DNA from: Oligoflexia bacterium | Lineage (GTDB): Bacteria > Bdellovibrionota > UBA1018 | Assembly (NCBI GenBank): GCA_963758495.1 | Contig: CAVWVI010000003.1 | Location: forward strand, 640,001-704,000 | Direction: 5' to 3' | DNA length: 64,000 nucleotides | In this document: in pieces, positions 1-64,000 of the stretch | Numbering within the stretch: the stretch's first letter is position 1 | Layout: each line of letters starts with the position of its first letter | Notes under the pieces: model-generated | Seen by the model: only the letters and a program-made list of their open reading frames with translations | What the model was told of the DNA's origin: nothing | Databases searched by the model: none | Translations under genes and position numbers: made by a program

Positions 1-1666
1 TGTTTGCAAAATGCCAAATGAAGTCGAACAGGAGGCTTTTAAACAGCTAGGTAGACTCGAGCGAATGCACCCAGATGCTTCTGAAGCCTCTATGCTTCGA
101 ACTTATATCGATTGGTTAATTGAGACTCCCTGGAGTAAACATACTATCGACAATTTAGATTTAACTCGCGCCAAAGCCATTTTAGACGAAGACCATTATA
201 ATCTTTCTAAAATTAAAGAACGAATTCTTGAATACTTGGCTGTGAGAAAATTGAAAGATAAAATGAAAGGTCCCCTCCTCTGCTTTACTGGCCCTCCAGG
301 AGTTGGAAAAACCTCATTAGGTCGCTCTATCGCTCGCGCACTGGGTCGAGAATTTGTTCGAGTGTCTTTAGGCGGAGTCAAGGATGAAGCTGAAATTCGA
401 GGACATCGCCGTACTTATGTCGGTGCCTTACCTGGACGAATCATTCAAGGACTAAAACAAGTCGGAACTAACAATCCCGTTTTTATTCTCGATGAAATCG
501 ATAAACTGGGAAGTGATTTTCGGGGTGATCCATCCGCAGCACTCTTGGAAGTCCTTGATCCAGAGCAAAACAATAGCTTCCGAGATCATTATTTAAATGT
601 CCCATTTGACCTTTCCAATGTGATGTTCCTCGCGACCTGCAATGTTCTTGATTCCATTCCCTCTGCCTTAAGAGACCGAATGGAAGTGATCCAGCTAGCT
701 GGTTATACTGAAGAAGAAAAATATTTCATCTCTAAGAAATATCTTATACCAAAACAAACAGTGGAAAATGGAATCAAAGACACTCAGATTGAATTTGATG
801 ATTCCTCCATTAAAACTATTGTTTCTCAGTACACTCGAGAAGCAGGTTTAAGAAATTTAGAACGAAATATTGCAACGGTCTGTAGAAAAACTGCTCGCCT
901 GGTAGCAGAAGGTAAAGCTGAAAAAACTTTGATTAATCAAGAACAAGTTTATCGGTTTTTGGGGCCTGCTCCCTATTTAAGAGAAGACGAGCAAGAAAAA
1001 GACGAGATCGGTATCGCTACTGGACTTGCCTGGACATCAGTCGGAGGAGAAATCCTATTTGTCGAAGTGACCCGGATGAAAGGTAAAGGTGGCATCATCT
1101 TAACTGGGCAGCTAGGAGATGTCATGAAAGAATCAGGTCAAGCAGCCCTAGGCTTAATTCGATCCCGGGCGAAAGACTTCGATTTAAATGAAGATATCTT
1201 TTCGAATACTGATATTCATGTGCACTTTCCTGCTGCTGCAGTTCCAAAAGATGGACCTTCCGCTGGAATCACGATGGCCGCAGCCATGATATCGCGTTTG
1301 ACTGGCATTCCTATTCGTAAAGATGTAGCAATGACAGGTGAAATCACTTTGACAGGTCGCGTACTTCCAATCGGCGGGTTAAAAGAAAAGGCGCTTGCCG
1401 CTATGCGGCATGGAATTAAAACGATTATTATTCCTGCAAAGAATAAAAAGGATTTAGAAGATATTCCTGAGGAATACAGACAACATCTCAAGTTTATCCT
1501 CGTAAAAAATATCGATGAAGTCCTGGATGTGGTCTTAACGCAAAAACTGTCTGCTAAAGGTCGAGAGAAATTCTCCCCTTCAAGTAATAAAGACGAAAAG
1601 CAGCTAAAAGGGCCTCGAAAAAAGGTACCAGCGGCTGCTGGCCCTGGCTTTGATAAAGCAGCTTAA
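1..1666 (+). CDS. lon: ATP-dependent Lon protease, 5'-truncated by the window edge
   Basis: Walker [19 protein letters not shown], Walker B ILDEIDK, catalytic PKDGPSAG and PIGGLKEK; frame is open back to the window start. Confidence 0.97.
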
Positions 1667-1678
1667 TCATGATTCGAA

Positions 1679-1714
1679 GTAGTTACTGTAAGGAACCCTA
1701 AAGGAACTGCTTAC
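1679..1714 (+). mobile_element. 36-nt short form of the GTAAG...CTTAC miniature element
   Basis: GTAGTTACTGTAAGGAACCCTAAAGGAACTGCTTAC matches both ends of the 101-nt copies; flanked by GATTCGAA (1671-1678) and GATTCGCA (1715-1722). Confidence 0.75.
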
Positions 1715-1788
1715 GATTCGCACGAGAAAGCATCACTTTGATTTTCATTTAAATTGAAGGGTTACCGCAACCGTGCGAAAACTAAATT

Positions 1789-2940
1789 ATGACTTCATTG
1801 GAGTTATTGATTTGTGTAGTGCTCGTTTTTTTGTCCGCCTATATGTCAGCCTCGGAAATCGCCTTATTTAGTCTTTCAAAATTCCAATTGAGGTCTTTAA
1901 AAGAGAATTTTAGACCGGTTCATCGTAAAATAAAGCGCCTCTTATCGGATCCAGGGGGCTTACTCATTACCACGCTTGTTGCAAATGAAGTCCTCAATAT
2001 AGCTTTAGCGTCATTCATTACAGAATTTGTATCTCGGAATCAGGCGTCCACCCATCTAAGACTCAGTCACATCCCTGATTGGGCATCTCAAACTTTAATC
2101 GGAATTTTAATTGCAACTCCCATCATCCTTCTTTTTTGCGAGATTACCCCCAAGGTCATCGCCGCACGAATGAACCGGCTGATTGCCATACTTACCGCCG
2201 GCCCTCTCAACATCATTTATGACCTATTTAAACCCATCCGCTACGCTTTAAAAATAACTGTAGCCATGATTATTCGCCTTATCCCTTCCGAAAATAAAAG
2301 AAGAATAGTGCTCTACCCAGAAGTGAATTCAACCGATACTACGAAGCATGAGACTATTCTCAAAGAGTCCGACTTTCTTTTAATGGTCGAAGAGGGTCAT
2401 AAAGAAGGCGCGATTCAAGAGGAAGAACTTGAGCTCATCCGTAATGTATTTGAACTCAACAATACCCCTGTATCAGAAATCTCAACGCCCCTCTCTCAAG
2501 TTTTAACGTTACCTGTAACCACCACTATCAAAGGAGCCTTAGCAGCAGTTCGAAATCAAAAATATTCTCGAATTCCCATCATTGGAATGAATCGAAAAGA
2601 AATCGTAGGCATTTTATACTCCAAAGATTTACTGAGATCCAAAATTCAAGCCGACAGTTTCCCAGATACGGTAACCTCGCTCATGCGTAAGCCCTTTTTT
2701 GTTCCACCCACTATGAAGCTCAATGCTCTCTTCCGACGATTCAAACAACATAAAATCCATATGGCTATAGTCAAAGCACCCAATGGCGAAATCACTGGGG
2801 TCGTGACTATGAATGACATTCTAGATGCTCTTTTTGAAGATCTTTTTACAGAAGAGGATTTACGAAAAAAATCAGAACATCCTCCTTCACGAATGCACCC
2901 CCATCATAAGAAACAGACTTCCGGGAGAAAAATCAAGTGA
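1789..2940 (+). CDS. CNNM/DUF21 + CBS-pair membrane protein (hemolysin/CorC-like)
   Basis: SASEIALFSLS N-terminal DUF21 signature, EITPK, YSRIPI and CBS repeats. Confidence 0.9.
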   Translation: MTSLELLICVVLVFLSAYMSASEIALFSLSKFQLRSLKENFRPVHRKIKRLLSDPGGLLITTLVANEVLNIALASFITEFVSRNQASTHLRLSHIPDWASQTLIGILIATPIILLFCEITPKVIAARMNRLIAILTAGPLNIIYDLFKPIRYALKITVAMIIRLIPSENKRRIVLYPEVNSTDTTKHETILKESDFLLMVEEGHKEGAIQEEELELIRNVFELNNTPVSEISTPLSQVLTLPVTTTIKGALAAVRNQKYSRIPIIGMNRKEIVGILYSKDLLRSKIQADSFPDTVTSLMRKPFFVPPTMKLNALFRRFKQHKIHMAIVKAPNGEITGVVTMNDILDALFEDLFTEEDLRKKSEHPPSRMHPHHKKQTSGRKIK

Positions 2941-4208
2941 TCACGCTTACAGTTTGGAAGCTCGTTGCAATGGTCACTCCACTTACAATCATAGAAGGTT
3001 TCTTTGCAGGTTCAGAAATCGCACTTCTATCTGCAGACAAACTCACCCTTATACAACAATCTAAACAAGGAAATACTCGAGCATCCTTAGCTTTAAAATT
3101 AGCAACTCACCCGGAACAAGTATTTTCAACCACCTTACTCATCACAAGCATCTGCGTCATCAGTAACTCAGCACTCATAGCTCTCTTTTTCTTAGAACAA
3201 TCACTCAAACATGCTGAATGGATAGCAGTCCTTGTCACTTCACCTCTGGTTGTCCTTTTAGGAGAACTCATTCCAAAAACAATTTACCAGAGGAATGCCA
3301 ACTTTTTGGCACCCTGGGTAGCCTATCCTATCCATTGGACGTATTGGTTATTTTACCCCATTACTCGGATTTTATCTTCTTACACAAATCGTCTCTCTCT
3401 TATCATTGGGCCTATAGAAGAGTTGCTCGCAGGAAGACGAAAAACGACTCGAGAGGAAATACGGGCACTTCTCTCATATACAAGAAATGAAACGGAGATC
3501 AAAACAAACGAAAAAAGAATGATCAAACGTATATTTGATTTTCGGTATTCCGAAGCGCAGCATGCGCTCATTCCTCTAGTCAGGGTAGACGCCATTGATG
3601 AGTCTGTTTCAGTTAAAGAAGCATTAGAAAGCTTTGAACGACATCGGCATTCTAGAATGCCTGCATATTTGGAACGCATCGACAACATCGTGGGAGTGAT
3701 AGAAGCAGTTGATATCCTATTTGCTACCGACCTGGAAGAGCCAATTAGTCACTACATCACTCCTGCCCAATACGTTCCGGAAACACAACCCCTTGCAGAC
3801 CTCATGCTTGATATGCGGCGAGAAAATCATGAAATGGCTGTAGTCGTTGATGAACACGGTGGGGCTGTCGGAATTTTGACGTTTGAAGATATTGCCGAAG
3901 AAATTGTTGGAGAAATTAGTGATGAGTATGATTACGAATCCCTGCCTTTCAAGGCAGTCTCAGAAACAAGCTGGGTCGTCAAGGCCAGCATGGAAATCCA
4001 GCAAATAAACGAGATCTTAAAACTTGAACTACCTGAAGGAAACTATGAGACTTTAAGTGGATTTTTGCTTCAACAATTTGGAAGAATTCCAGACATAGGA
4101 GATGAATTGTTCTTTGACACTCCTGCAGGTGCTTTCAAATTTACGATTCAAAAAGCTACCGAGCGACATATAGAAACCGTGCTGATTCAAAAAATGGAAT
4201 CCATCTGA
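2937..4208 (+). CDS. CNNM/DUF21 + CBS + CorC_HlyC protein
   Basis: FFAGSEIAL, GELIPK, HSRMP, VVDEHGGAVGILTFEDIAEEIVGEI, YETLSG; overlaps the upstream stop codon. Confidence 0.92.
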   Translation: MITLTVWKLVAMVTPLTIIEGFFAGSEIALLSADKLTLIQQSKQGNTRASLALKLATHPEQVFSTTLLITSICVISNSALIALFFLEQSLKHAEWIAVLVTSPLVVLLGELIPKTIYQRNANFLAPWVAYPIHWTYWLFYPITRILSSYTNRLSLIIGPIEELLAGRRKTTREEIRALLSYTRNETEIKTNEKRMIKRIFDFRYSEAQHALIPLVRVDAIDESVSVKEALESFERHRHSRMPAYLERIDNIVGVIEAVDILFATDLEEPISHYITPAQYVPETQPLADLMLDMRRENHEMAVVVDEHGGAVGILTFEDIAEEIVGEISDEYDYESLPFKAVSETSWVVKASMEIQQINEILKLELPEGNYETLSGFLLQQFGRIPDIGDELFFDTPAGAFKFTIQKATERHIETVLIQKMESI

Positions 4209-4268
4209 CCTATTTTTTTAAATATTTTTAACAAGAAGTCTGTACAATCATTATAAAGAGGCCATTCA

Positions 4269-4679
4269 ATGCAGAAGACAGTGCTCATTGTCGATGATAT
4301 TTCTTTCGTCAGAAAAACTCTCTCAGATATTTTAACAGCAGCACATTATCAAGTGGTTGGGGAAGCATCGGATGGCGCAGAAGCAGTGAATCTGTACGCC
4401 CAACTTCGACCCGATATTGTGACCATGGATGTAGTCATGCCCATGATGAGCGGAATTGATGCCACTCGACGAATTATCAAAGCCGACAAACATGCTAAAG
4501 TAATAATTATTTCAGCCATGGGCCAAGAAAATCTCGTTATGGAAGCGATCAACGTTGGAGCAAAAGACTATATTTTAAAGCCTTTTAGTACTGAAGACAT
4601 TTTAAAAACCGTTGAGCGAACGCTGCAAGGTGAACAAAACATCTTAGCGCGATCGACTCACCGGGAGAAACTGGGTTGA
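4269..4679 (+). CDS. CheY-like single-domain response regulator
   Basis: VLIVDD, phosphoacceptor TMDVVMP, ISAMGQ, KPF. Confidence 0.9.
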   Translation: MQKTVLIVDDISFVRKTLSDILTAAHYQVVGEASDGAEAVNLYAQLRPDIVTMDVVMPMMSGIDATRRIIKADKHAKVIIISAMGQENLVMEAINVGAKDYILKPFSTEDILKTVERTLQGEQNILARSTHREKLG

Positions 4680-4720
4680 GTGGGATTTAATCAATTAATC
4701 ATGAAAAGGCAGGAAGCCGC

Positions 4721-5257
4721 ATGATTGCACAGGAAGAGACAATACGAAGAGTAGTGAATGCATTACCGCATGAATTTCAATTTTATCATCTTGGAAAAGT
4801 AGAATTGCAATCCATTGATGTAAGCACTGCAAGGAGTCCTGTTGCGCCGGGAATTCAACTCTTTACGGCGCAACAGGACTCCTTGCAATTCTTGTCAACA
4901 GCCCTAGAGGAACTCATTACCATTGATTTTAAGGAAACCGATGCGATCGCGTACCATCTTTTTGGAGACTTACGAGCACTCATCATTATCCTTTTTGCAA
5001 AGGATTTAGATTTCGCGACTTATTCTGAATTGGGCAATGTACTCGCAAGTAAAATAGCCAATCAGTTGAGCTTAGACAACGGAGCAGATATTTTAATTTC
5101 TCCCCCACAACAGCTGAATCACGCTCAAATAGAGCAACTTATCCAAAATAAAAATACGGTTATCAGACGAACTTACACACACTTGAATAAAAACTCGGTT
5201 ATTCCTATAGCAACCTGGGTCTTACCGACTCCATCAGAAGGGTTTGGATATGCTTAA
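4721..5257 (+). CDS. CheC/CheX-like phosphatase-fold protein carrying an in-frame 36-aa element-derived insertion
   Basis: SELGNVLAS...ISPP resembles the CheC E-xx-N...P motif; directly downstream of a CheY-like gene; insertion 4820-4927. Confidence 0.6.
   Translation: MIAQEETIRRVVNALPHEFQFYHLGKVELQSIDVSTARSPVAPGIQLFTAQQDSLQFLSTALEELITIDFKETDAIAYHLFGDLRALIIILFAKDLDFATYSELGNVLASKIANQLSLDNGADILISPPQQLNHAQIEQLIQNKNTVIRRTYTHLNKNSVIPIATWVLPTPSEGFGYA
4820..4920 (+). mobile_element. 101-nt palindromic miniature element inserted in frame in a CDS
   Basis: Colinear with the copies at 20657 and 24786 (opposite orientation); 22-bp perfect stem TGCAAGGAGTCCTGTTGCGCCG/CGGCGCAACAGGACTCCTTGCA; direct repeat CCATTGAT at 4812-4819 and 4920-4927. 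Confidence 0.9.
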
Positions 5258-5576
5258 AGCAATTGGTTCTTGTTTAAAGATTTTGACCTTTTCAATTCTT
5301 GTATTGATTTTAGGAAATTGGTTCAAATGGGATGGCAGAACGATTTCAGATCAAGTAAAGTTTCACATGGCTCATGCTGAACGTTCCGAAACACTGAATA
5401 CGGTTCGTGAATGGGCACAGAAAATCACTCATGAAGCAAGCAAAGGGGCGCATATTAAATCCATCCATTTCTCCTCTCCTATGACTGTCACAGTACCCGA
5501 AGAGATTTCCCCTTCCGAAAGACAAAAACTTAGAGCACTCATCCAAGAACTCAATAGTTCACATAAAAAAGATTAA
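5244..5576 (+). CDS. Hypothetical protein with N-terminal membrane anchor
   Basis: ORF with a hydrophobic N-terminus overlapping the upstream gene. Confidence 0.65.
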   Translation: MDMLKAIGSCLKILTFSILVLILGNWFKWDGRTISDQVKFHMAHAERSETLNTVREWAQKITHEASKGAHIKSIHFSSPMTVTVPEEISPSERQKLRALIQELNSSHKKD

Positions 5577-5593
5577 AAACCCCAAATTTGATT

Positions 5594-5624
5594 AAAAAAA
5601 ACCCACTTCATTTCTGAAGTGGGT
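5594..5624 (-). terminator. Rho-independent terminator for the HU gene
   Basis: ACCCACTTCA-tttc-TGAAGTGGGT hairpin with an adjacent A-tract (U-tract on the minus strand). Confidence 0.75.
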
Positions 5625-5659
5625 CATCACTTTCATTCAATCGAATGATTCGTATTGAG

Positions 5660-5932
5660 TTATTTCAAACTGTCTTTGAATTCACGTCCTGGGCGAAATT
5701 TTGGAACTGTCATCGCAGGAATCTTAATCTCTTTGCCAGTCTGAGGATTACGACCAATACGAGCTTTACGCTTGGTCTTCGTGAAGGTGCCAAAACCGAT
5801 TAAGGTAACATCATCACCCTTTTTCACACTCTTCTTAATCGTATCTAACGTAGTATTTAAAACCATTTCTGCATCTACTTTGGTCATCTTCGTGTTCTTT
5901 GCCACTGCTTCGATCAATTGAGCCTTGTTCAT
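5660..5932 (-). CDS. hup: HU family DNA-binding protein (start reassigned to MNKAQLIEAV)
   Basis: GFGTF, ARIGRNPQTG, VPKFRPG; 90 aa from the ATG at 5932 with AGGAGA upstream. Confidence 0.93.
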   Translation of the reverse strand: MNKAQLIEAVAKNTKMTKVDAEMVLNTTLDTIKKSVKKGDDVTLIGFGTFTKTKRKARIGRNPQTGKEIKIPAMTVPKFRPGREFKDSLK

Positions 5933-6098
5933 TGTGTCTATCTCCTTAACATGTTGATTACGTGTCACTGACTTACCCCAAATTATTACTTCCTTGGAGG
6001 TATCCCCTTCACGAGGCTCCATGCGGCAAGCCAAACCTAACTAGCTTGAGATGATGTCCAAATACGGGGTCTCTGTCAACGCCAGTTTTAAAAAAAGT

Positions 6099-6650
6099 TC
6101 AACTTTCTCGGACAATCCTGAGCTTCTTGATTCCAACTTCCTCACGAGGTCGATCCATAGGACCCGTTTGAACACTTCCGAGCTTTTCCAATACATCTAG
6201 CCCTTTCACGACACTACCAAAAACTGAATGCTTGCCATCCAGCCACTGAGTGGGAACCAAGGTAATGAAAAACTGGCTGCCATTTGTATTTGGACCCGAA
6301 TTTGCCATAGATAAAACGCCTGCTGCGTTGTGTTTGAGCGTTGGATGAAACTCATCCTTAAATCGATAGCCCGGCCCCCCCGTACCCAGACCTAACCGAT
6401 CGCCACCTTGAACCATAAAATTTTTGATAATTCGATGAAAAATCGTTCCATCGTAAAAAGGATCAGTGCAGCTTTTTCCAGATTTTGGATCGGTGTAATC
6501 TTTCTCACCATTTGCTAAAGTCACAAAGTTTTTAACGGTTTCAGGTGCCTTTTCCTCCTCAAGCTTACAAGTGATATCGCCCAAAGTTGTTTCAAAAACC
6601 GCATAAAGACCTTTACCTAAACCTAAATTCTCTTCCACTGTAGATCGCAT
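6099..6650 (-). CDS. Cyclophilin-type peptidyl-prolyl cis-trans isomerase (likely start MRSTVEE)
   Basis: FHRIIKNFMVQGGD, LSMANSGPNTNGSQFFIT, WLDGKHSVFG; GGAG upstream of the ATG at 6650. Confidence 0.93.
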   Translation of the reverse strand: MRSTVEENLGLGKGLYAVFETTLGDITCKLEEEKAPETVKNFVTLANGEKDYTDPKSGKSCTDPFYDGTIFHRIIKNFMVQGGDRLGLGTGGPGYRFKDEFHPTLKHNAAGVLSMANSGPNTNGSQFFITLVPTQWLDGKHSVFGSVVKGLDVLEKLGSVQTGPMDRPREEVGIKKLRIVRES

Positions 6651-6728
6651 AATAGACTCCTTTTTACAGAGCGGTATCATGAATTCACTCAAGCCAGAAG
6701 CGGAAAGCAGAAGATCAGGCCCCTAGAC

Positions 6729-7196
6729 CTAAGAGGACTCATTTGATGACTTGAGTTGCTGCAATATACTGATTAACACCTCAGAGTTAGAGGCAAAGCA
6801 AATGAGCTTTAATGCCTCGTCCGCACTCACCCATCGATAATCATCATGTTCATGAGGGTCTAAGCGCACCCGAGGCGGTAAACGATCTTTGGAAACTATC
6901 ATGATCAAAAATCCGTACTCTACGACTTGCGATCCACGACTCTCAAACTGAAATGGCCTTCCTACCGATTGGGGATAGCCGGAAAAGGACAATCCGGTTT
7001 CCTCTTCAGCCTCTCGTAATGCAGCCTTATCCAAAGACTCCCCTTTTTCAACACTTCCAGTCACCGGTTGCCAAAAGCCTCCCCTTTGAGGGAGCGTTCT
7101 CAGAATCAAAAAAGAATACAAGCCTTCATTGAGATGATGAAAGCAAATCCATACTTGAACCTTTTGTTTTATTTTCTGAAAAATGGGATACCTCAA
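6729..7196 (-). CDS. Nudix hydrolase (NudB-like)
   Basis: FWQPVTGSVEKGESLDKAALREAEEETG Nudix box; EHDDYRWV. Confidence 0.88.
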   Translation of the reverse strand: MRYPIFQKIKQKVQVWICFHHLNEGLYSFLILRTLPQRGGFWQPVTGSVEKGESLDKAALREAEEETGLSFSGYPQSVGRPFQFESRGSQVVEYGFLIMIVSKDRLPPRVRLDPHEHDDYRWVSADEALKLICFASNSEVLISILQQLKSSNESS

Positions 7197-7244
7197 AGTA
7201 AGCGAAACTCTCTCATGAGTCAGTCACAAGTCTCTTAAATTAAT

Positions 7245-8714
7245 TTAATACCAATTGAGTGGGGCTTCATCCAAGTTGTCGGTCACCTGTTTAACCTCTA
7301 AATACTCTTCGATGCCGTAGGTACCGAGCTCTCTTCCTATTCCACTTTGTTTATATCCACCCCAAGGGAGTTCATTGTAAGTGGTATTGAAAGTATTGAT
7401 CCACACAATGCCGACACGAAGCTGCCCTTTAACTCGGTTTGCTCGAGCTTTATCTTTTGTCCAGATTCCTGCTGCTAACCCGTATTCTGAGTCATTAGCT
7501 AATTCGATGGCTTCTTCCTCAGTCTCAAATGGCATAACAGTGAGGACAGGACCAAAGATTTCTTCCCGCGCGATTCGCATAGAAGGTTTTACATTGTCAA
7601 AAATAGTAGGTTCTAGGAAATTTCCATTAGCAAATTCCTGACCCTCGGGTCGTTTTCCACCGCAGCGGAGGGTTGCACCTTCTTGAATTCCGATTCGAAT
7701 GTACTCTTCCACTCTATTTCTATGAGCGGCAGAAATCAGAGGACCCATTTTTACATCTGGGTTCAGACCCTGTCCTAATTTAATCCGTGGAATTTTCTTG
7801 AGCATCGCCTCGATGAATGCTTGATAAATGGTTCGCTCTACCAAAAGACGAGAGCCAGAAGAGCAGACTTCTCCTTGGTTAGCGAAGATTCCAACGAGGG
7901 CGCCATCGACAGCAGCTTCAAAATTCGAATCTGCAAAAACAATATTAGCGCTTTTTCCACCCAGTTCTAACGAGCATTTTTTAAGGGTTTCTGCAGCTGC
8001 ATGCGCTACTTTGCGTCCAGTTACTGTGCCTCCGGTGAAAGCAAGCTTATCTACCTGAGGATGAGAGGTCAGTTCTTCTCCTGCTCCAGCTCCTGGACCT
8101 GTAACGATATTCACCACGCCGGGAGGGAGGTTTAAATCCATGATGATTTGAGCTAGTTCCAGTGCGGTGACAGGAGTCATTTCAGAGGGCTTTAGAACAC
8201 ACGTATTGCCTGCAGCAAGTGCAGGTGCGAGTTTCCAGGCTGCCATGAGAAGAGGGTAGTTCCAAGGAATGATTTGTCCGCACACGCCGATTGGTTCGCG
8301 GACTACAGAGCATTTTACATTGTTTATTGGAACTTGAACGGGTTCTTCAGTGAGTTTAACTGCTAAATTGCCATAATACTCAAAAAGGTTCGCTGTATCT
8401 GTGATATCGGCTTCAGCTTCTCTGAGGGGTTTTCCATTATTTCTGACTTCAAGCTCAGCGAGCATTTTGGCCCGCGTCCGAATGGCTTCAGCTATTTTGA
8501 AAAGAATCTCTTTTCGATCTTGAGTCGTCGTTTTACGCCAAGGGCCGTGATCAAATGCTTCCCGTGCAGCATGGATGGCTTTAGCTACGTCCTCTCGGCT
8601 GCTCTCAGGAACGATTGCAATGAGCTCGTTATTGGCGGGATCTCGGATTTCTCGAGTAGCGCTATTTTTTGCATCTGTCCACTGACCGCTGATCATCATC
8701 TGATATTTCTTCAC
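7245..8714 (-). CDS. Aldehyde dehydrogenase (betaine-aldehyde DH-like); likely GTG start at 8714
   Basis: IIPWNYP, LKPSE, FTGG, LELGGKS, catalytic Cys in GEVCSSGSR, EEIFGPV; AGGAGAG just upstream of the GTG. Confidence 0.92.
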   Translation of the reverse strand: MKKYQMMISGQWTDAKNSATREIRDPANNELIAIVPESSREDVAKAIHAAREAFDHGPWRKTTTQDRKEILFKIAEAIRTRAKMLAELEVRNNGKPLREAEADITDTANLFEYYGNLAVKLTEEPVQVPINNVKCSVVREPIGVCGQIIPWNYPLLMAAWKLAPALAAGNTCVLKPSEMTPVTALELAQIIMDLNLPPGVVNIVTGPGAGAGEELTSHPQVDKLAFTGGTVTGRKVAHAAAETLKKCSLELGGKSANIVFADSNFEAAVDGALVGIFANQGEVCSSGSRLLVERTIYQAFIEAMLKKIPRIKLGQGLNPDVKMGPLISAAHRNRVEEYIRIGIQEGATLRCGGKRPEGQEFANGNFLEPTIFDNVKPSMRIAREEIFGPVLTVMPFETEEEAIELANDSEYGLAAGIWTKDKARANRVKGQLRVGIVWINTFNTTYNELPWGGYKQSGIGRELGTYGIEEYLEVKQVTDNLDEAPLNWY

Positions 8715-8945
8715 GTCATTCTCTCCTGCGAAACTAACGTGAGTATCGAAAGCAGTAGAGATGAGCATTAAGAAAATTTGAGTCGTAAAAAATTTTAAAA
8801 GAATCTTATTGTATTTTTTCATCATGAGAATGCCATGGCTAACATTCTAGACTATGCATGTCAAACGATGAGGGATCAGGGGAATGTCGGATCTGATCAT
8901 CCCCTCGTATCCCCCCATGAACCGAATTGACATGAGCCGAATTGA

Positions 8946-9890
8946 TTAAAGACAATGAGTCAAAGTAATGCTCGAAGCGGTCCCACCTGATGGAGTGAGC
9001 GTTGCTTGTCCGCAAGTCGATGAGAATACCAGAGTTTCAGATTTTCCGTCGTAGGGTCCACCCGAATAAGATGTTGAAATCGTTCCACCCGTGGGGAAAC
9101 AGCATCCCGCAGTATGGGTGAGTGGACTTGCAACGGTTGTGACAGACATAAATTGAGCTAGATTATGTTGAACGCGAACCGTCATGGAAGAAATCACCCG
9201 AGTTCCACCTGTTCCCGTCATCACAACAGGGTCATCAGTGGAAACTGTATGATCCCATTTAGGTAGACTGACAGAAGATCCTGTGTAATGCACTCCGTTG
9301 ATCACTATGGATCTTCCGCTGGAACAACCGGAAGATCCACACGTAATGGTCATTCCTCCTGTTTTAGGAGTTGAATAACCGCTGGAGTCCTGAGTCGTCG
9401 TTACGATGGAATTTGAACCTGCAGTCCGAGTCAAACCCGTTGTATCCGTGGTACGAGTAAAGACCGCATTAGCAGCACTATTCTTAGGAGAGTTCACACA
9501 CGAGCCAGTTGTCCAAGTAAAGATCATATTTCCAGTCCAACTTACAGCTCCAGTTGTGCAACCGTTGCCGGAGGTCCCTAAATCATAAGTTAAAGTGCTT
9601 CCAGAGCAGCTAGCTCCAGCAGCGATACTTGAGCACGTTGTACCCCAAGCATTCTGGAGTAAGGAAAACTGATCCTTCACACTTGCAAATAGACTTTTTT
9701 TTATCGTTGGACCCATATTTAGAAGAGCAATGGTGCCCTCTGTTGAGCTTGAAGCTCCGGCTACAGACGATGCTGCTATTTCCGATCCCGATCCATTGGA
9801 GGTAGTGGAAGAACCGCTTGAGCCGCAACCGTTGATCAGTAAAGTGAACACAGAAAGTAGAACTAGAACGAATCCGGTTTTATATTTCAT
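8946..9890 (-). CDS. Ser/Thr/Gly/Cys-rich lipoprotein of unknown function
   Basis: Signal peptide with lipobox LLINGC; many Cys; beta-rich composition. Confidence 0.75.
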   Translation of the reverse strand: MKYKTGFVLVLLSVFTLLINGCGSSGSSTTSNGSGSEIAASSVAGASSSTEGTIALLNMGPTIKKSLFASVKDQFSLLQNAWGTTCSSIAAGASCSGSTLTYDLGTSGNGCTTGAVSWTGNMIFTWTTGSCVNSPKNSAANAVFTRTTDTTGLTRTAGSNSIVTTTQDSSGYSTPKTGGMTITCGSSGCSSGRSIVINGVHYTGSSVSLPKWDHTVSTDDPVVMTGTGGTRVISSMTVRVQHNLAQFMSVTTVASPLTHTAGCCFPTGGTISTSYSGGPYDGKSETLVFSSTCGQATLTPSGGTASSITLTHCL

Positions 9891-9982
9891 TGGTAATAAT
9901 CCATCCTCTCTAAATTTGTTTTGTTATTACTATTGCATTTTTAGTGAAATAATTAAAATCTATTTATGAAAGATAAATAGAT

Positions 9983-10840
9983 ATGACATTTAATAAATCG
10001 ATCTTAAATTTCAAATTTAATTTGATATGGATAGGGTGGGTTTTGTGCTTGGGCGTAGGACCTCTTGCGCGGGCAAGCTGGGAATTCTTACCCGAATCGA
10101 GGCATCAGCTTTTCCAAACCTACAGTTTTTTTATCGAGCAGCATAATATCCTCGTTTATAGAGGAGAAGGTCGCTACTGGGCTGCCGTGAGTGCTAACCT
10201 TCCATTGGTTGGAAATAATGAGTTGTCTACTCACCCTCAGCTCCTGTTTCATTTCTCCGGAAATGACTCGATGCATGTCGATGATGAAGGAGGAGTGTTC
10301 ACAGAGACTCTTGATACTCGAATAGGCTTAATGTTTGAAATAGTGACACCTCAGTTTTTGGGTTTGAAATGGTCAATCGGGTTGTTTCATGAATCTGGAC
10401 ATACGGTGGATGGATCCCAAGACCCGAGCTTGGCGCCCCTGAATCTGGGAGATAACGTGCTTCGGGCACGAGTACTCCGTGATTTTGGAACCAAGATACG
10501 CGCAGGTATTACCTATGTGCCCGTGATCCACGCTATTCCAGATAACTTAAATGCCGGAATGAATGAATTTATTGAATACTTCCCTTGGGGATCTAAAGAG
10601 GATCATTCAGCGTCTCCATTTTTGGCAATGGGTTTGGCAAATGGTATTTCTTTCACGGGATCGAGCACATTTCATGCGCAGTTGGGGCTTTCATTTGGTT
10701 CACATTTTCAAGATCGGCACACTCACGATGCTCGATTGGTTGTCGGTTATTACAACGGAGTCGATCCTCGCGCCAAGTATTCTCAATTTGACGGAGATAG
10801 GGGAGCTTTTGAATACCTGGGCATTATGTTTGATATTTAG
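9983..10840 (+). CDS. Probable outer-membrane beta-barrel protein (DUF1207-like)
   Basis: Signal peptide ending ARA, HESGH motif, alternating beta-strand pattern, aromatic residues near the C-terminus. Confidence 0.55.
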   Translation: MTFNKSILNFKFNLIWIGWVLCLGVGPLARASWEFLPESRHQLFQTYSFFIEQHNILVYRGEGRYWAAVSANLPLVGNNELSTHPQLLFHFSGNDSMHVDDEGGVFTETLDTRIGLMFEIVTPQFLGLKWSIGLFHESGHTVDGSQDPSLAPLNLGDNVLRARVLRDFGTKIRAGITYVPVIHAIPDNLNAGMNEFIEYFPWGSKEDHSASPFLAMGLANGISFTGSSTFHAQLGLSFGSHFQDRHTHDARLVVGYYNGVDPRAKYSQFDGDRGAFEYLGIMFDI

Positions 10841-10897
10841 GCGTTTTAGTCGAGATCAGGGAGGACCTATTAATAGTCAGCTATTCATTTTCGTTAA

Positions 10898-11017
10898 AAT
10901 CATCGACTTCAACCTGAAGAAAACCCGTCTCTTTTGAAAAAAATAAAAGGAAAGAAATTTGGAAAAATTAAGAAAAGTTCACTTGAACTTTTACTCGAAG
11001 ATAGAGACTCGCGATGA
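10898..11017 (+). pseudogene. 3' remnant of a probable type II antitoxin
   Basis: Start-less frame NHRLQPEENPSLLKKIKGKKFGKIKKSSLELLLEDRDSR* whose TGA overlaps the PIN gene ATG (ATGA); in-frame stop immediately upstream. Confidence 0.5.
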
Positions 11018-11430
11018 TTGCATACATTGACTCATCTGTATTACCCAGAATCTTATTAGACGAAGAAGGAAAGATTGAAGAATTTAAAAAAATTGAACGA
11101 GGTATTTCAAGCGTATTACTCAAAATTGAATGCCTTAGGACTTTAGATCAACTAAAATTCGAAAATCAATATAGTGACGACGAGTACATAGAGTCACGCT
11201 CACTCTTTCTTTCGGCTTTTAAGAAAATATCATTCATTAAACTGAGCAACTCAATCGTTGAATCCTCCTGTCGGCCCTGGGAAATACCTGTTAAGAGTCT
11301 TAATGCAATTCACCTAGCTTCTGCTCTTCAATGGAAACAAAATGAAGAAAAGAACTTAATGTTTCTTACTCACGACAAACGACTTGGGAACGTGGCCAAG
11401 TCCAATGGATTGGACGTTATTGGACTTTAG
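11014..11430 (+). CDS. vapC: PIN-domain VapC-like toxin, possibly degenerate
   Basis: AYIDSS, SVLLKIEC, SLNAIHLASAL, FLTHDKRL. Confidence 0.85.
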   Translation: MIAYIDSSVLPRILLDEEGKIEEFKKIERGISSVLLKIECLRTLDQLKFENQYSDDEYIESRSLFLSAFKKISFIKLSNSIVESSCRPWEIPVKSLNAIHLASALQWKQNEEKNLMFLTHDKRLGNVAKSNGLDVIGL

Positions 11431-11716
11431 TCCCACCGCGAGGGAGAAAATGCCACGATTTTAAATAAATGAGCGAGGCTATCCGAGTACTTCTTACCGT
11501 TGTAAGAATAAGAGCAATCCTTGCCTCTGTCGATTCTTCGACCCCTTTCTCTACATAATCAGCCAAAAGAATATGTTGATTTATTGTGTTCAGCCATTGC
11601 GAAACTAGAGTAACTTAAGCTATAAGAAAGTCTTAACGCATCCTTCTTGAATTTAAAAAGCTCAGAAGTTATCGCGTTGAAAGGGGATTGATAACCCAGT
11701 GGTTGATCATGATTAT

Positions 11717-11792
11717 GCCGATGTAGCTCAGTTGGTAGAGCAACGCTTTCGTAAAGCGTAGGTCGTGTGTTCGATTCACATCATCGGCTCCA
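11717..11792 (+). tRNA. tRNA-Thr(CGT)
   Basis: Cloverleaf: GCCGATG/CATCGGC acceptor stem, GCTC/GAGC D-stem, ACGCT-TTCGTAA-AGCGT anticodon arm, TTCGATT T-loop, encoded CCA. Confidence 0.97.
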
Positions 11793-11954
11793 GTTTAAAT
11801 GTTACATTCTAAATTAATTTGCACTTAAATATTAAATAATAAAATCTAAAACTAGCTGATCTATAAGGTGTTTTCTTAATTTTGACATTAAAAGTCAAGT
11901 AATGGCCGCACTCAAGTATAAGTTGATTTTCTGAAGTTTAAGTTGAATTTTACG

Positions 11955-12926
11955 TCAGCCTAAAGAGGCTGTACGAGTAAAAATCACACTAGGGAGCCAG
12001 GTATAGTGGAAGGCAAATTGAGCTGACCAACCGAGCCGAGTGAGCAGAGAGGAGTCTTGGCGGGTCGAGTGAAGGTGACCGCAGGTTTGTCTTAGAATAC
12101 GAACAGGGATAGGAACTCCGACCGCAGCGATGGTAGCTTGCGCTATCAAAGTAGCAACGTATTCAGATGAGACAGGGCGATTGTGATTTCCTCTGGGTGG
12201 CAATATGAGTGACTGACGGGGGTAGGTCCATTTTGTTTTTTTGTAAATATTTAACCAATGTAGATAGTATCGTCTTTGAAGCTTAAAGAACCAGTCTGGC
12301 GAGGACTGGAGTTGGAGCTTCTGAGGCCGATTATAAAGTCGTCTTCCTTTTGTTCTCTGAGTACGATGATGAACGATGTTGAGAGTGGCCTGATCTTCCA
12401 TACAAAGAGTAGCAAGACGAAGGTCCTCACGACTCCAGCCGTAAAATAAAATAAGACTCAGAAGCAATGCTTGCTGAGGATCTGACTTGGGGGTTTTTAT
12501 GAAGGCAAAGATTTTTTTGATCTGAGATTCATCACATACTGTTAACTGCCCAGGAGATCTACTGACGATCACACTCTCTGCCGGATTAACAACTATATGC
12601 CGATTGGATTTTAAGAAACGGTAGAAACTATTGAAGCATGATAGAGCCTTTCGGCGATAGCCGAGATCCCCCGCATAAAGGCATGACAGGTATTTGAGAT
12701 AGTCCTCCATCATTCTTGGAGTGACATGCAATAGTGATACAGGGGCATCCAGAGTCTTTAGCCATTGGTTAAAATTGTCAATTGCATGCAAATAATGAAG
12801 ACAAGTAGCGTCCGCTCTTTTTGTCCTTTGCAGCATTTCCACGAAGCTTTGAAGAAGGGGATGTATTTCTGCATCAATTCGAATCTTTATGAGTTCAAAT
12901 CGGTGGTGATATTCACTCAAATGCAA
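11955..12926 (-). CDS. Tyrosine recombinase/integrase-like protein with degenerate catalytic motifs (possibly a pseudogene)
   Basis: SAM-like core-binding region (YLHAIDNFNQWL...SFYRFLK...NPAE); FYGWSREDL in place of GxRxxE; ILRQTCG in place of HxLRH; next to a tRNA. Confidence 0.65.
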   Translation of the reverse strand: MHLSEYHHRFELIKIRIDAEIHPLLQSFVEMLQRTKRADATCLHYLHAIDNFNQWLKTLDAPVSLLHVTPRMMEDYLKYLSCLYAGDLGYRRKALSCFNSFYRFLKSNRHIVVNPAESVIVSRSPGQLTVCDESQIKKIFAFIKTPKSDPQQALLLSLILFYGWSREDLRLATLCMEDQATLNIVHHRTQRTKGRRLYNRPQKLQLQSSPDWFFKLQRRYYLHWLNIYKKTKWTYPRQSLILPPRGNHNRPVSSEYVATLIAQATIAAVGVPIPVRILRQTCGHLHSTRQDSSLLTRLGWSAQFAFHYTWLPSVIFTRTASLG

Positions 12927-13040
12927 AAGTTATTTTTCCAAAAACACATGATTTGAGTGTTCTTATCGATTTATTAGTACAAAGCCAAATTATAGTCCCG
13001 TTTTTGGAGGATGATCTTGAAGAATTGACCCCATATGCGG

Positions 13041-13343
13041 TCACTTTCCGATACGATGAAAGCTCAGATAAGCATCCCCTTTTGGGGATGCTGGCCCCCC
13101 AACACGTTCTAAGTAACATTCAGGTCCAAGGACTTTAGGAAAGTCCTTGGGATGGAAGTACAAAACAGGAGGTTTCTGCTTCACCTGTTGATTATAATTT
13201 TCGATTTCCCTCATCTGCTTTTCACCCTGAGCCTGATAAACTTCAAGGCAAGCTTGAATTCCTGAAGCCGCATGTGTGTAAGAATGAGTGACTAATATCA
13301 GAGTGATTACAATCGCTGATTTTTTTAAGACTTGGGTAAACAT
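13041..13343 (-). CDS. Small secreted hypothetical protein (start MFTQVLKK), possibly truncated
   Basis: GGAG RBS before the ATG at 13343; signal peptide ending THA. Confidence 0.45.
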   Translation of the reverse strand: MFTQVLKKSAIVITLILVTHSYTHAASGIQACLEVYQAQGEKQMREIENYNQQVKQKPPVLYFHPKDFPKVLGPECYLERVGGPASPKGDAYLSFHRIGK

Positions 13344-13641
13344 TCGTGCTCCAAATGGGTACGAGTAGGAATTAGACGCACCTTGCTGCAATCGGTAGAT
13401 TTTGCCAACTCTCGGATGAGCGTGCGAAAGTATCGTCAGGTCGAATTGCCAAGCCGGCTACAACTTAAAATCAAAGAAAAGAGTGCAGAAGCAGCCAGAA
13501 AGTGTCGGGAGCTAAAATCCGAATAACATATTGTAATTTATATCGTTTTATGACCTAGACCCAACATAGAATAAAATTTATTGCATTAACTTCTAGAAAA
13601 GAATTACACTAACCTCTAGTAAATATTTACATTATTTTCGA

Positions 13642-15252
13642 GTGATTTTGTATTCTACAGAAGAACAACAAGTCTCGACTCATTGCATAGCAGTACCAAA
13701 AGAATCGAGAATTTTTATGAACCACATCCTTGCCGATTCTCTCCAAAAAGCCAAAGAAGCCTCAAAGAATGGTGTAGTGCGCTCAAAAAATATCGATCGA
13801 GGAGTCAGAGAACGACTCGTAAAAGCTCATTTTTTAACCGAAGTCATTCGTGGCTGGTATTTGCTTACAAGTCCAACAGGAGCCGGCACAACGATTCTCT
13901 GGTACAGCAATTATTGGGAATTTATTAAACAGTATTTAACCGATCGCTTTGGAGAAGATGGATATTGCCTATCACCAGAATCCTCTTTGGATGTAATCGC
14001 AGCCCACACCTTGATCTCACAGCAACTCATAGTCATTACAAAAAAATCTTCTAATCAATTGATCACCTTGCCTCATGACACATCTATCATGCTTTATTGC
14101 GATACGAATCATTTTCCAACCACCCTCATTCAGAGAAATGGTTTGAACTTGATCCCCTTAGCGGATGCACTCTGTAGAGTGGCTCCTACTTATTTTCAGA
14201 ATAATAGTTTAAATACAGAAATTTGCTTAAAACTTGTGGAGTCCTCTGCTGAAATTTCCAGAGTTCTTTTAACTATGCAATCACCCACTGCGGCCAATAG
14301 AATAACGGGTGCTTATCAACGCATCGGGGATCAAAATAGAGCCGAGCATGTCGTTAAAGACATGGCTGCTGCTGGCATGACTGTCCATCCTGAAGACCCA
14401 TTTAATAAAGTATCGCAGTTTTTTGAGAAAGTAAGACTGTCTTCTCCTTATGCCGGCCGAATGCAATCAATGTGGAAACAAATGCGTTCCTCCGTTATAG
14501 AAACATTTCCAAACCCACCGAAGACTCATCAAGATGTACAGAAATCTCTTCGAATCATTGGAATGTTATATAAAGAGGACGCGTACCACTCCCTATCTAT
14601 AGAAGGATATCAAGTCACTGAAGATATGATTCTTCGAATTAAAGAGGGCAACTGGAATCCTGATAGCGAAAAATCGGATGCTGAGCATCGAAACGCCTTA
14701 GCGGCAAAAGGCTATTTAGGTGCCTTTAATTCTGTTACAGAAAGCATTACCAAAGTCCTAAAAGGCTCAAATTCTGGGAAAGTATTTGCGAGTGACCTAC
14801 AGACCTGGTATCGGGAACTTTTTGCCCCTTTAGTCCAAGCTCAATTATTAGCGCCATCAAACCTCGCCGGTTATCGAAATAATCAAGTTTATATTTCGAA
14901 CTCTCGTCATTTACCCCCTCCTTCGAGCGCCATACTTGATTCTATGGATACTTTGCAAAATCTCTTAGTAGAGGAAAAGGATGCTCGCGTCAGAGCTGTA
15001 CTTGGACATTTTATTTTTGTTTTTATACATCCCTATATGGATGGAAATGGCCGAATTGGCAGATTTCTAATGAATTTGATGCTGCTATCTGGCGGATATA
15101 ATTGGACTGTCATTAGGACATCCGAAAGAACCCGCTATATGGACTCTTTGGAAGCCGCCTCGACACAAGGAAAAATCGAAAACTTTTCCAAATTTATCGC
15201 ATCTGAAATGGATTTCTGGAAAAAAGAAATTTCTAAAATGAATATCCCCTAG
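13642..15252 (+). CDS. Fic-domain protein with long N-terminal extension
   Basis: Near-canonical Fic motif HPYMDGNGRIGR; YHSLSIEGY inhibitory-helix-like motif. Confidence 0.9.
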   Translation: MILYSTEEQQVSTHCIAVPKESRIFMNHILADSLQKAKEASKNGVVRSKNIDRGVRERLVKAHFLTEVIRGWYLLTSPTGAGTTILWYSNYWEFIKQYLTDRFGEDGYCLSPESSLDVIAAHTLISQQLIVITKKSSNQLITLPHDTSIMLYCDTNHFPTTLIQRNGLNLIPLADALCRVAPTYFQNNSLNTEICLKLVESSAEISRVLLTMQSPTAANRITGAYQRIGDQNRAEHVVKDMAAAGMTVHPEDPFNKVSQFFEKVRLSSPYAGRMQSMWKQMRSSVIETFPNPPKTHQDVQKSLRIIGMLYKEDAYHSLSIEGYQVTEDMILRIKEGNWNPDSEKSDAEHRNALAAKGYLGAFNSVTESITKVLKGSNSGKVFASDLQTWYRELFAPLVQAQLLAPSNLAGYRNNQVYISNSRHLPPPSSAILDSMDTLQNLLVEEKDARVRAVLGHFIFVFIHPYMDGNGRIGRFLMNLMLLSGGYNWTVIRTSERTRYMDSLEAASTQGKIENFSKFIASEMDFWKKEISKMNIP

Positions 15253-15352
15253 CAAGTCTTCGATATACAAATGAGTTTAAGAAAATAATAAACCTTTTCA
15301 GGATTAGTTTCATTCATTTAACTCTAAGCGAACCGCACCTAAAGATAATAAA

Positions 15353-18300
15353 TCAATACTGGTAATGGAATGACTGGGAATCATGACCAATAGTACCAAT
15401 TTGATAAGTGAACGAGTAATCGATTCCATCTCCAGTTTTCAGCCCCTGAATGACGAGACTCCAGCTCTTATCTTGAGCTTGTATCATTCGAACATTTTGT
15501 TGCAGACCATTTTTATTCACTAGATAGTGAATATCCACAAATCCAAACCCAACCGATGAATTAGTTGGAATGACAGTAATTGTAACTTGTCCATTTCCAC
15601 TCACTACAACGTTTTGGCTCAAATCACCTACCGGCGTTGGCGTTGGCGTTGGCGTTGGCGTTGGTGTTGGCGTTGGTGTTGGCGTTGGCGTTGGCGTTGG
15701 CGTTGGCGTTGGCGTTGGTGTTGGCGTTGGCGTTGGTGTTGGCGTTGGCGTTGGTGTTGGCGTTGGCGTTGGTGTTGGCGTTGGTGTTGGATTCACACTT
15801 GGATAGATAAATTGAAACAGACTCGAATCATGACCAATAGTGCCAATTTGATACGTAAAAGAATAACTGAGCACATCACCTTGTTTCAACCCAGATATAT
15901 TAAGACTCCATGTTCCGTCATTAGCTTGCACCATTCGGACATTCTGCTGAGGATTAGCTTGATTTATTATATAATGGATATCTGCAAATCCGAATCCTGT
16001 TGATAGATTACTTGGAGTGAGAGTAACAGTTACTTCTCCATTTCCGCTCACTACAACCATTTGAGTAAAATCACCTACTGGCGTTGGTGTTGGCGTTGGT
16101 GTTGGCGTTGGTGTTGGCGTTGGCGTTGGTGTTGGCGTTGGCGTTGGCGTTGGCGTTGGCGTTGGCGTTGGTGTTGGCGTTGGCGTTGGCGTTGGTGTTG
16201 GTGTTGGTGTTGGTGTTGGCGTTGGCGTTGGCGTTGGCGTTGGTGTTGGTGTTGGTGTTGGCGTTGGTGTTGGTGTTGGTGTTGGCGTTGGTGTTGGTGT
16301 TGGTATTGGTGTTGGTATTGGTGTTGGCGTTGGCGTTGGTGTAATACCTCCTTGTGATGAAATCAGTGCACCGGCAGGCACACTTAACTGAGTTCCGTCT
16401 GAAAAATTCACCGGAACAGTTGAAGAACTAGAATTATAAGCTACGTATTGACGAACCCCGTTATTGTTAAATACTGCATAGGTGGGAAGATCTGCAGTAA
16501 CTTGAGTATCAAGTTGACCAAATGTATTTAAATTCTGAATCCAATAATAAGTATGGGCGTTTGTCTCTCCGGTTTCGATAGTGTAATTCAGATTATTATT
16601 AAATTCAGCTACAGCTGCAGCAGGGTTATACAGGGCTTCAATACTCATATGAATATCCCTCCATCTATCAGGATTCGATCCACTATGAGTTCTCATATAA
16701 GTTTGATTGGTTTGAAGATAACTTGGATTTCTTCCTAAATAAAGAGAGCCTCCTGTAACTGGCATAAAATTAATACCGTGCAATTCTTCTCGATAACCAT
16801 CCCACCAGATTGAGTAAGCGCCTCCATCAAGCCAAACCATCCCCAAGGTGGGTTCAGGAAAATCTGATGGAATAGTCTGTTTATCAATATTAAACCAATA
16901 CTGCTCGATCGCGGACGCCTCAGTAGCATAAAGATAAATCCCAAAATCGCGAATCGTATCATTGTGTGTCGCGACACCCCAAAGCATCACACCTGACGAA
17001 AAATTCATACTTTCTGATGAAGATTCTTCGTTATTACCAGCAGCAAAAAGAGAGGGCCCACTCGCCCAACCATGACCAGAAAAGGAATCAAACATTCGTA
17101 AAAATGGAAATCGACTGTCCGTTCGGTCCCAGTTATTCGCGTCCTTAATTAAAAGTTCGACCATGCCACCGTATTGACTTTGGGATGCCCAGTTCGAATC
17201 ATATTGAGCAATCGTTGCTGCTGCTTGAATAAAATAACCATAATGAAAATGATGATCATTTAATTGAGTATCAGTTCCGTAACTAGCAGGATAGCCAATG
17301 AGAGTGTTCCAAGTAGAATCATAATAAAATTGACGCGAGTTTTGACCTTGAAACCAGTCCTGCAACCCACTTTTTAATTCGGATAAGAAAAGATCACGTG
17401 CAGCCGTGTAATTAATTTGATCTGCGATGCGAACTAACCTTGCAATTCGACCTAGAGCCTTTCCATACCAGTAGGTATCAGTCCCTGCATTAACACCCCA
17501 ACGATCAGATGGGCTTAGATTATAAATATTATTAACATACTGATAAAGTTGGGCAGATGAAAAACCGTTTATTCCATCTTGTGCTACTAAAGGTAGCTCA
17601 GGTAGAATTCCATTGAAAGTTAATTGAGTTGAAAAACTTGAAGCATCGACTACTTTCATCGTTCCTCGTGAAGAAACATACGTGTAGGAAGTAACCGGAT
17701 CACTCGAATTCATCCATTGATGACGAAACAAAGCTATCAAGGGTCGATTTACATTATTATTTCCACTCTCTTTTAAAACAGTGTCCGCACTATATTGAGT
17801 CACTATCTGAGCGTGCGTTGAATCATAAGTCCAATTAACACTCGTATTTACAACAAATGCATAAGCATGCTGTCGATAAATTTCAAGAGTACTTGTTGTA
17901 TTATCAGGCAATACTGCAACTGAAAGATAGTCTTGTCCATTTTGACTTGACGTTAATTGCGTTGAACTCGGCGAAGTCCAAACTGACCCCGAGGGAGCAA
18001 AGATTCCGTAATTATGTCCATTAACACTAACGCCCAGAACACCACCGTTTTGATACCAGACGACCGGAGTACTGCTAAAATTAATTACCGCATTGCCTCC
18101 GTTTACACTAAAATAAGCATACGGAATACCTTGACTCATTGTGCTTTTTAAAGTTCTAACACCATCACTCCAGACCGCTGTCACAGCCCAATCAGAATAA
18201 CTTTCAACTTCAGTGTCAGAAGAAGTTAATCCTTGTACACCTACACTCAAATCTTGCTGAAATCCATAATGATATTCATGAACCGTCAATCCTAAATCCG

Positions 18301-18631
18301 TAGTCACATAAGGCGTAATTGAGTATTGGGTACTATAACCTAACCCTAATCCTCCACTCACTGCCTTCATCGAAAGCGGATACGAAAACAAATTTTGAGA
18401 ATATTGCTGAGTTGGGTCATATTTCCATAATATTGAGGTCCACCATTTATGTGTGGCAGTTGGAAGCGAAAAACTCGAAGTAACCCGAGGCACCACGGAA
18501 GTGCCATTCTGGTCAGAGGGACCTGACGTACCTGCAGGGAGAGTTGTGGTATAATTTCCAGCACCTACTGGAACTAAAACAAACAAAAGCGACCAATAGT
18601 CCTGGAAACACTTAAAGTTAATTTTTCTCAC
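15353..18631 (-). CDS. GH81 endo-beta-1,3-glucanase with two Pro-Thr linkers and two CBM56-like modules
   Basis: [30 protein letters not shown]81 motifs; repeated module FxDIHY...QQNVRM...YSFTYQIG. Confidence 0.9.
15633..15790. repeat. (GGYGTT)n hexamer tandem repeat encoding a Pro-Thr linker
   Basis: About 26 units read directly. Confidence 0.95.
16079..16342. repeat. (GGYGTT)n hexamer tandem repeat encoding a Pro-Thr linker
   Basis: About 44 units, two being GGTATT (Pro-Ile) variants. Confidence 0.95.
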
Positions 18632-18898
18632 AAGCCCCCCATGCTGAAGTTATCAACAAGAATGAAGTCCCCACAGTAAGCAGACAACCTAAGAATTATT
18701 ATTATTATGTGTAGATATTTACAAATTAACAATAGATCAAATTTATATTTATAAATACCTTCTGAAGATTTTCTTTAAGGGTAGGTAATTCTTTTACCCA
18801 TTTCTAGCTCAAATAAGTAAGACGATCACATCAGGGCGTGAATATTTCAGCCATTTTTTCAATTTTTCGTGTATGAATGACATTCGGAGTTAAAAACC

Positions 18899-19843
18899 AT
18901 GCATTCAAAAAATGAGAATTCTTCACGAAAACTGAAGAACTATCTAGTGGCTGTTATTATCTACAACGTTCTTGTTATTCTCTGGGGTGCGTATGTTCGG
19001 GCTACTGGATCAGGAGCAGGATGCGGAAGTCATTGGCCTCTTTGCAATGGGCAATTGATTCCTATCCAAACAAGTATTCATACTCAAATCGAGTTTTTGC
19101 ACAGAATCTCTTCTGGACTCTCTCTACCCTTGGTCCTTCTAGGTACGAGTTGGATTTTTCGTCAGTATTCAAAAGGAACCTGGATAAGAAAACTTGCTGC
19201 AATAGCAAGCATTTCTATTATTATGGAAGCTCTACTTGGAGCTGCGTTGGTGTTATTTGAGCTAGTTTCTCATGATCAGTCTTTAAAGAGAACAATCTCC
19301 ATTTCATTGCATTTTGCTAATACACTCATACTTTTAGGCTCGCTTGTTCTTACCGCTGCCAGTAGCGATCGAGAGGGAAAAGGCTGGAGTTGGAATTACC
19401 TTCCTTTTAAACGACAGGCCTTTCTTTTTGTTGCTCTTTTCTTTTGTGTAGGCATGGCTGGCTCAATCACGGCTTTAGGAGATACATTATTTCCATCCCA
19501 ATCGTTATCACACGGCATTCAGCAAGATTGGAATGCCTCAAGTCATTTTCTAGTTAAATTAAGGATTATCCATCCGCTGCTGGCAATTACTTTTGTATTA
19601 CTTGCAACTCCGTGGATTTTTTCAAATTTAGCTCAAAGTCTTTCATCAACCTTTAAATATTGGGGAAAGCTTTTGCTCTCCCTATTATTTTTGAATGTTG
19701 TTATTGGAATTTTGAATTTAGTTTCTCTTGCTCCGATTCCACTTCAACTTCTACATCTATGTATGGCAGTGACCGTGTGGATTGTATGGGTTATTTTCTT
19801 AGATCAAGCTTTAGTTCAATCTAAAAATATCCAGACTTTATAA
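18899..19843 (+). CDS. ctaA: Heme A synthase, COX15/CtaA family
   Basis: GAYVRATGSGAGCGSHWPLCNG, IEFLHR, multiple TM helices with conserved His. Confidence 0.88.
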   Translation: MHSKNENSSRKLKNYLVAVIIYNVLVILWGAYVRATGSGAGCGSHWPLCNGQLIPIQTSIHTQIEFLHRISSGLSLPLVLLGTSWIFRQYSKGTWIRKLAAIASISIIMEALLGAALVLFELVSHDQSLKRTISISLHFANTLILLGSLVLTAASSDREGKGWSWNYLPFKRQAFLFVALFFCVGMAGSITALGDTLFPSQSLSHGIQQDWNASSHFLVKLRIIHPLLAITFVLLATPWIFSNLAQSLSSTFKYWGKLLLSLLFLNVVIGILNLVSLAPIPLQLLHLCMAVTVWIVWVIFLDQALVQSKNIQTL

Positions 19844-19976
19844 AATTTATGTTAATTTTCAAGCAGGTCCTTGCTGTGTTCAGATTGAATTTAGCACTAA
19901 AAGCATGCCCGCTACAAATACAAATTTGTTTAAACTTTTGTAGCTCGCTCTAAGAAAAGTCTTCAGTAGCACTGAA

Positions 19977-20618
19977 ATGAAATATCCTATATGTCATAGT
20001 CTCCAACTTATGGAAGCAATTACTTTCTTCTCTCATTTGAGTCATTGGCAAATCGATTTTTTAACTTTTGGGTTACTACTATTAAGTACAATATTTACTC
20101 TTATTCCTGAAGAATTACTTTTCGTCACGCTTGGTTACCTTGCTCATTGCGGACGGATACACTCTCTAGAAGCCATTTTTGTTGCTAAGCTCGGGTTAAT
20201 TCCTGCTGATGCCCTTACCCTTTGGATCGGAAGAAAACTTGGAAAAAATATACTCAACCATAGGCCATTTCGATTCCTGTTCGCTGAAGAGACAGTAAAT
20301 CGTTCGTTAGAAAAATTTAAAAAATCCGGGGGTGTTCTCTTATTTTTTACTCGATTTACACCCTTCTTGCGTGCTCCCGTGTATGTGGCTGCCGGCATCT
20401 CTGGCTTTTCATTGCGACGCTCTATTGGGATCGATTTATTGGCAGCTTGTATACAAGTCCCTGCCCTCTTTTTAGTAGGCTTTATTTTTGGCAAAAGTGC
20501 GCAACCTTTTGTGACGCTTTTTACTTACTTAACACTGACTATAGCATTAATTTTTGGCATAGTCAGTATAGCCAAACCGATCATTCAATCTCGACGTAGA
20601 TGTCATGACCTGTCCTGA
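19977..20618 (+). CDS. DedA family membrane protein
   Basis: IPEEL, GYLA, FFTRFTPFLRAPVYVAAG. Confidence 0.88.
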   Translation: MKYPICHSLQLMEAITFFSHLSHWQIDFLTFGLLLLSTIFTLIPEELLFVTLGYLAHCGRIHSLEAIFVAKLGLIPADALTLWIGRKLGKNILNHRPFRFLFAEETVNRSLEKFKKSGGVLLFFTRFTPFLRAPVYVAAGISGFSLRRSIGIDLLAACIQVPALFLVGFIFGKSAQPFVTLFTYLTLTIALIFGIVSIAKPIIQSRRRCHDLS

Positions 20619-20656
20619 TCATGTGCCCCAAAAACCAGCACCTACAGGCGCTCTAA

Positions 20657-20757
20657 GTAAGTAGTTCCTTTAAGGCTGTCGACAAGCACTACAAGGAGTC
20701 CTGTTACGCTGTAAAGAATTGGATTCCCGGCGCAACAGGACTTCTCGCAGTGCTTAC
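20657..20757 (-). mobile_element. 101-nt palindromic miniature element
   Basis: GTAAGTAG...GTGCTTAC; flanks CGCTCTAA (20649-20656) and CGTTCTAA (20758-20765); between convergent genes. Confidence 0.9.
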
Positions 20758-20770
20758 CGTTCTAATCATA

Positions 20771-21271
20771 CTATGATTTTGTACGCTCAAGTCTTGTCAC
20801 ATCAACTTGAGCAGGAGTACCTATGCCGGACCAACTGGATTTCTCATAACCCTCGTCTCTGACTTTTTTCGAAGTTATTTCCGCTTCAACAATGGCATTA
20901 AAACCATTTTCTGCAGCAATAAAGGCAAGCCTCAGTATAGTTTCGTCCCGATCCTCGCAGTTATCAACCCGAGCGGTTTCCTTTGACTTTTTGAGCACTG
21001 GAACCGGTCTTCGTTGCGTATTAAAGAAAAAATAAAGACTTCGTGCCCGTTCCATGACCTCATTATAAGACTGGAGCTGAGGATCAACCTCTGCATCGTA
21101 ACACGGCGAACAATAATAGGTATGACTTAGCTCTTCTGGAAGATTTCTTAAAAACGAAAAAGTAGACGCCTCAAGAAATTGCACACACTCTTTACATACA
21201 AAATCTTGGCAAATCTCACAACTTAATGTAGCTTTTGGTCGACGACACGAAATACATACTTCTTGAAGCAT
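20771..21271 (-). CDS. Hypothetical protein with Cys-rich zinc-finger-like N-terminus and YbjQ-like C-terminus
   Basis: Four CxxC motifs; C-terminal LAFIAAENGFNAIV...GIGTPA. Confidence 0.6.
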   Translation of the reverse strand: MLQEVCISCRRPKATLSCEICQDFVCKECVQFLEASTFSFLRNLPEELSHTYYCSPCYDAEVDPQLQSYNEVMERARSLYFFFNTQRRPVPVLKKSKETARVDNCEDRDETILRLAFIAAENGFNAIVEAEITSKKVRDEGYEKSSWSGIGTPAQVDVTRLERTKS

Positions 21272-21380
21272 AATGACTCTTATCTATAGTTATTTCTAGC
21301 GATATAGCAAGAGCTGACTTAGAAAGTCAATATCTTAAAAAGGAGGCAATTAGAGCTGCCCAATTGCCCCCTAAACCTTG

Positions 21381-21935
21381 TTACTGAGTTTTATGCTGCT
21401 GAGTGAGTTCTAAAGTAATATCCCCAAACTGGGTGGTCATAACCTGTTTTACAGTCCCATCAATTACAACATCTCGTGTATTATCCCATATTTCAATATG
21501 ACTTACACTTTTTGTTTTAGCGACAATATGCAATGCCTTAAACGTCCCTGCTGGTACAGTGACTTCAGTATAATCTTGTGAAACAAGGACAGGCTTCTCA
21601 TCAGGAACTGACTCTTCCTTGCCATTATGAATTAATTTAAGTACTTTTGCTGAATCACGATCAAACAGAACATCTGTTTCATCTTCCTTTCCCATGGCAA
21701 CTACTTTTTCAGATAACCAAACACCATTCCCCTCTTCTTTGGTTACTTCCTTATGCATAGTTCCAAGACTTCCAAAGCTAGCATTTAAGTTATAATCGGA
21801 AGAATCCCCCACCTTCCACTTCAAGATCGACATTGGATCGATATTATATATTTGAGTCAAAGACTGACTAGCATTAGCTGCAAACCCCAGAAACAGCGAA
21901 AACATTATTAAAAAGCTTTTTTTCATAAATATCAT
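21381..21935 (-). CDS. Secreted hypothetical protein
   Basis: Signal peptide ending ANA; VTVPAGTF motif. Confidence 0.75.
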   Translation of the reverse strand: MIFMKKSFLIMFSLFLGFAANASQSLTQIYNIDPMSILKWKVGDSSDYNLNASFGSLGTMHKEVTKEEGNGVWLSEKVVAMGKEDETDVLFDRDSAKVLKLIHNGKEESVPDEKPVLVSQDYTEVTVPAGTFKALHIVAKTKSVSHIEIWDNTRDVVIDGTVKQVMTTQFGDITLELTQQHKTQ

Positions 21936-22049
21936 TTCTCCTTATCTCAATAATATAGTCGTTCGCTAAAATGACCATCAGCATAAAATAAGGATTTATA
22001 TTTATTTTGTATTTTAATTTCTTGTAATTATCCTTTTGGATTTACTTAC

Positions 22050-22598
22050 TTACTCATTCAATCCCGACTTCGCAGAAACTCCAATCTTCCCTGCAACATT
22101 TTCAGCAACTCGGAGGTGATTTTCCAATACCGGAAGTATAGTTACGGCTAATTCCTTTACTTTAGGATTTTTTGCATTTTCTGCAGTCTGCTGAACTTCG
22201 CGCACATCCTCCCTATGATCCTTCAGCATCATCTGAACATACTCCTTGTCAAGCGCTCTTCCTGTTTGTCCCTCAATCCTTTTTACCGCTGAAAGCTGTT
22301 GTGCATCTATCTTTGAAGGAAGAGTGGCCCCATTCTCAATGGCCCATTGTTTAAGTTGATCATTGAGCTTCGTATGATCCTCCACCATCATCTTGCCGAA
22401 CTCTTTTACTGATTTTGACATGGCTTTTTGTTCCGCAAGTTTTCCAAGTTGAACTTCCGCCATATTTCCCATAGCTAGTTTATTAACAAAGTCCATGTCG
22501 GTTTGAGTTAAATTCGAAGTCTGTGCAGCGAAAGCTGCACCTTTCATTAAAATAAGCCCTATCAAAAATCCATGAGTCGTAAATAATCGCATATACAT
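22050..22598 (-). CDS. DUF4142 (ferritin-like) exported protein
   Basis: Signal peptide; EVQLGKLA, VKEFGKMMVEDH, YVQMMLKDH, LPVLENHL. Confidence 0.88.
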   Translation of the reverse strand: MYMRLFTTHGFLIGLILMKGAAFAAQTSNLTQTDMDFVNKLAMGNMAEVQLGKLAEQKAMSKSVKEFGKMMVEDHTKLNDQLKQWAIENGATLPSKIDAQQLSAVKRIEGQTGRALDKEYVQMMLKDHREDVREVQQTAENAKNPKVKELAVTILPVLENHLRVAENVAGKIGVSAKSGLNE

Positions 22599-23107
22599 GG
22601 AGAAATGTCCTTCCTATTTGATTAGTTTGATGCGGGAGTTCTTTAAGTCATTCAGCAAAATGCTTTAGCAAAAAGAAGTCCAATTTTAAGTCTAAAAACA
22701 TAGCTCGTTAAAAAGTTTCAATCCATTCTGAATCTTAAAGCAGAATTCTATCCTAGACTCGTAGCAGGCTTACCAAAATCTTTAGTGGAACTTAACATTG
22801 AAAGTACTTACCTCCGAGTGAAAGAGTTTAAACGCTGGCAGAGAACCTTAGATCGCTTCAATCACTCACTATCGATAATAATGGATGTGGTGACGAGGTA
22901 ACCTACTTTAATTCAATTCATGTTAGAGTTTATTTAAAAATGAGATATTAAAGTGAAAAAATTTCACTGATTGCTTCAATAGTTTTTAAAGAATAATGAC
23001 CCCTTCAAAACGGCTGCCCTATTCAGAGCCGCTCCACCTTACGCACACCCCTTGCAAGTTAAATGAGTAATCTCAACATCATTTAATTTAAAAGGAGAAA
23101 ACAAAGT

Positions 23108-23971
23108 ATGTCTTTAGCAAACAAGAACAAATACAAATGGATATGGAAAGGAACATTAGCAACTTCCATACTCAGCCTGGCTGCTATTGCCTTCGCTCAA
23201 GAAAACATGCCAAACCAACCGGGTACTACTCCCGCAAGCCGACCAGGAATACCTAGCACTAGACCTTCGCCATCTGGAACTCCATCTACAACTTCACCTT
23301 CAGAAATGGTTTCACAACGAGAAGTCTACGAAGCCAATCTTCAATCATTAAATACGAATACTGCAACTCCAGTAACTGGAGCAGTACGATTCGTAGTTGA
23401 TGGAAGCAATGTAGGAATAGATCTTCAAGCCTCAGGACTAGCGCCTGACATGGCACATATACAAAATATTCGCGCCGGCAACACTTGTCCAGATTTGAGC
23501 GCCGATAAAAATGGAGACGGGATTATCGATAGTATAGAAGCAAGTAAAGTAGCCGGCCCTCCTGCCTTTATGCTCACTTTAAAGCCTCAACAAGGCGACA
23601 ATATTACTTTGTCCAGCACAACACAACTGGCAAACTACCCCGTATCTTCCTCGAGTGGTGATTTATTCTATATTAACTCATTTCCAGCAGCCATGGTCAC
23701 CACAGCATTAAATTCTCAGAGCCCCACTACCGGAAGTAGCACCCCCGGAACGATTGGCGCTCCAGGAACTACGGAAACACCCACCAGTCCCACAGGCTCT
23801 ACTTCCAGTTCAAATACTGAATCTAAGGTGAACTTGGAAAATCATTTAGTTTTTATTCATGGAGTTGCCCCAAACACTTCCTTACCTAGCACAGTCCAAA
23901 GTGAAAATGGGCTTTCAGCAACAGACACGATTCCTGTTGCATGTGGCGTGATTGTCCGAGTCACCCAGTAA
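23108..23971 (+). CDS. Exported protein, Cu/Zn-SOD-like fold lacking canonical His ligands
   Basis: Signal peptide AFA; ASGLAPDMAHIQNI, DKNGDGIID, VFIHGV, C-terminal PVACGVI. Confidence 0.5.
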   Translation: MSLANKNKYKWIWKGTLATSILSLAAIAFAQENMPNQPGTTPASRPGIPSTRPSPSGTPSTTSPSEMVSQREVYEANLQSLNTNTATPVTGAVRFVVDGSNVGIDLQASGLAPDMAHIQNIRAGNTCPDLSADKNGDGIIDSIEASKVAGPPAFMLTLKPQQGDNITLSSTTQLANYPVSSSSGDLFYINSFPAAMVTTALNSQSPTTGSSTPGTIGAPGTTETPTSPTGSTSSSNTESKVNLENHLVFIHGVAPNTSLPSTVQSENGLSATDTIPVACGVIVRVTQ

Positions 23972-24014
23972 TTGAAGCAAAATTCTTTAGAAAAGCTCAA
24001 TTATTGTTCCATTA

Positions 24015-24050
24015 CAGGCCCTAGAAAGAACATTCCTAGGGCCTGAATTT
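24015..24050. terminator. Hairpin terminator between convergent genes
   Basis: CAGGCCCTAG...CTAGGGCCTG inverted repeat. Confidence 0.65.
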
Positions 24051-24078
24051 TATAATATTTATACGCAATTTCACTCCC

Positions 24079-24615
24079 CTAATTCGCCGATGCACTTTGC
24101 CCATAAAGTATACCGTTAACTATCAAATAGCCCGACTCATGCCCCCTCGAAGAGGGATTTTTATGTACCCAATGCATAATAGCACCTGCTGGAGAGGCTG
24201 AATAAGACACGGTATTAGCGGTTGATGTTATATAATCACCACAAGCCTCTACTATCATTCCCAATGAAAGCTCAGGTAAAACACCAAAGCTTTCGTTGTA
24301 AACAATCTCTAAAGTATCTTCATCTACTGGTCCTAGCCGAATTTCGAAATGCTGGTGGCCATTTTTATTTTTATAAATCTGCTCAATAACCCCTTGCACA
24401 TGTGCACGTGCTCTGAATTGATTTTGAGTTGTATGCTTCCAGTTCAAAACCTGTTCATCATTCGTCGGAATTACAACTCCTCGATCAAGGCAATTAGGGC
24501 CTACTTGAGAGGCGAAAGCAGAATTCACCATCAAAACTAGAATAAAACTAAAAGTAGAAATCACACATATACAGTGACTTTGCAATCTTCTTGACTCCAT
24601 TTTTCTTCCCCCCAT
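24079..24615 (-). CDS. DUF3465-like exported OB-fold protein
   Basis: HQHFEIRL, IMHWVH, GHESGYLIVNG. Confidence 0.7.
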   Translation of the reverse strand: MGGRKMESRRLQSHCICVISTFSFILVLMVNSAFASQVGPNCLDRGVVIPTNDEQVLNWKHTTQNQFRARAHVQGVIEQIYKNKNGHQHFEIRLGPVDEDTLEIVYNESFGVLPELSLGMIVEACGDYITSTANTVSYSASPAGAIMHWVHKNPSSRGHESGYLIVNGILYGQSASAN

Positions 24616-24785
24616 TTACCTATATAAACTTCACAACAGTACCTTGAGAAAACCTATTAGAAAAGAGGGATTAAAAAAAATAAATAATACACTAAGAAGT
24701 CTAACCACCTATATTTGGACTCATCATATTAGAATCACCTAAAATCCTTGTTGAATCCCATTTTGCTCATCCTTTACTGTTTTTC

Positions 24786-24886
24786 GTAAGTAGTTCCTTT
24801 AGGGGTGTTGATTAGCACGATAAGGAGTCCTGCTGCGCCGTAAAGATTTGAATTCCCGGCGCAACAGGACCCCTTATCGTGCTTAC
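24786..24886 (-). mobile_element. 101-nt palindromic miniature element with perfect 8-bp TSD
   Basis: GTAAGTAG...GTGCTTAC flanked by TGTTTTTC at 24778-24785 and 24887-24894. Confidence 0.93.
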
Positions 24887-24973
24887 TGTTTTTCTATCTT
24901 CTAGTTGCGTAGTACTACACTAAAGGATAAGTGATGTCTTAATAAAATCTTCGAATTCGAAGTAGGAGGCAGT

Positions 24974-26689
24974 GTGATTCTTTTAAATCCAAAAAGGCAC
25001 GTACGTGAGTACCCTGACTCTCAATCCCGAGAGATCATGCTCAAAACGATCGCATTCTTCGAGTCTCGAGGCAAAAAACGACTTAAGCATGATGATCATG
25101 AAAGGATTTGGTACGCTGATTTTCTAGAATTTGTAAAAAAAGAAAAGATTTTTGCTACTCTGATGACACCCTCTTCCTACGGATCGCCTGACTCTCGTTG
25201 GGACACTTGGCGGATTTGTGAATTTAATGAAATCCTTGGCTTTTACGGACTTAACTATTGGTATACCTGGCAAGTTTCCATGCTCGGATTAGGTCCTATT
25301 TGGATGGGCCAAAACGAAGAAGTAAAGAAAAAAACTGCAAAACTGCTACAAGACGGAGGTATATTTGCCTTTGGCTTATCCGAAAAGGAGCATGGTGCAG
25401 ATCTATACTCAAGCGAAATGCGCCTTGAAAAACAGGAAAATGGCCAGTTCCTCGCCAATGGTCGTAAATATTATATTGGGAACGCGAATAAAGCCTCCCT
25501 CGTTTCAACTTTCGGAAAAATTGCAAATACCGATGACTATGTTTTTTTTGTCGTAGATTCTCAGCATAAAAACTACGAATGCGTAAAAAATACAGTAAAC
25601 TCTCAAAATTACGTTGCTGAGTATGCATTGCATAATTATCCTATCACAGAAGTTGATATTTTAACCCAAGGCAGGGCCGCGTGGGATTCCTCTTTGAACA
25701 CGATAAATATTTGCAAGTTCAACTTAGGTTGGGCTTCCATCGGCATCTGTACTCACTCCTTTTATGAAGCGATCAATCATGCTTCTAAGCGAAATCTTTT
25801 TGATCATTATGTAACTGACTTCCCCCATGTTAAGCAACTCTTTGTAGACGCTTATTCACGCCTGGTGGCTATGAAGTTATTTGCACTTCGAGCGGCAGAC
25901 TATATGCGCTCAGCTTCTTCTGAGGACCGCCGTTATCTACTCTATAATCCAATGGTTAAAATGAAAGTGACAACCCAGGGAGAAGAAGTCATTAATCATC
26001 TTTGGGATGTGATCGCTGCAAAAGGATTCGAAAAGGATATGTATTTCGAAATAGCAGCAAGAGATATTAGAGCTCTCCCTAAATTGGAAGGCACTGTTCA
26101 CGTCAACATGGCTCTTATCATCAAGTTCATGCAAAATTATTTCTTTAAACCAGCCAAACTCCCCTCTATCCCTAAGAGGGATGACCCTAAAAATGATGAA
26201 TTTCTTTTTCATCAAGGTCAAACAAAAGGATTGGGAAAAATCCGTTTTCATGACTACCGTATAGCCTATAACAGCGTCAATTTACCCAATGTAGAAGTTT
26301 TTAAAAAGCAGATTAAGATTTTAAAAGGTCTACTTGTGCTTGCTCGTCCAAGTAAAGATCAGACTCAAGATTTTGATTTCTTACTCATATTAGGTGAACT
26401 CTTCACCCTAGTTGCTTATGGTCAACTTATTATTGAAAATTCAAAAATTTATAAAATTGACGATGACTTGCTTGATCAAATATTTGATTTCATGGTGCGA
26501 GATTTCTCTAAATTTGCACTCCAACTCTACTCCAAAACGAGTAGTACACGCATCCAAATGTTCCTTTCTTCTCGAATGATCCAAAAACCTATTGGAAATC
26601 CAAAACGCTTTGAAAAAATCTGGACGGAACAAGTATATGCACTTAGAGAAAAGTATACAATGAACGAAGAACCCTCTACCATTCCTTAG
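24974..26689 (+). CDS. Acyl-CoA dehydrogenase family protein
   Basis: FAFGLSEKEHGAD, NGRKYYIGNA, PKLEGT; AGGAGG RBS. Confidence 0.9.
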   Translation: MILLNPKRHVREYPDSQSREIMLKTIAFFESRGKKRLKHDDHERIWYADFLEFVKKEKIFATLMTPSSYGSPDSRWDTWRICEFNEILGFYGLNYWYTWQVSMLGLGPIWMGQNEEVKKKTAKLLQDGGIFAFGLSEKEHGADLYSSEMRLEKQENGQFLANGRKYYIGNANKASLVSTFGKIANTDDYVFFVVDSQHKNYECVKNTVNSQNYVAEYALHNYPITEVDILTQGRAAWDSSLNTINICKFNLGWASIGICTHSFYEAINHASKRNLFDHYVTDFPHVKQLFVDAYSRLVAMKLFALRAADYMRSASSEDRRYLLYNPMVKMKVTTQGEEVINHLWDVIAAKGFEKDMYFEIAARDIRALPKLEGTVHVNMALIIKFMQNYFFKPAKLPSIPKRDDPKNDEFLFHQGQTKGLGKIRFHDYRIAYNSVNLPNVEVFKKQIKILKGLLVLARPSKDQTQDFDFLLILGELFTLVAYGQLIIENSKIYKIDDDLLDQIFDFMVRDFSKFALQLYSKTSSTRIQMFLSSRMIQKPIGNPKRFEKIWTEQVYALREKYTMNEEPSTIP

Positions 26690-26729
26690 AAGTTATATGT
26701 AATTCTAACTACTAACGAAAATAGTAAAA

Positions 26730-27230
26730 ATGAGTAAAAAATATATACCTATATTTCTGTTAGTTTGTCTCATCTTCTTATTGAACTTCCTAGGGTGTTC
26801 AAATCATACTTTTAAAGACGCTGCACCCACTATTGGCGATCAAAAAACTAAACAGGAAGACATTTCCCTTACTCCGTCATCTTCTACCGCTCTACTAGAA
26901 CAGAACAAGAAAGAAATTGAAGCTCAAATTACAATTCAAGGTTCTTGCGTTATCATGAGACCACCCAGTCCTGACGAATCTCAACTGATGCCATGTAATA
27001 AGTCTGCCTTGCAACTGGTCTATCAGAAAAACCAGCAACTTATTATTACAGTGATCCGTACTCAAGAAGATGGAAAATTCGCAATTGTAATACCAAAGAC
27101 TTCACCTTGGAAGCTCACTTCAGCTACGACAAATTGGCAAGCAGAAGTGGAATTGCTAGGCAATCATAATGGCAGTAATAAAGTGATTGTTATTCTCAAG
27201 CCTGAGAAGGTTTTAAAAATAATAAAGTAG
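26730..27230 (+). CDS. Hypothetical lipoprotein
   Basis: Lipobox FLGC after a hydrophobic stretch. Confidence 0.65.
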   Translation: MSKKYIPIFLLVCLIFLLNFLGCSNHTFKDAAPTIGDQKTKQEDISLTPSSSTALLEQNKKEIEAQITIQGSCVIMRPPSPDESQLMPCNKSALQLVYQKNQQLIITVIRTQEDGKFAIVIPKTSPWKLTSATTNWQAEVELLGNHNGSNKVIVILKPEKVLKIIK

Positions 27231-27356
27231 CTCTTCACTTCATACATCCAAGGGTCTTATTCAGGGAGTATCCTATCGGCACTGCTGGATCATCTGGCGA
27301 GCTGATGGTTACAGCTATTCACTTATAGCGTAAAAAGAAAAGAGGAGTGGGAATCA

Positions 27357-27428
27357 GGGGCTCGCTACGCGTCCTGTGCTATCCATCCTCGCCTGAAGGC
27401 CGAGGTTTCCCGCGCATAAACGATGAAA
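27357..27428. mobile_element. Probable IS200/IS605-family end remnant
   Basis: GCTACGCGTCC-TGTGCTATCCATCCTCGCCTGAAGGCCGAGGTTTCCCGCGC resembles subterminal hairpin ends of IS200/IS605 elements (recognised from memory, not searched); no tnpA/tnpB nearby. Confidence 0.5.
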
Positions 27429-27437
27429 CCTAAGTCC

Positions 27438-27513
27438 ATAAACATTAAATCGAGCTCTGTTGCAGCGTAAAGATTCCGTCTTTCGCTACTACAGAGCTCG
27501 ATTTAATGCTTAC
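27438..27513. repeat. 76-nt palindrome related to the GTAAG...CTTAC element family
   Basis: 18-bp perfect stem CATTAAATCGAGCTCTGT/ACAGAGCTCGATTTAATG, ends in GCTTAC, shares CTGTTGCnnCGTAAAGATT core. Confidence 0.65.
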
Positions 27514-27535
27514 GCTGTATTTTCACTTCTAAAAA

Positions 27536-29110
27536 TTATATCCCTAATACACCACAACCTAAACCTGTACAGCTGGGGGTAGGGCTAGCTGAGGGTACTG
27601 GTGTTGGCGTTGGTGTTGGTGTTGGTGTTGGTGTTGGTGTTGGCGTTGGTGTTGGTGTTGGTGTTGGTGTTGGTGTTGGTGTTGGTGTTGGTGTTGGTGT
27701 TGGTGTTGGTGTTGGTGTTGGCGTTGGTGTTGGTGTTGGTGTTGGTGTTGGTGTTGGTGTTGGTGTTGGTGTTGGTGTTGGTGTTGGTGTTGGTGTTGGT
27801 GTTGGTGTTGGTGTTGGTGTTGGTGTTGGTGTTGGTGTTGGTGTTGGTGTTGGTGTTGGTGTTGGTGTTGGTGTTGGTGTTGGTGTTGGTGTTGGTGTTG
27901 GTGTTGGTGTTGGTGTTGGCGTTGGTGTTGGTGTTGGTGTTGGTGTTGGTGTTGGTGTTGGTGTTGGTGTTGGTGTTGGCGTTGGTGTTGGCGTTGGTGT
28001 TGGTGTTGGTGTTGGCGTTGGCGTTGGTGTAGTACCTGCCTTTACACAATAATTGACGTCTATTAAATCTGACGACCCTAAAAAAGAATCCTGTACTGTT
28101 ATTTGATTCAAACTTGCGTTGAAAGTAAACTCAACGCTTGAGTCATTGCTTATAGATACTTTCAATGAATCTGGATCTATCCCAGAATGTGCAAGGGTAT
28201 AAATAGAAGAATTTTCTGTCAATTGATTTGCAATGAGATCTCCTATCTTAACCAAGGCATCATCCCAGCTAGACTGGTTCATATCCACATAATGACCTTT
28301 GCATAATTGAATTAAAGATAAAAAACTGTTTGGTTCATTTGATGAATTACTCGCACCACCGTTAAACCAAGAGTAATCCCAAAAGTGAGAAAACCCTTTA
28401 AAGAAAATTCCAGTCGCGATGACTAAACCGCTTACATTGAGTGCATCTATTTTATCTTGAAGCCAAGTAGGGATTTTCGATTGATCGTCTTGACTACATC
28501 TATGTCCTTTTTCAGATAAAAGAATAACAGCAAGTTTCGAACCCACTCTGAAAAATAAGGAGGGACTCATTGGATTCAATTGACCTGATTCGAGCTTGTA
28601 AACGAGAAACCCATCTTGAGAGGACTTTTGATACCCATTACGATCATCTTCTTGATGTGTATCAAATGTTAAATTCCTTCTTTCCGAATTCCCTATATCT
28701 TTGTCGTTATCAGAATGGGCATGGTCGCGTCCACAACCGAAATCGTCATGATGATCATCGTCCCGATCCCAACCTTCATGATCACCTCTATGTTTATGGT
28801 GCACCTGAACAAACCCTACTTCATAGTCGACTCCAGCAGGTAATTGACTAGTCAGTGAGTTGAGATCTTGTAGAACCTCTTTTTCTTGCATTTGAAGCGA
28901 CTGATAAGACTCTACAACAAAGAGCAAATCCAGCTTGGTTCCGATAAGAGTAGGATTGAACTGCTCTTGGTAGCAATTGCGACTAGAATTCACATTGCAT
29001 GTAGCATTGGGATTTTGAGAAACTGAAGGCAATACATTTTGACTTCCCGTCAACATTAAAACAAGAATCCAAGATAGAATTTTATTTTGAAGTCTTAAAA
29101 AAGATTTCAT
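27536..29110 (-). CDS. Exported degenerate VWA-like protein with His/Asp-rich insert, long Pro-Thr stalk and C-terminal [11 protein letters not shown] tail
   Basis: [10 protein letters not shown] (cf. DLLWVVDNS in 38992-40761), [20 protein letters not shown] Ig-like segment, ~72 PT units. Confidence 0.65.
27599..28030. repeat. (GGTGTT)n-dominated hexamer repeat, ~72 units
   Basis: 432-nt tract with rare GGCGTT variants. Confidence 0.95.
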
Positions 29111-29234
29111 AATACCTCCAAACTCGTCTAATATTTATATACTCATACTGTATATTAATATTTCAAACACAGACATGAAAATATTACCAAGGAACTCTTG
29201 CCAATTTAATAAACTGTTAATATAAATTAATGTA

Positions 29235-29732
29235 CTAATCTTTGAATTTTGGGAATTTAGGAACTGATGACCATCTTAATTGATAATGCCACAAGCGAGC
29301 AGCATAGTTAACACCTATTACTGATGCATGAGTTGATGTACTTTGTTTAGAAGCACCATCATATAGATTAAGATCAACAACACTTCGAATGACAAACTTA
29401 AGTCCATCCTCTTTTTGATGAGAGATCAAAGTACACCCACTCTCAGTGGGACACTGTATCTTTCCACTCACTAGGGAAAATCGATCGAAACAAACGGCTT
29501 GTATAAGCTCCCAGTTTACAACTTTACCGTTCCCCTTGGCGTCAGCATAGAAAACTGTACCCGGAGGATGAGGAGGAAGTTCAATGGGTTTCCAGATTTG
29601 ATTTTTTGATTCCCAGATCCACGTAAAATCTGAAATCTTTCCAGAAGTATGCATTTGGTCATACTCTTCAGAAGTAAAGGGGCCATAAGATTTTCCAAAT
29701 TTACCAAGAAATATCTCGCTTTTTTCAATCAT
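29235..29732 (-). CDS. GYF_2 (DUF4339)-domain protein with possible PilZ-like C-terminus
   Basis: GKSYGPFT...SGKISDFTWIW...WKPI GYF_2 pattern followed by PPHPP. Confidence 0.6.
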   Translation of the reverse strand: MIEKSEIFLGKFGKSYGPFTSEEYDQMHTSGKISDFTWIWESKNQIWKPIELPPHPPGTVFYADAKGNGKVVNWELIQAVCFDRFSLVSGKIQCPTESGCTLISHQKEDGLKFVIRSVVDLNLYDGASKQSTSTHASVIGVNYAARLWHYQLRWSSVPKFPKFKD

Positions 29733-29744
29733 AACATCCCCTAT

Positions 29745-31619
29745 TCATTGTATAGATGCATCTTTCTCTACTGCAAGATACTTATCTTTACTTTCACAGT
29801 TATCATAAATATCCGCAGCAAGAGATCCAATTTCATCTTCCCAAATCTCACTTCTTCCATCTAGCCCGCCTTGAGTTTTTCCCCAATTCCAAACTTTTTC
29901 TGCCGGGGCCTGACTTCCAGTTTGCTTCATTTTTTTTGCAGCTTCTTTAAAATCAGGGTGAGCATTTTGCCAAATAATATCTTCACTTGCTCCGTTGAAT
30001 ATTTCTACTTCAATCAATTCATTATTTTCAGCTATTTCCTCCAACTGAGCATACATTCGTTGATTAAGCTGATTAATTTCTCTATTTATTTCAGCAACCG
30101 CTGCCCTTTGAATATGTAGAACTCTACCCATATGAGCAGATAACATTTTTCTCCAAAGAGGAGCAGCACTCTTCATATGCTGAAAATGAATCAATTCTTG
30201 CTTCAGTATGTTCATTTGAGAAATTAAATCTTCCGATAGTTTCTCATTAGGTCGACCATTAATCTTCACCCGCTTAAACTTTTCATTTAATTTACGAACA
30301 TCTGCTAGTAACTTCAAGAGCATCAATCTTTGCTCATTCTTCCCTTCTTGACTCAGCTGATTAGCGAGCCCATTTTCTTTGAAAATTAAATTGATTTGCT
30401 CCTGATTGGCAAGAAATACAGAGGACCGAATCCATTCACTCGCTATGGGTGCTGGAACTTGAGCACTTGCAAGCCCTTTTGCAAAATCAACGGCCCGATG
30501 ATAATGATCAACTTGTAATTTTGGATCACTTAACGAGTCATTTTTTAACCAAAAATAGGAGTCTTTAAAATTTCTTCTAAATGATTGAATCACACTCATT
30601 GCATCAGGAAAACGGCACATCTCGTTTAATGCCATAGCCATGACCATAAGGGCCTCAGGAGCAAAAGTTTGCTTCAGCGCTCCCGACTGTAGGCCAATAG
30701 CAGTTCCAATTGCCTCCCGGTATCTTTGCATCATTAAAAATGACCACGAGAGTTCAGATAATCCATGCACTCTTTCATTAGAACGCATCCCAATAGATTG
30801 ATAGTGCTGAACCGCATCCTGATATCGTTCGAGCGCGTATGCCGCCCTTCCATAAAGCAGGTGAGCGCGATCCATAAAAGATTTAAATAGATCATTTCCT
30901 TTAGCATTTAAAAAGAATGAGTCCAAATCCTTCAATGCTTCTGTGTATCGACTTTGCGATATATGAAGGACTGCTAAACTAAAATTCTCATAAGCGCCAG
31001 AGCCATTGAGTAAATCCAAAATTTCAGGGGTATTATGTGAACCATCTAAAGCAAGGTACATCGCAGCTTCCCAAATACTAGATTTCAGGATTTTAGAATT
31101 TGAAGATAGATTCGAAATGGCTGAATTGAGTTCAATAATCCTGGGTATTAAATTTGCGTCAATTAGAATTCCTGAATACTTTCTATGAATAAATGATAAA
31201 CACCCAAGAGCTGCTAATTGAAAAGGCGCCGTATCAGAAATTACCTCACTTTTTAAAAGTGCGCTAAATCCCTTTTCCGCTAAATGCACCAAACCAGCAG
31301 AGAAAAGGACCCGAGACATCCAGTACTCAGAGAAAGCTCGCTCTCGATCACTCTTTGCAAGTTTTCGTAAAGCCAAAGCTTCAGAAAAACCTCGAACTTT
31401 AGAGCTCTTCCTTAAGGCAGAGCTTTCAAACTCCTGAACCCAAATTGAACCTTTTAAACTATCATTATCAGGCCACGACCATCGCTCTGACGGAGTACAT
31501 GTCTCCTCACTATAAACCGATGAAATTTGACTTTTAGATGGAAGTTCTGCAGCACCTACCATCCGAGTCGCAGTCAAAAAACAAAAAATAAAATAACCAA
31601 CGGTTTTATTTTTAAACAT
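29745..31619 (-). CDS. Exported TPR protein (GltC-like)
   Basis: Signal peptide, TPR helices (ELSWSFL, PEALMVMAM), C-terminal EIWEDEIGS...C resembling the GltC tail. Confidence 0.65.
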   Translation of the reverse strand: MFKNKTVGYFIFCFLTATRMVGAAELPSKSQISSVYSEETCTPSERWSWPDNDSLKGSIWVQEFESSALRKSSKVRGFSEALALRKLAKSDRERAFSEYWMSRVLFSAGLVHLAEKGFSALLKSEVISDTAPFQLAALGCLSFIHRKYSGILIDANLIPRIIELNSAISNLSSNSKILKSSIWEAAMYLALDGSHNTPEILDLLNGSGAYENFSLAVLHISQSRYTEALKDLDSFFLNAKGNDLFKSFMDRAHLLYGRAAYALERYQDAVQHYQSIGMRSNERVHGLSELSWSFLMMQRYREAIGTAIGLQSGALKQTFAPEALMVMAMALNEMCRFPDAMSVIQSFRRNFKDSYFWLKNDSLSDPKLQVDHYHRAVDFAKGLASAQVPAPIASEWIRSSVFLANQEQINLIFKENGLANQLSQEGKNEQRLMLLKLLADVRKLNEKFKRVKINGRPNEKLSEDLISQMNILKQELIHFQHMKSAAPLWRKMLSAHMGRVLHIQRAAVAEINREINQLNQRMYAQLEEIAENNELIEVEIFNGASEDIIWQNAHPDFKEAAKKMKQTGSQAPAEKVWNWGKTQGGLDGRSEIWEDEIGSLAADIYDNCESKDKYLAVEKDASIQ

Positions 31620-31621
31620 AA

Positions 31622-32395
31622 TTATTTCCCGAAAGGCATAAAGCTAATTCCGAGAGTAACCACATTATTAAAATTGTTACGATCACCGCGGGATTGTCCA
31701 AGTATTGCTGGAATCACCTGTTCGATTATCGTCTCCCGATAGTACATTAAATTGTAATCCAAGCGGATGGATAGAAACTTGTTTAAATAAAACCGTTGTC
31801 CAAATCCAACAGAAGGGGTCATGTCATTTCCAGACCCTGTATTGGTCATTCCATATCCCCCTAAAAAATAAAAATCATAATAAATAATAGATTTTCCTAA
31901 CACACTCAATTTTCCATAAAAAATACTTCCCATTCCTTCCAAACCCACATAGTAATTAGGAATATTTGTATTTACAGTTGCTCCTTGCACAGCCTGGAAA
32001 GTCTCTAAAGCTGCAGATGGGCTTACTAGATCTTTATATGCATTTAAATGAAGCGATACATATTCACTCAGATGATATCCAACCGATCCTCCTAAGGTTT
32101 TTACAGATAGAAATGGATCAGAGTACAGAAACCCACCATAGAGAGAAAATTCAATTTTTCCCTTTTTAGAAAATGTTCTATTTTGAACTACCCCCAACTC
32201 TGTTTCATTTCCTCGAGCCCAGTATTTCTCTTTGATAGAATCTACATTCACTTGCTCAGCATCCGTCCCGGATGAACTCACAGGCTCCTTGACTCCTGCA
32301 CTATCCGTCACTCCTATACTGTCTGCCGCATAGGCAAATGAACTCAAAAACTGAAACACATAAATAAATGAAATAGTTATTTTAAAATACTTCAT
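31622..32395 (-). CDS. Outer-membrane beta-barrel protein (GltA/GltB/GltH-like)
   Basis: VVQNRTFSK, SDPF, YGKLS...IIYYDFY, GFGQRFYLN, C-terminal GISFM. Confidence 0.75.
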   Translation of the reverse strand: MKYFKITISFIYVFQFLSSFAYAADSIGVTDSAGVKEPVSSSGTDAEQVNVDSIKEKYWARGNETELGVVQNRTFSKKGKIEFSLYGGFLYSDPFLSVKTLGGSVGYHLSEYVSLHLNAYKDLVSPSAALETFQAVQGATVNTNIPNYYVGLEGMGSIFYGKLSVLGKSIIYYDFYFLGGYGMTNTGSGNDMTPSVGFGQRFYLNKFLSIRLDYNLMYYRETIIEQVIPAILGQSRGDRNNFNNVVTLGISFMPFGK

Positions 32396-32402
32396 AATTT
32401 GC

Positions 32403-33563
32403 TTACCTCCCCAAGGCTTTAAAAATAAATGGATACACTATAGCAACATCAACTCCTCCAGTAGGCTTAGGAAACTTCCATTTGAACAAGTGACTGAGAA
32501 TACACTGATCCAACGAGGCATCTCCTACTGTTGAACTGTTTATTTTTCCTGATTTCACATTCCCTCCTCCCTGAATTATAAAATCCACAACAAGCTTTCC
32601 TTGAACGGAAGGATTTTTAATCATCGCCGACTCATAACAGTAGCGAACCTCTGCCAAATGGCTGTGAATCACTCTACCCACCTCGTCCTTACTAAGACCA
32701 TCTTCCACCTTCGCATCTTGAGTACTGAGAGATACAAATGACTCGCCCTGACCCTTTAAACTCACTCTTTCCCCCTTTCCATAACCCACTGAATTCCCCG
32801 CGCCTGCCCCTCCTCCTAATGCACCTACAACAATAGGGTTTGAAGAAAGCAACCCCGCTACCGGCGTCAGTGTTCGAGACTTTTGACCTTGATCAAACAT
32901 TGCACTTAATGCTGCTTTTGAATTCCTATCCGATAATAAATCGGACTTTGCCAAAAGCGCGAGCACCCCGCCCTTCAACAGCTTTTGAGTTGATTTTTGA
33001 ACTACTGTAGATTGAAAGGCTCGAATTAAACTCCCTGCTTTCTTACTGGCACCCTCCTGTTCTTGAGCACTCTCTTTATTTTCAGTTAAACCCTGACTTA
33101 CCTGAGGAGTAAGAATAAATTTTGCAAACTGTGGCGGAATTATGGCCTCATCTTTAGAATGAAAAAAATGAGAAGTTATCATTGCAATAGAAATCAGCAC
33201 ACATAAACCTACAAAAGAGGAAAGCACTGATTTTCGAAATGTTTTAATCTCTTCTAAATCAACCACATCCTGTGGTTCAATATAATTCGATTTCCAATTT
33301 AAGGATATTTCCCCTGACCTTACGGGATAGATCCTAATCTTTATATTATTACTTAGAGAATGTTCCTGATTCAGTAATTGATTCTCAGGTATATTTTCAA
33401 CTGTGACCTCATTTAAGTTTCGAACTCTAATTCCATCCTTAGTTCGCTCTAAAACAAAATTAAATGGATACCCCAGTCCAAACGGTTTCGAAGAATTCCA
33501 AATCTCGCTCTTTAATAATTGATCACTCCTAGAAAGAGTATTAATAATAAAATGATTACTCAT
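32403..33563 (-). CDS. AgmX/PglI C-terminal (TonB-like) domain membrane protein (GltG-like)
   Basis: Single TM, Gly-rich linker, GLSKDEVGRVIHSHLAEVRYCYE...WKFPKPTGG...YPFIF. Confidence 0.85.
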   Translation of the reverse strand: MSNHFIINTLSRSDQLLKSEIWNSSKPFGLGYPFNFVLERTKDGIRVRNLNEVTVENIPENQLLNQEHSLSNNIKIRIYPVRSGEISLNWKSNYIEPQDVVDLEEIKTFRKSVLSSFVGLCVLISIAMITSHFFHSKDEAIIPPQFAKFILTPQVSQGLTENKESAQEQEGASKKAGSLIRAFQSTVVQKSTQKLLKGGVLALLAKSDLLSDRNSKAALSAMFDQGQKSRTLTPVAGLLSSNPIVVGALGGGAGAGNSVGYGKGERVSLKGQGESFVSLSTQDAKVEDGLSKDEVGRVIHSHLAEVRYCYESAMIKNPSVQGKLVVDFIIQGGGNVKSGKINSSTVGDASLDQCILSHLFKWKFPKPTGGVDVAIVYPFIFKALGR

Positions 33564-33856
33564 TCTAAATACCTCATTTCCCTAAGTGTTTCTTTATTCT
33601 CTGTTCGAAACCCTTTTCTTTTACGATAAAGATGAATATTATTTTTTCGTTTTTGAGTATCTGAAATTTCACTCAGCGAGTCCAAGGGACGTTTATTCAC
33701 GCCTTCTACTAGATCTCCTTCAAAATCAATTACCTTTTGACGAGTAGACGCCTTATTTTCCTTTGCTAGAGCTGGAAATATAAAACATAATACAACAAAA
33801 ATATTACACAGACTCATAATCAGGCTTCGACTCCAGTACTTAACAAATACATTCAT
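33560..33856 (-). CDS. GltF/CglF-like small exported protein
   Basis: Signal peptide; KVIDFEGDLVEG motif; located between gltD-like and gltG-like genes. Confidence 0.7.
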   Translation of the reverse strand: MNVFVKYWSRSLIMSLCNIFVVLCFIFPALAKENKASTRQKVIDFEGDLVEGVNKRPLDSLSEISDTQKRKNNIHLYRKRKGFRTENKETLREMRYLE

Positions 33857-36800
33857 AATTTCCCCTCAGACTTATCTTTTAATAATTTTGTATTTATATT
33901 ATTTATTTCATTTGCTAACCGAAGCGAGACCTCAACGGAGCCCGTATGAGCATAATGAGAAAAAAGTGCTTTATCTAATTCTAACTTATTAGGAGTGTCT
34001 AACTCCTGAACAGCCTCCTGCAGCTCGACTAATCCTTCTGCTTTCGCCCCTGACGCAATCAAAATCAATCCTTGCATTACCTTTATTTCTGCTTTAGAAA
34101 TAATATTTTTAGCTTTCATTTCTTGAAGTAGATATGCATTTTTTTCCCAAGCATGATTCTGAAAGGATTCCAACCAGAGTTTTTTAAGTAACCATGGAAG
34201 TTGTTTAGAAGACTTACTAAATTCTTCGCGAACTTCTTTTATTTGCAGCGCACTATAATCAGAACTAGATGTAATTATTTTCAATGCATTTAACTCTAAA
34301 CTATCTATTGATGATTTTTCACTCCATTGAGGAATTTTATTCTTTATCTCTCGCACTTCAATATCAAATAAATCAGAATTACTTTCTTTAATAATTCTAA
34401 AGTCATCATCTTCAATCGATGAGTTTGAAGCTAAGTGATAAGCCTTTTTACCAATATCTTTTGATCGCTCCATGAAGGGCTTGACGATTTCCTTCACACT
34501 ATTAGTGTATTCGCTTACTTCCTTAGTATTCATGTCTTTTGGAATAGAAATATTTTCAAGAGTTGTACTAAAATCTAAATAAACTCCAGATAACTCTTGA
34601 AGTACACGCGCACGGATTCTACTCCACGGCAATACCAAAGCATTTGAAGCGACATTTTCATATTCTTTGATCCATTCTGCCCGGCGGGTAATCGCTTGGA
34701 CAGATGCTTTATTCAAAGGAACTTCCTGTTTTAGACTTATCCGCGCCCGCTCAAAAGACTTAGGCAATAACACACTAAAAATTGGAACAACTGAGATTCG
34801 ACTCAAAGGATCTAAATCTTCCCAACCCTTACTCACATTCCGAAGTAAATAAAGTTGATCTCTTAACTGTATGCTAGTGTCAAACTTTAGTACGACAGCA
34901 GACCATATTACACGATTCTTTTTATTCCCTTTGAGTGCAAGAGTTAGGTACTGATCTAAGTCTGTAGAATCTATTGGATAAGACTTTGGATCTTGTCTTA
35001 AAATATTTAGAGCATTATACCTTTGACACTCAGTCGAAAGCTCATCGCGATCTACCACATTTTTAATTAAAGTATTAGAACAATCAAAATCTGACCTTCC
35101 ATCTATCCATTGAAGGAAATAAATTCTTCGCTGTATTTCATCAAAATTTTTAACACTTGAAGACTTTTGAGTGAGAGCTAAATACCTTTTATAGTCTTCT
35201 ATGGCTTGTTTGAACTCATAGGACTCTTCGGATATTTGAGCTCGATTCAAAAGAGCTATTTCATGCCCGTGAGAGCCAGGATATTTTTGAATTAACTCAG
35301 AGAAAAAATTACCTGCTCTATCCTTCTGCTGGAGTGCAAGATAAGATTGGGCTGTTAATAAAAGACTGTCTGACGCTCTATCACTCGCTTGAAACTTTTG
35401 TTGAAGTACTTTCGCTTGATCAATCGCTTTTAAATAGTCCTTTTTTTGATAGAATAACTCTGCAATCTTGTATGCTGAATTGGCTGCAATTCCTGATAAT
35501 CGCTCTGAAAAAGTCGCATCAACCCACTTCTTTCCGAGGAGTCGCATTGTTAATTTAAATGCTTCATCCCACATCTCACTTTTAATATAGGTATCAATTG
35601 CCAAAGTAGCTGACGGCACTGCATACTGAGACGAACTTCGACTGAGAGCAAATTCGACGAGACGCTGACTTGCCAAACGCGTACTTGCATGAGTATAAAT
35701 GACTCGATTTGCTTCGAATAAGAAACTATCTAACTTGTCACCCGATACAGTTAACTCATGAGATAACGAATCAATCCATGTTACCCATTCATAAGAGGAC
35801 TTCGACAGTTTTTTAATGAGGTCTTGATCTTTCCCCTGATCATATAATTGCGGCACTAGCACCTTAGGAATCAAGTTACTACTTCTGAGATCCTCATAAC
35901 GACTTGCAATTGCCTTAAGCTTTAAATCTGTACTATTTAAATTGCTGTCTTTATGCCAGTTAGAAATAACCCATAGATAGTGCTGCGTGGAGGATTGATA
36001 ATCACCTGATTTAAATAAAGTCTCTGCTAAATTATAGTGAGCTTGCGCAACAAGGGGATCACTTTCTGGCATTATATGAATAAAAACCCCATAAATTGTA
36101 CCCAATGTCTTTAGCAATAAGGATACTTGCGTCGCATTTCCAGATTTTGCTAACCGTGCTTGTACTTCGATGGCTGTTTCACTCAACAACTTTCTAGCTA
36201 ATCGATATGAATCACTCTCCCTAACTACTTGATCGTTAACGCGATGTAACTCTACAATATCTGCAGAAGTTTGCATCGCTTTTTCAAATTGATCTTGATT
36301 CATTTGATGTTCAAATAAGCTCATCACTACTTCAATAGTTTCAGGTCGACGCTTTTCCTCTTCAAGGAGCTGATTTTTCCACTTCATCAATTCATCATCT
36401 CGACGATGAGATCGTAATAGCTTTCCAAATCTAACAGACATCCGACCTAGCAGTGGCCCTTTTTCCAAACTTCTAAAGTAATTCAGTGCGCTTGGTAATT
36501 TAAAATAATCCGGATTTTGTTCATTACCTTCTACAAAGAAAACTACAGCATCCATTAGACTATTTTCTCGAATGGCGGTATCTGATGCAGAAAGTGACTT
36601 CCGAGTTTCTTTGAGATTATCAAAGTAATTGATGTGACGCTCTATATGAGCAAGAGCCTTTTGAATATCTTTCAAATTGAAATATGACCAAGCTAATTTG
36701 TAAAGAGCAAACGGAAAAAATGGTGTCTTTGGATATTTCTCTATTTCATTCAAATATGCAATTGCCTCTACATGTTGATTTTTTTCAATTGCCATATCGG

Positions 36801-37320
36801 CTAAAGCCATGTACGCCGGCATAATTCTGGAAGAGTTTGATTTTTTTACTACATTTAAATAATCACTTTTTGCTTCATCTTTTTTCCCTAATTCATCGTA
36901 AGCCTTCCCACGCATATAAAATGCTAAATCTACTGAATCAAAATTTGGGTAACTATGGATGAGATGTGTTAATGTACTTATTTCATAATTAAGAATTGAA
37001 TTATATCGATCTAAATTTACAATAGTCTTTTTTTGATGAGACTTGGCGTATGTGATTCTAAACTCAATTGAAGCGCTTTCATCATACACTTGCGCCAATC
37101 TCATAAGCAAGCTGGATTCTTCTTTTGAATTTTCATATTTCTTGCTCAGTTTCCTTAATTTTTGAATTGCCAAATTTTGTGACTCCAATGCAGCTCGATC
37201 AACCTGTCGATCCCAATCTTCCCCTTGATCTATGACATCGGCTGAAAGTGGAATAGCTCTCATCAAAATAAGCCATCCAATCGAAACTATTATTAATTTT
37301 GATGAATTTAATTCCTTCAT
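33853..37320 (-). CDS. Large periplasmic TPR protein (GltD/AgmU-like)
   Basis: Signal peptide; many TPRs (ALYKLAWSYFNL, AHYNLAETLF); directly after the exbD-like pair. Confidence 0.75.
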   Translation of the reverse strand: MKELNSSKLIIVSIGWLILMRAIPLSADVIDQGEDWDRQVDRAALESQNLAIQKLRKLSKKYENSKEESSLLMRLAQVYDESASIEFRITYAKSHQKKTIVNLDRYNSILNYEISTLTHLIHSYPNFDSVDLAFYMRGKAYDELGKKDEAKSDYLNVVKKSNSSRIMPAYMALADMAIEKNQHVEAIAYLNEIEKYPKTPFFPFALYKLAWSYFNLKDIQKALAHIERHINYFDNLKETRKSLSASDTAIRENSLMDAVVFFVEGNEQNPDYFKLPSALNYFRSLEKGPLLGRMSVRFGKLLRSHRRDDELMKWKNQLLEEEKRRPETIEVVMSLFEHQMNQDQFEKAMQTSADIVELHRVNDQVVRESDSYRLARKLLSETAIEVQARLAKSGNATQVSLLLKTLGTIYGVFIHIMPESDPLVAQAHYNLAETLFKSGDYQSSTQHYLWVISNWHKDSNLNSTDLKLKAIASRYEDLRSSNLIPKVLVPQLYDQGKDQDLIKKLSKSSYEWVTWIDSLSHELTVSGDKLDSFLFEANRVIYTHASTRLASQRLVEFALSRSSSQYAVPSATLAIDTYIKSEMWDEAFKLTMRLLGKKWVDATFSERLSGIAANSAYKIAELFYQKKDYLKAIDQAKVLQQKFQASDRASDSLLLTAQSYLALQQKDRAGNFFSELIQKYPGSHGHEIALLNRAQISEESYEFKQAIEDYKRYLALTQKSSSVKNFDEIQRRIYFLQWIDGRSDFDCSNTLIKNVVDRDELSTECQRYNALNILRQDPKSYPIDSTDLDQYLTLALKGNKKNRVIWSAVVLKFDTSIQLRDQLYLLRNVSKGWEDLDPLSRISVVPIFSVLLPKSFERARISLKQEVPLNKASVQAITRRAEWIKEYENVASNALVLPWSRIRARVLQELSGVYLDFSTTLENISIPKDMNTKEVSEYTNSVKEIVKPFMERSKDIGKKAYHLASNSSIEDDDFRIIKESNSDLFDIEVREIKNKIPQWSEKSSIDSLELNALKIITSSSDYSALQIKEVREEFSKSSKQLPWLLKKLWLESFQNHAWEKNAYLLQEMKAKNIISKAEIKVMQGLILIASGAKAEGLVELQEAVQELDTPNKLELDKALFSHYAHTGSVEVSLRLANEINNINTKLLKDKSEGKL

Positions 37321-37352
37321 ATTTATTCCTTAAACTTTATCTCCTCTCAAAT

Positions 37353-37850
37353 TTAATCCTTATTCACCGCTACTAGCTTGTAATCTGTAAACCCATTTAT
37401 TGCCGCTGAGGCAAGTACTGACTTAAGAGTAATGTAGGGCACTTTCTGATCGGCAATGATCAATATTTTTGAATCCACTTTCACATTGGCATTTGATTGG
37501 GCAATATATTGTTGGCGTTTTTTTTCAATTTCCAATGCGTGGGTAATAAGCTTAGAAGTTAAATTCGGCTGAATTTCCCCTGAGTCAAATCTGAAATGAT
37601 GAAGATTCACTACTGGCTTATTTTCAACTTGAATATAATTTTCTGATATTTCTACTTTTAGCGCCTCAACTGGTGGTTCCAAAAATTGACTTTCCGGAAT
37701 CTTCATCCCACTAGTCGGCGTAATGCTAACTGCACTAGTTGCATAAGATTTAAGTAAAAATACGAGTATAATTGTAAAAATATCGGCGAGAGAAGTAATC
37801 TGTAATGTCATTTCATCACTTAAATTACGGTTTTTAAATTTTTTTCTCAT
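37353..37850 (-). CDS. ExbD/TolR family (AglS-like)
   Basis: LQITSLADIFTIILVFLLKS with the conserved TM Asp; IIADQKVPY. Confidence 0.88.
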   Translation of the reverse strand: MRKKFKNRNLSDEMTLQITSLADIFTIILVFLLKSYATSAVSITPTSGMKIPESQFLEPPVEALKVEISENYIQVENKPVVNLHHFRFDSGEIQPNLTSKLITHALEIEKKRQQYIAQSNANVKVDSKILIIADQKVPYITLKSVLASAAINGFTDYKLVAVNKD

Positions 37851-37853
37851 AGA

Positions 37854-38306
37854 TTAAAACCCCGCCAACAACACGCCTGGAATAACTTTTTTAAGTTTTT
37901 CCATACATCCTACTATGTGAACATACTCGATTTCGTCTGTCGCATTAAGAATCAAGGAATCTAACTTTGGCCATTTTTGTTTAATTCCGCTAATTTCACG
38001 AACCAGACCTTCATAATCCCAAGCCCCATTTTGAGCACTTAAGTGAATCGTTTGAGTTACTTTTCCACTCACTTTAAGCTCAAATACAAAGGGTGTTTGC
38101 ATTTGGACTTGAAGAATTACTTCAGGTGGCACTTGATTAAGAGCACCTGTAGATCCGGCTCCAGCTCCAGCATCTAAAATTCCAATAGATATAAACGATG
38201 CTGAAACTAACATGAATGTAATCAACACTGTAAAACAATCTACAATAGGCGCAAGGTTAAGCTCAAAATCTTGTGTCAATTGATTTTTTTCTTTTAATTG
38301 ACTCAC
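37854..38306 (-). CDS. ExbD/TolR family (AglQ-like)
   Basis: ELNLAPIVDCFTVLITFML with the conserved Asp. Confidence 0.88.
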   Translation of the reverse strand: MSQLKEKNQLTQDFELNLAPIVDCFTVLITFMLVSASFISIGILDAGAGAGSTGALNQVPPEVILQVQMQTPFVFELKVSGKVTQTIHLSAQNGAWDYEGLVREISGIKQKWPKLDSLILNATDEIEYVHIVGCMEKLKKVIPGVLLAGF

Positions 38307-38968
38307 AAGCTCCTCCCCTGACCTTCTTCATTTTTATCAACTGCATAAAACCTTTGTTTTAAGATATCCATTATTTTAAGAGCTGAATTTTCAACCTCTG
38401 CTATTAAAGTATTCGAACGATTTACTAAAAATGAATAGGCAAGCATACTTGGAATTGCCACAGCCAATCCAAGCATGGTAGAATTCATTGCCGTTGAAAT
38501 TCCTGCAGATAGCAACGCCGATTTCTGTTGAGCGTCTGCATGTCCTACTGCTTCGAATGAATGTATCAAACCGAGGATAGTACCGAACAATCCTAATAAA
38601 GTAGCAACATTTGCAATCGTCGCTAGAAAACTGGTACGTTTCTGAATTGCCTGTGTAGCGTGACTCACCGCTATTTGTAAACCGTCTTCAATCACAGTCT
38701 CGGGCATATGTGCTCGGGCAAGAGCCGTTTTAATTACTTTTGGAATAAGACTTGTTGAGTACTGATCGCAAAGCACTACGGCGTCATTCATTTTTCCTGT
38801 CATTGTAAAACTAGATATCTGTTTAATAAATGAATCTAAATTAGGAGTTGGGTAATTTTGATACAATGCTTTGATCCTTTCTAGAATAATTGCAATACCA
38901 AATGCCCCCATAATCAAAATAGGGAGTACATGTGCCAAATCATTTTTTAAGAATTCAAATACGTTCAT
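38303..38968 (-). CDS. MotA/TolQ/ExbB proton channel (AglR-like)
   Basis: ATLLGLFGTILGLI, GISTAMNSTMLGLAVAIP. Confidence 0.92.
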   Translation of the reverse strand: MNVFEFLKNDLAHVLPILIMGAFGIAIILERIKALYQNYPTPNLDSFIKQISSFTMTGKMNDAVVLCDQYSTSLIPKVIKTALARAHMPETVIEDGLQIAVSHATQAIQKRTSFLATIANVATLLGLFGTILGLIHSFEAVGHADAQQKSALLSAGISTAMNSTMLGLAVAIPSMLAYSFLVNRSNTLIAEVENSALKIMDILKQRFYAVDKNEEGQGRSL

Positions 38969-38991
38969 AATTCATTCCTCTCTTATTCAAT

Positions 38992-40704
38992 TTAGTAACC
39001 TGTTGTTGGTTGGTAGTTTATGGACACTTTATCCGTGGACAGTAAACTCAATACAAATGCCTGATTTGTAATCACCAATGAATTGCCAGAAATTGCAAAG
39101 TCACTACTTGGAACGACGGTAGTACTTCCATCTTGATGAATAATAGTGACAATCATTTCTTCAGTCGATGTAGGCGTACGAGCTAAAGTAAAAGTGCTAA
39201 TTTTTTGAATAATATTTAACCCTATAGCATCTAATACCGGCGAATAATCGGAAACACCGATATCGAGCGTTAACGAACCGTTTCCCACTAACTGACCTAG
39301 CTGAAGATAACGGTCTCCTCGATCCGCTTCATTAATTTTCACAGTACCCACCGTATTATCGATAGCAACACGTGAATTTTGAATTGCTTGAACCGAAGCT
39401 CCTGTCGTTGGTGTTATCACCGCAGTAAAGTAACTTGAACTTCCTGTACTCGATTGATCTAGAGTTTGGAAGAAAGTGTCAAGTTGTTGCTTAACAGTAG
39501 CAACTGGAATGAGTTTAGTTTGATCGACACAAACCCCCAATGTGTAGGTATAGGTGTCTACTGTTTTCGATGAACAGCTCGTTCCCAAACTCCCAAATCG
39601 GCAATTATTTGCCGGGACATTACAGCAAAGTCCATTTGCACCATTAACGAGGGCACTGGCTCCGTTATTAGCCAAAAGTGTAGCCTGATCGCACATGTAA
39701 CCCCAATCTGGACTAAATCCAGCAGGCAGCGAGGAAGGAATGACAAGAGACTGATCATCTTCATCAGAAAGAAAAACAATTCCACGAAGTGAGCCTGGCC
39801 TAAAAAATGTGGTACTAGGATTAGTTTCATTATCTGAAAGAAATTGAAGAAGTGAACTTAATCCTCTTTCCGAACCTGATCCAGAACTTCCCACCGCAGC
39901 ATTCACCATAAAATCATTACTGAGTTTGGTAATCCATGCCGCATCCCCTGCAACTCCTGCAGGAGGAATGGTAGAAATAATTGCTCTTCCTGATCTTACC
40001 GTATCATTTTCTACTGTATTTATACATTGAGAAAGACTCGACTGCCCACTCCCCACATTCGGATTAACACAGTTTGCCGAACCCGAGTAGATTGCATAAT
40101 TATCTCTAATATTACATTGGGTAACGCCTTTCAAAAAATACGGCAAGACCTCAGAGCAAAGCGCGGTAATGGGTCCATCGTGAATTCCCGGCTTTAAAAG
40201 AGCGTAGTCAGGACCCCAGAGAGGATTTAGATCACCATAAGTAAGACCAAAATCGAACGTTCCTGTACTATCATCAACCAAGGTAGAATCCCAAACTGGA
40301 TTTCGGTATGAACTCAGCCAACTCAAACTTGATAGATAACTCGAAGTGTAACCTACCGACCCTAAGATTTGCTTGCTCAAATACCCTGAATAAGCGGGAT
40401 TAGCTAAGTAGGTATCTGTGGTAATTACAGCAACTTGAATATCCCAAGTGGGTAGCAAATACTTTGTGGTGAAATTATGAAATCCGTTGCGAAGTTTTTG
40501 TTGGTGAACATCCATACTTGATGAATTATCCACAACCCAGAGTAAATCTATTTTAGTATTTACGCTCTGAGCGCTAGAAAAAGTCTGATCCTGTTGTAAA
40601 AATCTAAACGAACCCGGAATTTGACCTGTACACTTGGAAAATATTAGCGTTAATATGATTAGAATGGGTCCTATAATTTTAACATTATTTTTATTTAGTG
40701 TCAT
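38992..40704 (-). CDS. VWA/MIDAS-domain exported or lipoprotein adhesin candidate (likely start MTLNKNN)
   Basis: IDLLWVVDNSSSM (DxSxS), VAVITTD, GSGSERGL, FLSDEDD; AGAGGA upstream of the ATG at 40704. Confidence 0.75.
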   Translation of the reverse strand: MTLNKNNVKIIGPILIILTLIFSKCTGQIPGSFRFLQQDQTFSSAQSVNTKIDLLWVVDNSSSMDVHQQKLRNGFHNFTTKYLLPTWDIQVAVITTDTYLANPAYSGYLSKQILGSVGYTSSYLSSLSWLSSYRNPVWDSTLVDDSTGTFDFGLTYGDLNPLWGPDYALLKPGIHDGPITALCSEVLPYFLKGVTQCNIRDNYAIYSGSANCVNPNVGSGQSSLSQCINTVENDTVRSGRAIISTIPPAGVAGDAAWITKLSNDFMVNAAVGSSGSGSERGLSSLLQFLSDNETNPSTTFFRPGSLRGIVFLSDEDDQSLVIPSSLPAGFSPDWGYMCDQATLLANNGASALVNGANGLCCNVPANNCRFGSLGTSCSSKTVDTYTYTLGVCVDQTKLIPVATVKQQLDTFFQTLDQSSTGSSSYFTAVITPTTGASVQAIQNSRVAIDNTVGTVKINEADRGDRYLQLGQLVGNGSLTLDIGVSDYSPVLDAIGLNIIQKISTFTLARTPTSTEEMIVTIIHQDGSTTVVPSSDFAISGNSLVITNQAFVLSLLSTDKVSINYQPTTGY

Positions 40705-41531
40705 AAATCCTCTTTTCCAGAAACCAGTGGTTTCAGTGCCACTGTACTTTCTGTAATCCACCCATCGAAAATAATATTCTTAGGACTTGCTCCCTCTTTG
40801 TATTTATCTAAAGTATGCATTTCAGAATCTAGCTCTGCATCCTCTTTTGAACCCTCCCTTTCTCCGTCCCAACCAATGGTCGATTTTGAGCCTTCTTCAT
40901 CAACTCCCAAAGCATTCATAAATTCATCTTTTTTTATTACACACTTACCTATATAATTCGATTTTCCCAGACAAAATCGAGCGGTTACTTTTGAGTTTGG
41001 ACCTGCAACTGGCCCAAAGATAACTTCATCCTCTTTTCCATGAATTTTTGTAAATTTAACGATAGCTCCATTAACAGCTATACAAATCGATTCTGAATTA
41101 ATCTTTTCAACGGAACCCAAAGATTGATTTAAAGTTTTTAAAGAGATTACATTACTGTGTGCCAAACATGCTTCTCCATCTGCATGCGATTGCATTTTTT
41201 TATGAAAATAAGTATTCATAAAACACCCTTTTAATGCCACTTCATTAATATCTTTTTTAGCATTTTCTTTAATATTAACATCTTGCGAAATAGTAGATTG
41301 CACCGAGAAATCAGTTCTTTGATCATTAGAAATGTTTTTTATATTTTTATCAATTTTTAATTGCTTATATTCATTTAAATTACTTATAGAATTTTTAGTC
41401 GAAGTCTCTGACTTATGAAGTTTATGACTAATAGAATAATTCCAGTAAAATATCAACAAAACAGCAATCAATGAGGAAACTAGTAATGATTTTTTAATAT
41501 AAGCCGGTCGCATACTACCTCCAGATATCAA
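40701..41531 (-). CDS. Membrane-anchored Cys-containing hypothetical protein, first gene of the operon
   Basis: N-terminal TM; stop overlaps the next ATG; GGAGG upstream of MRPAY. Confidence 0.7.
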   Translation of the reverse strand: MISGGSMRPAYIKKSLLVSSLIAVLLIFYWNYSISHKLHKSETSTKNSISNLNEYKQLKIDKNIKNISNDQRTDFSVQSTISQDVNIKENAKKDINEVALKGCFMNTYFHKKMQSHADGEACLAHSNVISLKTLNQSLGSVEKINSESICIAVNGAIVKFTKIHGKEDEVIFGPVAGPNSKVTARFCLGKSNYIGKCVIKKDEFMNALGVDEEGSKSTIGWDGEREGSKEDAELDSEMHTLDKYKEGASPKNIIFDGWITESTVALKPLVSGKEDL

Positions 41532-41941
41532 GTTAGTTTATTCGTAAAGTAATATCTTACTCAATTACTCCAGTAACAATTCATAATGTTTATCGGATAT
41601 ATTTATTATTTATGTAATAATATTTAAAAAGAATTTGGCCGCTCGTTATCGAACGAAAAATGACTAGTAAAATCTGACAAGTAAGATCTGTTTTAAAGTA
41701 AGCCGCCGCAATGAGCTGAGTTTTCAACTCAGCTTCACTCAACATCCTTATTGATAATTTATATTATTATTTAATACTAATATAAATTTTTAAAATACTC
41801 GAGCACGAAATAAATATTTTTTAGCCTAAACGAATATCATTAGTGAATAATTTTTATTTCATCTCTTGCGTCGCTACAACTTAACCGGTATGAAACTCGA
41901 TGATACATATTGTATGTTGCTAGCAAGGGGGGAATTGATAA

Positions 41942-43420
41942 ATGAATCTACGGCATACTCTAGCGCATATTGTTATTGTTTTTTTTATACTGATTTCAAC
42001 TTCATCAGCTCAAATATACGATTGGGTGCTCATGGGGCGTGATGATATTCAAGTCATCGAAGATCCAAGTGTAGAAGCTCAGCTTCGGATCCAAATGATA
42101 CGCCAAGCCAAAAACAGTATTGACTTGATAACCTTTGACCAACGTTCAGACAATGAAATAGGCATCCCGATCCTTGAAGCTCTTGAAGAAGCCGCCCTAA
42201 AGGGTGTTAAAATCCGATTTGCTATGACTTGCCTTATATCGACAATCAAGGACCCCGAAGGAATTGTCCCTACTTACCTGAAAAAAATCGCTTCTGAAGC
42301 TATCAATTTTCAGTATAACTTTGTGGGTGGCAATGTCATGAAACACCACGGATGGAAATTCATGGATGCAACCCATGAAAAGCTTATGGTTATTGATAAT
42401 AATTGGGCAGTCACCACCGGGCGAGGTCAAGGAGAACAATACTTACACTGGCTGGATACAGGCTTTGTTTTTAAAGGCCCTCTAGTGACTCAAAGTAAAG
42501 TAGCGTTCGAACACCTCTGGAGTTCAATTATCAGAGAAAATCCATACAAAACTCAGCTCCCTAAACAGACTCCAAACTTCAGTGGCGACTTAAAAAATAT
42601 TTCAATTCCAGAAAATACATTAACCCTCCCTCTTAACCCAAATCAGATTACTGAACTGAAATTCCTCACTCAGTGGCTTCTTAAACCTGCTTCCAATGGA
42701 AGAGAATATCGAGCCCGTGTTCTTCACTACGACTTTTTAGATCAGATGCGTAACTTGCCAGAAGTTCAAAACAAGAAAGCCAAACCCAGTGATTACGATT
42801 TAGACAGCAGAATTAAGCTACTCCACGATCCAGTAGTTGAAGAATCAATCGCACTCCTAAAAACAGCCAAAACCTTCAAATTCCATACCCTTTCAGTTTC
42901 TCTTCATCCAAATTTAAAAAATGCGATTTTATCTAAACTTCGGCTTTCTTCACAGTTAGGACAAGACTTTCAACTGGAAGTTTTTACGAACTCAAAGAAA
43001 TCTCACAAAAATATCATGTCTCTAGCAATTGGCTGGTACGCTGGTCTGAAAGATTTAGATGACCTACTTTGGGGATTTGATCATTCAAAGGGATTTCTTC
43101 TTGCAGACAATAAAGTCCCAGATGACCCAACATATCTTCATCGAAAATTGATTATCATTGAACAAGATCCAAGTCAGGCCAATGGTCATGAAGATAGCGT
43201 AATCTTTGGATCTCACAACCTCTCCTATTCTAGCACAGCAACCCTTGATGAAATGAGTTTCGAAATAGAAAGCTCAGATTTTGCTTCAAGAATGAATAAA
43301 GTTTTTCAGAATAGCATCTCATTACACGGACAAGTCATCGATAAAGCAAAGCTACATCATCAACGGTTAAAACATCGAGCCTCTCAATGGATCAGTAGTT
43401 ATTTAAAGTGGATATTTTAA
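41942..43420 (+). CDS. Secreted phospholipase D family protein
   Basis: Signal peptide; HEKLMVID and HRKLIIIE...GSHNL HKD-type motifs. Confidence 0.85.
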   Translation: MNLRHTLAHIVIVFFILISTSSAQIYDWVLMGRDDIQVIEDPSVEAQLRIQMIRQAKNSIDLITFDQRSDNEIGIPILEALEEAALKGVKIRFAMTCLISTIKDPEGIVPTYLKKIASEAINFQYNFVGGNVMKHHGWKFMDATHEKLMVIDNNWAVTTGRGQGEQYLHWLDTGFVFKGPLVTQSKVAFEHLWSSIIRENPYKTQLPKQTPNFSGDLKNISIPENTLTLPLNPNQITELKFLTQWLLKPASNGREYRARVLHYDFLDQMRNLPEVQNKKAKPSDYDLDSRIKLLHDPVVEESIALLKTAKTFKFHTLSVSLHPNLKNAILSKLRLSSQLGQDFQLEVFTNSKKSHKNIMSLAIGWYAGLKDLDDLLWGFDHSKGFLLADNKVPDDPTYLHRKLIIIEQDPSQANGHEDSVIFGSHNLSYSSTATLDEMSFEIESSDFASRMNKVFQNSISLHGQVIDKAKLHHQRLKHRASQWISSYLKWIF

Positions 43421-43520
43421 AAAAATAAATAAACTAACTCAAGTTTGACAAGGTGCAAAAGATCCTATAAGACACCTCTTTGATTCAGTTTGCCTCTGGA
43501 AAAGAGGGAGAGGGGACATT

Positions 43521-46283
43521 ATGATTTTACCTAATTCATTATATCAATGTTTATTTATTTTCTGTTTTATCGCTTCAGTCTATAGCTCGATTTCAAATAG
43601 CTTTGCCGAATTGAGACGAACATTCGAGTTTTCTAATGGAGCATCCGTCGTTTACGTTATCGATGAGAAAAATCATCCGAGTGACTATCGCGTTGAGTTT
43701 GTAACTCCATCTAATGAACAACAAAATAATCCTCTACTTCACCAAGGAAGAGGGTTGACTTATTTTGAGACTAATCAAGACCGTTTGCATTGGGAGTCTT
43801 TTCAAATAACAACTCCCTATCCGACGACAAATTCTGCGAGAATATCCACTGATTCGAATTCTACGTTCACGTGGTTCCAAGATAGCGGAACAAGAAAAGT
43901 TATTTTTCAAGATGGAACGATCCGATTACCTTGCAGCAATAAAGCAGTATATGAAGAAATGTGGGAAAAGTTCGTAGTTAAATCATTTGACCATAATGGT
44001 AATCAATATTCTATCGAAAGCCATTTATCAAAAGAGGGCACGGCAACAACATTTTTGTACCGTCAGAGCGATTTAAATTGCACCCCACTCGATTCTACAT
44101 TTCATCCAATAATAAATGAACATATTCAGGACTCAGTGCTCTCTATACAAGACGTTGAAGCTCAAGTGACACTGAGCAATTTATGTGTAAATTGGCCAAT
44201 CACTGAACAACAGGATATTTTTTGGTTGCATTCCTGCGAATACGCAGGCGAATTACAAAATGGTACTTCACTCATTCGACTCAGCGATAACAGCACCATC
44301 AAGATCGATTCAAAACCATTGTCTTTTTTACCCAACTCAGGATTACCCTATAGCATTAAGGACGGAATTTTAACATTCTCCACCCATACCCCTGAAAAAA
44401 AATCATCGGAGCTACTAAAAAATCGCGAAGGCACGAGCTTTCGTATGAATTTTAAGTTGGATTCTCCTCCATTTGAATTAGATTTACGTGAATTTGACGC
44501 AGAACAAAGAAAAATAAGTCAACTCGTTAAAGGTGGAGTGGTTTTTGACAAGAATCAACAACCCATTAATGTTGTCGATGAAATGAAAAATTATCCAGAG
44601 TTGGTCGCTCATTCTAAAAACTATAAAGAAAAGGCCGATCCTTCTATCATTGAATCCATTGCGTTAGCAATCATATCTAACAAAAGTGCGGTCATACTTG
44701 GAAAACCAGGCATTGGAAAAACGAGTGCAGTAAAAGCCTTTGCTCGTGAAGTAAGTCAAGGAAAAGTAAAAGGGGTTCCACGCACAACAAAAATTTTCCA
44801 AATTGAGATGGCAAAATTAGCAAGTGGAACACAATTTGCGGGTACGATTCAACAAAAGCTGAGCATACTCATCGAAGCTGCAAAGGAATTAGGATGTATT
44901 TATTTCATCGACGAAATTCATTCCACAGCAGGAATCGGAACGAGCTCCCATCAATCCAATGATATTACTCAATACATTAAAGAGCCTATTGAAACCGGAT
45001 CGATGCTGATTATAGGTACAGATACTGAACATGAATTCATAAATACTTTCTCCAGTGATCCCGCATTTATGGAACGGTTCGAACAAATTAAACTCACTCC
45101 TCCAATTGGAGATGAGCTTGAAGCCTTGATCAAAGGAAATATAGAAAATAAATATAACGTAGTCGCAGATCAGACTATTGTTAAGCAAGCAATTGAGTTG
45201 TCTAATGACTTAGATCTACTCCTTTCTCAACCTCGAGCTGCGGTAAATTTATTAAAAGTAGCCGCTGGACTCACTTTTCAGAAAAGATCTAAGGATCAAC
45301 GAATCACGGCTCAGACCCTCCATGAAGCTGCAATTACTAAATATAAAATTGATCCTTCTCATTTTTCTAGATCTCTTGTCCGTGCCAGATTTTTAAACCT
45401 AACCCAAGGCCTCGAAGAGCACCTTATTGGACAGGAAGCCGCTAAAAAGGCTATTATTTCAGTTTGGAAGAGAAAACTTACTGGAGTAGGTGATTCAGAG
45501 CAAATTAATAGTGTTCTTTTAGTAGGACCTCCAAGTGTAGGTAAGCGGAAATTAGCAGAAGTTTCGGCTAATCTTATGGGCTACGAAAAAACTATTATTG
45601 AAATGACGAAATACCCTCCCGGAAGCATGGATCAATTTCGAAGAGAAATTTACGTGGACCTTTTGAAAAGTCCTTTCAGAGTCATTATTTTGAATAATCT
45701 TGAAAAGGCTCATATCAGCTTACAGGATGCTGCCTTGTCGATGCTTCAAACTGGGAAATTTATTGTAGTTGAAAAAGTTTCTAATGAAAAGACAGTAAGC
45801 CGAGAAGTAAATACTAGCAAAGCACTTTTCATTCTGACTACAAATGCAGCAAGTCAATGGATTAAAGATAAGCAACTAGACGCAAATATTACTGATAAAC
45901 TGATTTCCGGAGGAATATCTGAAGCAATTGTCTCCCGTATTCAGTATATCGCACCTGTCTCAAACCCAGATGAGAAGGAATTTACTTTGGCGATTACAAA
46001 ATTCCTTGAAAATACATTAGCCAGAGAAGGTAAAAAACAAGGAGTCACTTTCCATTTAGACAATAAGGAATCATTTATTAAAAAAATGAGTGACCAGTAT
46101 CAAAAAACTTGCAACTTTCAAGATGCAAGGAGAATCATGCTTGAAATAGAAGAATATATTTCGGATGCAATTATCAATACCGATTTTGAACCAGGTACAA
46201 CAATAGACCTTAAATGGAATAAAAACTTTGAGCCACAGATCAAAAAGGACTCAGTGAATCCTTATGATCATCTGTACACCTGA
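43521..46283 (+). CDS. Signal-peptide-bearing ClpA/ClpB-like double AAA+ protein
   Basis: GKPGIGKT and YFIDEIH (NBD1); LIGQEAAK, GPPSVGKR, ILNNLEKAH (degenerate NBD2); N-terminus ends NSFA. Confidence 0.8.
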   Translation: MILPNSLYQCLFIFCFIASVYSSISNSFAELRRTFEFSNGASVVYVIDEKNHPSDYRVEFVTPSNEQQNNPLLHQGRGLTYFETNQDRLHWESFQITTPYPTTNSARISTDSNSTFTWFQDSGTRKVIFQDGTIRLPCSNKAVYEEMWEKFVVKSFDHNGNQYSIESHLSKEGTATTFLYRQSDLNCTPLDSTFHPIINEHIQDSVLSIQDVEAQVTLSNLCVNWPITEQQDIFWLHSCEYAGELQNGTSLIRLSDNSTIKIDSKPLSFLPNSGLPYSIKDGILTFSTHTPEKKSSELLKNREGTSFRMNFKLDSPPFELDLREFDAEQRKISQLVKGGVVFDKNQQPINVVDEMKNYPELVAHSKNYKEKADPSIIESIALAIISNKSAVILGKPGIGKTSAVKAFAREVSQGKVKGVPRTTKIFQIEMAKLASGTQFAGTIQQKLSILIEAAKELGCIYFIDEIHSTAGIGTSSHQSNDITQYIKEPIETGSMLIIGTDTEHEFINTFSSDPAFMERFEQIKLTPPIGDELEALIKGNIENKYNVVADQTIVKQAIELSNDLDLLLSQPRAAVNLLKVAAGLTFQKRSKDQRITAQTLHEAAITKYKIDPSHFSRSLVRARFLNLTQGLEEHLIGQEAAKKAIISVWKRKLTGVGDSEQINSVLLVGPPSVGKRKLAEVSANLMGYEKTIIEMTKYPPGSMDQFRREIYVDLLKSPFRVIILNNLEKAHISLQDAALSMLQTGKFIVVEKVSNEKTVSREVNTSKALFILTTNAASQWIKDKQLDANITDKLISGGISEAIVSRIQYIAPVSNPDEKEFTLAITKFLENTLAREGKKQGVTFHLDNKESFIKKMSDQYQKTCNFQDARRIMLEIEEYISDAIINTDFEPGTTIDLKWNKNFEPQIKKDSVNPYDHLYT

Positions 46284-46291
46284 AGTTTATT

Positions 46292-46325
46292 TAGGGAACT
46301 CCTGCGAAAAGGCAGGAGTTCCTTT
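46292..46325 (+). terminator. Rho-independent terminator
   Basis: GGGAACTCCTGC-gaaaag-GCAGGAGTTCCT then TT. Confidence 0.75.
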
Positions 46326-46358
46326 GATCCATAAGGAAAATATTATTTTCATAGATCC

Positions 46359-46382
46359 GTAAGCACTAAAGGAACTACTTAC
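46359..46382 (+). mobile_element. 24-nt minimal form of the GTAAG...CTTAC element
   Basis: GTAAGCAC|TAAAGGAACTACTTAC = fused ends of the 101-nt element; flanks ATAGATCC and ATAGATAC. Confidence 0.8.
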
Positions 46383-46398
46383 ATAGATACAATAATTC

Positions 46399-46782
46399 TT
46401 AATTAAGCTTTCTCATGTCCCTAAGAAAAAACAGAGGAATTTTTATATTAAACTCTTCTTGATTCTGGTTTATCATTTGGTATGCCCCTCTCATACTTCC
46501 TGTCGGGGTGGGAAGAGGACAAAAACTAGAATATTCAAAACTTTGACCTAAAATCAATTTAGGTTGCTTCCCGATAACTCCAGTGCCTTTAACTTGATGT
46601 ACTTTGCCATTTCCATCTGTAACAATCCAATGACGACTCACCAGCTGGACTGAAACGTCACTCAGATTTGTAATCTTAATTGTATATGCAAATAAGTAGA
46701 AGCTCAGTTCTGGCTTAGATTGCTCTGGCACAAAACTAGGAATAACATCGACTCGAATACCACGGGTGATTTCACAATACAT
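46399..46782 (-). CDS. apaG: ApaG protein
   Basis: FAYTIKITN, QLVSRHWIVTD, VKGTGVIGKQP, YSSFCPLPTPTGSMRG. Confidence 0.95.
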   Translation of the reverse strand: MYCEITRGIRVDVIPSFVPEQSKPELSFYLFAYTIKITNLSDVSVQLVSRHWIVTDGNGKVHQVKGTGVIGKQPKLILGQSFEYSSFCPLPTPTGSMRGAYQMINQNQEEFNIKIPLFFLRDMRKLN

Positions 46783-46962
46783 AATATCTCGCGCAATGGG
46801 CTAATGAAATTCTATACCTATTACCACCTCATTTCATGTCATCCAAAACAACACAACTTAATTTCAATATTTTAATTTGGAAATATGAACACAGAACTAT
46901 TTTAGTCCATATTCGAGCTTAATATCTATTCCCTCAAGCTCATCGTTCAAAAGCGTCAACCG

Positions 46963-47664
46963 TTAAACAATTCCAAAAGTTGCACCCACGGTTGCCATAA
47001 ACATATCTTGACCTGGTGTCGGAATAAGGTCACCTCGCAAGGATAACCCCACGTTAGGACTTACAGCCCACCCCGCACTTAACCCAAGATCTGGAAAAAA
47101 ATCTACTGCACTTCCTGAACTTGTATCCCCAGCTCGCCCAAAATACATTGATTGTCCAATTGAGCGATAAAAGAGGGAGGGTCCTAGATTGAGCGAAACA
47201 AGTGTTTTATCTGTAGGCTTATATCCTAAGGCCGCAGTCAGCGGAACCATAAAGGAATTCGCCCCTGGGATAGTTTCAGTTACAGAGTTCGTTCCGAAAA
47301 AATTTGATCCCGCTGAACCCGTATGGGTATATAAAAAGGCCGTTTCAAGTCCAAGAACCCAATTTGTAGGCATACTCATTAAGTTTGTAAGATTATAATC
47401 TAAATTAAACCCTGCCAATGCACGACTCGTGTAATTTTGATTACTATCTCCATAACCTAAGATCCCTAATCGAGGAGTAACGACAAAATTTTGATCAAAT
47501 ACTCCTTTCGTTAACTGTGCCTGCTCGGCAGTTGATGAAGGGGTAACGCCTTCCTCTGCCATGGCCGTCATGCTCACCACGGAAGCGACCAAGAAAACGC
47601 TTTTCATTAATATTCGCATAAAATTTTTCCTCCACTTCAAGTTTTTCGCACTTGAATTTTGCAT
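46963..47664 (-). CDS. Outer-membrane beta-barrel protein, hypothetical (likely start MRILMK)
   Basis: Signal peptide AMA; amphipathic beta strands; C-terminal ATFGIV. Confidence 0.65.
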   Translation of the reverse strand: MQNSSAKNLKWRKNFMRILMKSVFLVASVVSMTAMAEEGVTPSSTAEQAQLTKGVFDQNFVVTPRLGILGYGDSNQNYTSRALAGFNLDYNLTNLMSMPTNWVLGLETAFLYTHTGSAGSNFFGTNSVTETIPGANSFMVPLTAALGYKPTDKTLVSLNLGPSLFYRSIGQSMYFGRAGDTSSGSAVDFFPDLGLSAGWAVSPNVGLSLRGDLIPTPGQDMFMATVGATFGIV

Positions 47665-47804
47665 TTGCTGTTCCTAATTAAATCAGCGATCAGAATCATA
47701 CGGACCAATTTTGTAGTCCATGCAAACCTCAACGTACGCCTCGTTGTCCGGTATGCAAAGCAGTTAACATTGAAGGTCGCTGGCTTTCTAAGGATATATA
47801 ATTA

Positions 47805-49208
47805 TCAGTTATTGATTCCAGGATAAGAATAAAAGTTTAACGCAGGCAATGGAGAAAGAGGCGGTCGGGTAAAATTTGATCCACCATAAAAGGTTGGGTA
47901 ATCTAACTGTAAATGAAAATTAAATGGAATAGCCTGCGGAGTATTTAGACTTGGATTTCCAGTAGGTTGAGTTGCTGGATTAAGATTATTATATAAACTG
48001 TCAAATTGTGACACCGTACTCCACGCCCTAACAAAAATACTAATTCTATTTATAATCTCTCCGGCATCGTCCAGACACCTAAACTCGTAACTCCGTTGTG
48101 TAGGTCGAGCGACTACCGCACCAATCTTGTAAGGCCACTGTGTTGCCAAGGGTGCATTTACTGCTAAATAACCAGGCGAAGAATTAAAATAATTTGCCAC
48201 ATAGACATTGGATTGATAGCCCTGACCCGCACTATTTTTCACCACATATTGATTATTTAAAGTATTTCCTTGCAAGAATGTTAGGCTCGCTCTTGGATAA
48301 CCTTGTATGTCCTTGGTTTGAGAAGCAACAGCAGGACCCGCCAAACAGTTCGAGTCCTTCCCTCCCCAATTTGCATTTTCCTGAGTAACTACAGGAGAAG
48401 GAGATGGAGAAGGAGATGGAGAGGGACTCATTGTAGGCGTAGGAGATGCAATAGGAACATTCACTGACACATTGACAGAAACCGTAACATTATTTGTAGT
48501 CGTAACTGTATAAGCCCCTGAGCAGCAGTTCGGGCCAGTAACAGGATAGTTTGCATTTGTATAATCCGTGCTACAAGTAGGTACTCCCGCCTTAAAGTTC
48601 ACAGATGTTTGCAGTGCGGGAATGGGAGACGACGTAACTGAAGGCGATACGATTGCAAGTGGAATACTTCCATCACTTGAATATGTAGCTGGAATCGAGG
48701 GATCTAATACACCATTTGTTTGAAATAAATTAATATTTGAAGGTCCTACTCCTGGCAGATATTGATAATAATAATAAGGAATTACTTCAGCAAACGCGCA
48801 CATATCACCAGGAAAGTTATAATTAATAGGAAGATCAATGGCAAAAAGATCGAGCTCAGCACCCTCGACGATGCAATAAACATCTTGATTAGTACTACCT
48901 GCCGCTACCTTACAAGAAGAGGCCCAATCCCCATCAAGATGAGAAAGCATGGTGGTATTAGTAGGAGGTATAATATTTACAAAAAAATCAGAGGATGAAA
49001 ATGAAAACCCATTTCCAGATCCCACCGCAGCAGAGGAGGATGAGGAGGTATCAGTTGTGGACTGCTTGCAATTAAAAAGAAGACAGGAGGCTATCACAAA
49101 AAAAGGCATCCAAACTATGAAAAGATCTTTAATTTCAAATAGTTCATATTTATTTGACTTTCTACGCATGCTATTTTTATCATATACTTGTATTTTATAA
49201 AAATACAT
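47805..49208 (-). CDS. Cys/Pro-rich hypothetical lipoprotein
   Basis: LLFNC lipobox-like site, Ser linker, multiple Cys, (SP)n tract. Confidence 0.65.
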   Translation of the reverse strand: MYFYKIQVYDKNSMRRKSNKYELFEIKDLFIVWMPFFVIASCLLFNCKQSTTDTSSSSSAAVGSGNGFSFSSSDFFVNIIPPTNTTMLSHLDGDWASSCKVAAGSTNQDVYCIVEGAELDLFAIDLPINYNFPGDMCAFAEVIPYYYYQYLPGVGPSNINLFQTNGVLDPSIPATYSSDGSIPLAIVSPSVTSSPIPALQTSVNFKAGVPTCSTDYTNANYPVTGPNCCSGAYTVTTTNNVTVSVNVSVNVPIASPTPTMSPSPSPSPSPSPVVTQENANWGGKDSNCLAGPAVASQTKDIQGYPRASLTFLQGNTLNNQYVVKNSAGQGYQSNVYVANYFNSSPGYLAVNAPLATQWPYKIGAVVARPTQRSYEFRCLDDAGEIINRISIFVRAWSTVSQFDSLYNNLNPATQPTGNPSLNTPQAIPFNFHLQLDYPTFYGGSNFTRPPLSPLPALNFYSYPGINN

Positions 49209-49308
49209 TTCTTAGCATAATAATTTTAATTAAATATAAAACCCGTCAAAATTTAATCGCACTCACTTATAAAAACTACACTGGGAATGGATTTAATTAA
49301 CTCTTCAT

Positions 49309-50196
49309 TCATTTAAAATTATCTTCAATTGGGATCTCTTCAATTTTGCCTAAAAACCGTCCACAATAGACTTTCGACTCCAACCACAAAACTTCTTCTG
49401 GGACTTGATCTTGAAAAAGGACCTTTCGCCAAACTCTATTCAGCGTATCCCAACGATATCCACGTGTACGTAATAAATCTTTAGATTCAAATGGTGAACC
49501 GCTTGCAATTATTTTAGAAAATGGGCGCCGAGCAGCTTGGAGCAGCTCATATAGATATGTCGTGCACTCATCCCCCATACTTAAAAGATGAAGTAAGGCT
49601 TCCGCATCATTGAGAGCACGATGAGAATCTATAAAAAAACCATGACAAATAGAAAGGCCTTCCAATTTATGACTAAAAAATCCTTTTTGATTCCAATCAA
49701 TTTGGCGTAAAGAACAGGCCCATAATTTTCCAACAGAACTCTTCACGTGTTGTTCAATAAAAGGCCGATCAAATGCTGCATTATGTGCAATAATCACTTC
49801 TACATCTAAAAGTGCCCTTTCCACCAGCCTCCAATCAATGATCTTCCCTCGAAGGACTTCATCAGTAAGACCAGTTAAATTAGAAATTTCTTTGCTTAAT
49901 GGCTTTCCAGGATCTTGTAATTGACTATAGGCCTCTTCAATTTTTAAAATATGACCATTTTGGTTATTGAATAAAAATCTACGTAAGCCAATTTCAATAA
50001 CTGTGTCTACACTTTTATCTAATCCAGTGGTTTCAACATCAACTACAACACCAGTCTTTACTAATTCTTGATGGTTTTTAATCCACTCCTGACTTGCATA
50101 ATCAGGCGATATAAATTGTCCAGAAAATTTCCTTAAAATAACTGTTTCACCATCTTCAGACATTCCTCTCCACTTAAATTTCACATGCAACTCCAC
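49309..50196 (-). CDS. DEDDh 3'-5' exonuclease (DNA Pol III epsilon-like)
   Basis: DVETTG, IIAHNAAFDRPF, HRALNDA. Confidence 0.9.
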   Translation of the reverse strand: MELHVKFKWRGMSEDGETVILRKFSGQFISPDYASQEWIKNHQELVKTGVVVDVETTGLDKSVDTVIEIGLRRFLFNNQNGHILKIEEAYSQLQDPGKPLSKEISNLTGLTDEVLRGKIIDWRLVERALLDVEVIIAHNAAFDRPFIEQHVKSSVGKLWACSLRQIDWNQKGFFSHKLEGLSICHGFFIDSHRALNDAEALLHLLSMGDECTTYLYELLQAARRPFSKIIASGSPFESKDLLRTRGYRWDTLNRVWRKVLFQDQVPEEVLWLESKVYCGRFLGKIEEIPIEDNFK

Positions 50197-50204
50197 TTCT
50201 TTTA

Positions 50205-50450
50205 CTAATCTAGGAAGACAACAAGGACACCTTCATTATCTTTTCCATTAGATAACTTTTCATAAGCCCATGGATAGTGAGCCTGTTTAAGGTATTGAAT
50301 GACGAGCTTTCTAACGATTCCAGTTCCTTTTCCGGTCATGATACGAGCTTGCTTCAAGCCTTTACTATTCACACTTAAAATAAAGCGATCAACAACCTCA
50401 ATAATTTGTTCGCCTTTAAAACCATGAAGATCAAGTAAATCTTTAGCCAT
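50205..50450 (-). CDS. Stand-alone Smr/MutS2 domain protein
   Basis: LDLHG, IMTGKGTGIVR, GVLVV. Confidence 0.88.
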   Translation of the reverse strand: MAKDLLDLHGFKGEQIIEVVDRFILSVNSKGLKQARIMTGKGTGIVRKLVIQYLKQAHYPWAYEKLSNGKDNEGVLVVFLD

Positions 50451-50482
50451 TCACACTCCGCTCAAAACTTAAAAGTCTTAGA

Positions 50483-51865
50483 TTAAGGCTTGATTCGAAT
50501 GTCAAATAATGAAGGAAGAGGAATTGCCCGTCCATCTCTTCTCACTTCAGCACGAAACTTGGCAATCCTTACATCCATAACTTCCTGACAAGCCTGTCGA
50601 ATTGCCTCATCTAAGGTAAGTTCAGTTGAAAGCACCGCCGCACGAATCGCTCGTTCCTCATTAGCGATGCCTCCTGATTGTACTTTGCCTTCTAGAAATT
50701 TCTTTTTATCCACTGTTCCCATTAATATCTGCTTGATTTCAATAAAATTAAGCTTCGGATTAGAATCCATAATTTTTCCAGCAATCTTGGTTATAAATGG
50801 AGCTGCCTGACTCGTACCACTTAATGCGAGATGGTCTCCTCCTGGTATGGACGAGACAATACCTACACCTGGAGCAGCAATTTCGACATTTTTCTCTCCA
50901 TAATTTGAAAAAGATGCCAAACTTTCATAACCTCGAGTTGCAGCTACTGAAATTGTATTTTCTAATTTTAAATTTGCTGGAAATACGGGGGACTGGTCAT
51001 TATTAGTACCTTCATTTCCAGCGGCTAAAACAAACAAGGAGTGAGGTGCCACCTTTACGAAATCTGCTCCTTTTTCGATTAATTTAAGCATGAAAAATTT
51101 GGAATATTTATCAATTTCTGAATCCGTAAGTTCGTGCCCAAAAACAATTTTACCCGCTTGAGCAATGATTGATTGTGCTTGGTCCATACTTGTACCAAAA
51201 GAACAGTTAGCAACTTTCATCTCTGTAGATGCTAAATATTGTCCCACCGTAATCAATAACTTTACCTGCTGATCAACAACTTCTGATAAAAACCCCTCCA
51301 AAATTAAATGATCCCCAGAATTCACATCTCTTGTCGAATTCGATAGACTTAAATAAGGCATTAAAGAAACTAAAATAGACGGCGCAGGGTCTTTCACCTC
51401 AGTTGGAATAATTTTTGCGGCCATTATTCTAGCATCATCAGCATTGTTTGACGCAATTCCAGCAACGTGAGTTCCATGGATAAAATTACCAAATGTTTCA
51501 ACCTCTTCAAGAAAGGGGTGATCTTCCTGCTTATCTATAATCCATTTTTTATCACTTTCTGTTGCTTTTGCCGTCATTAGTTTGATTTGAATATCAAAAA
51601 ACTTTTTTACATCCGAAGAAAATTTTCCTAAATAGCTATAATCTATTACTTGATTATTATTTTCTGAAAAATTCCATCCGTTAATATCATCTTTAAACTC
51701 ATCCCCTTTAAGTCCTCCGGGATTACTCCATATTTTTCCAGAAAAATCTATATGTTTAACATCTGTTCCAGAATCCACTATACCAATGGGCACAGCCCAG
51801 GATATTTTTCCAAAAAGAAAAAATATGGCCCAATATACAAACTTATATCTTCCTAGTTTTCCCAT
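50483..51865 (-). CDS. S8 subtilisin-like secreted serine protease
   Basis: IVDSG, HGTHVAG, AAGN, SGTSQAAP triad motifs; signal peptide. Confidence 0.93.
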   Translation of the reverse strand: MGKLGRYKFVYWAIFFLFGKISWAVPIGIVDSGTDVKHIDFSGKIWSNPGGLKGDEFKDDINGWNFSENNNQVIDYSYLGKFSSDVKKFFDIQIKLMTAKATESDKKWIIDKQEDHPFLEEVETFGNFIHGTHVAGIASNNADDARIMAAKIIPTEVKDPAPSILVSLMPYLSLSNSTRDVNSGDHLILEGFLSEVVDQQVKLLITVGQYLASTEMKVANCSFGTSMDQAQSIIAQAGKIVFGHELTDSEIDKYSKFFMLKLIEKGADFVKVAPHSLFVLAAGNEGTNNDQSPVFPANLKLENTISVAATRGYESLASFSNYGEKNVEIAAPGVGIVSSIPGGDHLALSGTSQAAPFITKIAGKIMDSNPKLNFIEIKQILMGTVDKKKFLEGKVQSGGIANEERAIRAAVLSTELTLDEAIRQACQEVMDVRIAKFRAEVRRDGRAIPLPSLFDIRIKP

Positions 51866-52171
51866 GTTGAATCCCCCCTATTAAATATTGCATTAAATTT
51901 CAAACAGACCGTATCCACTAAAAGACTCTATGGAGATGACATTTTCCTTACCTCCAGCTAGTGGTTGCCTTGGAAAATTTCTCATTCCAAATTGAATGAT
52001 TTGCTTGTAATCAGACGTTCGTTTAGACACCTTCTAGAAATACCCCCGTTTTCAAAATGTAGATGAAATCGTTTTTTCTCTCATAAGAATTCAATACTGT
52101 CAAAAATATCAGTAACAAATATGAAGAATAAGAGCCCACTCAACCCTCTAAGGGTTTCCTATTAATTACCT

Positions 52172-53533
52172 TTACTGGAAAGGATAAATTGAACCCAATT
52201 GAAGGATTTTAGTAAGTTCGTCTAAAGCAGTCCGATTTTCCTGTAGAAGCTGTGGGTCTGAAAGTTCATTAATTGTTATCCGATCTCGATAGTGCTTTTT
52301 AACCCACTGAGTTAACTTTAAATAAAGGCCCTCATCGAGATAAACTTTAGAATTAGACGCCCTAAGTTCCTCTTGAGTGAGCGTAATTCTTAACCGCAAA
52401 CAGGCGGGGCCTCCCCCATTTCGCATACTTTGTCGCAAATCAAAATATTGAATCTCATCGATCGGCGAAGTTGAGTCTTGAAGAAGTTGATCTAGGTATA
52501 GCTTTACTGAGCGTACCTCCTGACATTCCACAGGCGCAATGAGTGTCATTTTACTCTTACCCGGAGGCTGAACGATCTGAGTATTGAATAGGTAAGAAGC
52601 TACAGCATCTTTTAAACTCACTTCTGAAGCTGGGACCTGGATCACTGTCAGTACTTTCCCTTCAGAAACCTGTTTGAATTTTTCATGGAGTTCACTGAGG
52701 ACTTCGCTTTGTAATGAAAATGCATTTTCATGGCAGAAAAAAACGTCCCTATTACCTACTGAAGCAACATCATTATGAAATACTCCCGCATCAATTGCAT
52801 CTGGACTCTGTTGAGCAAAAATAACATTTTTAGCATCTAGCTTGTGCAGACGCATGATTGCTTGAGATGCTTCGAAAGTTTGTCGTGCAGGGTAATGACT
52901 CGCCTCCTTACTTGAAGGTCCAAAGGCAGTTTTTCCGTATACAAAAAGATGCAAACCAGGCCTTCCATACTCTGTGCAAAATCGTGAGTGATTCGCGCCT
53001 CCTTCATCACCAAAATAGGAGCTAGATGGAAGCGCAGAGTGATGAGTAAAATAATGAGCATCTGAAAAAACCGTTTGCAAAATTCGACTTGTCATTGAAT
53101 GTTCAATTGATCGGTGAAATTTATTGATCAAATTTGCCGGAGTGAAATGAACTTTTCCATCAATGGTATCTGCGCTTGGAGCAACCGTAGCTGCATTAGC
53201 TGTCCACATGCTTGAAGCCGAGCAGCATGCGAGAAAGAGTTCGGGTGCACTTCGAGCAGCCTTTTCTATAATGGCCTGATCTGAACCTTCAAATCCTAAA
53301 TTTCGCAAAGTAGATAAATGTGGCCGCTCGTGAGGAGGAAGAAGTGCTTGCTTCAAACCTAGATCTGCTAAATATTTCATTTTACGCAAACCTTGCAAAG
53401 CCGCTTCTTGAGGATTTGAAACCAACGCTCGATGACCTGTTGAGGCCACATTACCAAACGAGAGCCCCGAATAATTATGAGTAGGTCCGATCAACCCATC
53501 AAAGTTAACCTCATAAGCGCTAGGTAATAGCAT
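52172..53533 (-). CDS. astB: N-succinylarginine dihydrolase
   Basis: EVNFDGLIGPTHNY, SSMWTANAATV, GDEGGANH, GVFHNDV, SMRNGGGPACLRLR. Confidence 0.96.
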   Translation of the reverse strand: MLLPSAYEVNFDGLIGPTHNYSGLSFGNVASTGHRALVSNPQEAALQGLRKMKYLADLGLKQALLPPHERPHLSTLRNLGFEGSDQAIIEKAARSAPELFLACCSASSMWTANAATVAPSADTIDGKVHFTPANLINKFHRSIEHSMTSRILQTVFSDAHYFTHHSALPSSSYFGDEGGANHSRFCTEYGRPGLHLFVYGKTAFGPSSKEASHYPARQTFEASQAIMRLHKLDAKNVIFAQQSPDAIDAGVFHNDVASVGNRDVFFCHENAFSLQSEVLSELHEKFKQVSEGKVLTVIQVPASEVSLKDAVASYLFNTQIVQPPGKSKMTLIAPVECQEVRSVKLYLDQLLQDSTSPIDEIQYFDLRQSMRNGGGPACLRLRITLTQEELRASNSKVYLDEGLYLKLTQWVKKHYRDRITINELSDPQLLQENRTALDELTKILQLGSIYPFQ

Positions 53534-53574
53534 AATTCCCTTTCTATCAAATGAGTGTCCCCATCCTCAGCTCA

Positions 53575-54720
53575 TCACCAACTTAGACCTACCCCAATAA
53601 CACCATAACGCGTATTAGAAAACAAATCAGTAGCGCTTCTTACTGTTACTTGCGATAACTCGCCCACTAAATGATATCTCCACGTATTACCTAATGGCCA
53701 GGAAAAGGAGCCACCACCTTTGATCTCAAAAGATCCTGAAATGAGACTGATACCATTCGCTAAAAAACTGAGACCATTACTAGAAAGAGGAGAAAATTTC
53801 AAATAAGTATGCATTTTTACATCATCTCCTAACTGTAGTTCACCTGCCATTCCGACCATGGGTCCATACATATTTTTGGTTCCCACAACACCTTCACTAG
53901 CAACCATCGTAAGATAAGATAGTCCGAGTAATAATCGGAATTCCACATCCGAATCCGCAAACAATGTATAACCTATACGAAGGCCAAACCCCATATATCG
54001 AATATCCGAAATATTATCGTTTTTAACCGTAAATAAAGGCAAGACGTTATAATAACCACTCATATTCATATCCCATTTTCTGGAAGGAAAATAATACCCA
54101 TATTCCCCTCTAAAAACTGTAGCTATCTCTTTAGCATTGGGAAGATCAGTCTCGGTGTATGAAACTCCACTGAGGCCATATTGAAAACTGAGATAATGAG
54201 TACCGTCTGAACCTCCAGAGATTGCTTCAGGGGCATTTACTTTTCTCAAGGTATATGAATGCTCCTCTATAATTTGCCCATCAGCTTCGACTCTAAAATC
54301 AAGAATTGTAGTGTCTTCAGTAATAGGCAATGTAACAGTAAAATCGCCATTATCATTTATACTGACAGCTTGTAAATTGATTGAAATTTGATTAAACGAT
54401 CCAGAGTAGTTTCCAGTGAGTGTAGCTGTCGACTTTTTTTCTCCATTTTCTTCATGAACTTCAACAGGAGCGGTTTCCGACCACCACCTCAGCCTTGTAT
54501 CCTGCTCATCGTGATTCACTCCTTCAATAACGACCCAATCTCCAACTGATTCTATTCCTGAATCACCTGCCCAAGTAAAGCCATCTCGAGAGATAACAGG
54601 TAGAAATAGAACCACCGAGAACGCAATCCCCAGACACAATAAAACATAAAAAGTACGCGAAACGGCACCCAACCCCTTGGTCCATGGGAACTTATTCAAT
54701 TCTCTTTTCATTGCGCGCAC
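53575..54720 (-). CDS. Hypothetical exported protein with C-terminal beta-barrel
   Basis: Hydrophobic N-terminus, Ig-like middle region, amphipathic strands ending in W. Confidence 0.6.
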   Translation of the reverse strand: MRAMKRELNKFPWTKGLGAVSRTFYVLLCLGIAFSVVLFLPVISRDGFTWAGDSGIESVGDWVVIEGVNHDEQDTRLRWWSETAPVEVHEENGEKKSTATLTGNYSGSFNQISINLQAVSINDNGDFTVTLPITEDTTILDFRVEADGQIIEEHSYTLRKVNAPEAISGGSDGTHYLSFQYGLSGVSYTETDLPNAKEIATVFRGEYGYYFPSRKWDMNMSGYYNVLPLFTVKNDNISDIRYMGFGLRIGYTLFADSDVEFRLLLGLSYLTMVASEGVVGTKNMYGPMVGMAGELQLGDDVKMHTYLKFSPLSSNGLSFLANGISLISGSFEIKGGGSFSWPLGNTWRYHLVGELSQVTVRSATDLFSNTRYGVIGVGLSW

Positions 54721-54931
54721 TATTAAAAGTTTACTATAGTTTTAAGCTAGTGCACAAACTAATCGAAACTCTTGAAGAAATGGAAATGATTCTCATCAGA
54801 CGATGTGCGCCGCATCATAGCTAAACTCATAAAAAAAGATTCACATTTTTCTTAAAAAGAAGTATGTAGCGCGCGGGGTGTGTGTGACGCGCCGAGAAAG
54901 AAATTCTATTCAATAGTCTCTGGGGGGATCT

Positions 54932-56932
54932 ATGGGGTTAAATTCAACTCGCAACAGAGTTCCATTTTTTCTAACATTTTTTATAATCTTTATTCAATTC
55001 ATTGGAAACCAAGATGCTTTTGCTTACGAAAAGGGGACCTTTTTTAGGCACTGCCTTGATCAAATCGATGCAAATCAGTTATCTCTGCATCGCTTCTTAA
55101 TAGATTCTCATCCTTTTGTACAATTATGGTCGAACGAAAATAAGGAGGGCAGTCAAAACAGCTATCAATCCAGGCCAACCTTATCATTCATTGATCAGAG
55201 AACTCTTCTCAGAGATTTAATGACTGAGTACGTGAATACGTACATAGAAAATCAAGAGTCTTTTGATCCCTACCATCACGAGCAACTTACGACCTGGAAA
55301 GCCAAAGGAACCATGCTTTATCGCCATCTTTGTCAAAACAGTGACTTTAAGCCTACATGCAAGGAGCACAAAGACAAGATCATATCTTTTTTTGAGAACC
55401 ACTTGAAAAATATAGATGCAATTAAACCACTCCCTCACTTAAAGCAAAACAACTCAACGTACCTAGGCCTATTTAATCAAGCTATAATAGAAATACGTCA
55501 AAAATATTCAGTGACTCGTGCAGCAATAAATAATGAAATCACATCTACGCTTTTTAAAGAAAACACTTTGGATACCTCTATCCATTCAGCTCAGGATTAC
55601 AATCATCAACTCCAGAATATCCTTTCACAGCCCAATCTATCTGAAATGAATCAACACTATAAAAAGACTTACCTAAAACATGCTCGATCATTTCCTGGAA
55701 AGATACTCTTCACAAAAACAATGTTGAATCGAATTGAGGGAAACTTTTTCGAAATTCACTTTGTAGACCTCATCTTAGCTGTTGAAGAAATAACAAAAGA
55801 ACTCAGGAATGACTTTCAAAAGCTTCTTAAAGAAAACCCTCTCATCATGAAATCGCTGGATATAGAAGAAACCGCTGAAAAGGAAGAAAGACTCAAACTT
55901 GAACCTAAAAACATCGAGTTAGTTAACTCTTGTAATCAATCAATAGAACAATGGTTTCATTCAAGTAATATTTCTCAAATCTTTGCTTCTGAAGAAATAT
56001 TTTCTTTGATTGAAGCACTCAATATAACTGACATCGAAACAATCCGATTTCTAACCCAAAACCAATTACAAAGGGCAATGTGGAGATTAAGAGAATTAGC
56101 ACTCACAGACAAAGCCCAAGCTCTAGAAAATTGGATTAATCACAATATCCTAGCTGATGATCAAGTTGAAAAATCCACCCTATTGGGAGGTGGGATTACT
56201 ACCACAAAACTCATTTTCTATCCTCACTTTGCCAAAGGCGTTTATAAACCTAAACCAAGAGATCATAAACGATATCATCAAGGACTCTTTGATTGGGTCG
56301 ATCATAAATATCAGGACTTGATGGATTCACTTGGAGGAGATTATCGGAAAGAGATTGCAGCATATAAAATTGATCGACTCATTAATCTTAACTTAGTTCC
56401 TCTGACAAAGAAGGTGGATTTAGCTGATGGTGTAGGTTCTTTACAACTTTTTATAGATCAAGCATCTACGGCCCGAATTATGAACGAAGTTGATATTAAC
56501 AAACCCATTCAATCTGGACATTGGAGTTCTCCATCTGGAAGAGCCCTATTACATCGAAATGCTCTATTGTTTGACTGGCTCATTGATAATCACGATAGAA
56601 ACGTTGATAATTATCTCTTCCAAGATGATGGTCAAGTCATCCTAATCGACCATGGATGGACATTCCTTTGTTACCATTTTCACTCTTTATCACATGAACA
56701 AATTAAAAAAATGATACCAACCCGAACTATCTATCAAAACATAAAAATACTCGCACAAGATCACGCCCTAGTAGATAGAGAGTTAAGCCCACTCCTCAAT
56801 TCAATTAGACTTAAACTCTTTAAAGAAAGGCTGAACTTTTTCGTAAAAAACGTTGAAGAACTGATTTTAAAAAATGGAGAAAATGACGTCTTCTCTAAAG
56901 AAGAGGAAGGTCCTCCAATATATTTACAATAA
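54932..56932 (+). CDS. Secreted protein with C-terminal PI3/PI4-kinase-like (atypical kinase) domain
   Basis: Signal peptide AFA; GVYKP, EIAAYKIDRLINLNLVP, GSLQLF, FDWLIDNHDRNVDN, LIDHG. Confidence 0.8.
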   Translation: MGLNSTRNRVPFFLTFFIIFIQFIGNQDAFAYEKGTFFRHCLDQIDANQLSLHRFLIDSHPFVQLWSNENKEGSQNSYQSRPTLSFIDQRTLLRDLMTEYVNTYIENQESFDPYHHEQLTTWKAKGTMLYRHLCQNSDFKPTCKEHKDKIISFFENHLKNIDAIKPLPHLKQNNSTYLGLFNQAIIEIRQKYSVTRAAINNEITSTLFKENTLDTSIHSAQDYNHQLQNILSQPNLSEMNQHYKKTYLKHARSFPGKILFTKTMLNRIEGNFFEIHFVDLILAVEEITKELRNDFQKLLKENPLIMKSLDIEETAEKEERLKLEPKNIELVNSCNQSIEQWFHSSNISQIFASEEIFSLIEALNITDIETIRFLTQNQLQRAMWRLRELALTDKAQALENWINHNILADDQVEKSTLLGGGITTTKLIFYPHFAKGVYKPKPRDHKRYHQGLFDWVDHKYQDLMDSLGGDYRKEIAAYKIDRLINLNLVPLTKKVDLADGVGSLQLFIDQASTARIMNEVDINKPIQSGHWSSPSGRALLHRNALLFDWLIDNHDRNVDNYLFQDDGQVILIDHGWTFLCYHFHSLSHEQIKKMIPTRTIYQNIKILAQDHALVDRELSPLLNSIRLKLFKERLNFFVKNVEELILKNGENDVFSKEEEGPPIYLQ

Positions 56933-56948
56933 AAAGTAGCGCATAATT

Positions 56949-58802
56949 ATGAGAATATCTTCAAAATTTTTAACTTTAACCTATCTAATAGCTGGTATCC
57001 TTCTTTTACCTTATTCTGCTGTTTTTGGGGAAGAAAATACTGAATCAGAAGACGTTAACCCTGCGCCTGGTTTTATTGAACGATATTCATCTGACTCAAA
57101 CTATGGAACAAAACTAGAAGAAATAGTCAAATGGGAAGATCTCTCCAATCAATATGTATTAGGATACGGACTAGATAATAGTGGTAAACTAATCCCATTC
57201 GCTATCTATGATAAAACCTTTTCTACTTATTTTTTTTCACATTTCTGGAAACTTTTAATTCTAGGGAGTGTTGGCATTAGTGACTTAAATTTGGCTCATT
57301 TAAACAAGATCATCAATAAACAAAAAATAAAGAAAAGCATTAAAAATAATCTGGATTTTCATCTTACACCTGAGCAACGGGAAGAACTTGAATCCACACA
57401 AATTCACATCTCGGGAGATTTTTGGAAAAATAAAAATATAATTTGGAAGTCAGGAAAACAGCCAGACCTCTTGGGACCATCCCCTTTACGAGTATCTTTT
57501 CGAGATTTTAATTGGTCTGAGATGGCAAAAGATCATCCCACAGTAAGTCAAGCTTTGTTAACCTTTGGCAAATCCACACACTATTTATCTAAAAATGAAG
57601 GGATCCCACTCTCACTTGAAATTAACTCTGTCACTACTTATCCAAACGTCAATTTTCCAACTTTGTCAGAGCCTACTTATGTAGATAAAGTCATTGAAGA
57701 CATTGAATTTGATCTTCAAGCAGATGGCACCTATAAAATCCATCATGAAGAATTTAAAAAACTTGCGCGCCCTATCAAAGTAATTGATCTTCATAAAAAA
57801 AACTCATCACTTCAAAGAGCAGCATCTTGGGCTCTAATCACCATGAGTATTAAAAGCGGGTTAAGCGCAATTCCTATTTATGGACCACCTCAAGCAACTA
57901 TGGCCATGCTTGAACGCGTCTTCGACTTTATCGAACTCCTTTATCTCCATCGTCATGCACAAGCCCTCATTTTGGTATTAGAGGCATTAGATCATAATCA
58001 AAATTCGCCTTTTACAACTTCTAAGCTCTCTGAGGAGCAACTGAAAGATGCCGTTTTTTACCTACTCAGAAGTCAAACCATGCTTTCGTCAATTTTTCTT
58101 AACCTATTTTCAAAAAATGAAACCCTGACTGATAAATACCTACATAAAATTAATACTAAAAGAGCACAAGGATTAGTGAACTTAAGTAAAAAAGAGATAG
58201 AATTATTTCCCATTCCAAATACTTATTTTGCTCTAGGAGTAAAAAAAGACTTAGAGACTGAGGAAATTAAAAAACTTAAAATTTATGCTTTAGGTTTTAC
58301 AAAACTAGCAAGGAGAAAAAAACCCATTACGGTAGTTGACTTTCTTCGCCCTCATAAAGAAAAGAGAAAAAGGGATCGTCTCCAAGTACTCTTACTTAGT
58401 GCGAACTTCATCTATGTCCCCATTCCTACAATATCAAGCATTATAAAACTAATATTTAAAGAAATAGTCATTCGAGAATACCATCGACGTCAGATGTGGG
58501 AAAATGGCTACTTAGCTCATATTCATCACTCACCTAATGAACTTAAAGAATTACTTATGAGAACCACAGGGATTCCTGAAGCACTGGCCGAAAAATATGA
58601 AAAATCTGCGATTTTCTCAATAGAATCCAAGAGAATAGATCCTCTTGACTTAACTTCTGAAGAAATACCCCTACACCGAAAACAAGTAGAGAATTGGCTT
58701 AAATTTTATGACCCTTCTTATCAAAGCTGGAGTGAACTTCACACCGAGAAATCTCGAGTCTCCGTTATTAAAACCAACAATATAATTCACAATCTGGAGT
58801 AA
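56949..58802 (+). CDS. Secreted hypothetical protein with internal hydrophobic helices
   Basis: Signal peptide; ORF co-oriented 16 nt after the kinase gene. Confidence 0.7.
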   Translation: MRISSKFLTLTYLIAGILLLPYSAVFGEENTESEDVNPAPGFIERYSSDSNYGTKLEEIVKWEDLSNQYVLGYGLDNSGKLIPFAIYDKTFSTYFFSHFWKLLILGSVGISDLNLAHLNKIINKQKIKKSIKNNLDFHLTPEQREELESTQIHISGDFWKNKNIIWKSGKQPDLLGPSPLRVSFRDFNWSEMAKDHPTVSQALLTFGKSTHYLSKNEGIPLSLEINSVTTYPNVNFPTLSEPTYVDKVIEDIEFDLQADGTYKIHHEEFKKLARPIKVIDLHKKNSSLQRAASWALITMSIKSGLSAIPIYGPPQATMAMLERVFDFIELLYLHRHAQALILVLEALDHNQNSPFTTSKLSEEQLKDAVFYLLRSQTMLSSIFLNLFSKNETLTDKYLHKINTKRAQGLVNLSKKEIELFPIPNTYFALGVKKDLETEEIKKLKIYALGFTKLARRKKPITVVDFLRPHKEKRKRDRLQVLLLSANFIYVPIPTISSIIKLIFKEIVIREYHRRQMWENGYLAHIHHSPNELKELLMRTTGIPEALAEKYEKSAIFSIESKRIDPLDLTSEEIPLHRKQVENWLKFYDPSYQSWSELHTEKSRVSVIKTNNIIHNLE

Positions 58803-58806
58803 ATAA

Positions 58807-59559
58807 ATGTATACTTTTATTAGAAAATCACCTCGACTTTTGGGAATCTTGTTATTAATACCCACACTTGCTCACTCAAACTACGAAACCTTAACTCATT
58901 TCTCTGTTTCACATATAGGCGATAAGGGTAAAGAATCACTTGAAGAATTAATCAAGCCAGTGAATGTAGCTCGATTAATACAAAAATACGCCAATGAAAA
59001 ATCAGACTATAAAACCGATGTTGAATCCTTCACAAACGAAAACAATAGACCAGGAATTCAAATTGATTTTAAAAAATTATCCGCTCCAGACTCAAATGAT
59101 AAAACACAGGATGAACCTCACACTTCTTCATACTGGAATATTACAAATCAAGCATTTACGGGAGTCAAAGGATACTTTTCTAATCTAAAATCACTAGTAA
59201 ACGAGTCATTGAGTTCCTATTTTTCAAGCGGTACAGCGATAGGATACCCCAGCCATCGCAGGACCAGTTGTGAAAAAAACGGAGTTCGCATTGACCTAGA
59301 TCTTCAAGACTCTTCTTATAATGTTTTGGCTATCGCTCATGCTATCGCTTTAGATATATGCTATTATCAAACTGAGATTGAACCAGATATTTATGATTTC
59401 AAAATGCAAATTCACGTTATGCTTGATCCAGGACCCCTTTTTTCTAAAGAAATATCACCTGCAATGTATCAACGTATTACTGTAGAAACTCAATTATTGA
59501 GTAATGTATTTTATGAATTATTTTACTCTATTCGGAGAGATCTTATCAAAAGGAAATAA
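58807..59559 (+). CDS. Secreted hypothetical protein
   Basis: Signal peptide ending AHS; GGAG RBS. Confidence 0.7.
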   Translation: MYTFIRKSPRLLGILLLIPTLAHSNYETLTHFSVSHIGDKGKESLEELIKPVNVARLIQKYANEKSDYKTDVESFTNENNRPGIQIDFKKLSAPDSNDKTQDEPHTSSYWNITNQAFTGVKGYFSNLKSLVNESLSSYFSSGTAIGYPSHRRTSCEKNGVRIDLDLQDSSYNVLAIAHAIALDICYYQTEIEPDIYDFKMQIHVMLDPGPLFSKEISPAMYQRITVETQLLSNVFYELFYSIRRDLIKRK

Positions 59560-59587
59560 TGATTCAGGCGACAGATCAACACTATTA

Positions 59588-59623
59588 GTGCGTAGTTCCT
59601 TTAGGGATCCTTGCAGTACTTAC
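59588..59623 (-). mobile_element. 36-nt short form of the GTAAG...CTTAC element
   Basis: Reverse complement GTAAGTACTGCAAGGATCCCTAAAGGAACTACGCAC is colinear with 1679-1714; no TSD recognisable. Confidence 0.7.
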
Positions 59624-59628
59624 GTGTC

Positions 59629-61071
59629 CTATCGGACTAACTCAATTCGAAACTTGCGCCCTTTAATCCGGCCCTCACGTAATTTTTGCAGCGCAAGGGG
59701 CGCCACACACCTAGTTACAGCAACATAGGAAAAGTGATCATGGATCTCAATTTTTCCAACATCTGATGCATTCAGCCCCCCTGCATCACCAGTTAAAGCC
59801 CCTAGAATATCACCAGGACGCATCTTTTCTTTCCGACCTCCAGAAATATAAAGTGTTTCCATGAGCGAGTTTTGATGAAAAACCTTGAACTCTTCGACAT
59901 TAAGATTCTCAACAGAGGCTAATGTTTTCTCTATGAGTTTAATTCCCGTATATTTCTCAATAGCTTGAATCTTTCCCTTTTCGCGAGAAGTGGCAAGTGA
60001 AATTGCTAACCCCTTTTTCCCTGCTCGTCCCGTTCGTCCAATTCGATGTACATAAATATCAGCCTTCGCAGGAAGATCATAATTAAAAACTGCATCCAAA
60101 TTTTCCACATCTAGCCCGCGCGCTGCCACATCGGTAGCAATAAGAATACGTACACTCTTATTACGAAATTTCGCCATCACACGATCTCGTTCATTTTGCT
60201 CTAGATCTCCATGTATACACGCACTACTGACCCCCACTTTAGAAAGTGCACGAGCAAGTTCGATGACTGTAGTTTTGAGATTGCAAAAAATAATTGCCGA
60301 TTCGGGCTGATTTTGCTGAAGAATCCAAAGAAGCCCATTAAACTTGACCTCCTGTTGAGTTTCGTAGACCACTTGCCGAATATCAGGAACGGAATGTTGA
60401 GATTCCTCGATTGTAATCAGAGCCGGATTCCGCTGATAGGCTTGGCTCATAGCCTCGATAGTTCGTGGATAAGTCGCTGAGAAAAAAACAGTTTGTCGGC
60501 TTTTGGGAATATCTTTCAAAATCTTTTCCATGTCATCTTGAAACCCCATATCCAACATACGATCTGCTTCATCTAGTACAACGGTGGAAACATTTTTTAA
60601 ATCGAGAGTTCTCCTCTTCAAATGATCCAAAACTCGACCAGGAGTACCCACAATGACATGAACACCCTTCTCAAGAGAATTCAACTGGGGAAACATAGGT
60701 TGCCCACCTGATAAAATAAGGACCTGCATCCCCGCATGCCGGCGACCGAGCTTGCGAACTTCACGAGCGACTTGAGTGCATAGCTCTCGAGTTGGACAAA
60801 GAATCACAGCCTGGACTTTTAGTTGTTGTAGATTCAGCTTTTCAAGAACAGGGAGGGTAAATGCTGCCGTTTTACCACTTCCTGTTTTTGATTGACCTAC
60901 TAAATCCCTGCCTTCAAGCAACACTGGGATACTACGAGCTTGTATTGGAGTAAGCTCTCTAAACCCGAGCTCCTGAACTACCTGGATCAATATAGGCGAT
61001 AGAGACAGAGAACCGAAGTCCATTGCCCCTAACTTTACTTGTTTATTTGACATCATTTTAAAAACCCTCAA
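59629..61071 (-). CDS. dbpA: ATP-dependent RNA helicase DbpA
   Basis: SKTGSGKT, PTREL, DEAD, SAT, HRIGRTGRAG, C-terminal GGRKEKMRPGDILGAL DbpA RNA-binding domain. Confidence 0.95.
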   Translation of the reverse strand: MRVFKMMSNKQVKLGAMDFGSLSLSPILIQVVQELGFRELTPIQARSIPVLLEGRDLVGQSKTGSGKTAAFTLPVLEKLNLQQLKVQAVILCPTRELCTQVAREVRKLGRRHAGMQVLILSGGQPMFPQLNSLEKGVHVIVGTPGRVLDHLKRRTLDLKNVSTVVLDEADRMLDMGFQDDMEKILKDIPKSRQTVFFSATYPRTIEAMSQAYQRNPALITIEESQHSVPDIRQVVYETQQEVKFNGLLWILQQNQPESAIIFCNLKTTVIELARALSKVGVSSACIHGDLEQNERDRVMAKFRNKSVRILIATDVAARGLDVENLDAVFNYDLPAKADIYVHRIGRTGRAGKKGLAISLATSREKGKIQAIEKYTGIKLIEKTLASVENLNVEEFKVFHQNSLMETLYISGGRKEKMRPGDILGALTGDAGGLNASDVGKIEIHDHFSYVAVTRCVAPLALQKLREGRIKGRKFRIELVR

Positions 61072-61204
61072 GCTCGAATCCCCACGAAAGCATATCTTAT
61101 ATCAAGTAAAGACGAAGAAATCAACGCATTGCAATATAATTAACTTAATAGGTTATAGATATCTATGCTATAAGACCCTTTTACGGCTTAAGAGGATATT
61201 ATTT

Positions 61205-61438
61205 ATGAATAATTTAATACATAGAACTCCGTCAATAGGGGGCATTATCAAGAAGGTCATGGCGATCAATCCTGAACTGACCGTCCAAGACATGATTGAT
61301 CTTATTAAACAATCCGTCCTGGCTCAAGGTGCCGTGGCAAATGAATTCTCTACAGCTCAGGTAATTGATGAGGCAAAAGTCTTAAAACTTGCTCAAGCAA
61401 CGACTCAAAACAAAATCAAACAGGCGGTATCTATATGA
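61205..61438 (+). CDS. Small hypothetical protein resembling the C-terminal helices of subtilases
   Basis: KVMAINPELTVQDMIDLIKQS; GAGGA RBS. Confidence 0.55.
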   Translation: MNNLIHRTPSIGGIIKKVMAINPELTVQDMIDLIKQSVLAQGAVANEFSTAQVIDEAKVLKLAQATTQNKIKQAVSI

Positions 61439-61716
61439 TAACAAATCTAGACGTACCAAAAAACTGCTTTAGAGTGACACTTACATTACCTACTCCACGC
61501 TCCCGAATTGATCAAATTCTGCTCGAGGAACTCAGAAAACAAAATCGTAACTTAGTATTAAAAAGGATATCTCGTACTGAATTCAAGGAACTCTTCAAGA
61601 AAAAGAGAATTCGAATTAAAGGACAACCTGCGACTCCCTCCTCATCCCTTGCTCAAGGCACGACCTTTGTAGATATCGTCGGCTTTGAGGATACAAATAC
61701 TGAAAAAACCAAATAA
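61435..61716 (+). CDS. Small basic S4-like RNA-binding protein
   Basis: RIDQIL...ISRTEFKELFKKKRIRIKGQ pattern. Confidence 0.55.
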   Translation: MITNLDVPKNCFRVTLTLPTPRSRIDQILLEELRKQNRNLVLKRISRTEFKELFKKKRIRIKGQPATPSSSLAQGTTFVDIVGFEDTNTEKTK

Positions 61717-61775
61717 GGTGGCTTCGATCCCCTTCTTACTTGCAAGTCTTTTAAAAAAATTCTAAAAATTAAAGA

Positions 61776-62156
61776 GTGAAAATTAAATTAACGATACTTT
61801 TTCTTCTTCTTTTATTAATCTCTTCAGCTTTTATAGCTGTACGATACTATAGTTATGTTTTCTCACGAGAGATTAAAGGAGAAATTGCTGGAATCGATCG
61901 AGTAACCCAGCTCGAAACTCTTATCGGAACAACTTCTAAAATCCCAGCATCACAAATGTTTTCTTACGCGGTTGCAATTAGAACTCCTCAAGGCGAAATT
62001 ATCACTGCGAGTAGTGAAGATCGCCAATGGGCTGTGGCAGAAAAAGGTCAATGCGTAGAAGCTAAATTCTTTCCTTATCCACCCTGGGAACTCGACAAAG
62101 CAGGCACGTATCATGGTGCTCGCCTTATGAAACTTTTTGACTGTCTGAAAAAATAA
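61776..62156 (+). CDS. Membrane-anchored hypothetical protein
   Basis: N-terminal TM; ORF of 126 aa. Confidence 0.65.
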   Translation: MKIKLTILFLLLLLISSAFIAVRYYSYVFSREIKGEIAGIDRVTQLETLIGTTSKIPASQMFSYAVAIRTPQGEIITASSEDRQWAVAEKGQCVEAKFFPYPPWELDKAGTYHGARLMKLFDCLKK

Positions 62157-62334
62157 TAACTTAAGAACCCACTTTCACTACTGACTCAATTAAAATACAA
62201 CCCAACAGTGTTATTTCAAGGTTAAATGTTATTAGTTAATATCCTATTGAATATTAATGGAAAAAATCTATGTAATTTTAACAAGGGACAACAATATTTA
62301 CAACTTCAATATTACTCATATATAATAATACTAA

Positions 62335-64000
62335 ATGAACAAGCTTACCTACATTGGTCTACTGGCTTTATCCCTACTTTTTCCAAACAGGTCCTACTCT
62401 AATAATAATCCTAATGATAATAATGATATTTTACGCAGTACCGTAATGATTTATAATGACATTTCAGGTGAAAGTAATTTTAAAGACCTAATCATTAACA
62501 ACTCTGAAGCAACCATCAGAGTACTGGAGTCAATTCAAAATAACTATAATAATAATTTAGAAAACACCTCACTTTCTTTAGCTATCGAAGACTATAAGCA
62601 AAGCATTCAAAAACACGATCCCGACTCAGTGATAACGACAAATTACATTTCGATGTTAAATAACATTCATAATAACCAGAATGAGAATCAAGCCAATTTG
62701 CCCCATCTCATTGACTTAGCAAACACTTACAAAAATGAATTGATTAAATCTAGCACAAAAAACAAAAAAAATCCTTCAACCGAATTTGAAAATCAACTCA
62801 CGCCAGCAAAAGCTTACTTGAACATGGTAAGAGTCTCTCATAATGATCTCGTAAAAAACAATAATAGCACTCCGGTTACTCACGCATCGGAAGAATTTTT
62901 GAGAGCGTGCGAAGAGTGGGTTAACAATCTAAGTGCGGATTATAATCATCATAACAGTATCCATACTGCATACAAGAACATGGCAGATAAACATGCTCAA
63001 TACATGAACAGTATTGCTATATTAATAAAAAATAAAGCAGAAGAAACACGACTCATTGACGATATAGACCATATCAATGCTATCGTCTCTAATGATCCAA
63101 ATTCTTTCAATAAACAAATAGAACTTACTAATATTTGTCGCACGTCTAAGAAGTACTCAAAAAATTTTAAAATTAAATTTAAAAATGAAAACCATTCTGA
63201 AGTATTTGACAAAATAAACCAAGAGTTTGCTCAAAGCATTTACGATAGTTATAAGAAAATACCTAGATCTTCTCTTATAAAAATATATGAAGAAGATAAA
63301 ATATCTAAACCAAATAAATTTTACAAAGAAGATGGAAATATTTTAAGAATAAATATTCAGCCACAAAACCAAAGACCAACTGCCGTTAAAATAATTAGAC
63401 CCAATTCTTATGATGGCCCAAAAACTAAAGACTTTCATGATCGCCTAAATATAATTGCAAAAACTGCTGAAGATTATTTAAATAATACTAAATCTACCAA
63501 CATAAACGACCCTGTTAATTACGATAAGGAAAAACATGAAATATTTAAACTTTTAAAATTTTATGGAAAGCAAATAGATATTAATGCAAACCTAAATTGG
63601 GCTAAAGTTAATCAAGAGATGGAATCAGGAATAAGAAAAGAATTTAATGAAAAATTTAAGAATGGGAAAAAAATTATACAAGATTTTACAAAGAATATAT
63701 CAACTATACTCTCCGAAGCAACCAGAACCGCTGAAAAGCCCTTCAAAGGGGGGTCCGACTTTGAAGAATATGAAGGTATTTATACTTCAAAGATAGGAAG
63801 ACCTAATCTTTTTAATATTTATGAAATCACATCTAACAATAGAACATCGCAATTTATTAGCGCCCAACGACCATTTGAGAAACTGTCTAACTCTTCAGTT
63901 CAAACTAGCGTAGTAAGAAATCAAAATGGATTATCAAATGCTGTAGAAACTTCCTTTTATCGTATAGACCAAAAACAGAAAGTAATTCCTCTTTTTTCCG
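62335..64000 (+). CDS. Large Asn/Lys-rich secreted hypothetical protein, running off the window end (absent from the ORF track)
   Basis: ATG at 62335 (MNKLTYIGLLALSLLFPNRSYS...), frame open to 64000 by my reading. Confidence 0.8.
   Translation, partial: MNKLTYIGLLALSLLFPNRSYSNNNPNDNNDILRSTVMIYNDISGESNFKDLIINNSEATIRVLESIQNNYNNNLENTSLSLAIEDYKQSIQKHDPDSVITTNYISMLNNIHNNQNENQANLPHLIDLANTYKNELIKSSTKNKKNPSTEFENQLTPAKAYLNMVRVSHNDLVKNNNSTPVTHASEEFLRACEEWVNNLSADYNHHNSIHTAYKNMADKHAQYMNSIAILIKNKAEETRLIDDIDHINAIVSNDPNSFNKQIELTNICRTSKKYSKNFKIKFKNENHSEVFDKINQEFAQSIYDSYKKIPRSSLIKIYEEDKISKPNKFYKEDGNILRINIQPQNQRPTAVKIIRPNSYDGPKTKDFHDRLNIIAKTAEDYLNNTKSTNINDPVNYDKEKHEIFKLLKFYGKQIDINANLNWAKVNQEMESGIRKEFNEKFKNGKKIIQDFTKNISTILSEATRTAEKPFKGGSDFEEYEGIYTSKIGRPNLFNIYEITSNNRTSQFISAQRPFEKLSNSSVQTSVVRNQNGLSNAVETSFYRIDQKQKVIPLFS

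Follow-up and report, generated by a model that had tools for sequence, protein, structure and literature searches.

A 101-nt insertion element of an Oligoflexia bacterium with 7- and 8-bp target duplications and a likely IS66-family mobilizer

As a rule, insertion sequences of the IS66 family duplicate 8 bp of their target, ISDge4 being an example. Published IS66 ends start with GTAA, as given in passages of PMC12888890 and PMC12898284. MITEs, non-autonomous class II elements, are well known; passages of PMC3189936 describe one of them, MITEPsy1 of Pseudomonas syringae, as a 100-nt, IS5-linked element that duplicates 4 nt and, at 104 nt in all, shifts the frame in genes. None of the titles and abstract openings returned by our literature searches described an IS66-derived MITE. 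Palindromic repeats that lie in frame in unrelated protein-coding genes, the Rickettsia palindromic elements (RPEs), are described in passages of the review PMC10969869, in which the term 'IS66' appears nowhere. The element analysed here belongs to an ordinary class, and what is unusual about it is its 7-bp duplications and its in-frame copies.

The window, the whole 64,000-nt stretch of contig CAVWVI010000003.1 that was analysed, holds six copies in both orientations, each found at the position that a sequence-only reading of the same DNA had given for it (Table 1). The three 101-nt copies are 82–86% identical to one another. Genome-wide, a profile search found 143 merged loci, intact or eroded, or one per 25.6 kb, a count well below the hundreds to which the sequence-only reading had extrapolated; 40 of these are near full length (at least 90 nt). 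The reversed genome gave 0 matches in the profile search, and left-end anchors number 117 in the genome versus 1 in its reverse. The family is a real 101-nt non-coding insertion element, a MITE, and has the traits of that class: a length of 101 nt, no transposase ORF and multiple dispersed copies. At the gathering score, no Rfam family matched the element, and only one tRNA was found in the window.

Table 1. Features of the element family and of the host gene in the window
Feature	Position	Strand	Details
Left terminal inverted repeat, ~25 bp	24786..24810	+	GTAAG tip; consensus with inner CTGTTG box
Left hairpin arm	24813..24840	+	Third copy of the right end, without the GT tip
Loop, 16 nt	24841..24856	+	Other copies: carries three nested insertions and is included in two inversions
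Right hairpin arm and right terminal inverted repeat	24857..24886	+	
101-nt full copy	24786..24886	+	Intergenic, divergent genes on either side; reference anatomy; DNA hairpin z −8.36
8-bp target duplication TGTTTTTC	24778..24785	+	Repeated at 24887–24894, 8/8 match
101-nt full copy	4820..4920	−	In frame inside ORF 4721–5257; codons 34–69 including the duplication
7-bp target duplication CATTGAT	4813..4819	+	Repeated at 4921–4927, 7/7 match
101-nt full copy	20657..20757	+	Convergent genes; 8-bp duplication 7/8, 20649–20656 / 20758–20765
36-nt form, likely internal-deletion relic	1679..1714	−	Lon gene stop 12 nt before; 8-bp duplication 7/8, 1671–1678 / 1715–1722
24-nt form, likely internal-deletion relic	46359..46382	−	Convergent genes; 8-bp duplication 7/8, 46351–46358 / 46383–46390
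36-nt form, likely internal-deletion relic	59588..59623	+	Convergent genes; duplication unrecognizable (3/8)
Host gene, CheC/CheX-like, 178 aa	4721..5257	+	After response-regulator gene 4269–4679

In the element, a left end of 25 bp is followed by a hairpin of 28 bp and by a right end, which is duplicated inward as the hairpin. Its consensus left and right ends are identical at 16 of 25 positions. A 74-nt element made of the hairpin only, with a duplication of its own, was looked for and none was found. Beyond the source genome, the family had no match in 60 relatives, nor, with one mismatch allowed, in 115; a looser pattern recovered a sister family in the nearest genus, and we rejected the idea that the family is confined to the source genome. 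The searches yielded no relative from the same genus. Exact left-end patterns in wider collections gave 3 matches in genome contigs and 23 in metagenome contigs, which we take as chance because none extended beyond ~20 nt, and plasmids and viral contigs gave no match to the element.

Both target duplications and empty sites show that the element inserts. Allowing at most one mismatch, 54 unselected two-ended copies include 11 with a 7-bp duplication (control 0.40), 11 with an 8-bp duplication (control 0.11) and 0 with a 9-bp duplication; 7 or 8 bp are thus repeated in 22 of the 54, versus ~0.5 expected. In a revised set of 57, from which 3 nested or mis-paired rows had been removed and to which 6 had been added by hand, the lengths are 7 bp in 15 and 8 bp in 13. 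Duplications are unrecognizable in 25 of 51 two-ended copies. For the copy at C4:2169, three paralogous sites are empty, each with a single copy of the 7-mer. In another case, one copy of the element is nested inside the loop of a second. Empty orthologous sites, which had been named as a check by the sequence-only reading, are represented by 11 aligned orthologues (139–196 aa) of the protein encoded by ORF 4721–5257, all without the element peptide. Together with site-specific duplications far above control, the empty sites support the proposal of a non-autonomous element mobilized in trans. As a side observation, a search for duplication halves swapped between copies gave 7 loose candidates among 2925 pairs, none of them convincing.

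A uniform duplication of 8 bp, as had been supposed, is not supported, because 7 bp is equally common among the 54 copies. In the window, the 8-bp flanking repeats reported at 24786, 1679, 20657 and 46359 stand; at 4820 the repeat is a perfect 7 bp and matches at only 3 of 8 positions as an 8-mer, the earlier 8-mer having counted in the terminal C of the element itself, given the 101-nt boundaries. This copy can also be parsed as 8 bp with one tip base lost, with a net insertion of 108 nt both ways. The same parse raises a general alternative, in which all duplications are in truth 8 bp long and those read as 7 bp lost one junction base during or after insertion. It fits 8 of the 15 7-bp cases, including 4820 (chance expectation 39%, p = 0.19), and does not fit the other 7. 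At C4:2169, where the paralogues are empty, both tips are intact and exactly 7 bp are repeated; furthermore, 6-bp duplications do not rise above the control (1 of 57 versus 0.59), and 7-bp duplications occur in the sister family as well (3 of 34, control 0.12). We regard junction loss as a fairly unlikely explanation, and retain the reading in which the element duplicates either 7 or 8 bp.

At 7 bp, an insertion adds exactly 36 codons to a predicted ORF, because 101 and 7 make 108 nt, and two copies, one of them in the window, accordingly lie in frame in intact ORFs. In the consensus, three frames run through the 108-nt insertion without a stop. Open-frame copies are 2 of 30 full-length copies, in different reading frames, a number too small for a significant association. 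The host protein in the window would be 142 aa without its insert, and 44 of the 74 family genomes contain a match to its ORF; since the length of the insertion loop varies among orthologues, the breakpoint cannot be placed to the residue from the protein alignment. PF04509 is matched by 9 of the 12 aligned members (best E = 7e-6), with the window protein itself at E = 0.002, below the cut-off. Residues E103 and N106 are invariant in the 12 aligned sequences and form an E-x2-N motif, which we take to be the CheC/CheX phosphatase motif. The predicted structure is confident except at residues 34–65, and its best Foldseek matches are CheX and CheC structures. With a CheC fold and the E-x2-N motif present, the gene is predicted to encode a chemotaxis phosphatase, and the insert is predicted to occupy a flexible loop of this conserved chemotaxis-type protein.

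The likely mobilizer, judged from the ends of the element, is a three-gene IS66-family transposase acting in trans that is now not found in the assembly. The window was said to lack a transposase, and a Pfam scan of 18 of its 67 listed ORFs agrees, with no transposase family detected. The IS66 end trait, terminal repeats of ~25 bp that start with GTAA, is present in the element. A complete tnpA–tnpB–tnpC IS66 of 2.84 kb, confirmed by Pfam, lies in a related genome (G017:C172:3681-6520), and its terminal repeats are identical to the MITE ends at 15–17 of 25 positions. Ends of its clade (genomes G017 and G364) reach 14–18 of 25 versus 7–15 for the other IS66 termini compared, a comparison in which a MITE-derived pattern, with matches over 400 genomes at control level, supplied two of the three matching end types, the third was chosen by eye, and one unrelated IS66 end also reaches 14–15. 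No near-identical autonomous partner was found among the IS66 termini compared. The link to IS66 rests on the similarity of ends, because no transposase of the matching clade was found in the source genome. The IS66 affinity suggested by the sequence-only reading therefore survives as a best match to tnpABC elements in related genomes, and its resident or ISBst12-type (single-ORF IS66) partner is unsupported: the resident ends match those of the source-genome and G072 MITEs at only 8–12 of 25 positions. We rejected the resident IS66 elements, three copies with a single ORF and a truncated piece of tnpC, as mobilizers; their ends differ, and no MITE end lies close to any of them. Because the 101-nt element does not encode TnpC (PF03050), with or without TnpA or TnpB, it is not classed as an IS66 member and only as likely IS66-mobilized. 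A transposase of this kind would bind at the inner CTGTTG box, with its cuts falling at the tips and staggered by 7 or 8 bases.

Could a DDE transposase outside IS66 with a variable duplication length, such as an IS21-like or rve-domain enzyme, have moved the element instead? The 7/8 split is unseen in the six IS66 duplications that were readable in our analysis (five of 8 bp, one of 9 bp and none of 7 bp), and passages of PMC5658596 describe ISS12 of Pseudomonas putida as duplicating 5–8 bp, mostly 7. An ORF with an rve domain in genome G073 also has a left-end-like site upstream, and the source genome carries a homologue; we rejected this candidate, as the flanks of 30 loci of the rve family do not match the MITE ends consistently. 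IS21 termini are TG, and the element lacks a TG terminus because the base outside its tip is not conserved. The best end match, moreover, is the Pfam-confirmed tnpABC IS66, and a mobilizer outside IS66 seems distinctly unlikely. An origin as REP/REPIN-type repeats spread by a RAYT (HUH) nuclease would suit the long co-varying hairpin and the intergenic placement near gene 3′ ends. In those systems, the RAYT gene is flanked by repeats and target duplication is absent. The site-specific duplications of 7 or 8 bp contradict such an origin, and the genome gave a sole Y1 match, to a short TnpA-like ORF that none of the repeats abuts, the nearest stub being ~1.4 kb off; we give this origin almost no weight. 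We consider the account as a whole probable: a 101-nt element with 7- or 8-bp duplications, likely moved by an IS66 tnpABC transposase, with the steps of decay and placement proposed below.

Most loci have decayed: 86 of the 143 are shorter than 50 nt and have lost the hairpin. The 24- and 36-nt forms, counted earlier among the copies, are likely relics of internal deletion in place. Short repeats of the full element mark their junctions, and the 36-mer is present in both crossover variants, one to each side of a mismatch. Slippage at these repeats would delete the hairpin and leave relics of 24, 25, 36 and 48 nt; deletion of the right end as well would leave left-end stubs. At three loci that have one paralogous right flank in common, the element is present as a full copy, a right stub and a left stub, which argues against the short forms being mobile minimal elements themselves, as do their junctions and the fact that no private shared variants were evident by eye. 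Their recurrence (36 nt in 8 and 24 nt in 5 of 54 copies) and the perfect or near-perfect duplications of several short forms would suit mobility, which we nevertheless judge very unlikely beside internal deletion. Duplications persist at a similar rate in short forms and in full copies (8 of 22 versus 14 of 28), which gives no sign that the short forms are older.

The hairpin arms co-vary. Across 39 copies, pairing is kept in 63 of 65 double changes, versus 14.0 ± 3.2 in shuffles that ignore the relatedness of the copies, and left and right ends show 5 concerted versus 129 one-sided changes. The hairpin interior is inverted in two copies. Arm homogenization and spacer inversion are the signature of template switching described in PMC8604942, and polymerase template switching after insertion may have kept the arms complementary and twice inverted the interior. 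An alternative, in which selection on RNA structure (mRNA 3′ protection or termination) maintains the hairpin and the family is partly domesticated, draws on the same arms: 37 of 92 one-sided changes yield G–T pairs, and the hairpin of the sister family is likewise conserved (62 of 72 double changes paired). It draws also on placement. Copies cluster at gene 3′ ends, with 24 of 52 intergenic two-ended copies between convergent genes versus 133 of 738 random intergenic points, and 39 of 53 copies between co-directional genes are oriented against transcription (p = 0.0008). The loss of the hairpin at most loci, interior inversions indicative of a DNA-level process and the lack of an Rfam match to the element in the window weigh the other way, and we hold selection on RNA to be unlikely. 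Under the template-switching reading, compensatory changes need not prove RNA function. Through selection, the copies that remain would be mostly intergenic and close to gene 3′ ends; there the tip TAA, which is the stop codon of 10 predicted genes, could act as a stop. Relative to GC skew, orientations number 68 versus 49.

Compared with described systems, the element shares with MITEPsy1 its size class, IS-related terminal repeats, target duplication and, here likely, movement in trans, as far as passages of PMC3189936 describe these; it differs in its likely link to IS66 and in 108-nt insertions that keep the frame. The three-gene IS66 of G017 resembles it in the GTAAG tip, the ~25-bp repeats and, at the matching register inside them, a CTGT(T/G)G box, and a multi-copy sibling of that IS66 has 8-bp duplications (2 pairs). 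Unlike the three-gene IS66, whose clade was not found in the source genome, the MITE is without coding capacity, has its right end in a third copy that points inward and forms a hairpin, and shows 7 bp in about half of its readable duplications. This near 1:1 mix differs from the 8 bp that IS66 would be expected to give, and a candidate transposase can be named for it. In one genome, moreover, ~140 copies record the stepwise decay of a hairpin element through arm homogenization, inversion and collapse. It is conceivable, though we lean against it, that a divergent IS66 clade staggers its cuts by 7 or 8 bases near-equally, so that a 101-nt MITE preserves the frame (108 nt) and writes 36-residue inserts into functional proteins. 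If true, this would supply an enzyme and a mechanism behind protein-coding palindromes of the RPE-like kind, and the chemotaxis phosphatase of the window would be a working example. The in-frame copies also suggest how a palindromic repeat can come to lie in frame within proteins by a simple route, as described in Rickettsia. The likeness to RPEs, a palindromic repeat in frame in unrelated protein genes, is one of description in passages of PMC10969869; here, only 2 of 30 full copies lie in open frames, and in differing ones, the frame is kept through the length of the duplication, and a candidate mobilizer can be named.

The 101-nt element inserts into target DNA. The six family members that a sequence-only reading had located in the window lie exactly where it put them, in both orientations; the flanking 8-bp duplications it described hold for the 24786 copy (8/8) and the 1679, 20657 and 46359 copies (7/8 each), and none was recognised at 59588. 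At 4820, its supposed 8-bp duplication is, with 101-nt boundaries, a perfect 7-bp duplication, because the element's terminal C had been counted into it. DNA folding z scores of the three 101-nt copies are −8.4, −3.2 and −7.8; the 24- and 36-nt forms fold no better than shuffled sequences, and an Rfam scan of the window returned one tRNA only and no match to the element. Among other features of the window, a 323-aa ORF adjoining a tRNA gene matches a protein from locus L037 as well as two further sites in the genome, and may be an integrase at an island edge.

Coordinates of element copies and other features (C1–C5, contigs of the host genome)
Feature	Location	Locus	Remark
101-nt copies (starts)	window 4820, 20657, 24786
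36-nt copies (starts)	window 1679, 59588
24-nt copy (start)	window 46359
Predicted host ORF of 4820 copy	window 4721-5257		downstream of response-regulator gene
tRNA gene and 323-aa ORF	window 11717-12926
GH81 glucanase	window 15353-18631		CBM56 domains; long tandem repeats of 12-nt period
Inverted repeat	window 27439-27512		32 nt, 88% complementary, 10-nt spacer; outside the element family
Loop insertions	C4:456105-456378; C4:837031-837301; C3:614933-615139
Resident single-ORF IS66	C4:964964-966684; C3:100870-102589	also L043
rve-domain family	C5:152655-153698	L220; also L177
Second MITE family or partners, examples	C1:176307-177663; C3:350186-351550; C4:456171-456331	L124; L125; L132
HNH-protein repeat	C1:198998-200587	L127	1.59 kb, two copies

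Across the genome (3.66 Mb, 5 contigs, 92% complete), 117 left-end anchors were found, compared with 1 in the reversed genome. Two ends were recognised at 54 and the left end alone at 63, 18 of which show a degenerate right tip under a looser test; right ends lacking a left end are far scarcer, about a dozen among 47 free right anchors, judged by eye. Merging profile hits with anchors gave 143 loci, of which 40 are 90 nt or longer, 17 measure 50–89 nt and 86 fall below 50 nt; a profile search of the reversed genome gave 0 hits. Mean identity to the consensus is 89% across the 39 near-full copies, and the two most similar copies are 2 positions apart, so the family is mostly old. Tipped with GTAAG and bearing a CTGTTG box further in, the termini of the consensus are 25-bp imperfect inverted repeats (16/25 identical); positions 28–55 repeat the right-end sequence a third time and pair with 72–99 around a 16-nt loop. 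Where the left end borders the interior (positions 23–28, equivalent to window 24808-24813), the consensus reads TTGACA, a −35-like hexamer; it is mutated in the 24786 copy itself, and in left-end stubs it would point toward flanking DNA.

Two duplication lengths recur. Among the 54 unselected two-ended copies, allowing at most one mismatch, 7-bp duplications flank 11 (control 0.40), 8-bp 11 (control 0.11), 6-bp 1 and 9-bp 0; no duplication was recognisable in 25 of 51 two-ended copies. A curated set of 57 (the 54 minus 3 nested or mis-paired rows, plus 6 added by hand, several picked for a visible duplication) holds 15 copies with 7-bp and 13 with 8-bp duplications. The 7-bp cases might be 8-bp duplications that lost one tip base: 8 of 15 also parse this way and 7 do not, a rate not above chance (39%, p 0.19). 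At the C4:2169 copy, the 7-mer is present once at three paralogous sites, a comparison we read as decisive for a 7-bp duplication there. Insertions concentrate in the 16-nt loop, a hot spot: one copy of the element is nested there within another copy, and a second MITE has entered the loop twice, at the same 8-bp target but in opposite orientations. Stricter initial searches of relatives for the element gave 0/60 and then 0/115; with a looser pattern, the nearest genus proved to carry a sister family (genome G072 gave 44 matches and G073 a few), which has the same anatomy and a consensus identical at 70/101 positions, and whose duplications (n=34) are 7 bp in 3 (control 0.12) and 8 bp in 1 (control 0.03). 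Matches in public sequence collections were judged chance.

Placement was counted on a crude ORF map: 2/54 two-ended copies fall inside genes versus 4262/5000 random points, 24/52 intergenic copies lie between convergent genes versus 133/738 (p 3e-6), and 39/53 copies between co-directional genes are oriented against transcription (p 0.0008). In 10 predicted genes the TAA of the element tip serves as the stop codon.

Element plus 7-bp duplication makes 108 nt, and 2 of 30 full-length copies, window 4820 and C4:2169, have an open frame through the element and 90 nt either side. Both carry perfect 7-bp duplications, an association that is statistically non-significant in a test table one 7-bp copy short; they read different frames of the element, whose consensus is stop-free in 3/6. 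The C4:2169 host gene has paralogues without the insert. The 4820 host ORF is matched in 44/74 family genomes, and 9/12 members of its family match Pfam CheC. The element peptide is absent from 11 aligned orthologues, at a loop of variable length among them, and the window frame stays intact, at 142 aa, once the element and one duplicate are taken out. The modelled window protein (mean pLDDT 80.5) has low confidence only at 34–65 and the last five residues, and Foldseek ranks CheX and CheC top.

Resident IS66 elements (three copies of a single-ORF element and a truncated tnpC fragment) were rejected as partner, their ends agreeing with those of the MITE at just 8–12 and 9–11 of 25 positions. 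Two of these copies lack a duplication of their own, with flanks that are near reverse complements of each other; an IS66 in genome G025 has inverted 9-bp flanks. A complete element of 2.84 kb in genome G017, of the same family, has an HTH ORF, Pfam matches to TnpB and TnpC, and identical ends matching the MITE ends in register at 15–17 of 25. A multi-copy sibling there, its body unassembled and its clade assigned from C-terminal residues by eye, scores 14–17 and has two perfect 8-bp duplication pairs. Genome G364 has one end scoring 17–18 and a 59% TnpC homologue on another contig; the remaining IS66 termini compared score 7–15 of 25. All six readable IS66 duplications are 8 or 9 bp. The G017-type clade turned up in 3 of 331 genomes and was not found in the host genome; its link to the MITE is therefore inferred from end similarity and carries ascertainment bias, two matching end types having come from a search with a MITE-derived pattern that overall hit as often as its control.

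Other mobile sequences share the genome. The second, younger MITE family (18 copies, 161–162-nt core, TTGTGCGCC ends) is accompanied by 6 autonomous partners, each 1.36 kb long; the two of their ORFs that were scanned, of 386 and 393 aa, gave no Pfam match and only a weak IS1 match in NCBIfam, and may encode an unclassified transposase. The rve-domain transposase-like family, present in 55/401 phylum genomes, scores under the IS481 cut-off, and the HNH repeat codes for a 360-aa protein with weak IscB and Cas9d matches.

Within the hairpin, two-sided arm changes in 39 copies keep pairing in 63/65 cases, against 14.0 ± 3.2 with arms shuffled between copies, a control that takes no account of relatedness. 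The interior is inverted in two copies. The left end, outside the hairpin, shows no co-variation with the right (5 concerted, 129 one-sided changes). PMC8604942 describes template switching as giving arm homogenisation and spacer inversion. Most of 22 short two-ended forms are joined at 2–5-nt repeats of the consensus; judged by eye, the 36-mer exists in versions that cross over before or after a mismatch within an imperfect 6-nt repeat. Of three loci whose right flanks are paralogous, one holds a full copy, another a right stub and the last a left stub. These observations point to in-place collapse of full copies; against it, duplications are only slightly less frequent in short forms (8/22) than in full copies (14/28).

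The element is real and of a known kind, showing every MITE trait that could be tested. A literature search at the level of titles and abstract openings found no description of an IS66-derived MITE. The element probably behaves like an IS66 element; we do not file it there because it has no transposase and its duplication length is split between 7 and 8 bp. Its unusual traits, as read from sequence, are this split and the predicted in-frame protein inserts. Duplication-length variation is documented for other IS families (Table 4 of PMC3189936; PMC5658596), and in-frame MITE fusions and RPEs are already known, as PMC10969869 recounts.

Follow-up and report, generated by a model that had tools for sequence, protein, structure and literature searches.

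Rickettsia palindromic elements (RPE), as described in the passages cited here (PMC10969869, PMC2229807), are lineage-specific repeats of about 100-150 nt that lie in frame in conserved genes, and a guanylate kinase bearing one is described in the latter source as active, the effect of the insert being neutral or slightly harmful. Palindromic elements of Wolbachia are likewise reported, in the cited part of PMC4224334, in frame in addA, addB and priA, apparently without inactivating these genes, and in-frame fusions are described for ERIC/RU-1-3 and NEMIS (the 107-bp Correia element) in the cited parts of PMC2759123 and PMC2229807. Among the insertion sequences of the IS66 family, ISPsko1 is given with the end GTAAGC in the excerpt cited (PMC12888890), and elements of the ISBst12 group with a single ORF and 8-nt repeats (PMC12898284, in the part cited).

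The locus studied here lies in the window (the whole 64,000-nt stretch of DNA that was analysed), and consists of a 101-nt palindromic MITE inserted in frame in a gene for a protein of predicted CheX/CheC fold. Like RPE in the sources cited above, the element is a lineage-specific palindromic repeat of about that length that sits in frame in a conserved gene. Unlike RPE, which have a much larger share of coding copies and one conserved peptide, it is coding at 5 of its 78 loci and uses three frames; furthermore, it has clear 7/8-nt duplications and GTAA ends, and its host lineage is Bdellovibrionia-like. The parallel with RPE drawn in the earlier note is thus supported by the in-frame palindrome and by orthologs without the segment; since searches elsewhere did not turn up the element and the likeness is one of mode, with no sequence relation expected, we do not claim that it belongs to RPE. 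With ERIC and NEMIS, as far as the cited parts go, it shares the habit of a mostly intergenic MITE with open frames and occasional in-frame fusions, which use differing frames and also reach into signal-peptide regions, whereas those elements have TA ends and this one has GTAA ends with 7-8-nt duplications. The Wolbachia elements, on the other hand, are described in the cited part as longer and occur in an endosymbiont of an unrelated lineage. The ISBst12 group of IS66, in the excerpts cited (PMC12888890, PMC12898284), resembles the element in its GTAAGC or GTAAC ends, imperfect terminal repeats and 8-nt direct repeat, but the element here has no transposase, and about half of its clear duplications are 7 nt.

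In the host gene, CCATTGAT is found at 4812-4819 and again at 4920-4927, a spacing of 108 nt inside the ORF 4721-5257 (Table 1), just as the earlier note had claimed. The MITE at 4820-4920 is read in frame from its first base and covers the entire 101-nt family consensus in a gap-free alignment (94/101 identical; 83-86% match to two other copies in the window). Since the element itself ends with the C at 4920, the target duplication is the 7-mer CATTGAT, and the eighth matching base is a coincidence. The frame is kept because 101 + 7 = 108 nt. It had been proposed instead that this copy was one base shorter than intergenic copies adding 109 nt; neither part is correct, because no consensus base is missing, the duplication is 7 nt rather than 8 nt, and two of the four exact 7-nt cases in the genome are intergenic. 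The frame itself is as had been described: the ORF of 178 aa is open, residues 34-69 are the 36-aa peptide quoted, and its removal leaves 178 - 36 = 142 aa. The drift reported at the right end is also real, with base changes at element positions 96 and 97 and a damaged right terminal repeat. The 28-bp hairpin far exceeds chance (z -6.8; 0 of 200 shuffles as strong), and no promoter or terminator match was obtained at window 4600-5300. The hairpin, the duplication and the homologs without the segment support the in-frame insertion of a palindromic mobile element; the insertion is real, and its mechanism is corrected to a 7-nt duplication.

Table 1. Coordinates of the host locus and of selected element copies (positions in the window unless a contig is named)
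Feature	Position	Strand
36-nt ends-only form just past lon-like gene, 8-nt duplication with one mismatch	1679..1714	+
CNNM/CBS/CorC protein, upstream in conserved gene order	2937..4208	+
Stand-alone CheY-like response regulator, likely substrate (judged from synteny)	4269..4679	+
Host gene, 178 aa, predicted CheX/CheC-fold phosphatase, insert at residues 34-69	4721..5257	+
Target-site duplication, left copy (CATTGAT)	4813..4819	+
Full-length 101-nt MITE, short imperfect TIRs starting GTAAG	4820..4920	+
Internal hairpin, arms 4822-4849 and 4866-4893, 16-nt loop	4822..4893	+
Target-site duplication, right copy	4921..4927	+
Codons of E103, N106, P128 (E-x2-N-x21-P phosphatase motif)	5027..5104	+
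110-aa ORF, no known family, overlapping the end of the host gene	5244..5576	+
Intergenic full-length copy, 8-nt duplication with one mismatch	20657..20757	-
Intergenic full-length copy, exact 8-nt duplication	24786..24886	-
36-nt ends-only form	59588..59623	-
Copies ending 1 and 5 nt before ATG	G000:C1:565241-565296; C4:407197-407297	

The host protein has 26 homologs besides itself, of which one (P0019) is labelled Bdellovibrionia bacterium; the closest is 62% identical, and no sister strain with an empty site at the host gene was seen. The stretch from G25 to A77 comprises 51 residues here and 17-32 residues in all 25 aligned homologs (the 104-aa fragment P0023 was left out of the alignment). 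In the syntenic orthologs, 19 loci fetched from 32 genomes with a match, the same stretch has 17-31 residues (19/19), and the gene order corC, cheY-like gene, host gene and 110-aa ORF is kept in all of these relatives. The expectation that orthologs would be without the insert is hence borne out in both sets, and the loop varies naturally in length among homologs that do not carry it. In the AlphaFold model the pLDDT of the core is mostly above 90, and that of blocks of the insert is 52-67; the model of the insert-free homolog P0002 has the same order of core helices and strands with a short loop instead. The insert is thus predicted to lie in a surface loop with the core fold intact, in agreement with the surface-loop position raised in the earlier note; the loop is of low confidence and was already variable.

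The description of the host as CheC-like is supported at the level of the fold. In the fold search CheX and CheC rank first (E 3e-5), with CheX 1squ aligning to the host model at Z 10.9 and rmsd 3.3 over 126 residues, and the predicted fold as a whole resembles CheX, CheC and FliY (PDB 1squ, 1xko, 3hzh; Z 10.6-10.9), as do the E-x2-N-x21-P motif and the CheY-like neighbour. Unlike these proteins, the host shows 11-18% identity to them, scores below the Pfam and NCBIfam cut-offs, has A at a D/S position, and keeps the order corC-cheY-gene-ORF110 in genomes without a CheW match. A PDB sequence search with the host gave E values of 0.16-0.4 only, all three matches being of CheC/CheX type; PF04509 scored 18.4 against a cut-off of 22 bits and NF041094 16.8 against 280, and the host gene was not among the matches of a PF13690 profile search. 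Because the family profiles stay under their cut-offs, we call the host CheX-fold and not CheX. The CheC/CheX/FliY phosphatase motif, taken as given in the cited part of PMC12887009, is intact in E103, N106 and P128; its first position, four residues before E, is A99 and not D/S, where the homologs have S in 20/25 and A in 2.

A profile built from 36 copies gave 83 hits in the genome, which merge to 78 loci. The consensus of 101 nt has terminal inverted repeats that are perfect over 5 nt and match at 8 of the first 11, codes no transposase, and is short and present in many copies, as is characteristic of a MITE. Among 40 near-full copies the exact duplication is 7 nt in 4 and 8 nt in 4 (one of the latter with an ambiguous boundary); with at most one mismatch, 7-nt duplications flank 7/40 and 8-nt duplications 8/40, or 15/40 together, against a background of 13 (7 nt) and 6 (8 nt) in 1560 cross pairs, and the remaining 25 copies are without a clear duplication. 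A 36-nt form consisting of the ends only occurs 11 times in the genome and in none of 5 shuffles, and for 5 of the 11 a duplication with no more than one mismatch was seen. Searches elsewhere were negative within their scope. Rfam returned just 7 weak hairpin-type matches, every one below the gathering score; the element was found in 0 of 74 genomes of the same family; two pattern scans of metagenomes gave 0 and 0, in collections that may omit close genomes; and a GTDB scan with the end pattern, where close genomes may likewise be missing, gave 3 chance matches, each lacking the remainder of the element. Two 22-26-nt matches in another family were judged to be chance. Neither this element nor any MITE of Bdellovibrionota came up in the literature covered, subscription papers excepted.

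Several other observations were made on the family. Among 22 copies without gaps, 27 stem positions carry changes in both arms, and every one of these stays Watson-Crick paired, next to 61 one-sided changes; the paired changes often come in mirrored blocks, and the loop is inverted in at least two copies. Such a pattern would fit correction of one arm by the other, or else selection acting on the hairpin. A stop triplet (TAA, TAG or TGA) is present in many of the duplications. A piece at window 46362-46387 with the right end of the element is possibly an even shorter ends-only form, and at G000:C3:614934-615139 one copy apparently is inserted into the loop of another. A second MITE of 165 nt with long terminal repeats is present in 18 copies, with an exact 8-nt duplication in 6; it has inserted into the loop of the 101-nt element at G000:C4:456106-456378 and C4:837032-837301, at the same 8-mer both times. 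The tail of the 101-nt element has an AAAGGA-type sequence; in two copies (Table 1) the element stops 1 and 5 nt short of the start codon (ATG) of ORFs of 228 and 368 aa, and may supply the ribosome-binding site of these two ORFs. The window also contains long tandem repeat arrays with a 12-nt period (15378-16457, and from about 27485 onward).

Coding insertions are few. In a heuristic gene set that places about 89% of the genome in ORFs, 6 of the 78 loci lie inside ORFs. Two ORFs over copies, of 96 and 159 aa, were set aside as probably spurious; real genes account for 5 of the 78 loci, four within heuristic ORFs plus a DegP-like gene. The low number of genic loci despite so high a coding share would mean that most genic insertions have been purged. 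The count of coding insertions proposed in the earlier note thus yields five genes with element-derived peptides in three different frames, of which two carry full 108-nt inserts, in different frames, and three carry shortened remnants. The second full insert (G000:C4:2169-2269) keeps the frame of a C2H2 zinc-finger gene of secreted type, which has three paralogs in the same genome that are 82-89% identical and are without exactly these 108 nt; the empty paralogs have one GAAAATT and the invaded copy has two, and the 7-nt duplication route is thereby proven at this gene. The gene belongs to a tandem family with a signal peptide and eukaryote-type C2H2 zinc fingers in at least 4 copies (G000:C4:1-2495 and C1:573620-574888). 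As to the remnants, a lytic transglycosylase has about 17 extra, element-derived residues past its signal region relative to 9 orthologs, a mevalonate-kinase-like gene has a 38-nt remnant in a variable loop, and the DegP-like gene, whose start codon is uncertain, has a reversed 68-nt copy in its N-terminal signal region. Three of the six frames of the consensus are open; the frame used by the window copy is open in 5/24 copies of 101 nt, and two other open frames in 20 and 17. In-silico excision leaves an open frame across the junction in 13/40 copies, including two true coding copies; the other cases were read as mostly the removal of a neighbouring stop codon, and none is claimed as a disrupted gene.

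Taken together, we consider it probable that the insert is a tolerated passenger, i.e. that a 101-nt element, likely moved by an IS66-type transposase, entered a predicted surface loop with a 7-nt duplication, and that the CheX-fold phosphatase is likely still working. In this course of events the non-autonomous element would have entered the host gene, likely through an IS66-type transposase, and added 108 nt in a stop-free frame, hence 36 new residues, which would form a predicted surface loop that the protein tolerates without using it. The family yields duplications of 7 and 8 nt, of which only 7 would give a multiple of three; a minority of genic insertions, those in loops or signal regions, would survive, and some survivors would later be trimmed by deletion, as the three remnants suggest.

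The IS66-type mobiliser is probable, judging from the ends, which begin GTAAGC as those of ISPsko1 do. An IS66-like element of 1720 nt is resident in the genome in three copies that are more than 99% identical; it has GTAACCCCT ends (thus GTAA ends), a single ORF and one exact 8-nt duplication, longer than the 7 nt at the host gene. Of its end, 7 of the first 9 bases are common to the MITE consensus, and one 36-nt copy, noticed after the fact, starts with the same nine bases. Its transposase scores 126 against an NCBIfam cut-off of 180, and no IS66 TnpB was found in the genome. Scans of the genome, GTDB and metagenomes yielded no autonomous parent with matching ends, which keeps the IS66-type step at probable; a genome scan for longer elements with both ends turned up just three long pairs besides short and nested forms. 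Four GTAA...TTAC candidates for a parent overlap ordinary genes and were rejected. At two loci (C3:100870-102589 and C4:964964-966684) the resident element has identical surroundings but lies in opposite orientations, and the same flanks enclose a 28-nt form made of the ends only at two further loci (C4:40206-40233 and C1:101722-101749). A possible but doubtful alternative, which concerns the mobiliser only, is a system other than an IS66-type DDE transposase, e.g. a GIY-YIG/Ssn single-strand nuclease cassette or a REP-like HUH system. The strong hairpin with short terminal repeats would suit it, as would the failure to find a parent and the clustering of near-full copies just past stop codons (18 co-oriented against 7 opposite); a hairpin placed past stop codons recalls REP elements. 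However, the 7-8-nt duplications fit staggered DDE cutting, and HUH systems are not known to make target duplications; the three GIY-YIG matches fall within frames 281-577 aa long, none at an element locus; one 36-nt copy begins like the resident IS66-like end; and movement seems not to require the hairpin, as duplications also occur at copies of the 36-nt form, which has no long hairpin.

An unlikely rival to a working host holds that the gene is redundant or decaying, an early pseudogene in which the insert persists through relaxed selection. In its favour, the chemotaxis core looks reduced in comparison with relatives: FliM is found, a single MCP match and a single CheW match are present, the latter within a 402-aa CheA-like fragment, and H-kinase_dim has no match in this 92% complete genome. 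A CheW match is present in 33/40 relatives, mostly several per genome. In addition, a further CheX-domain gene lies at G000:C2:28536, A99 stands where most homologs have S, and the mRNA would carry a hairpin of about -50 kcal/mol. The absent che genes may, on the other hand, reflect an assembly gap, given the completeness of 92%, and the host gene is kept in 6 of the 7 relatives that gave no CheW match, which argues against dependence on the chemotaxis pathway. (The only MCP is found with the CheA-like ORF, without its N-terminal part, at G000:C5:93865-96125, and a copy of the 165-nt MITE lies shortly downstream.) With CheA and CheW near absent and the gene kept in CheW-less relatives, a role in flagellar chemotaxis is doubtful; of the chemotaxis phosphatase next to cheY proposed earlier, the CheX/CheC fold and the CheY-like neighbour stand, and the protein would more likely serve as phosphatase of the response regulator encoded next to it.

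Against decay, the host protein keeps 14/14 invariant columns and matches 57/64 consensus columns, among the highest of the 26. In a neutral simulation with substitution and indel rates from other copies, which assumes that the differences arose after insertion, the probability of an intact ORF was 0.11, 0.07 and 0.02 at 4, 5 and 7% divergence; however, all but one of the 7 differences are also seen in other copies, and the two halves of the duplication are still identical, so that the insertion may be recent and the simulation a weak test. Judged by its sequence the host gene looks maintained, with moderate confidence, and continued purifying selection on it, a near-neutral insert and the CheY-like neighbour as substrate are what we infer.

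Two further readings give the insert a use. The bolder, which we regard as a long shot, is that one element feeds peptide to five proteins in three frames, gated by the 7/8-nt wobble of the duplication, and that in the CheX-fold protein the amphipathic helix of the insert has been recruited as a new interaction surface, rewiring a phosphatase deprived of its chemotaxis partners. The other, the domestication suggested in the earlier note, in which an amphipathic helix at residues 52-66 would now serve as a binding or dimerising element, is scarcely probable. The model does predict a helix there, with a moment of 0.44 reached by 209/10000 shuffles, the frame is open where most copies carry stops, and the terminal repeat is changed at two bases. 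But the translation of the consensus element is equally amphipathic (0.48), and the confidence of the helix is only 58-67. The window copy differs from the consensus at 7 positions, 3 synonymous and 4 not, of which 1 is private to it, and this divergence is ordinary for the family; the two end changes are common to 1 and 3 of the 39 other copies; and three of the other coding copies survive only in shortened form, as would be expected from pruning. As nothing indicates that the insert is useful, domestication is unsupported. Finally, that the insert is a mis-joined multi-copy repeat in an assembly probably derived from a metagenome is exceedingly improbable, given its flanking duplication and copy-specific bases, the contig of 1.68 Mb that carries it, and two 151-nt soil-metagenome records, of which X3 (4732-4882) crosses the left junction and X1 (4880-5030) the right one, each with 0 mismatches, both from one study that is maybe related to the source and neither covering both junctions.

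The passenger reading places this locus within a phenomenon that is itself known, and extends in-frame MITE insertion to a Bdellovibrionia-like lineage. The single genome offers an unusually clean natural series, with two full 108-nt inserts, three remnants, and empty paralogs as controls, and it provides a rule for the entry of a 101-nt element into a gene, namely a 7-nt duplication, an open frame and a tolerant site. The host is small and has a simple predicted activity, which would make the neutrality of such inserts directly testable. The addition of protein segments by selfish DNA is a known route and is real here, and the 36 added residues are likely tolerated by the host protein.
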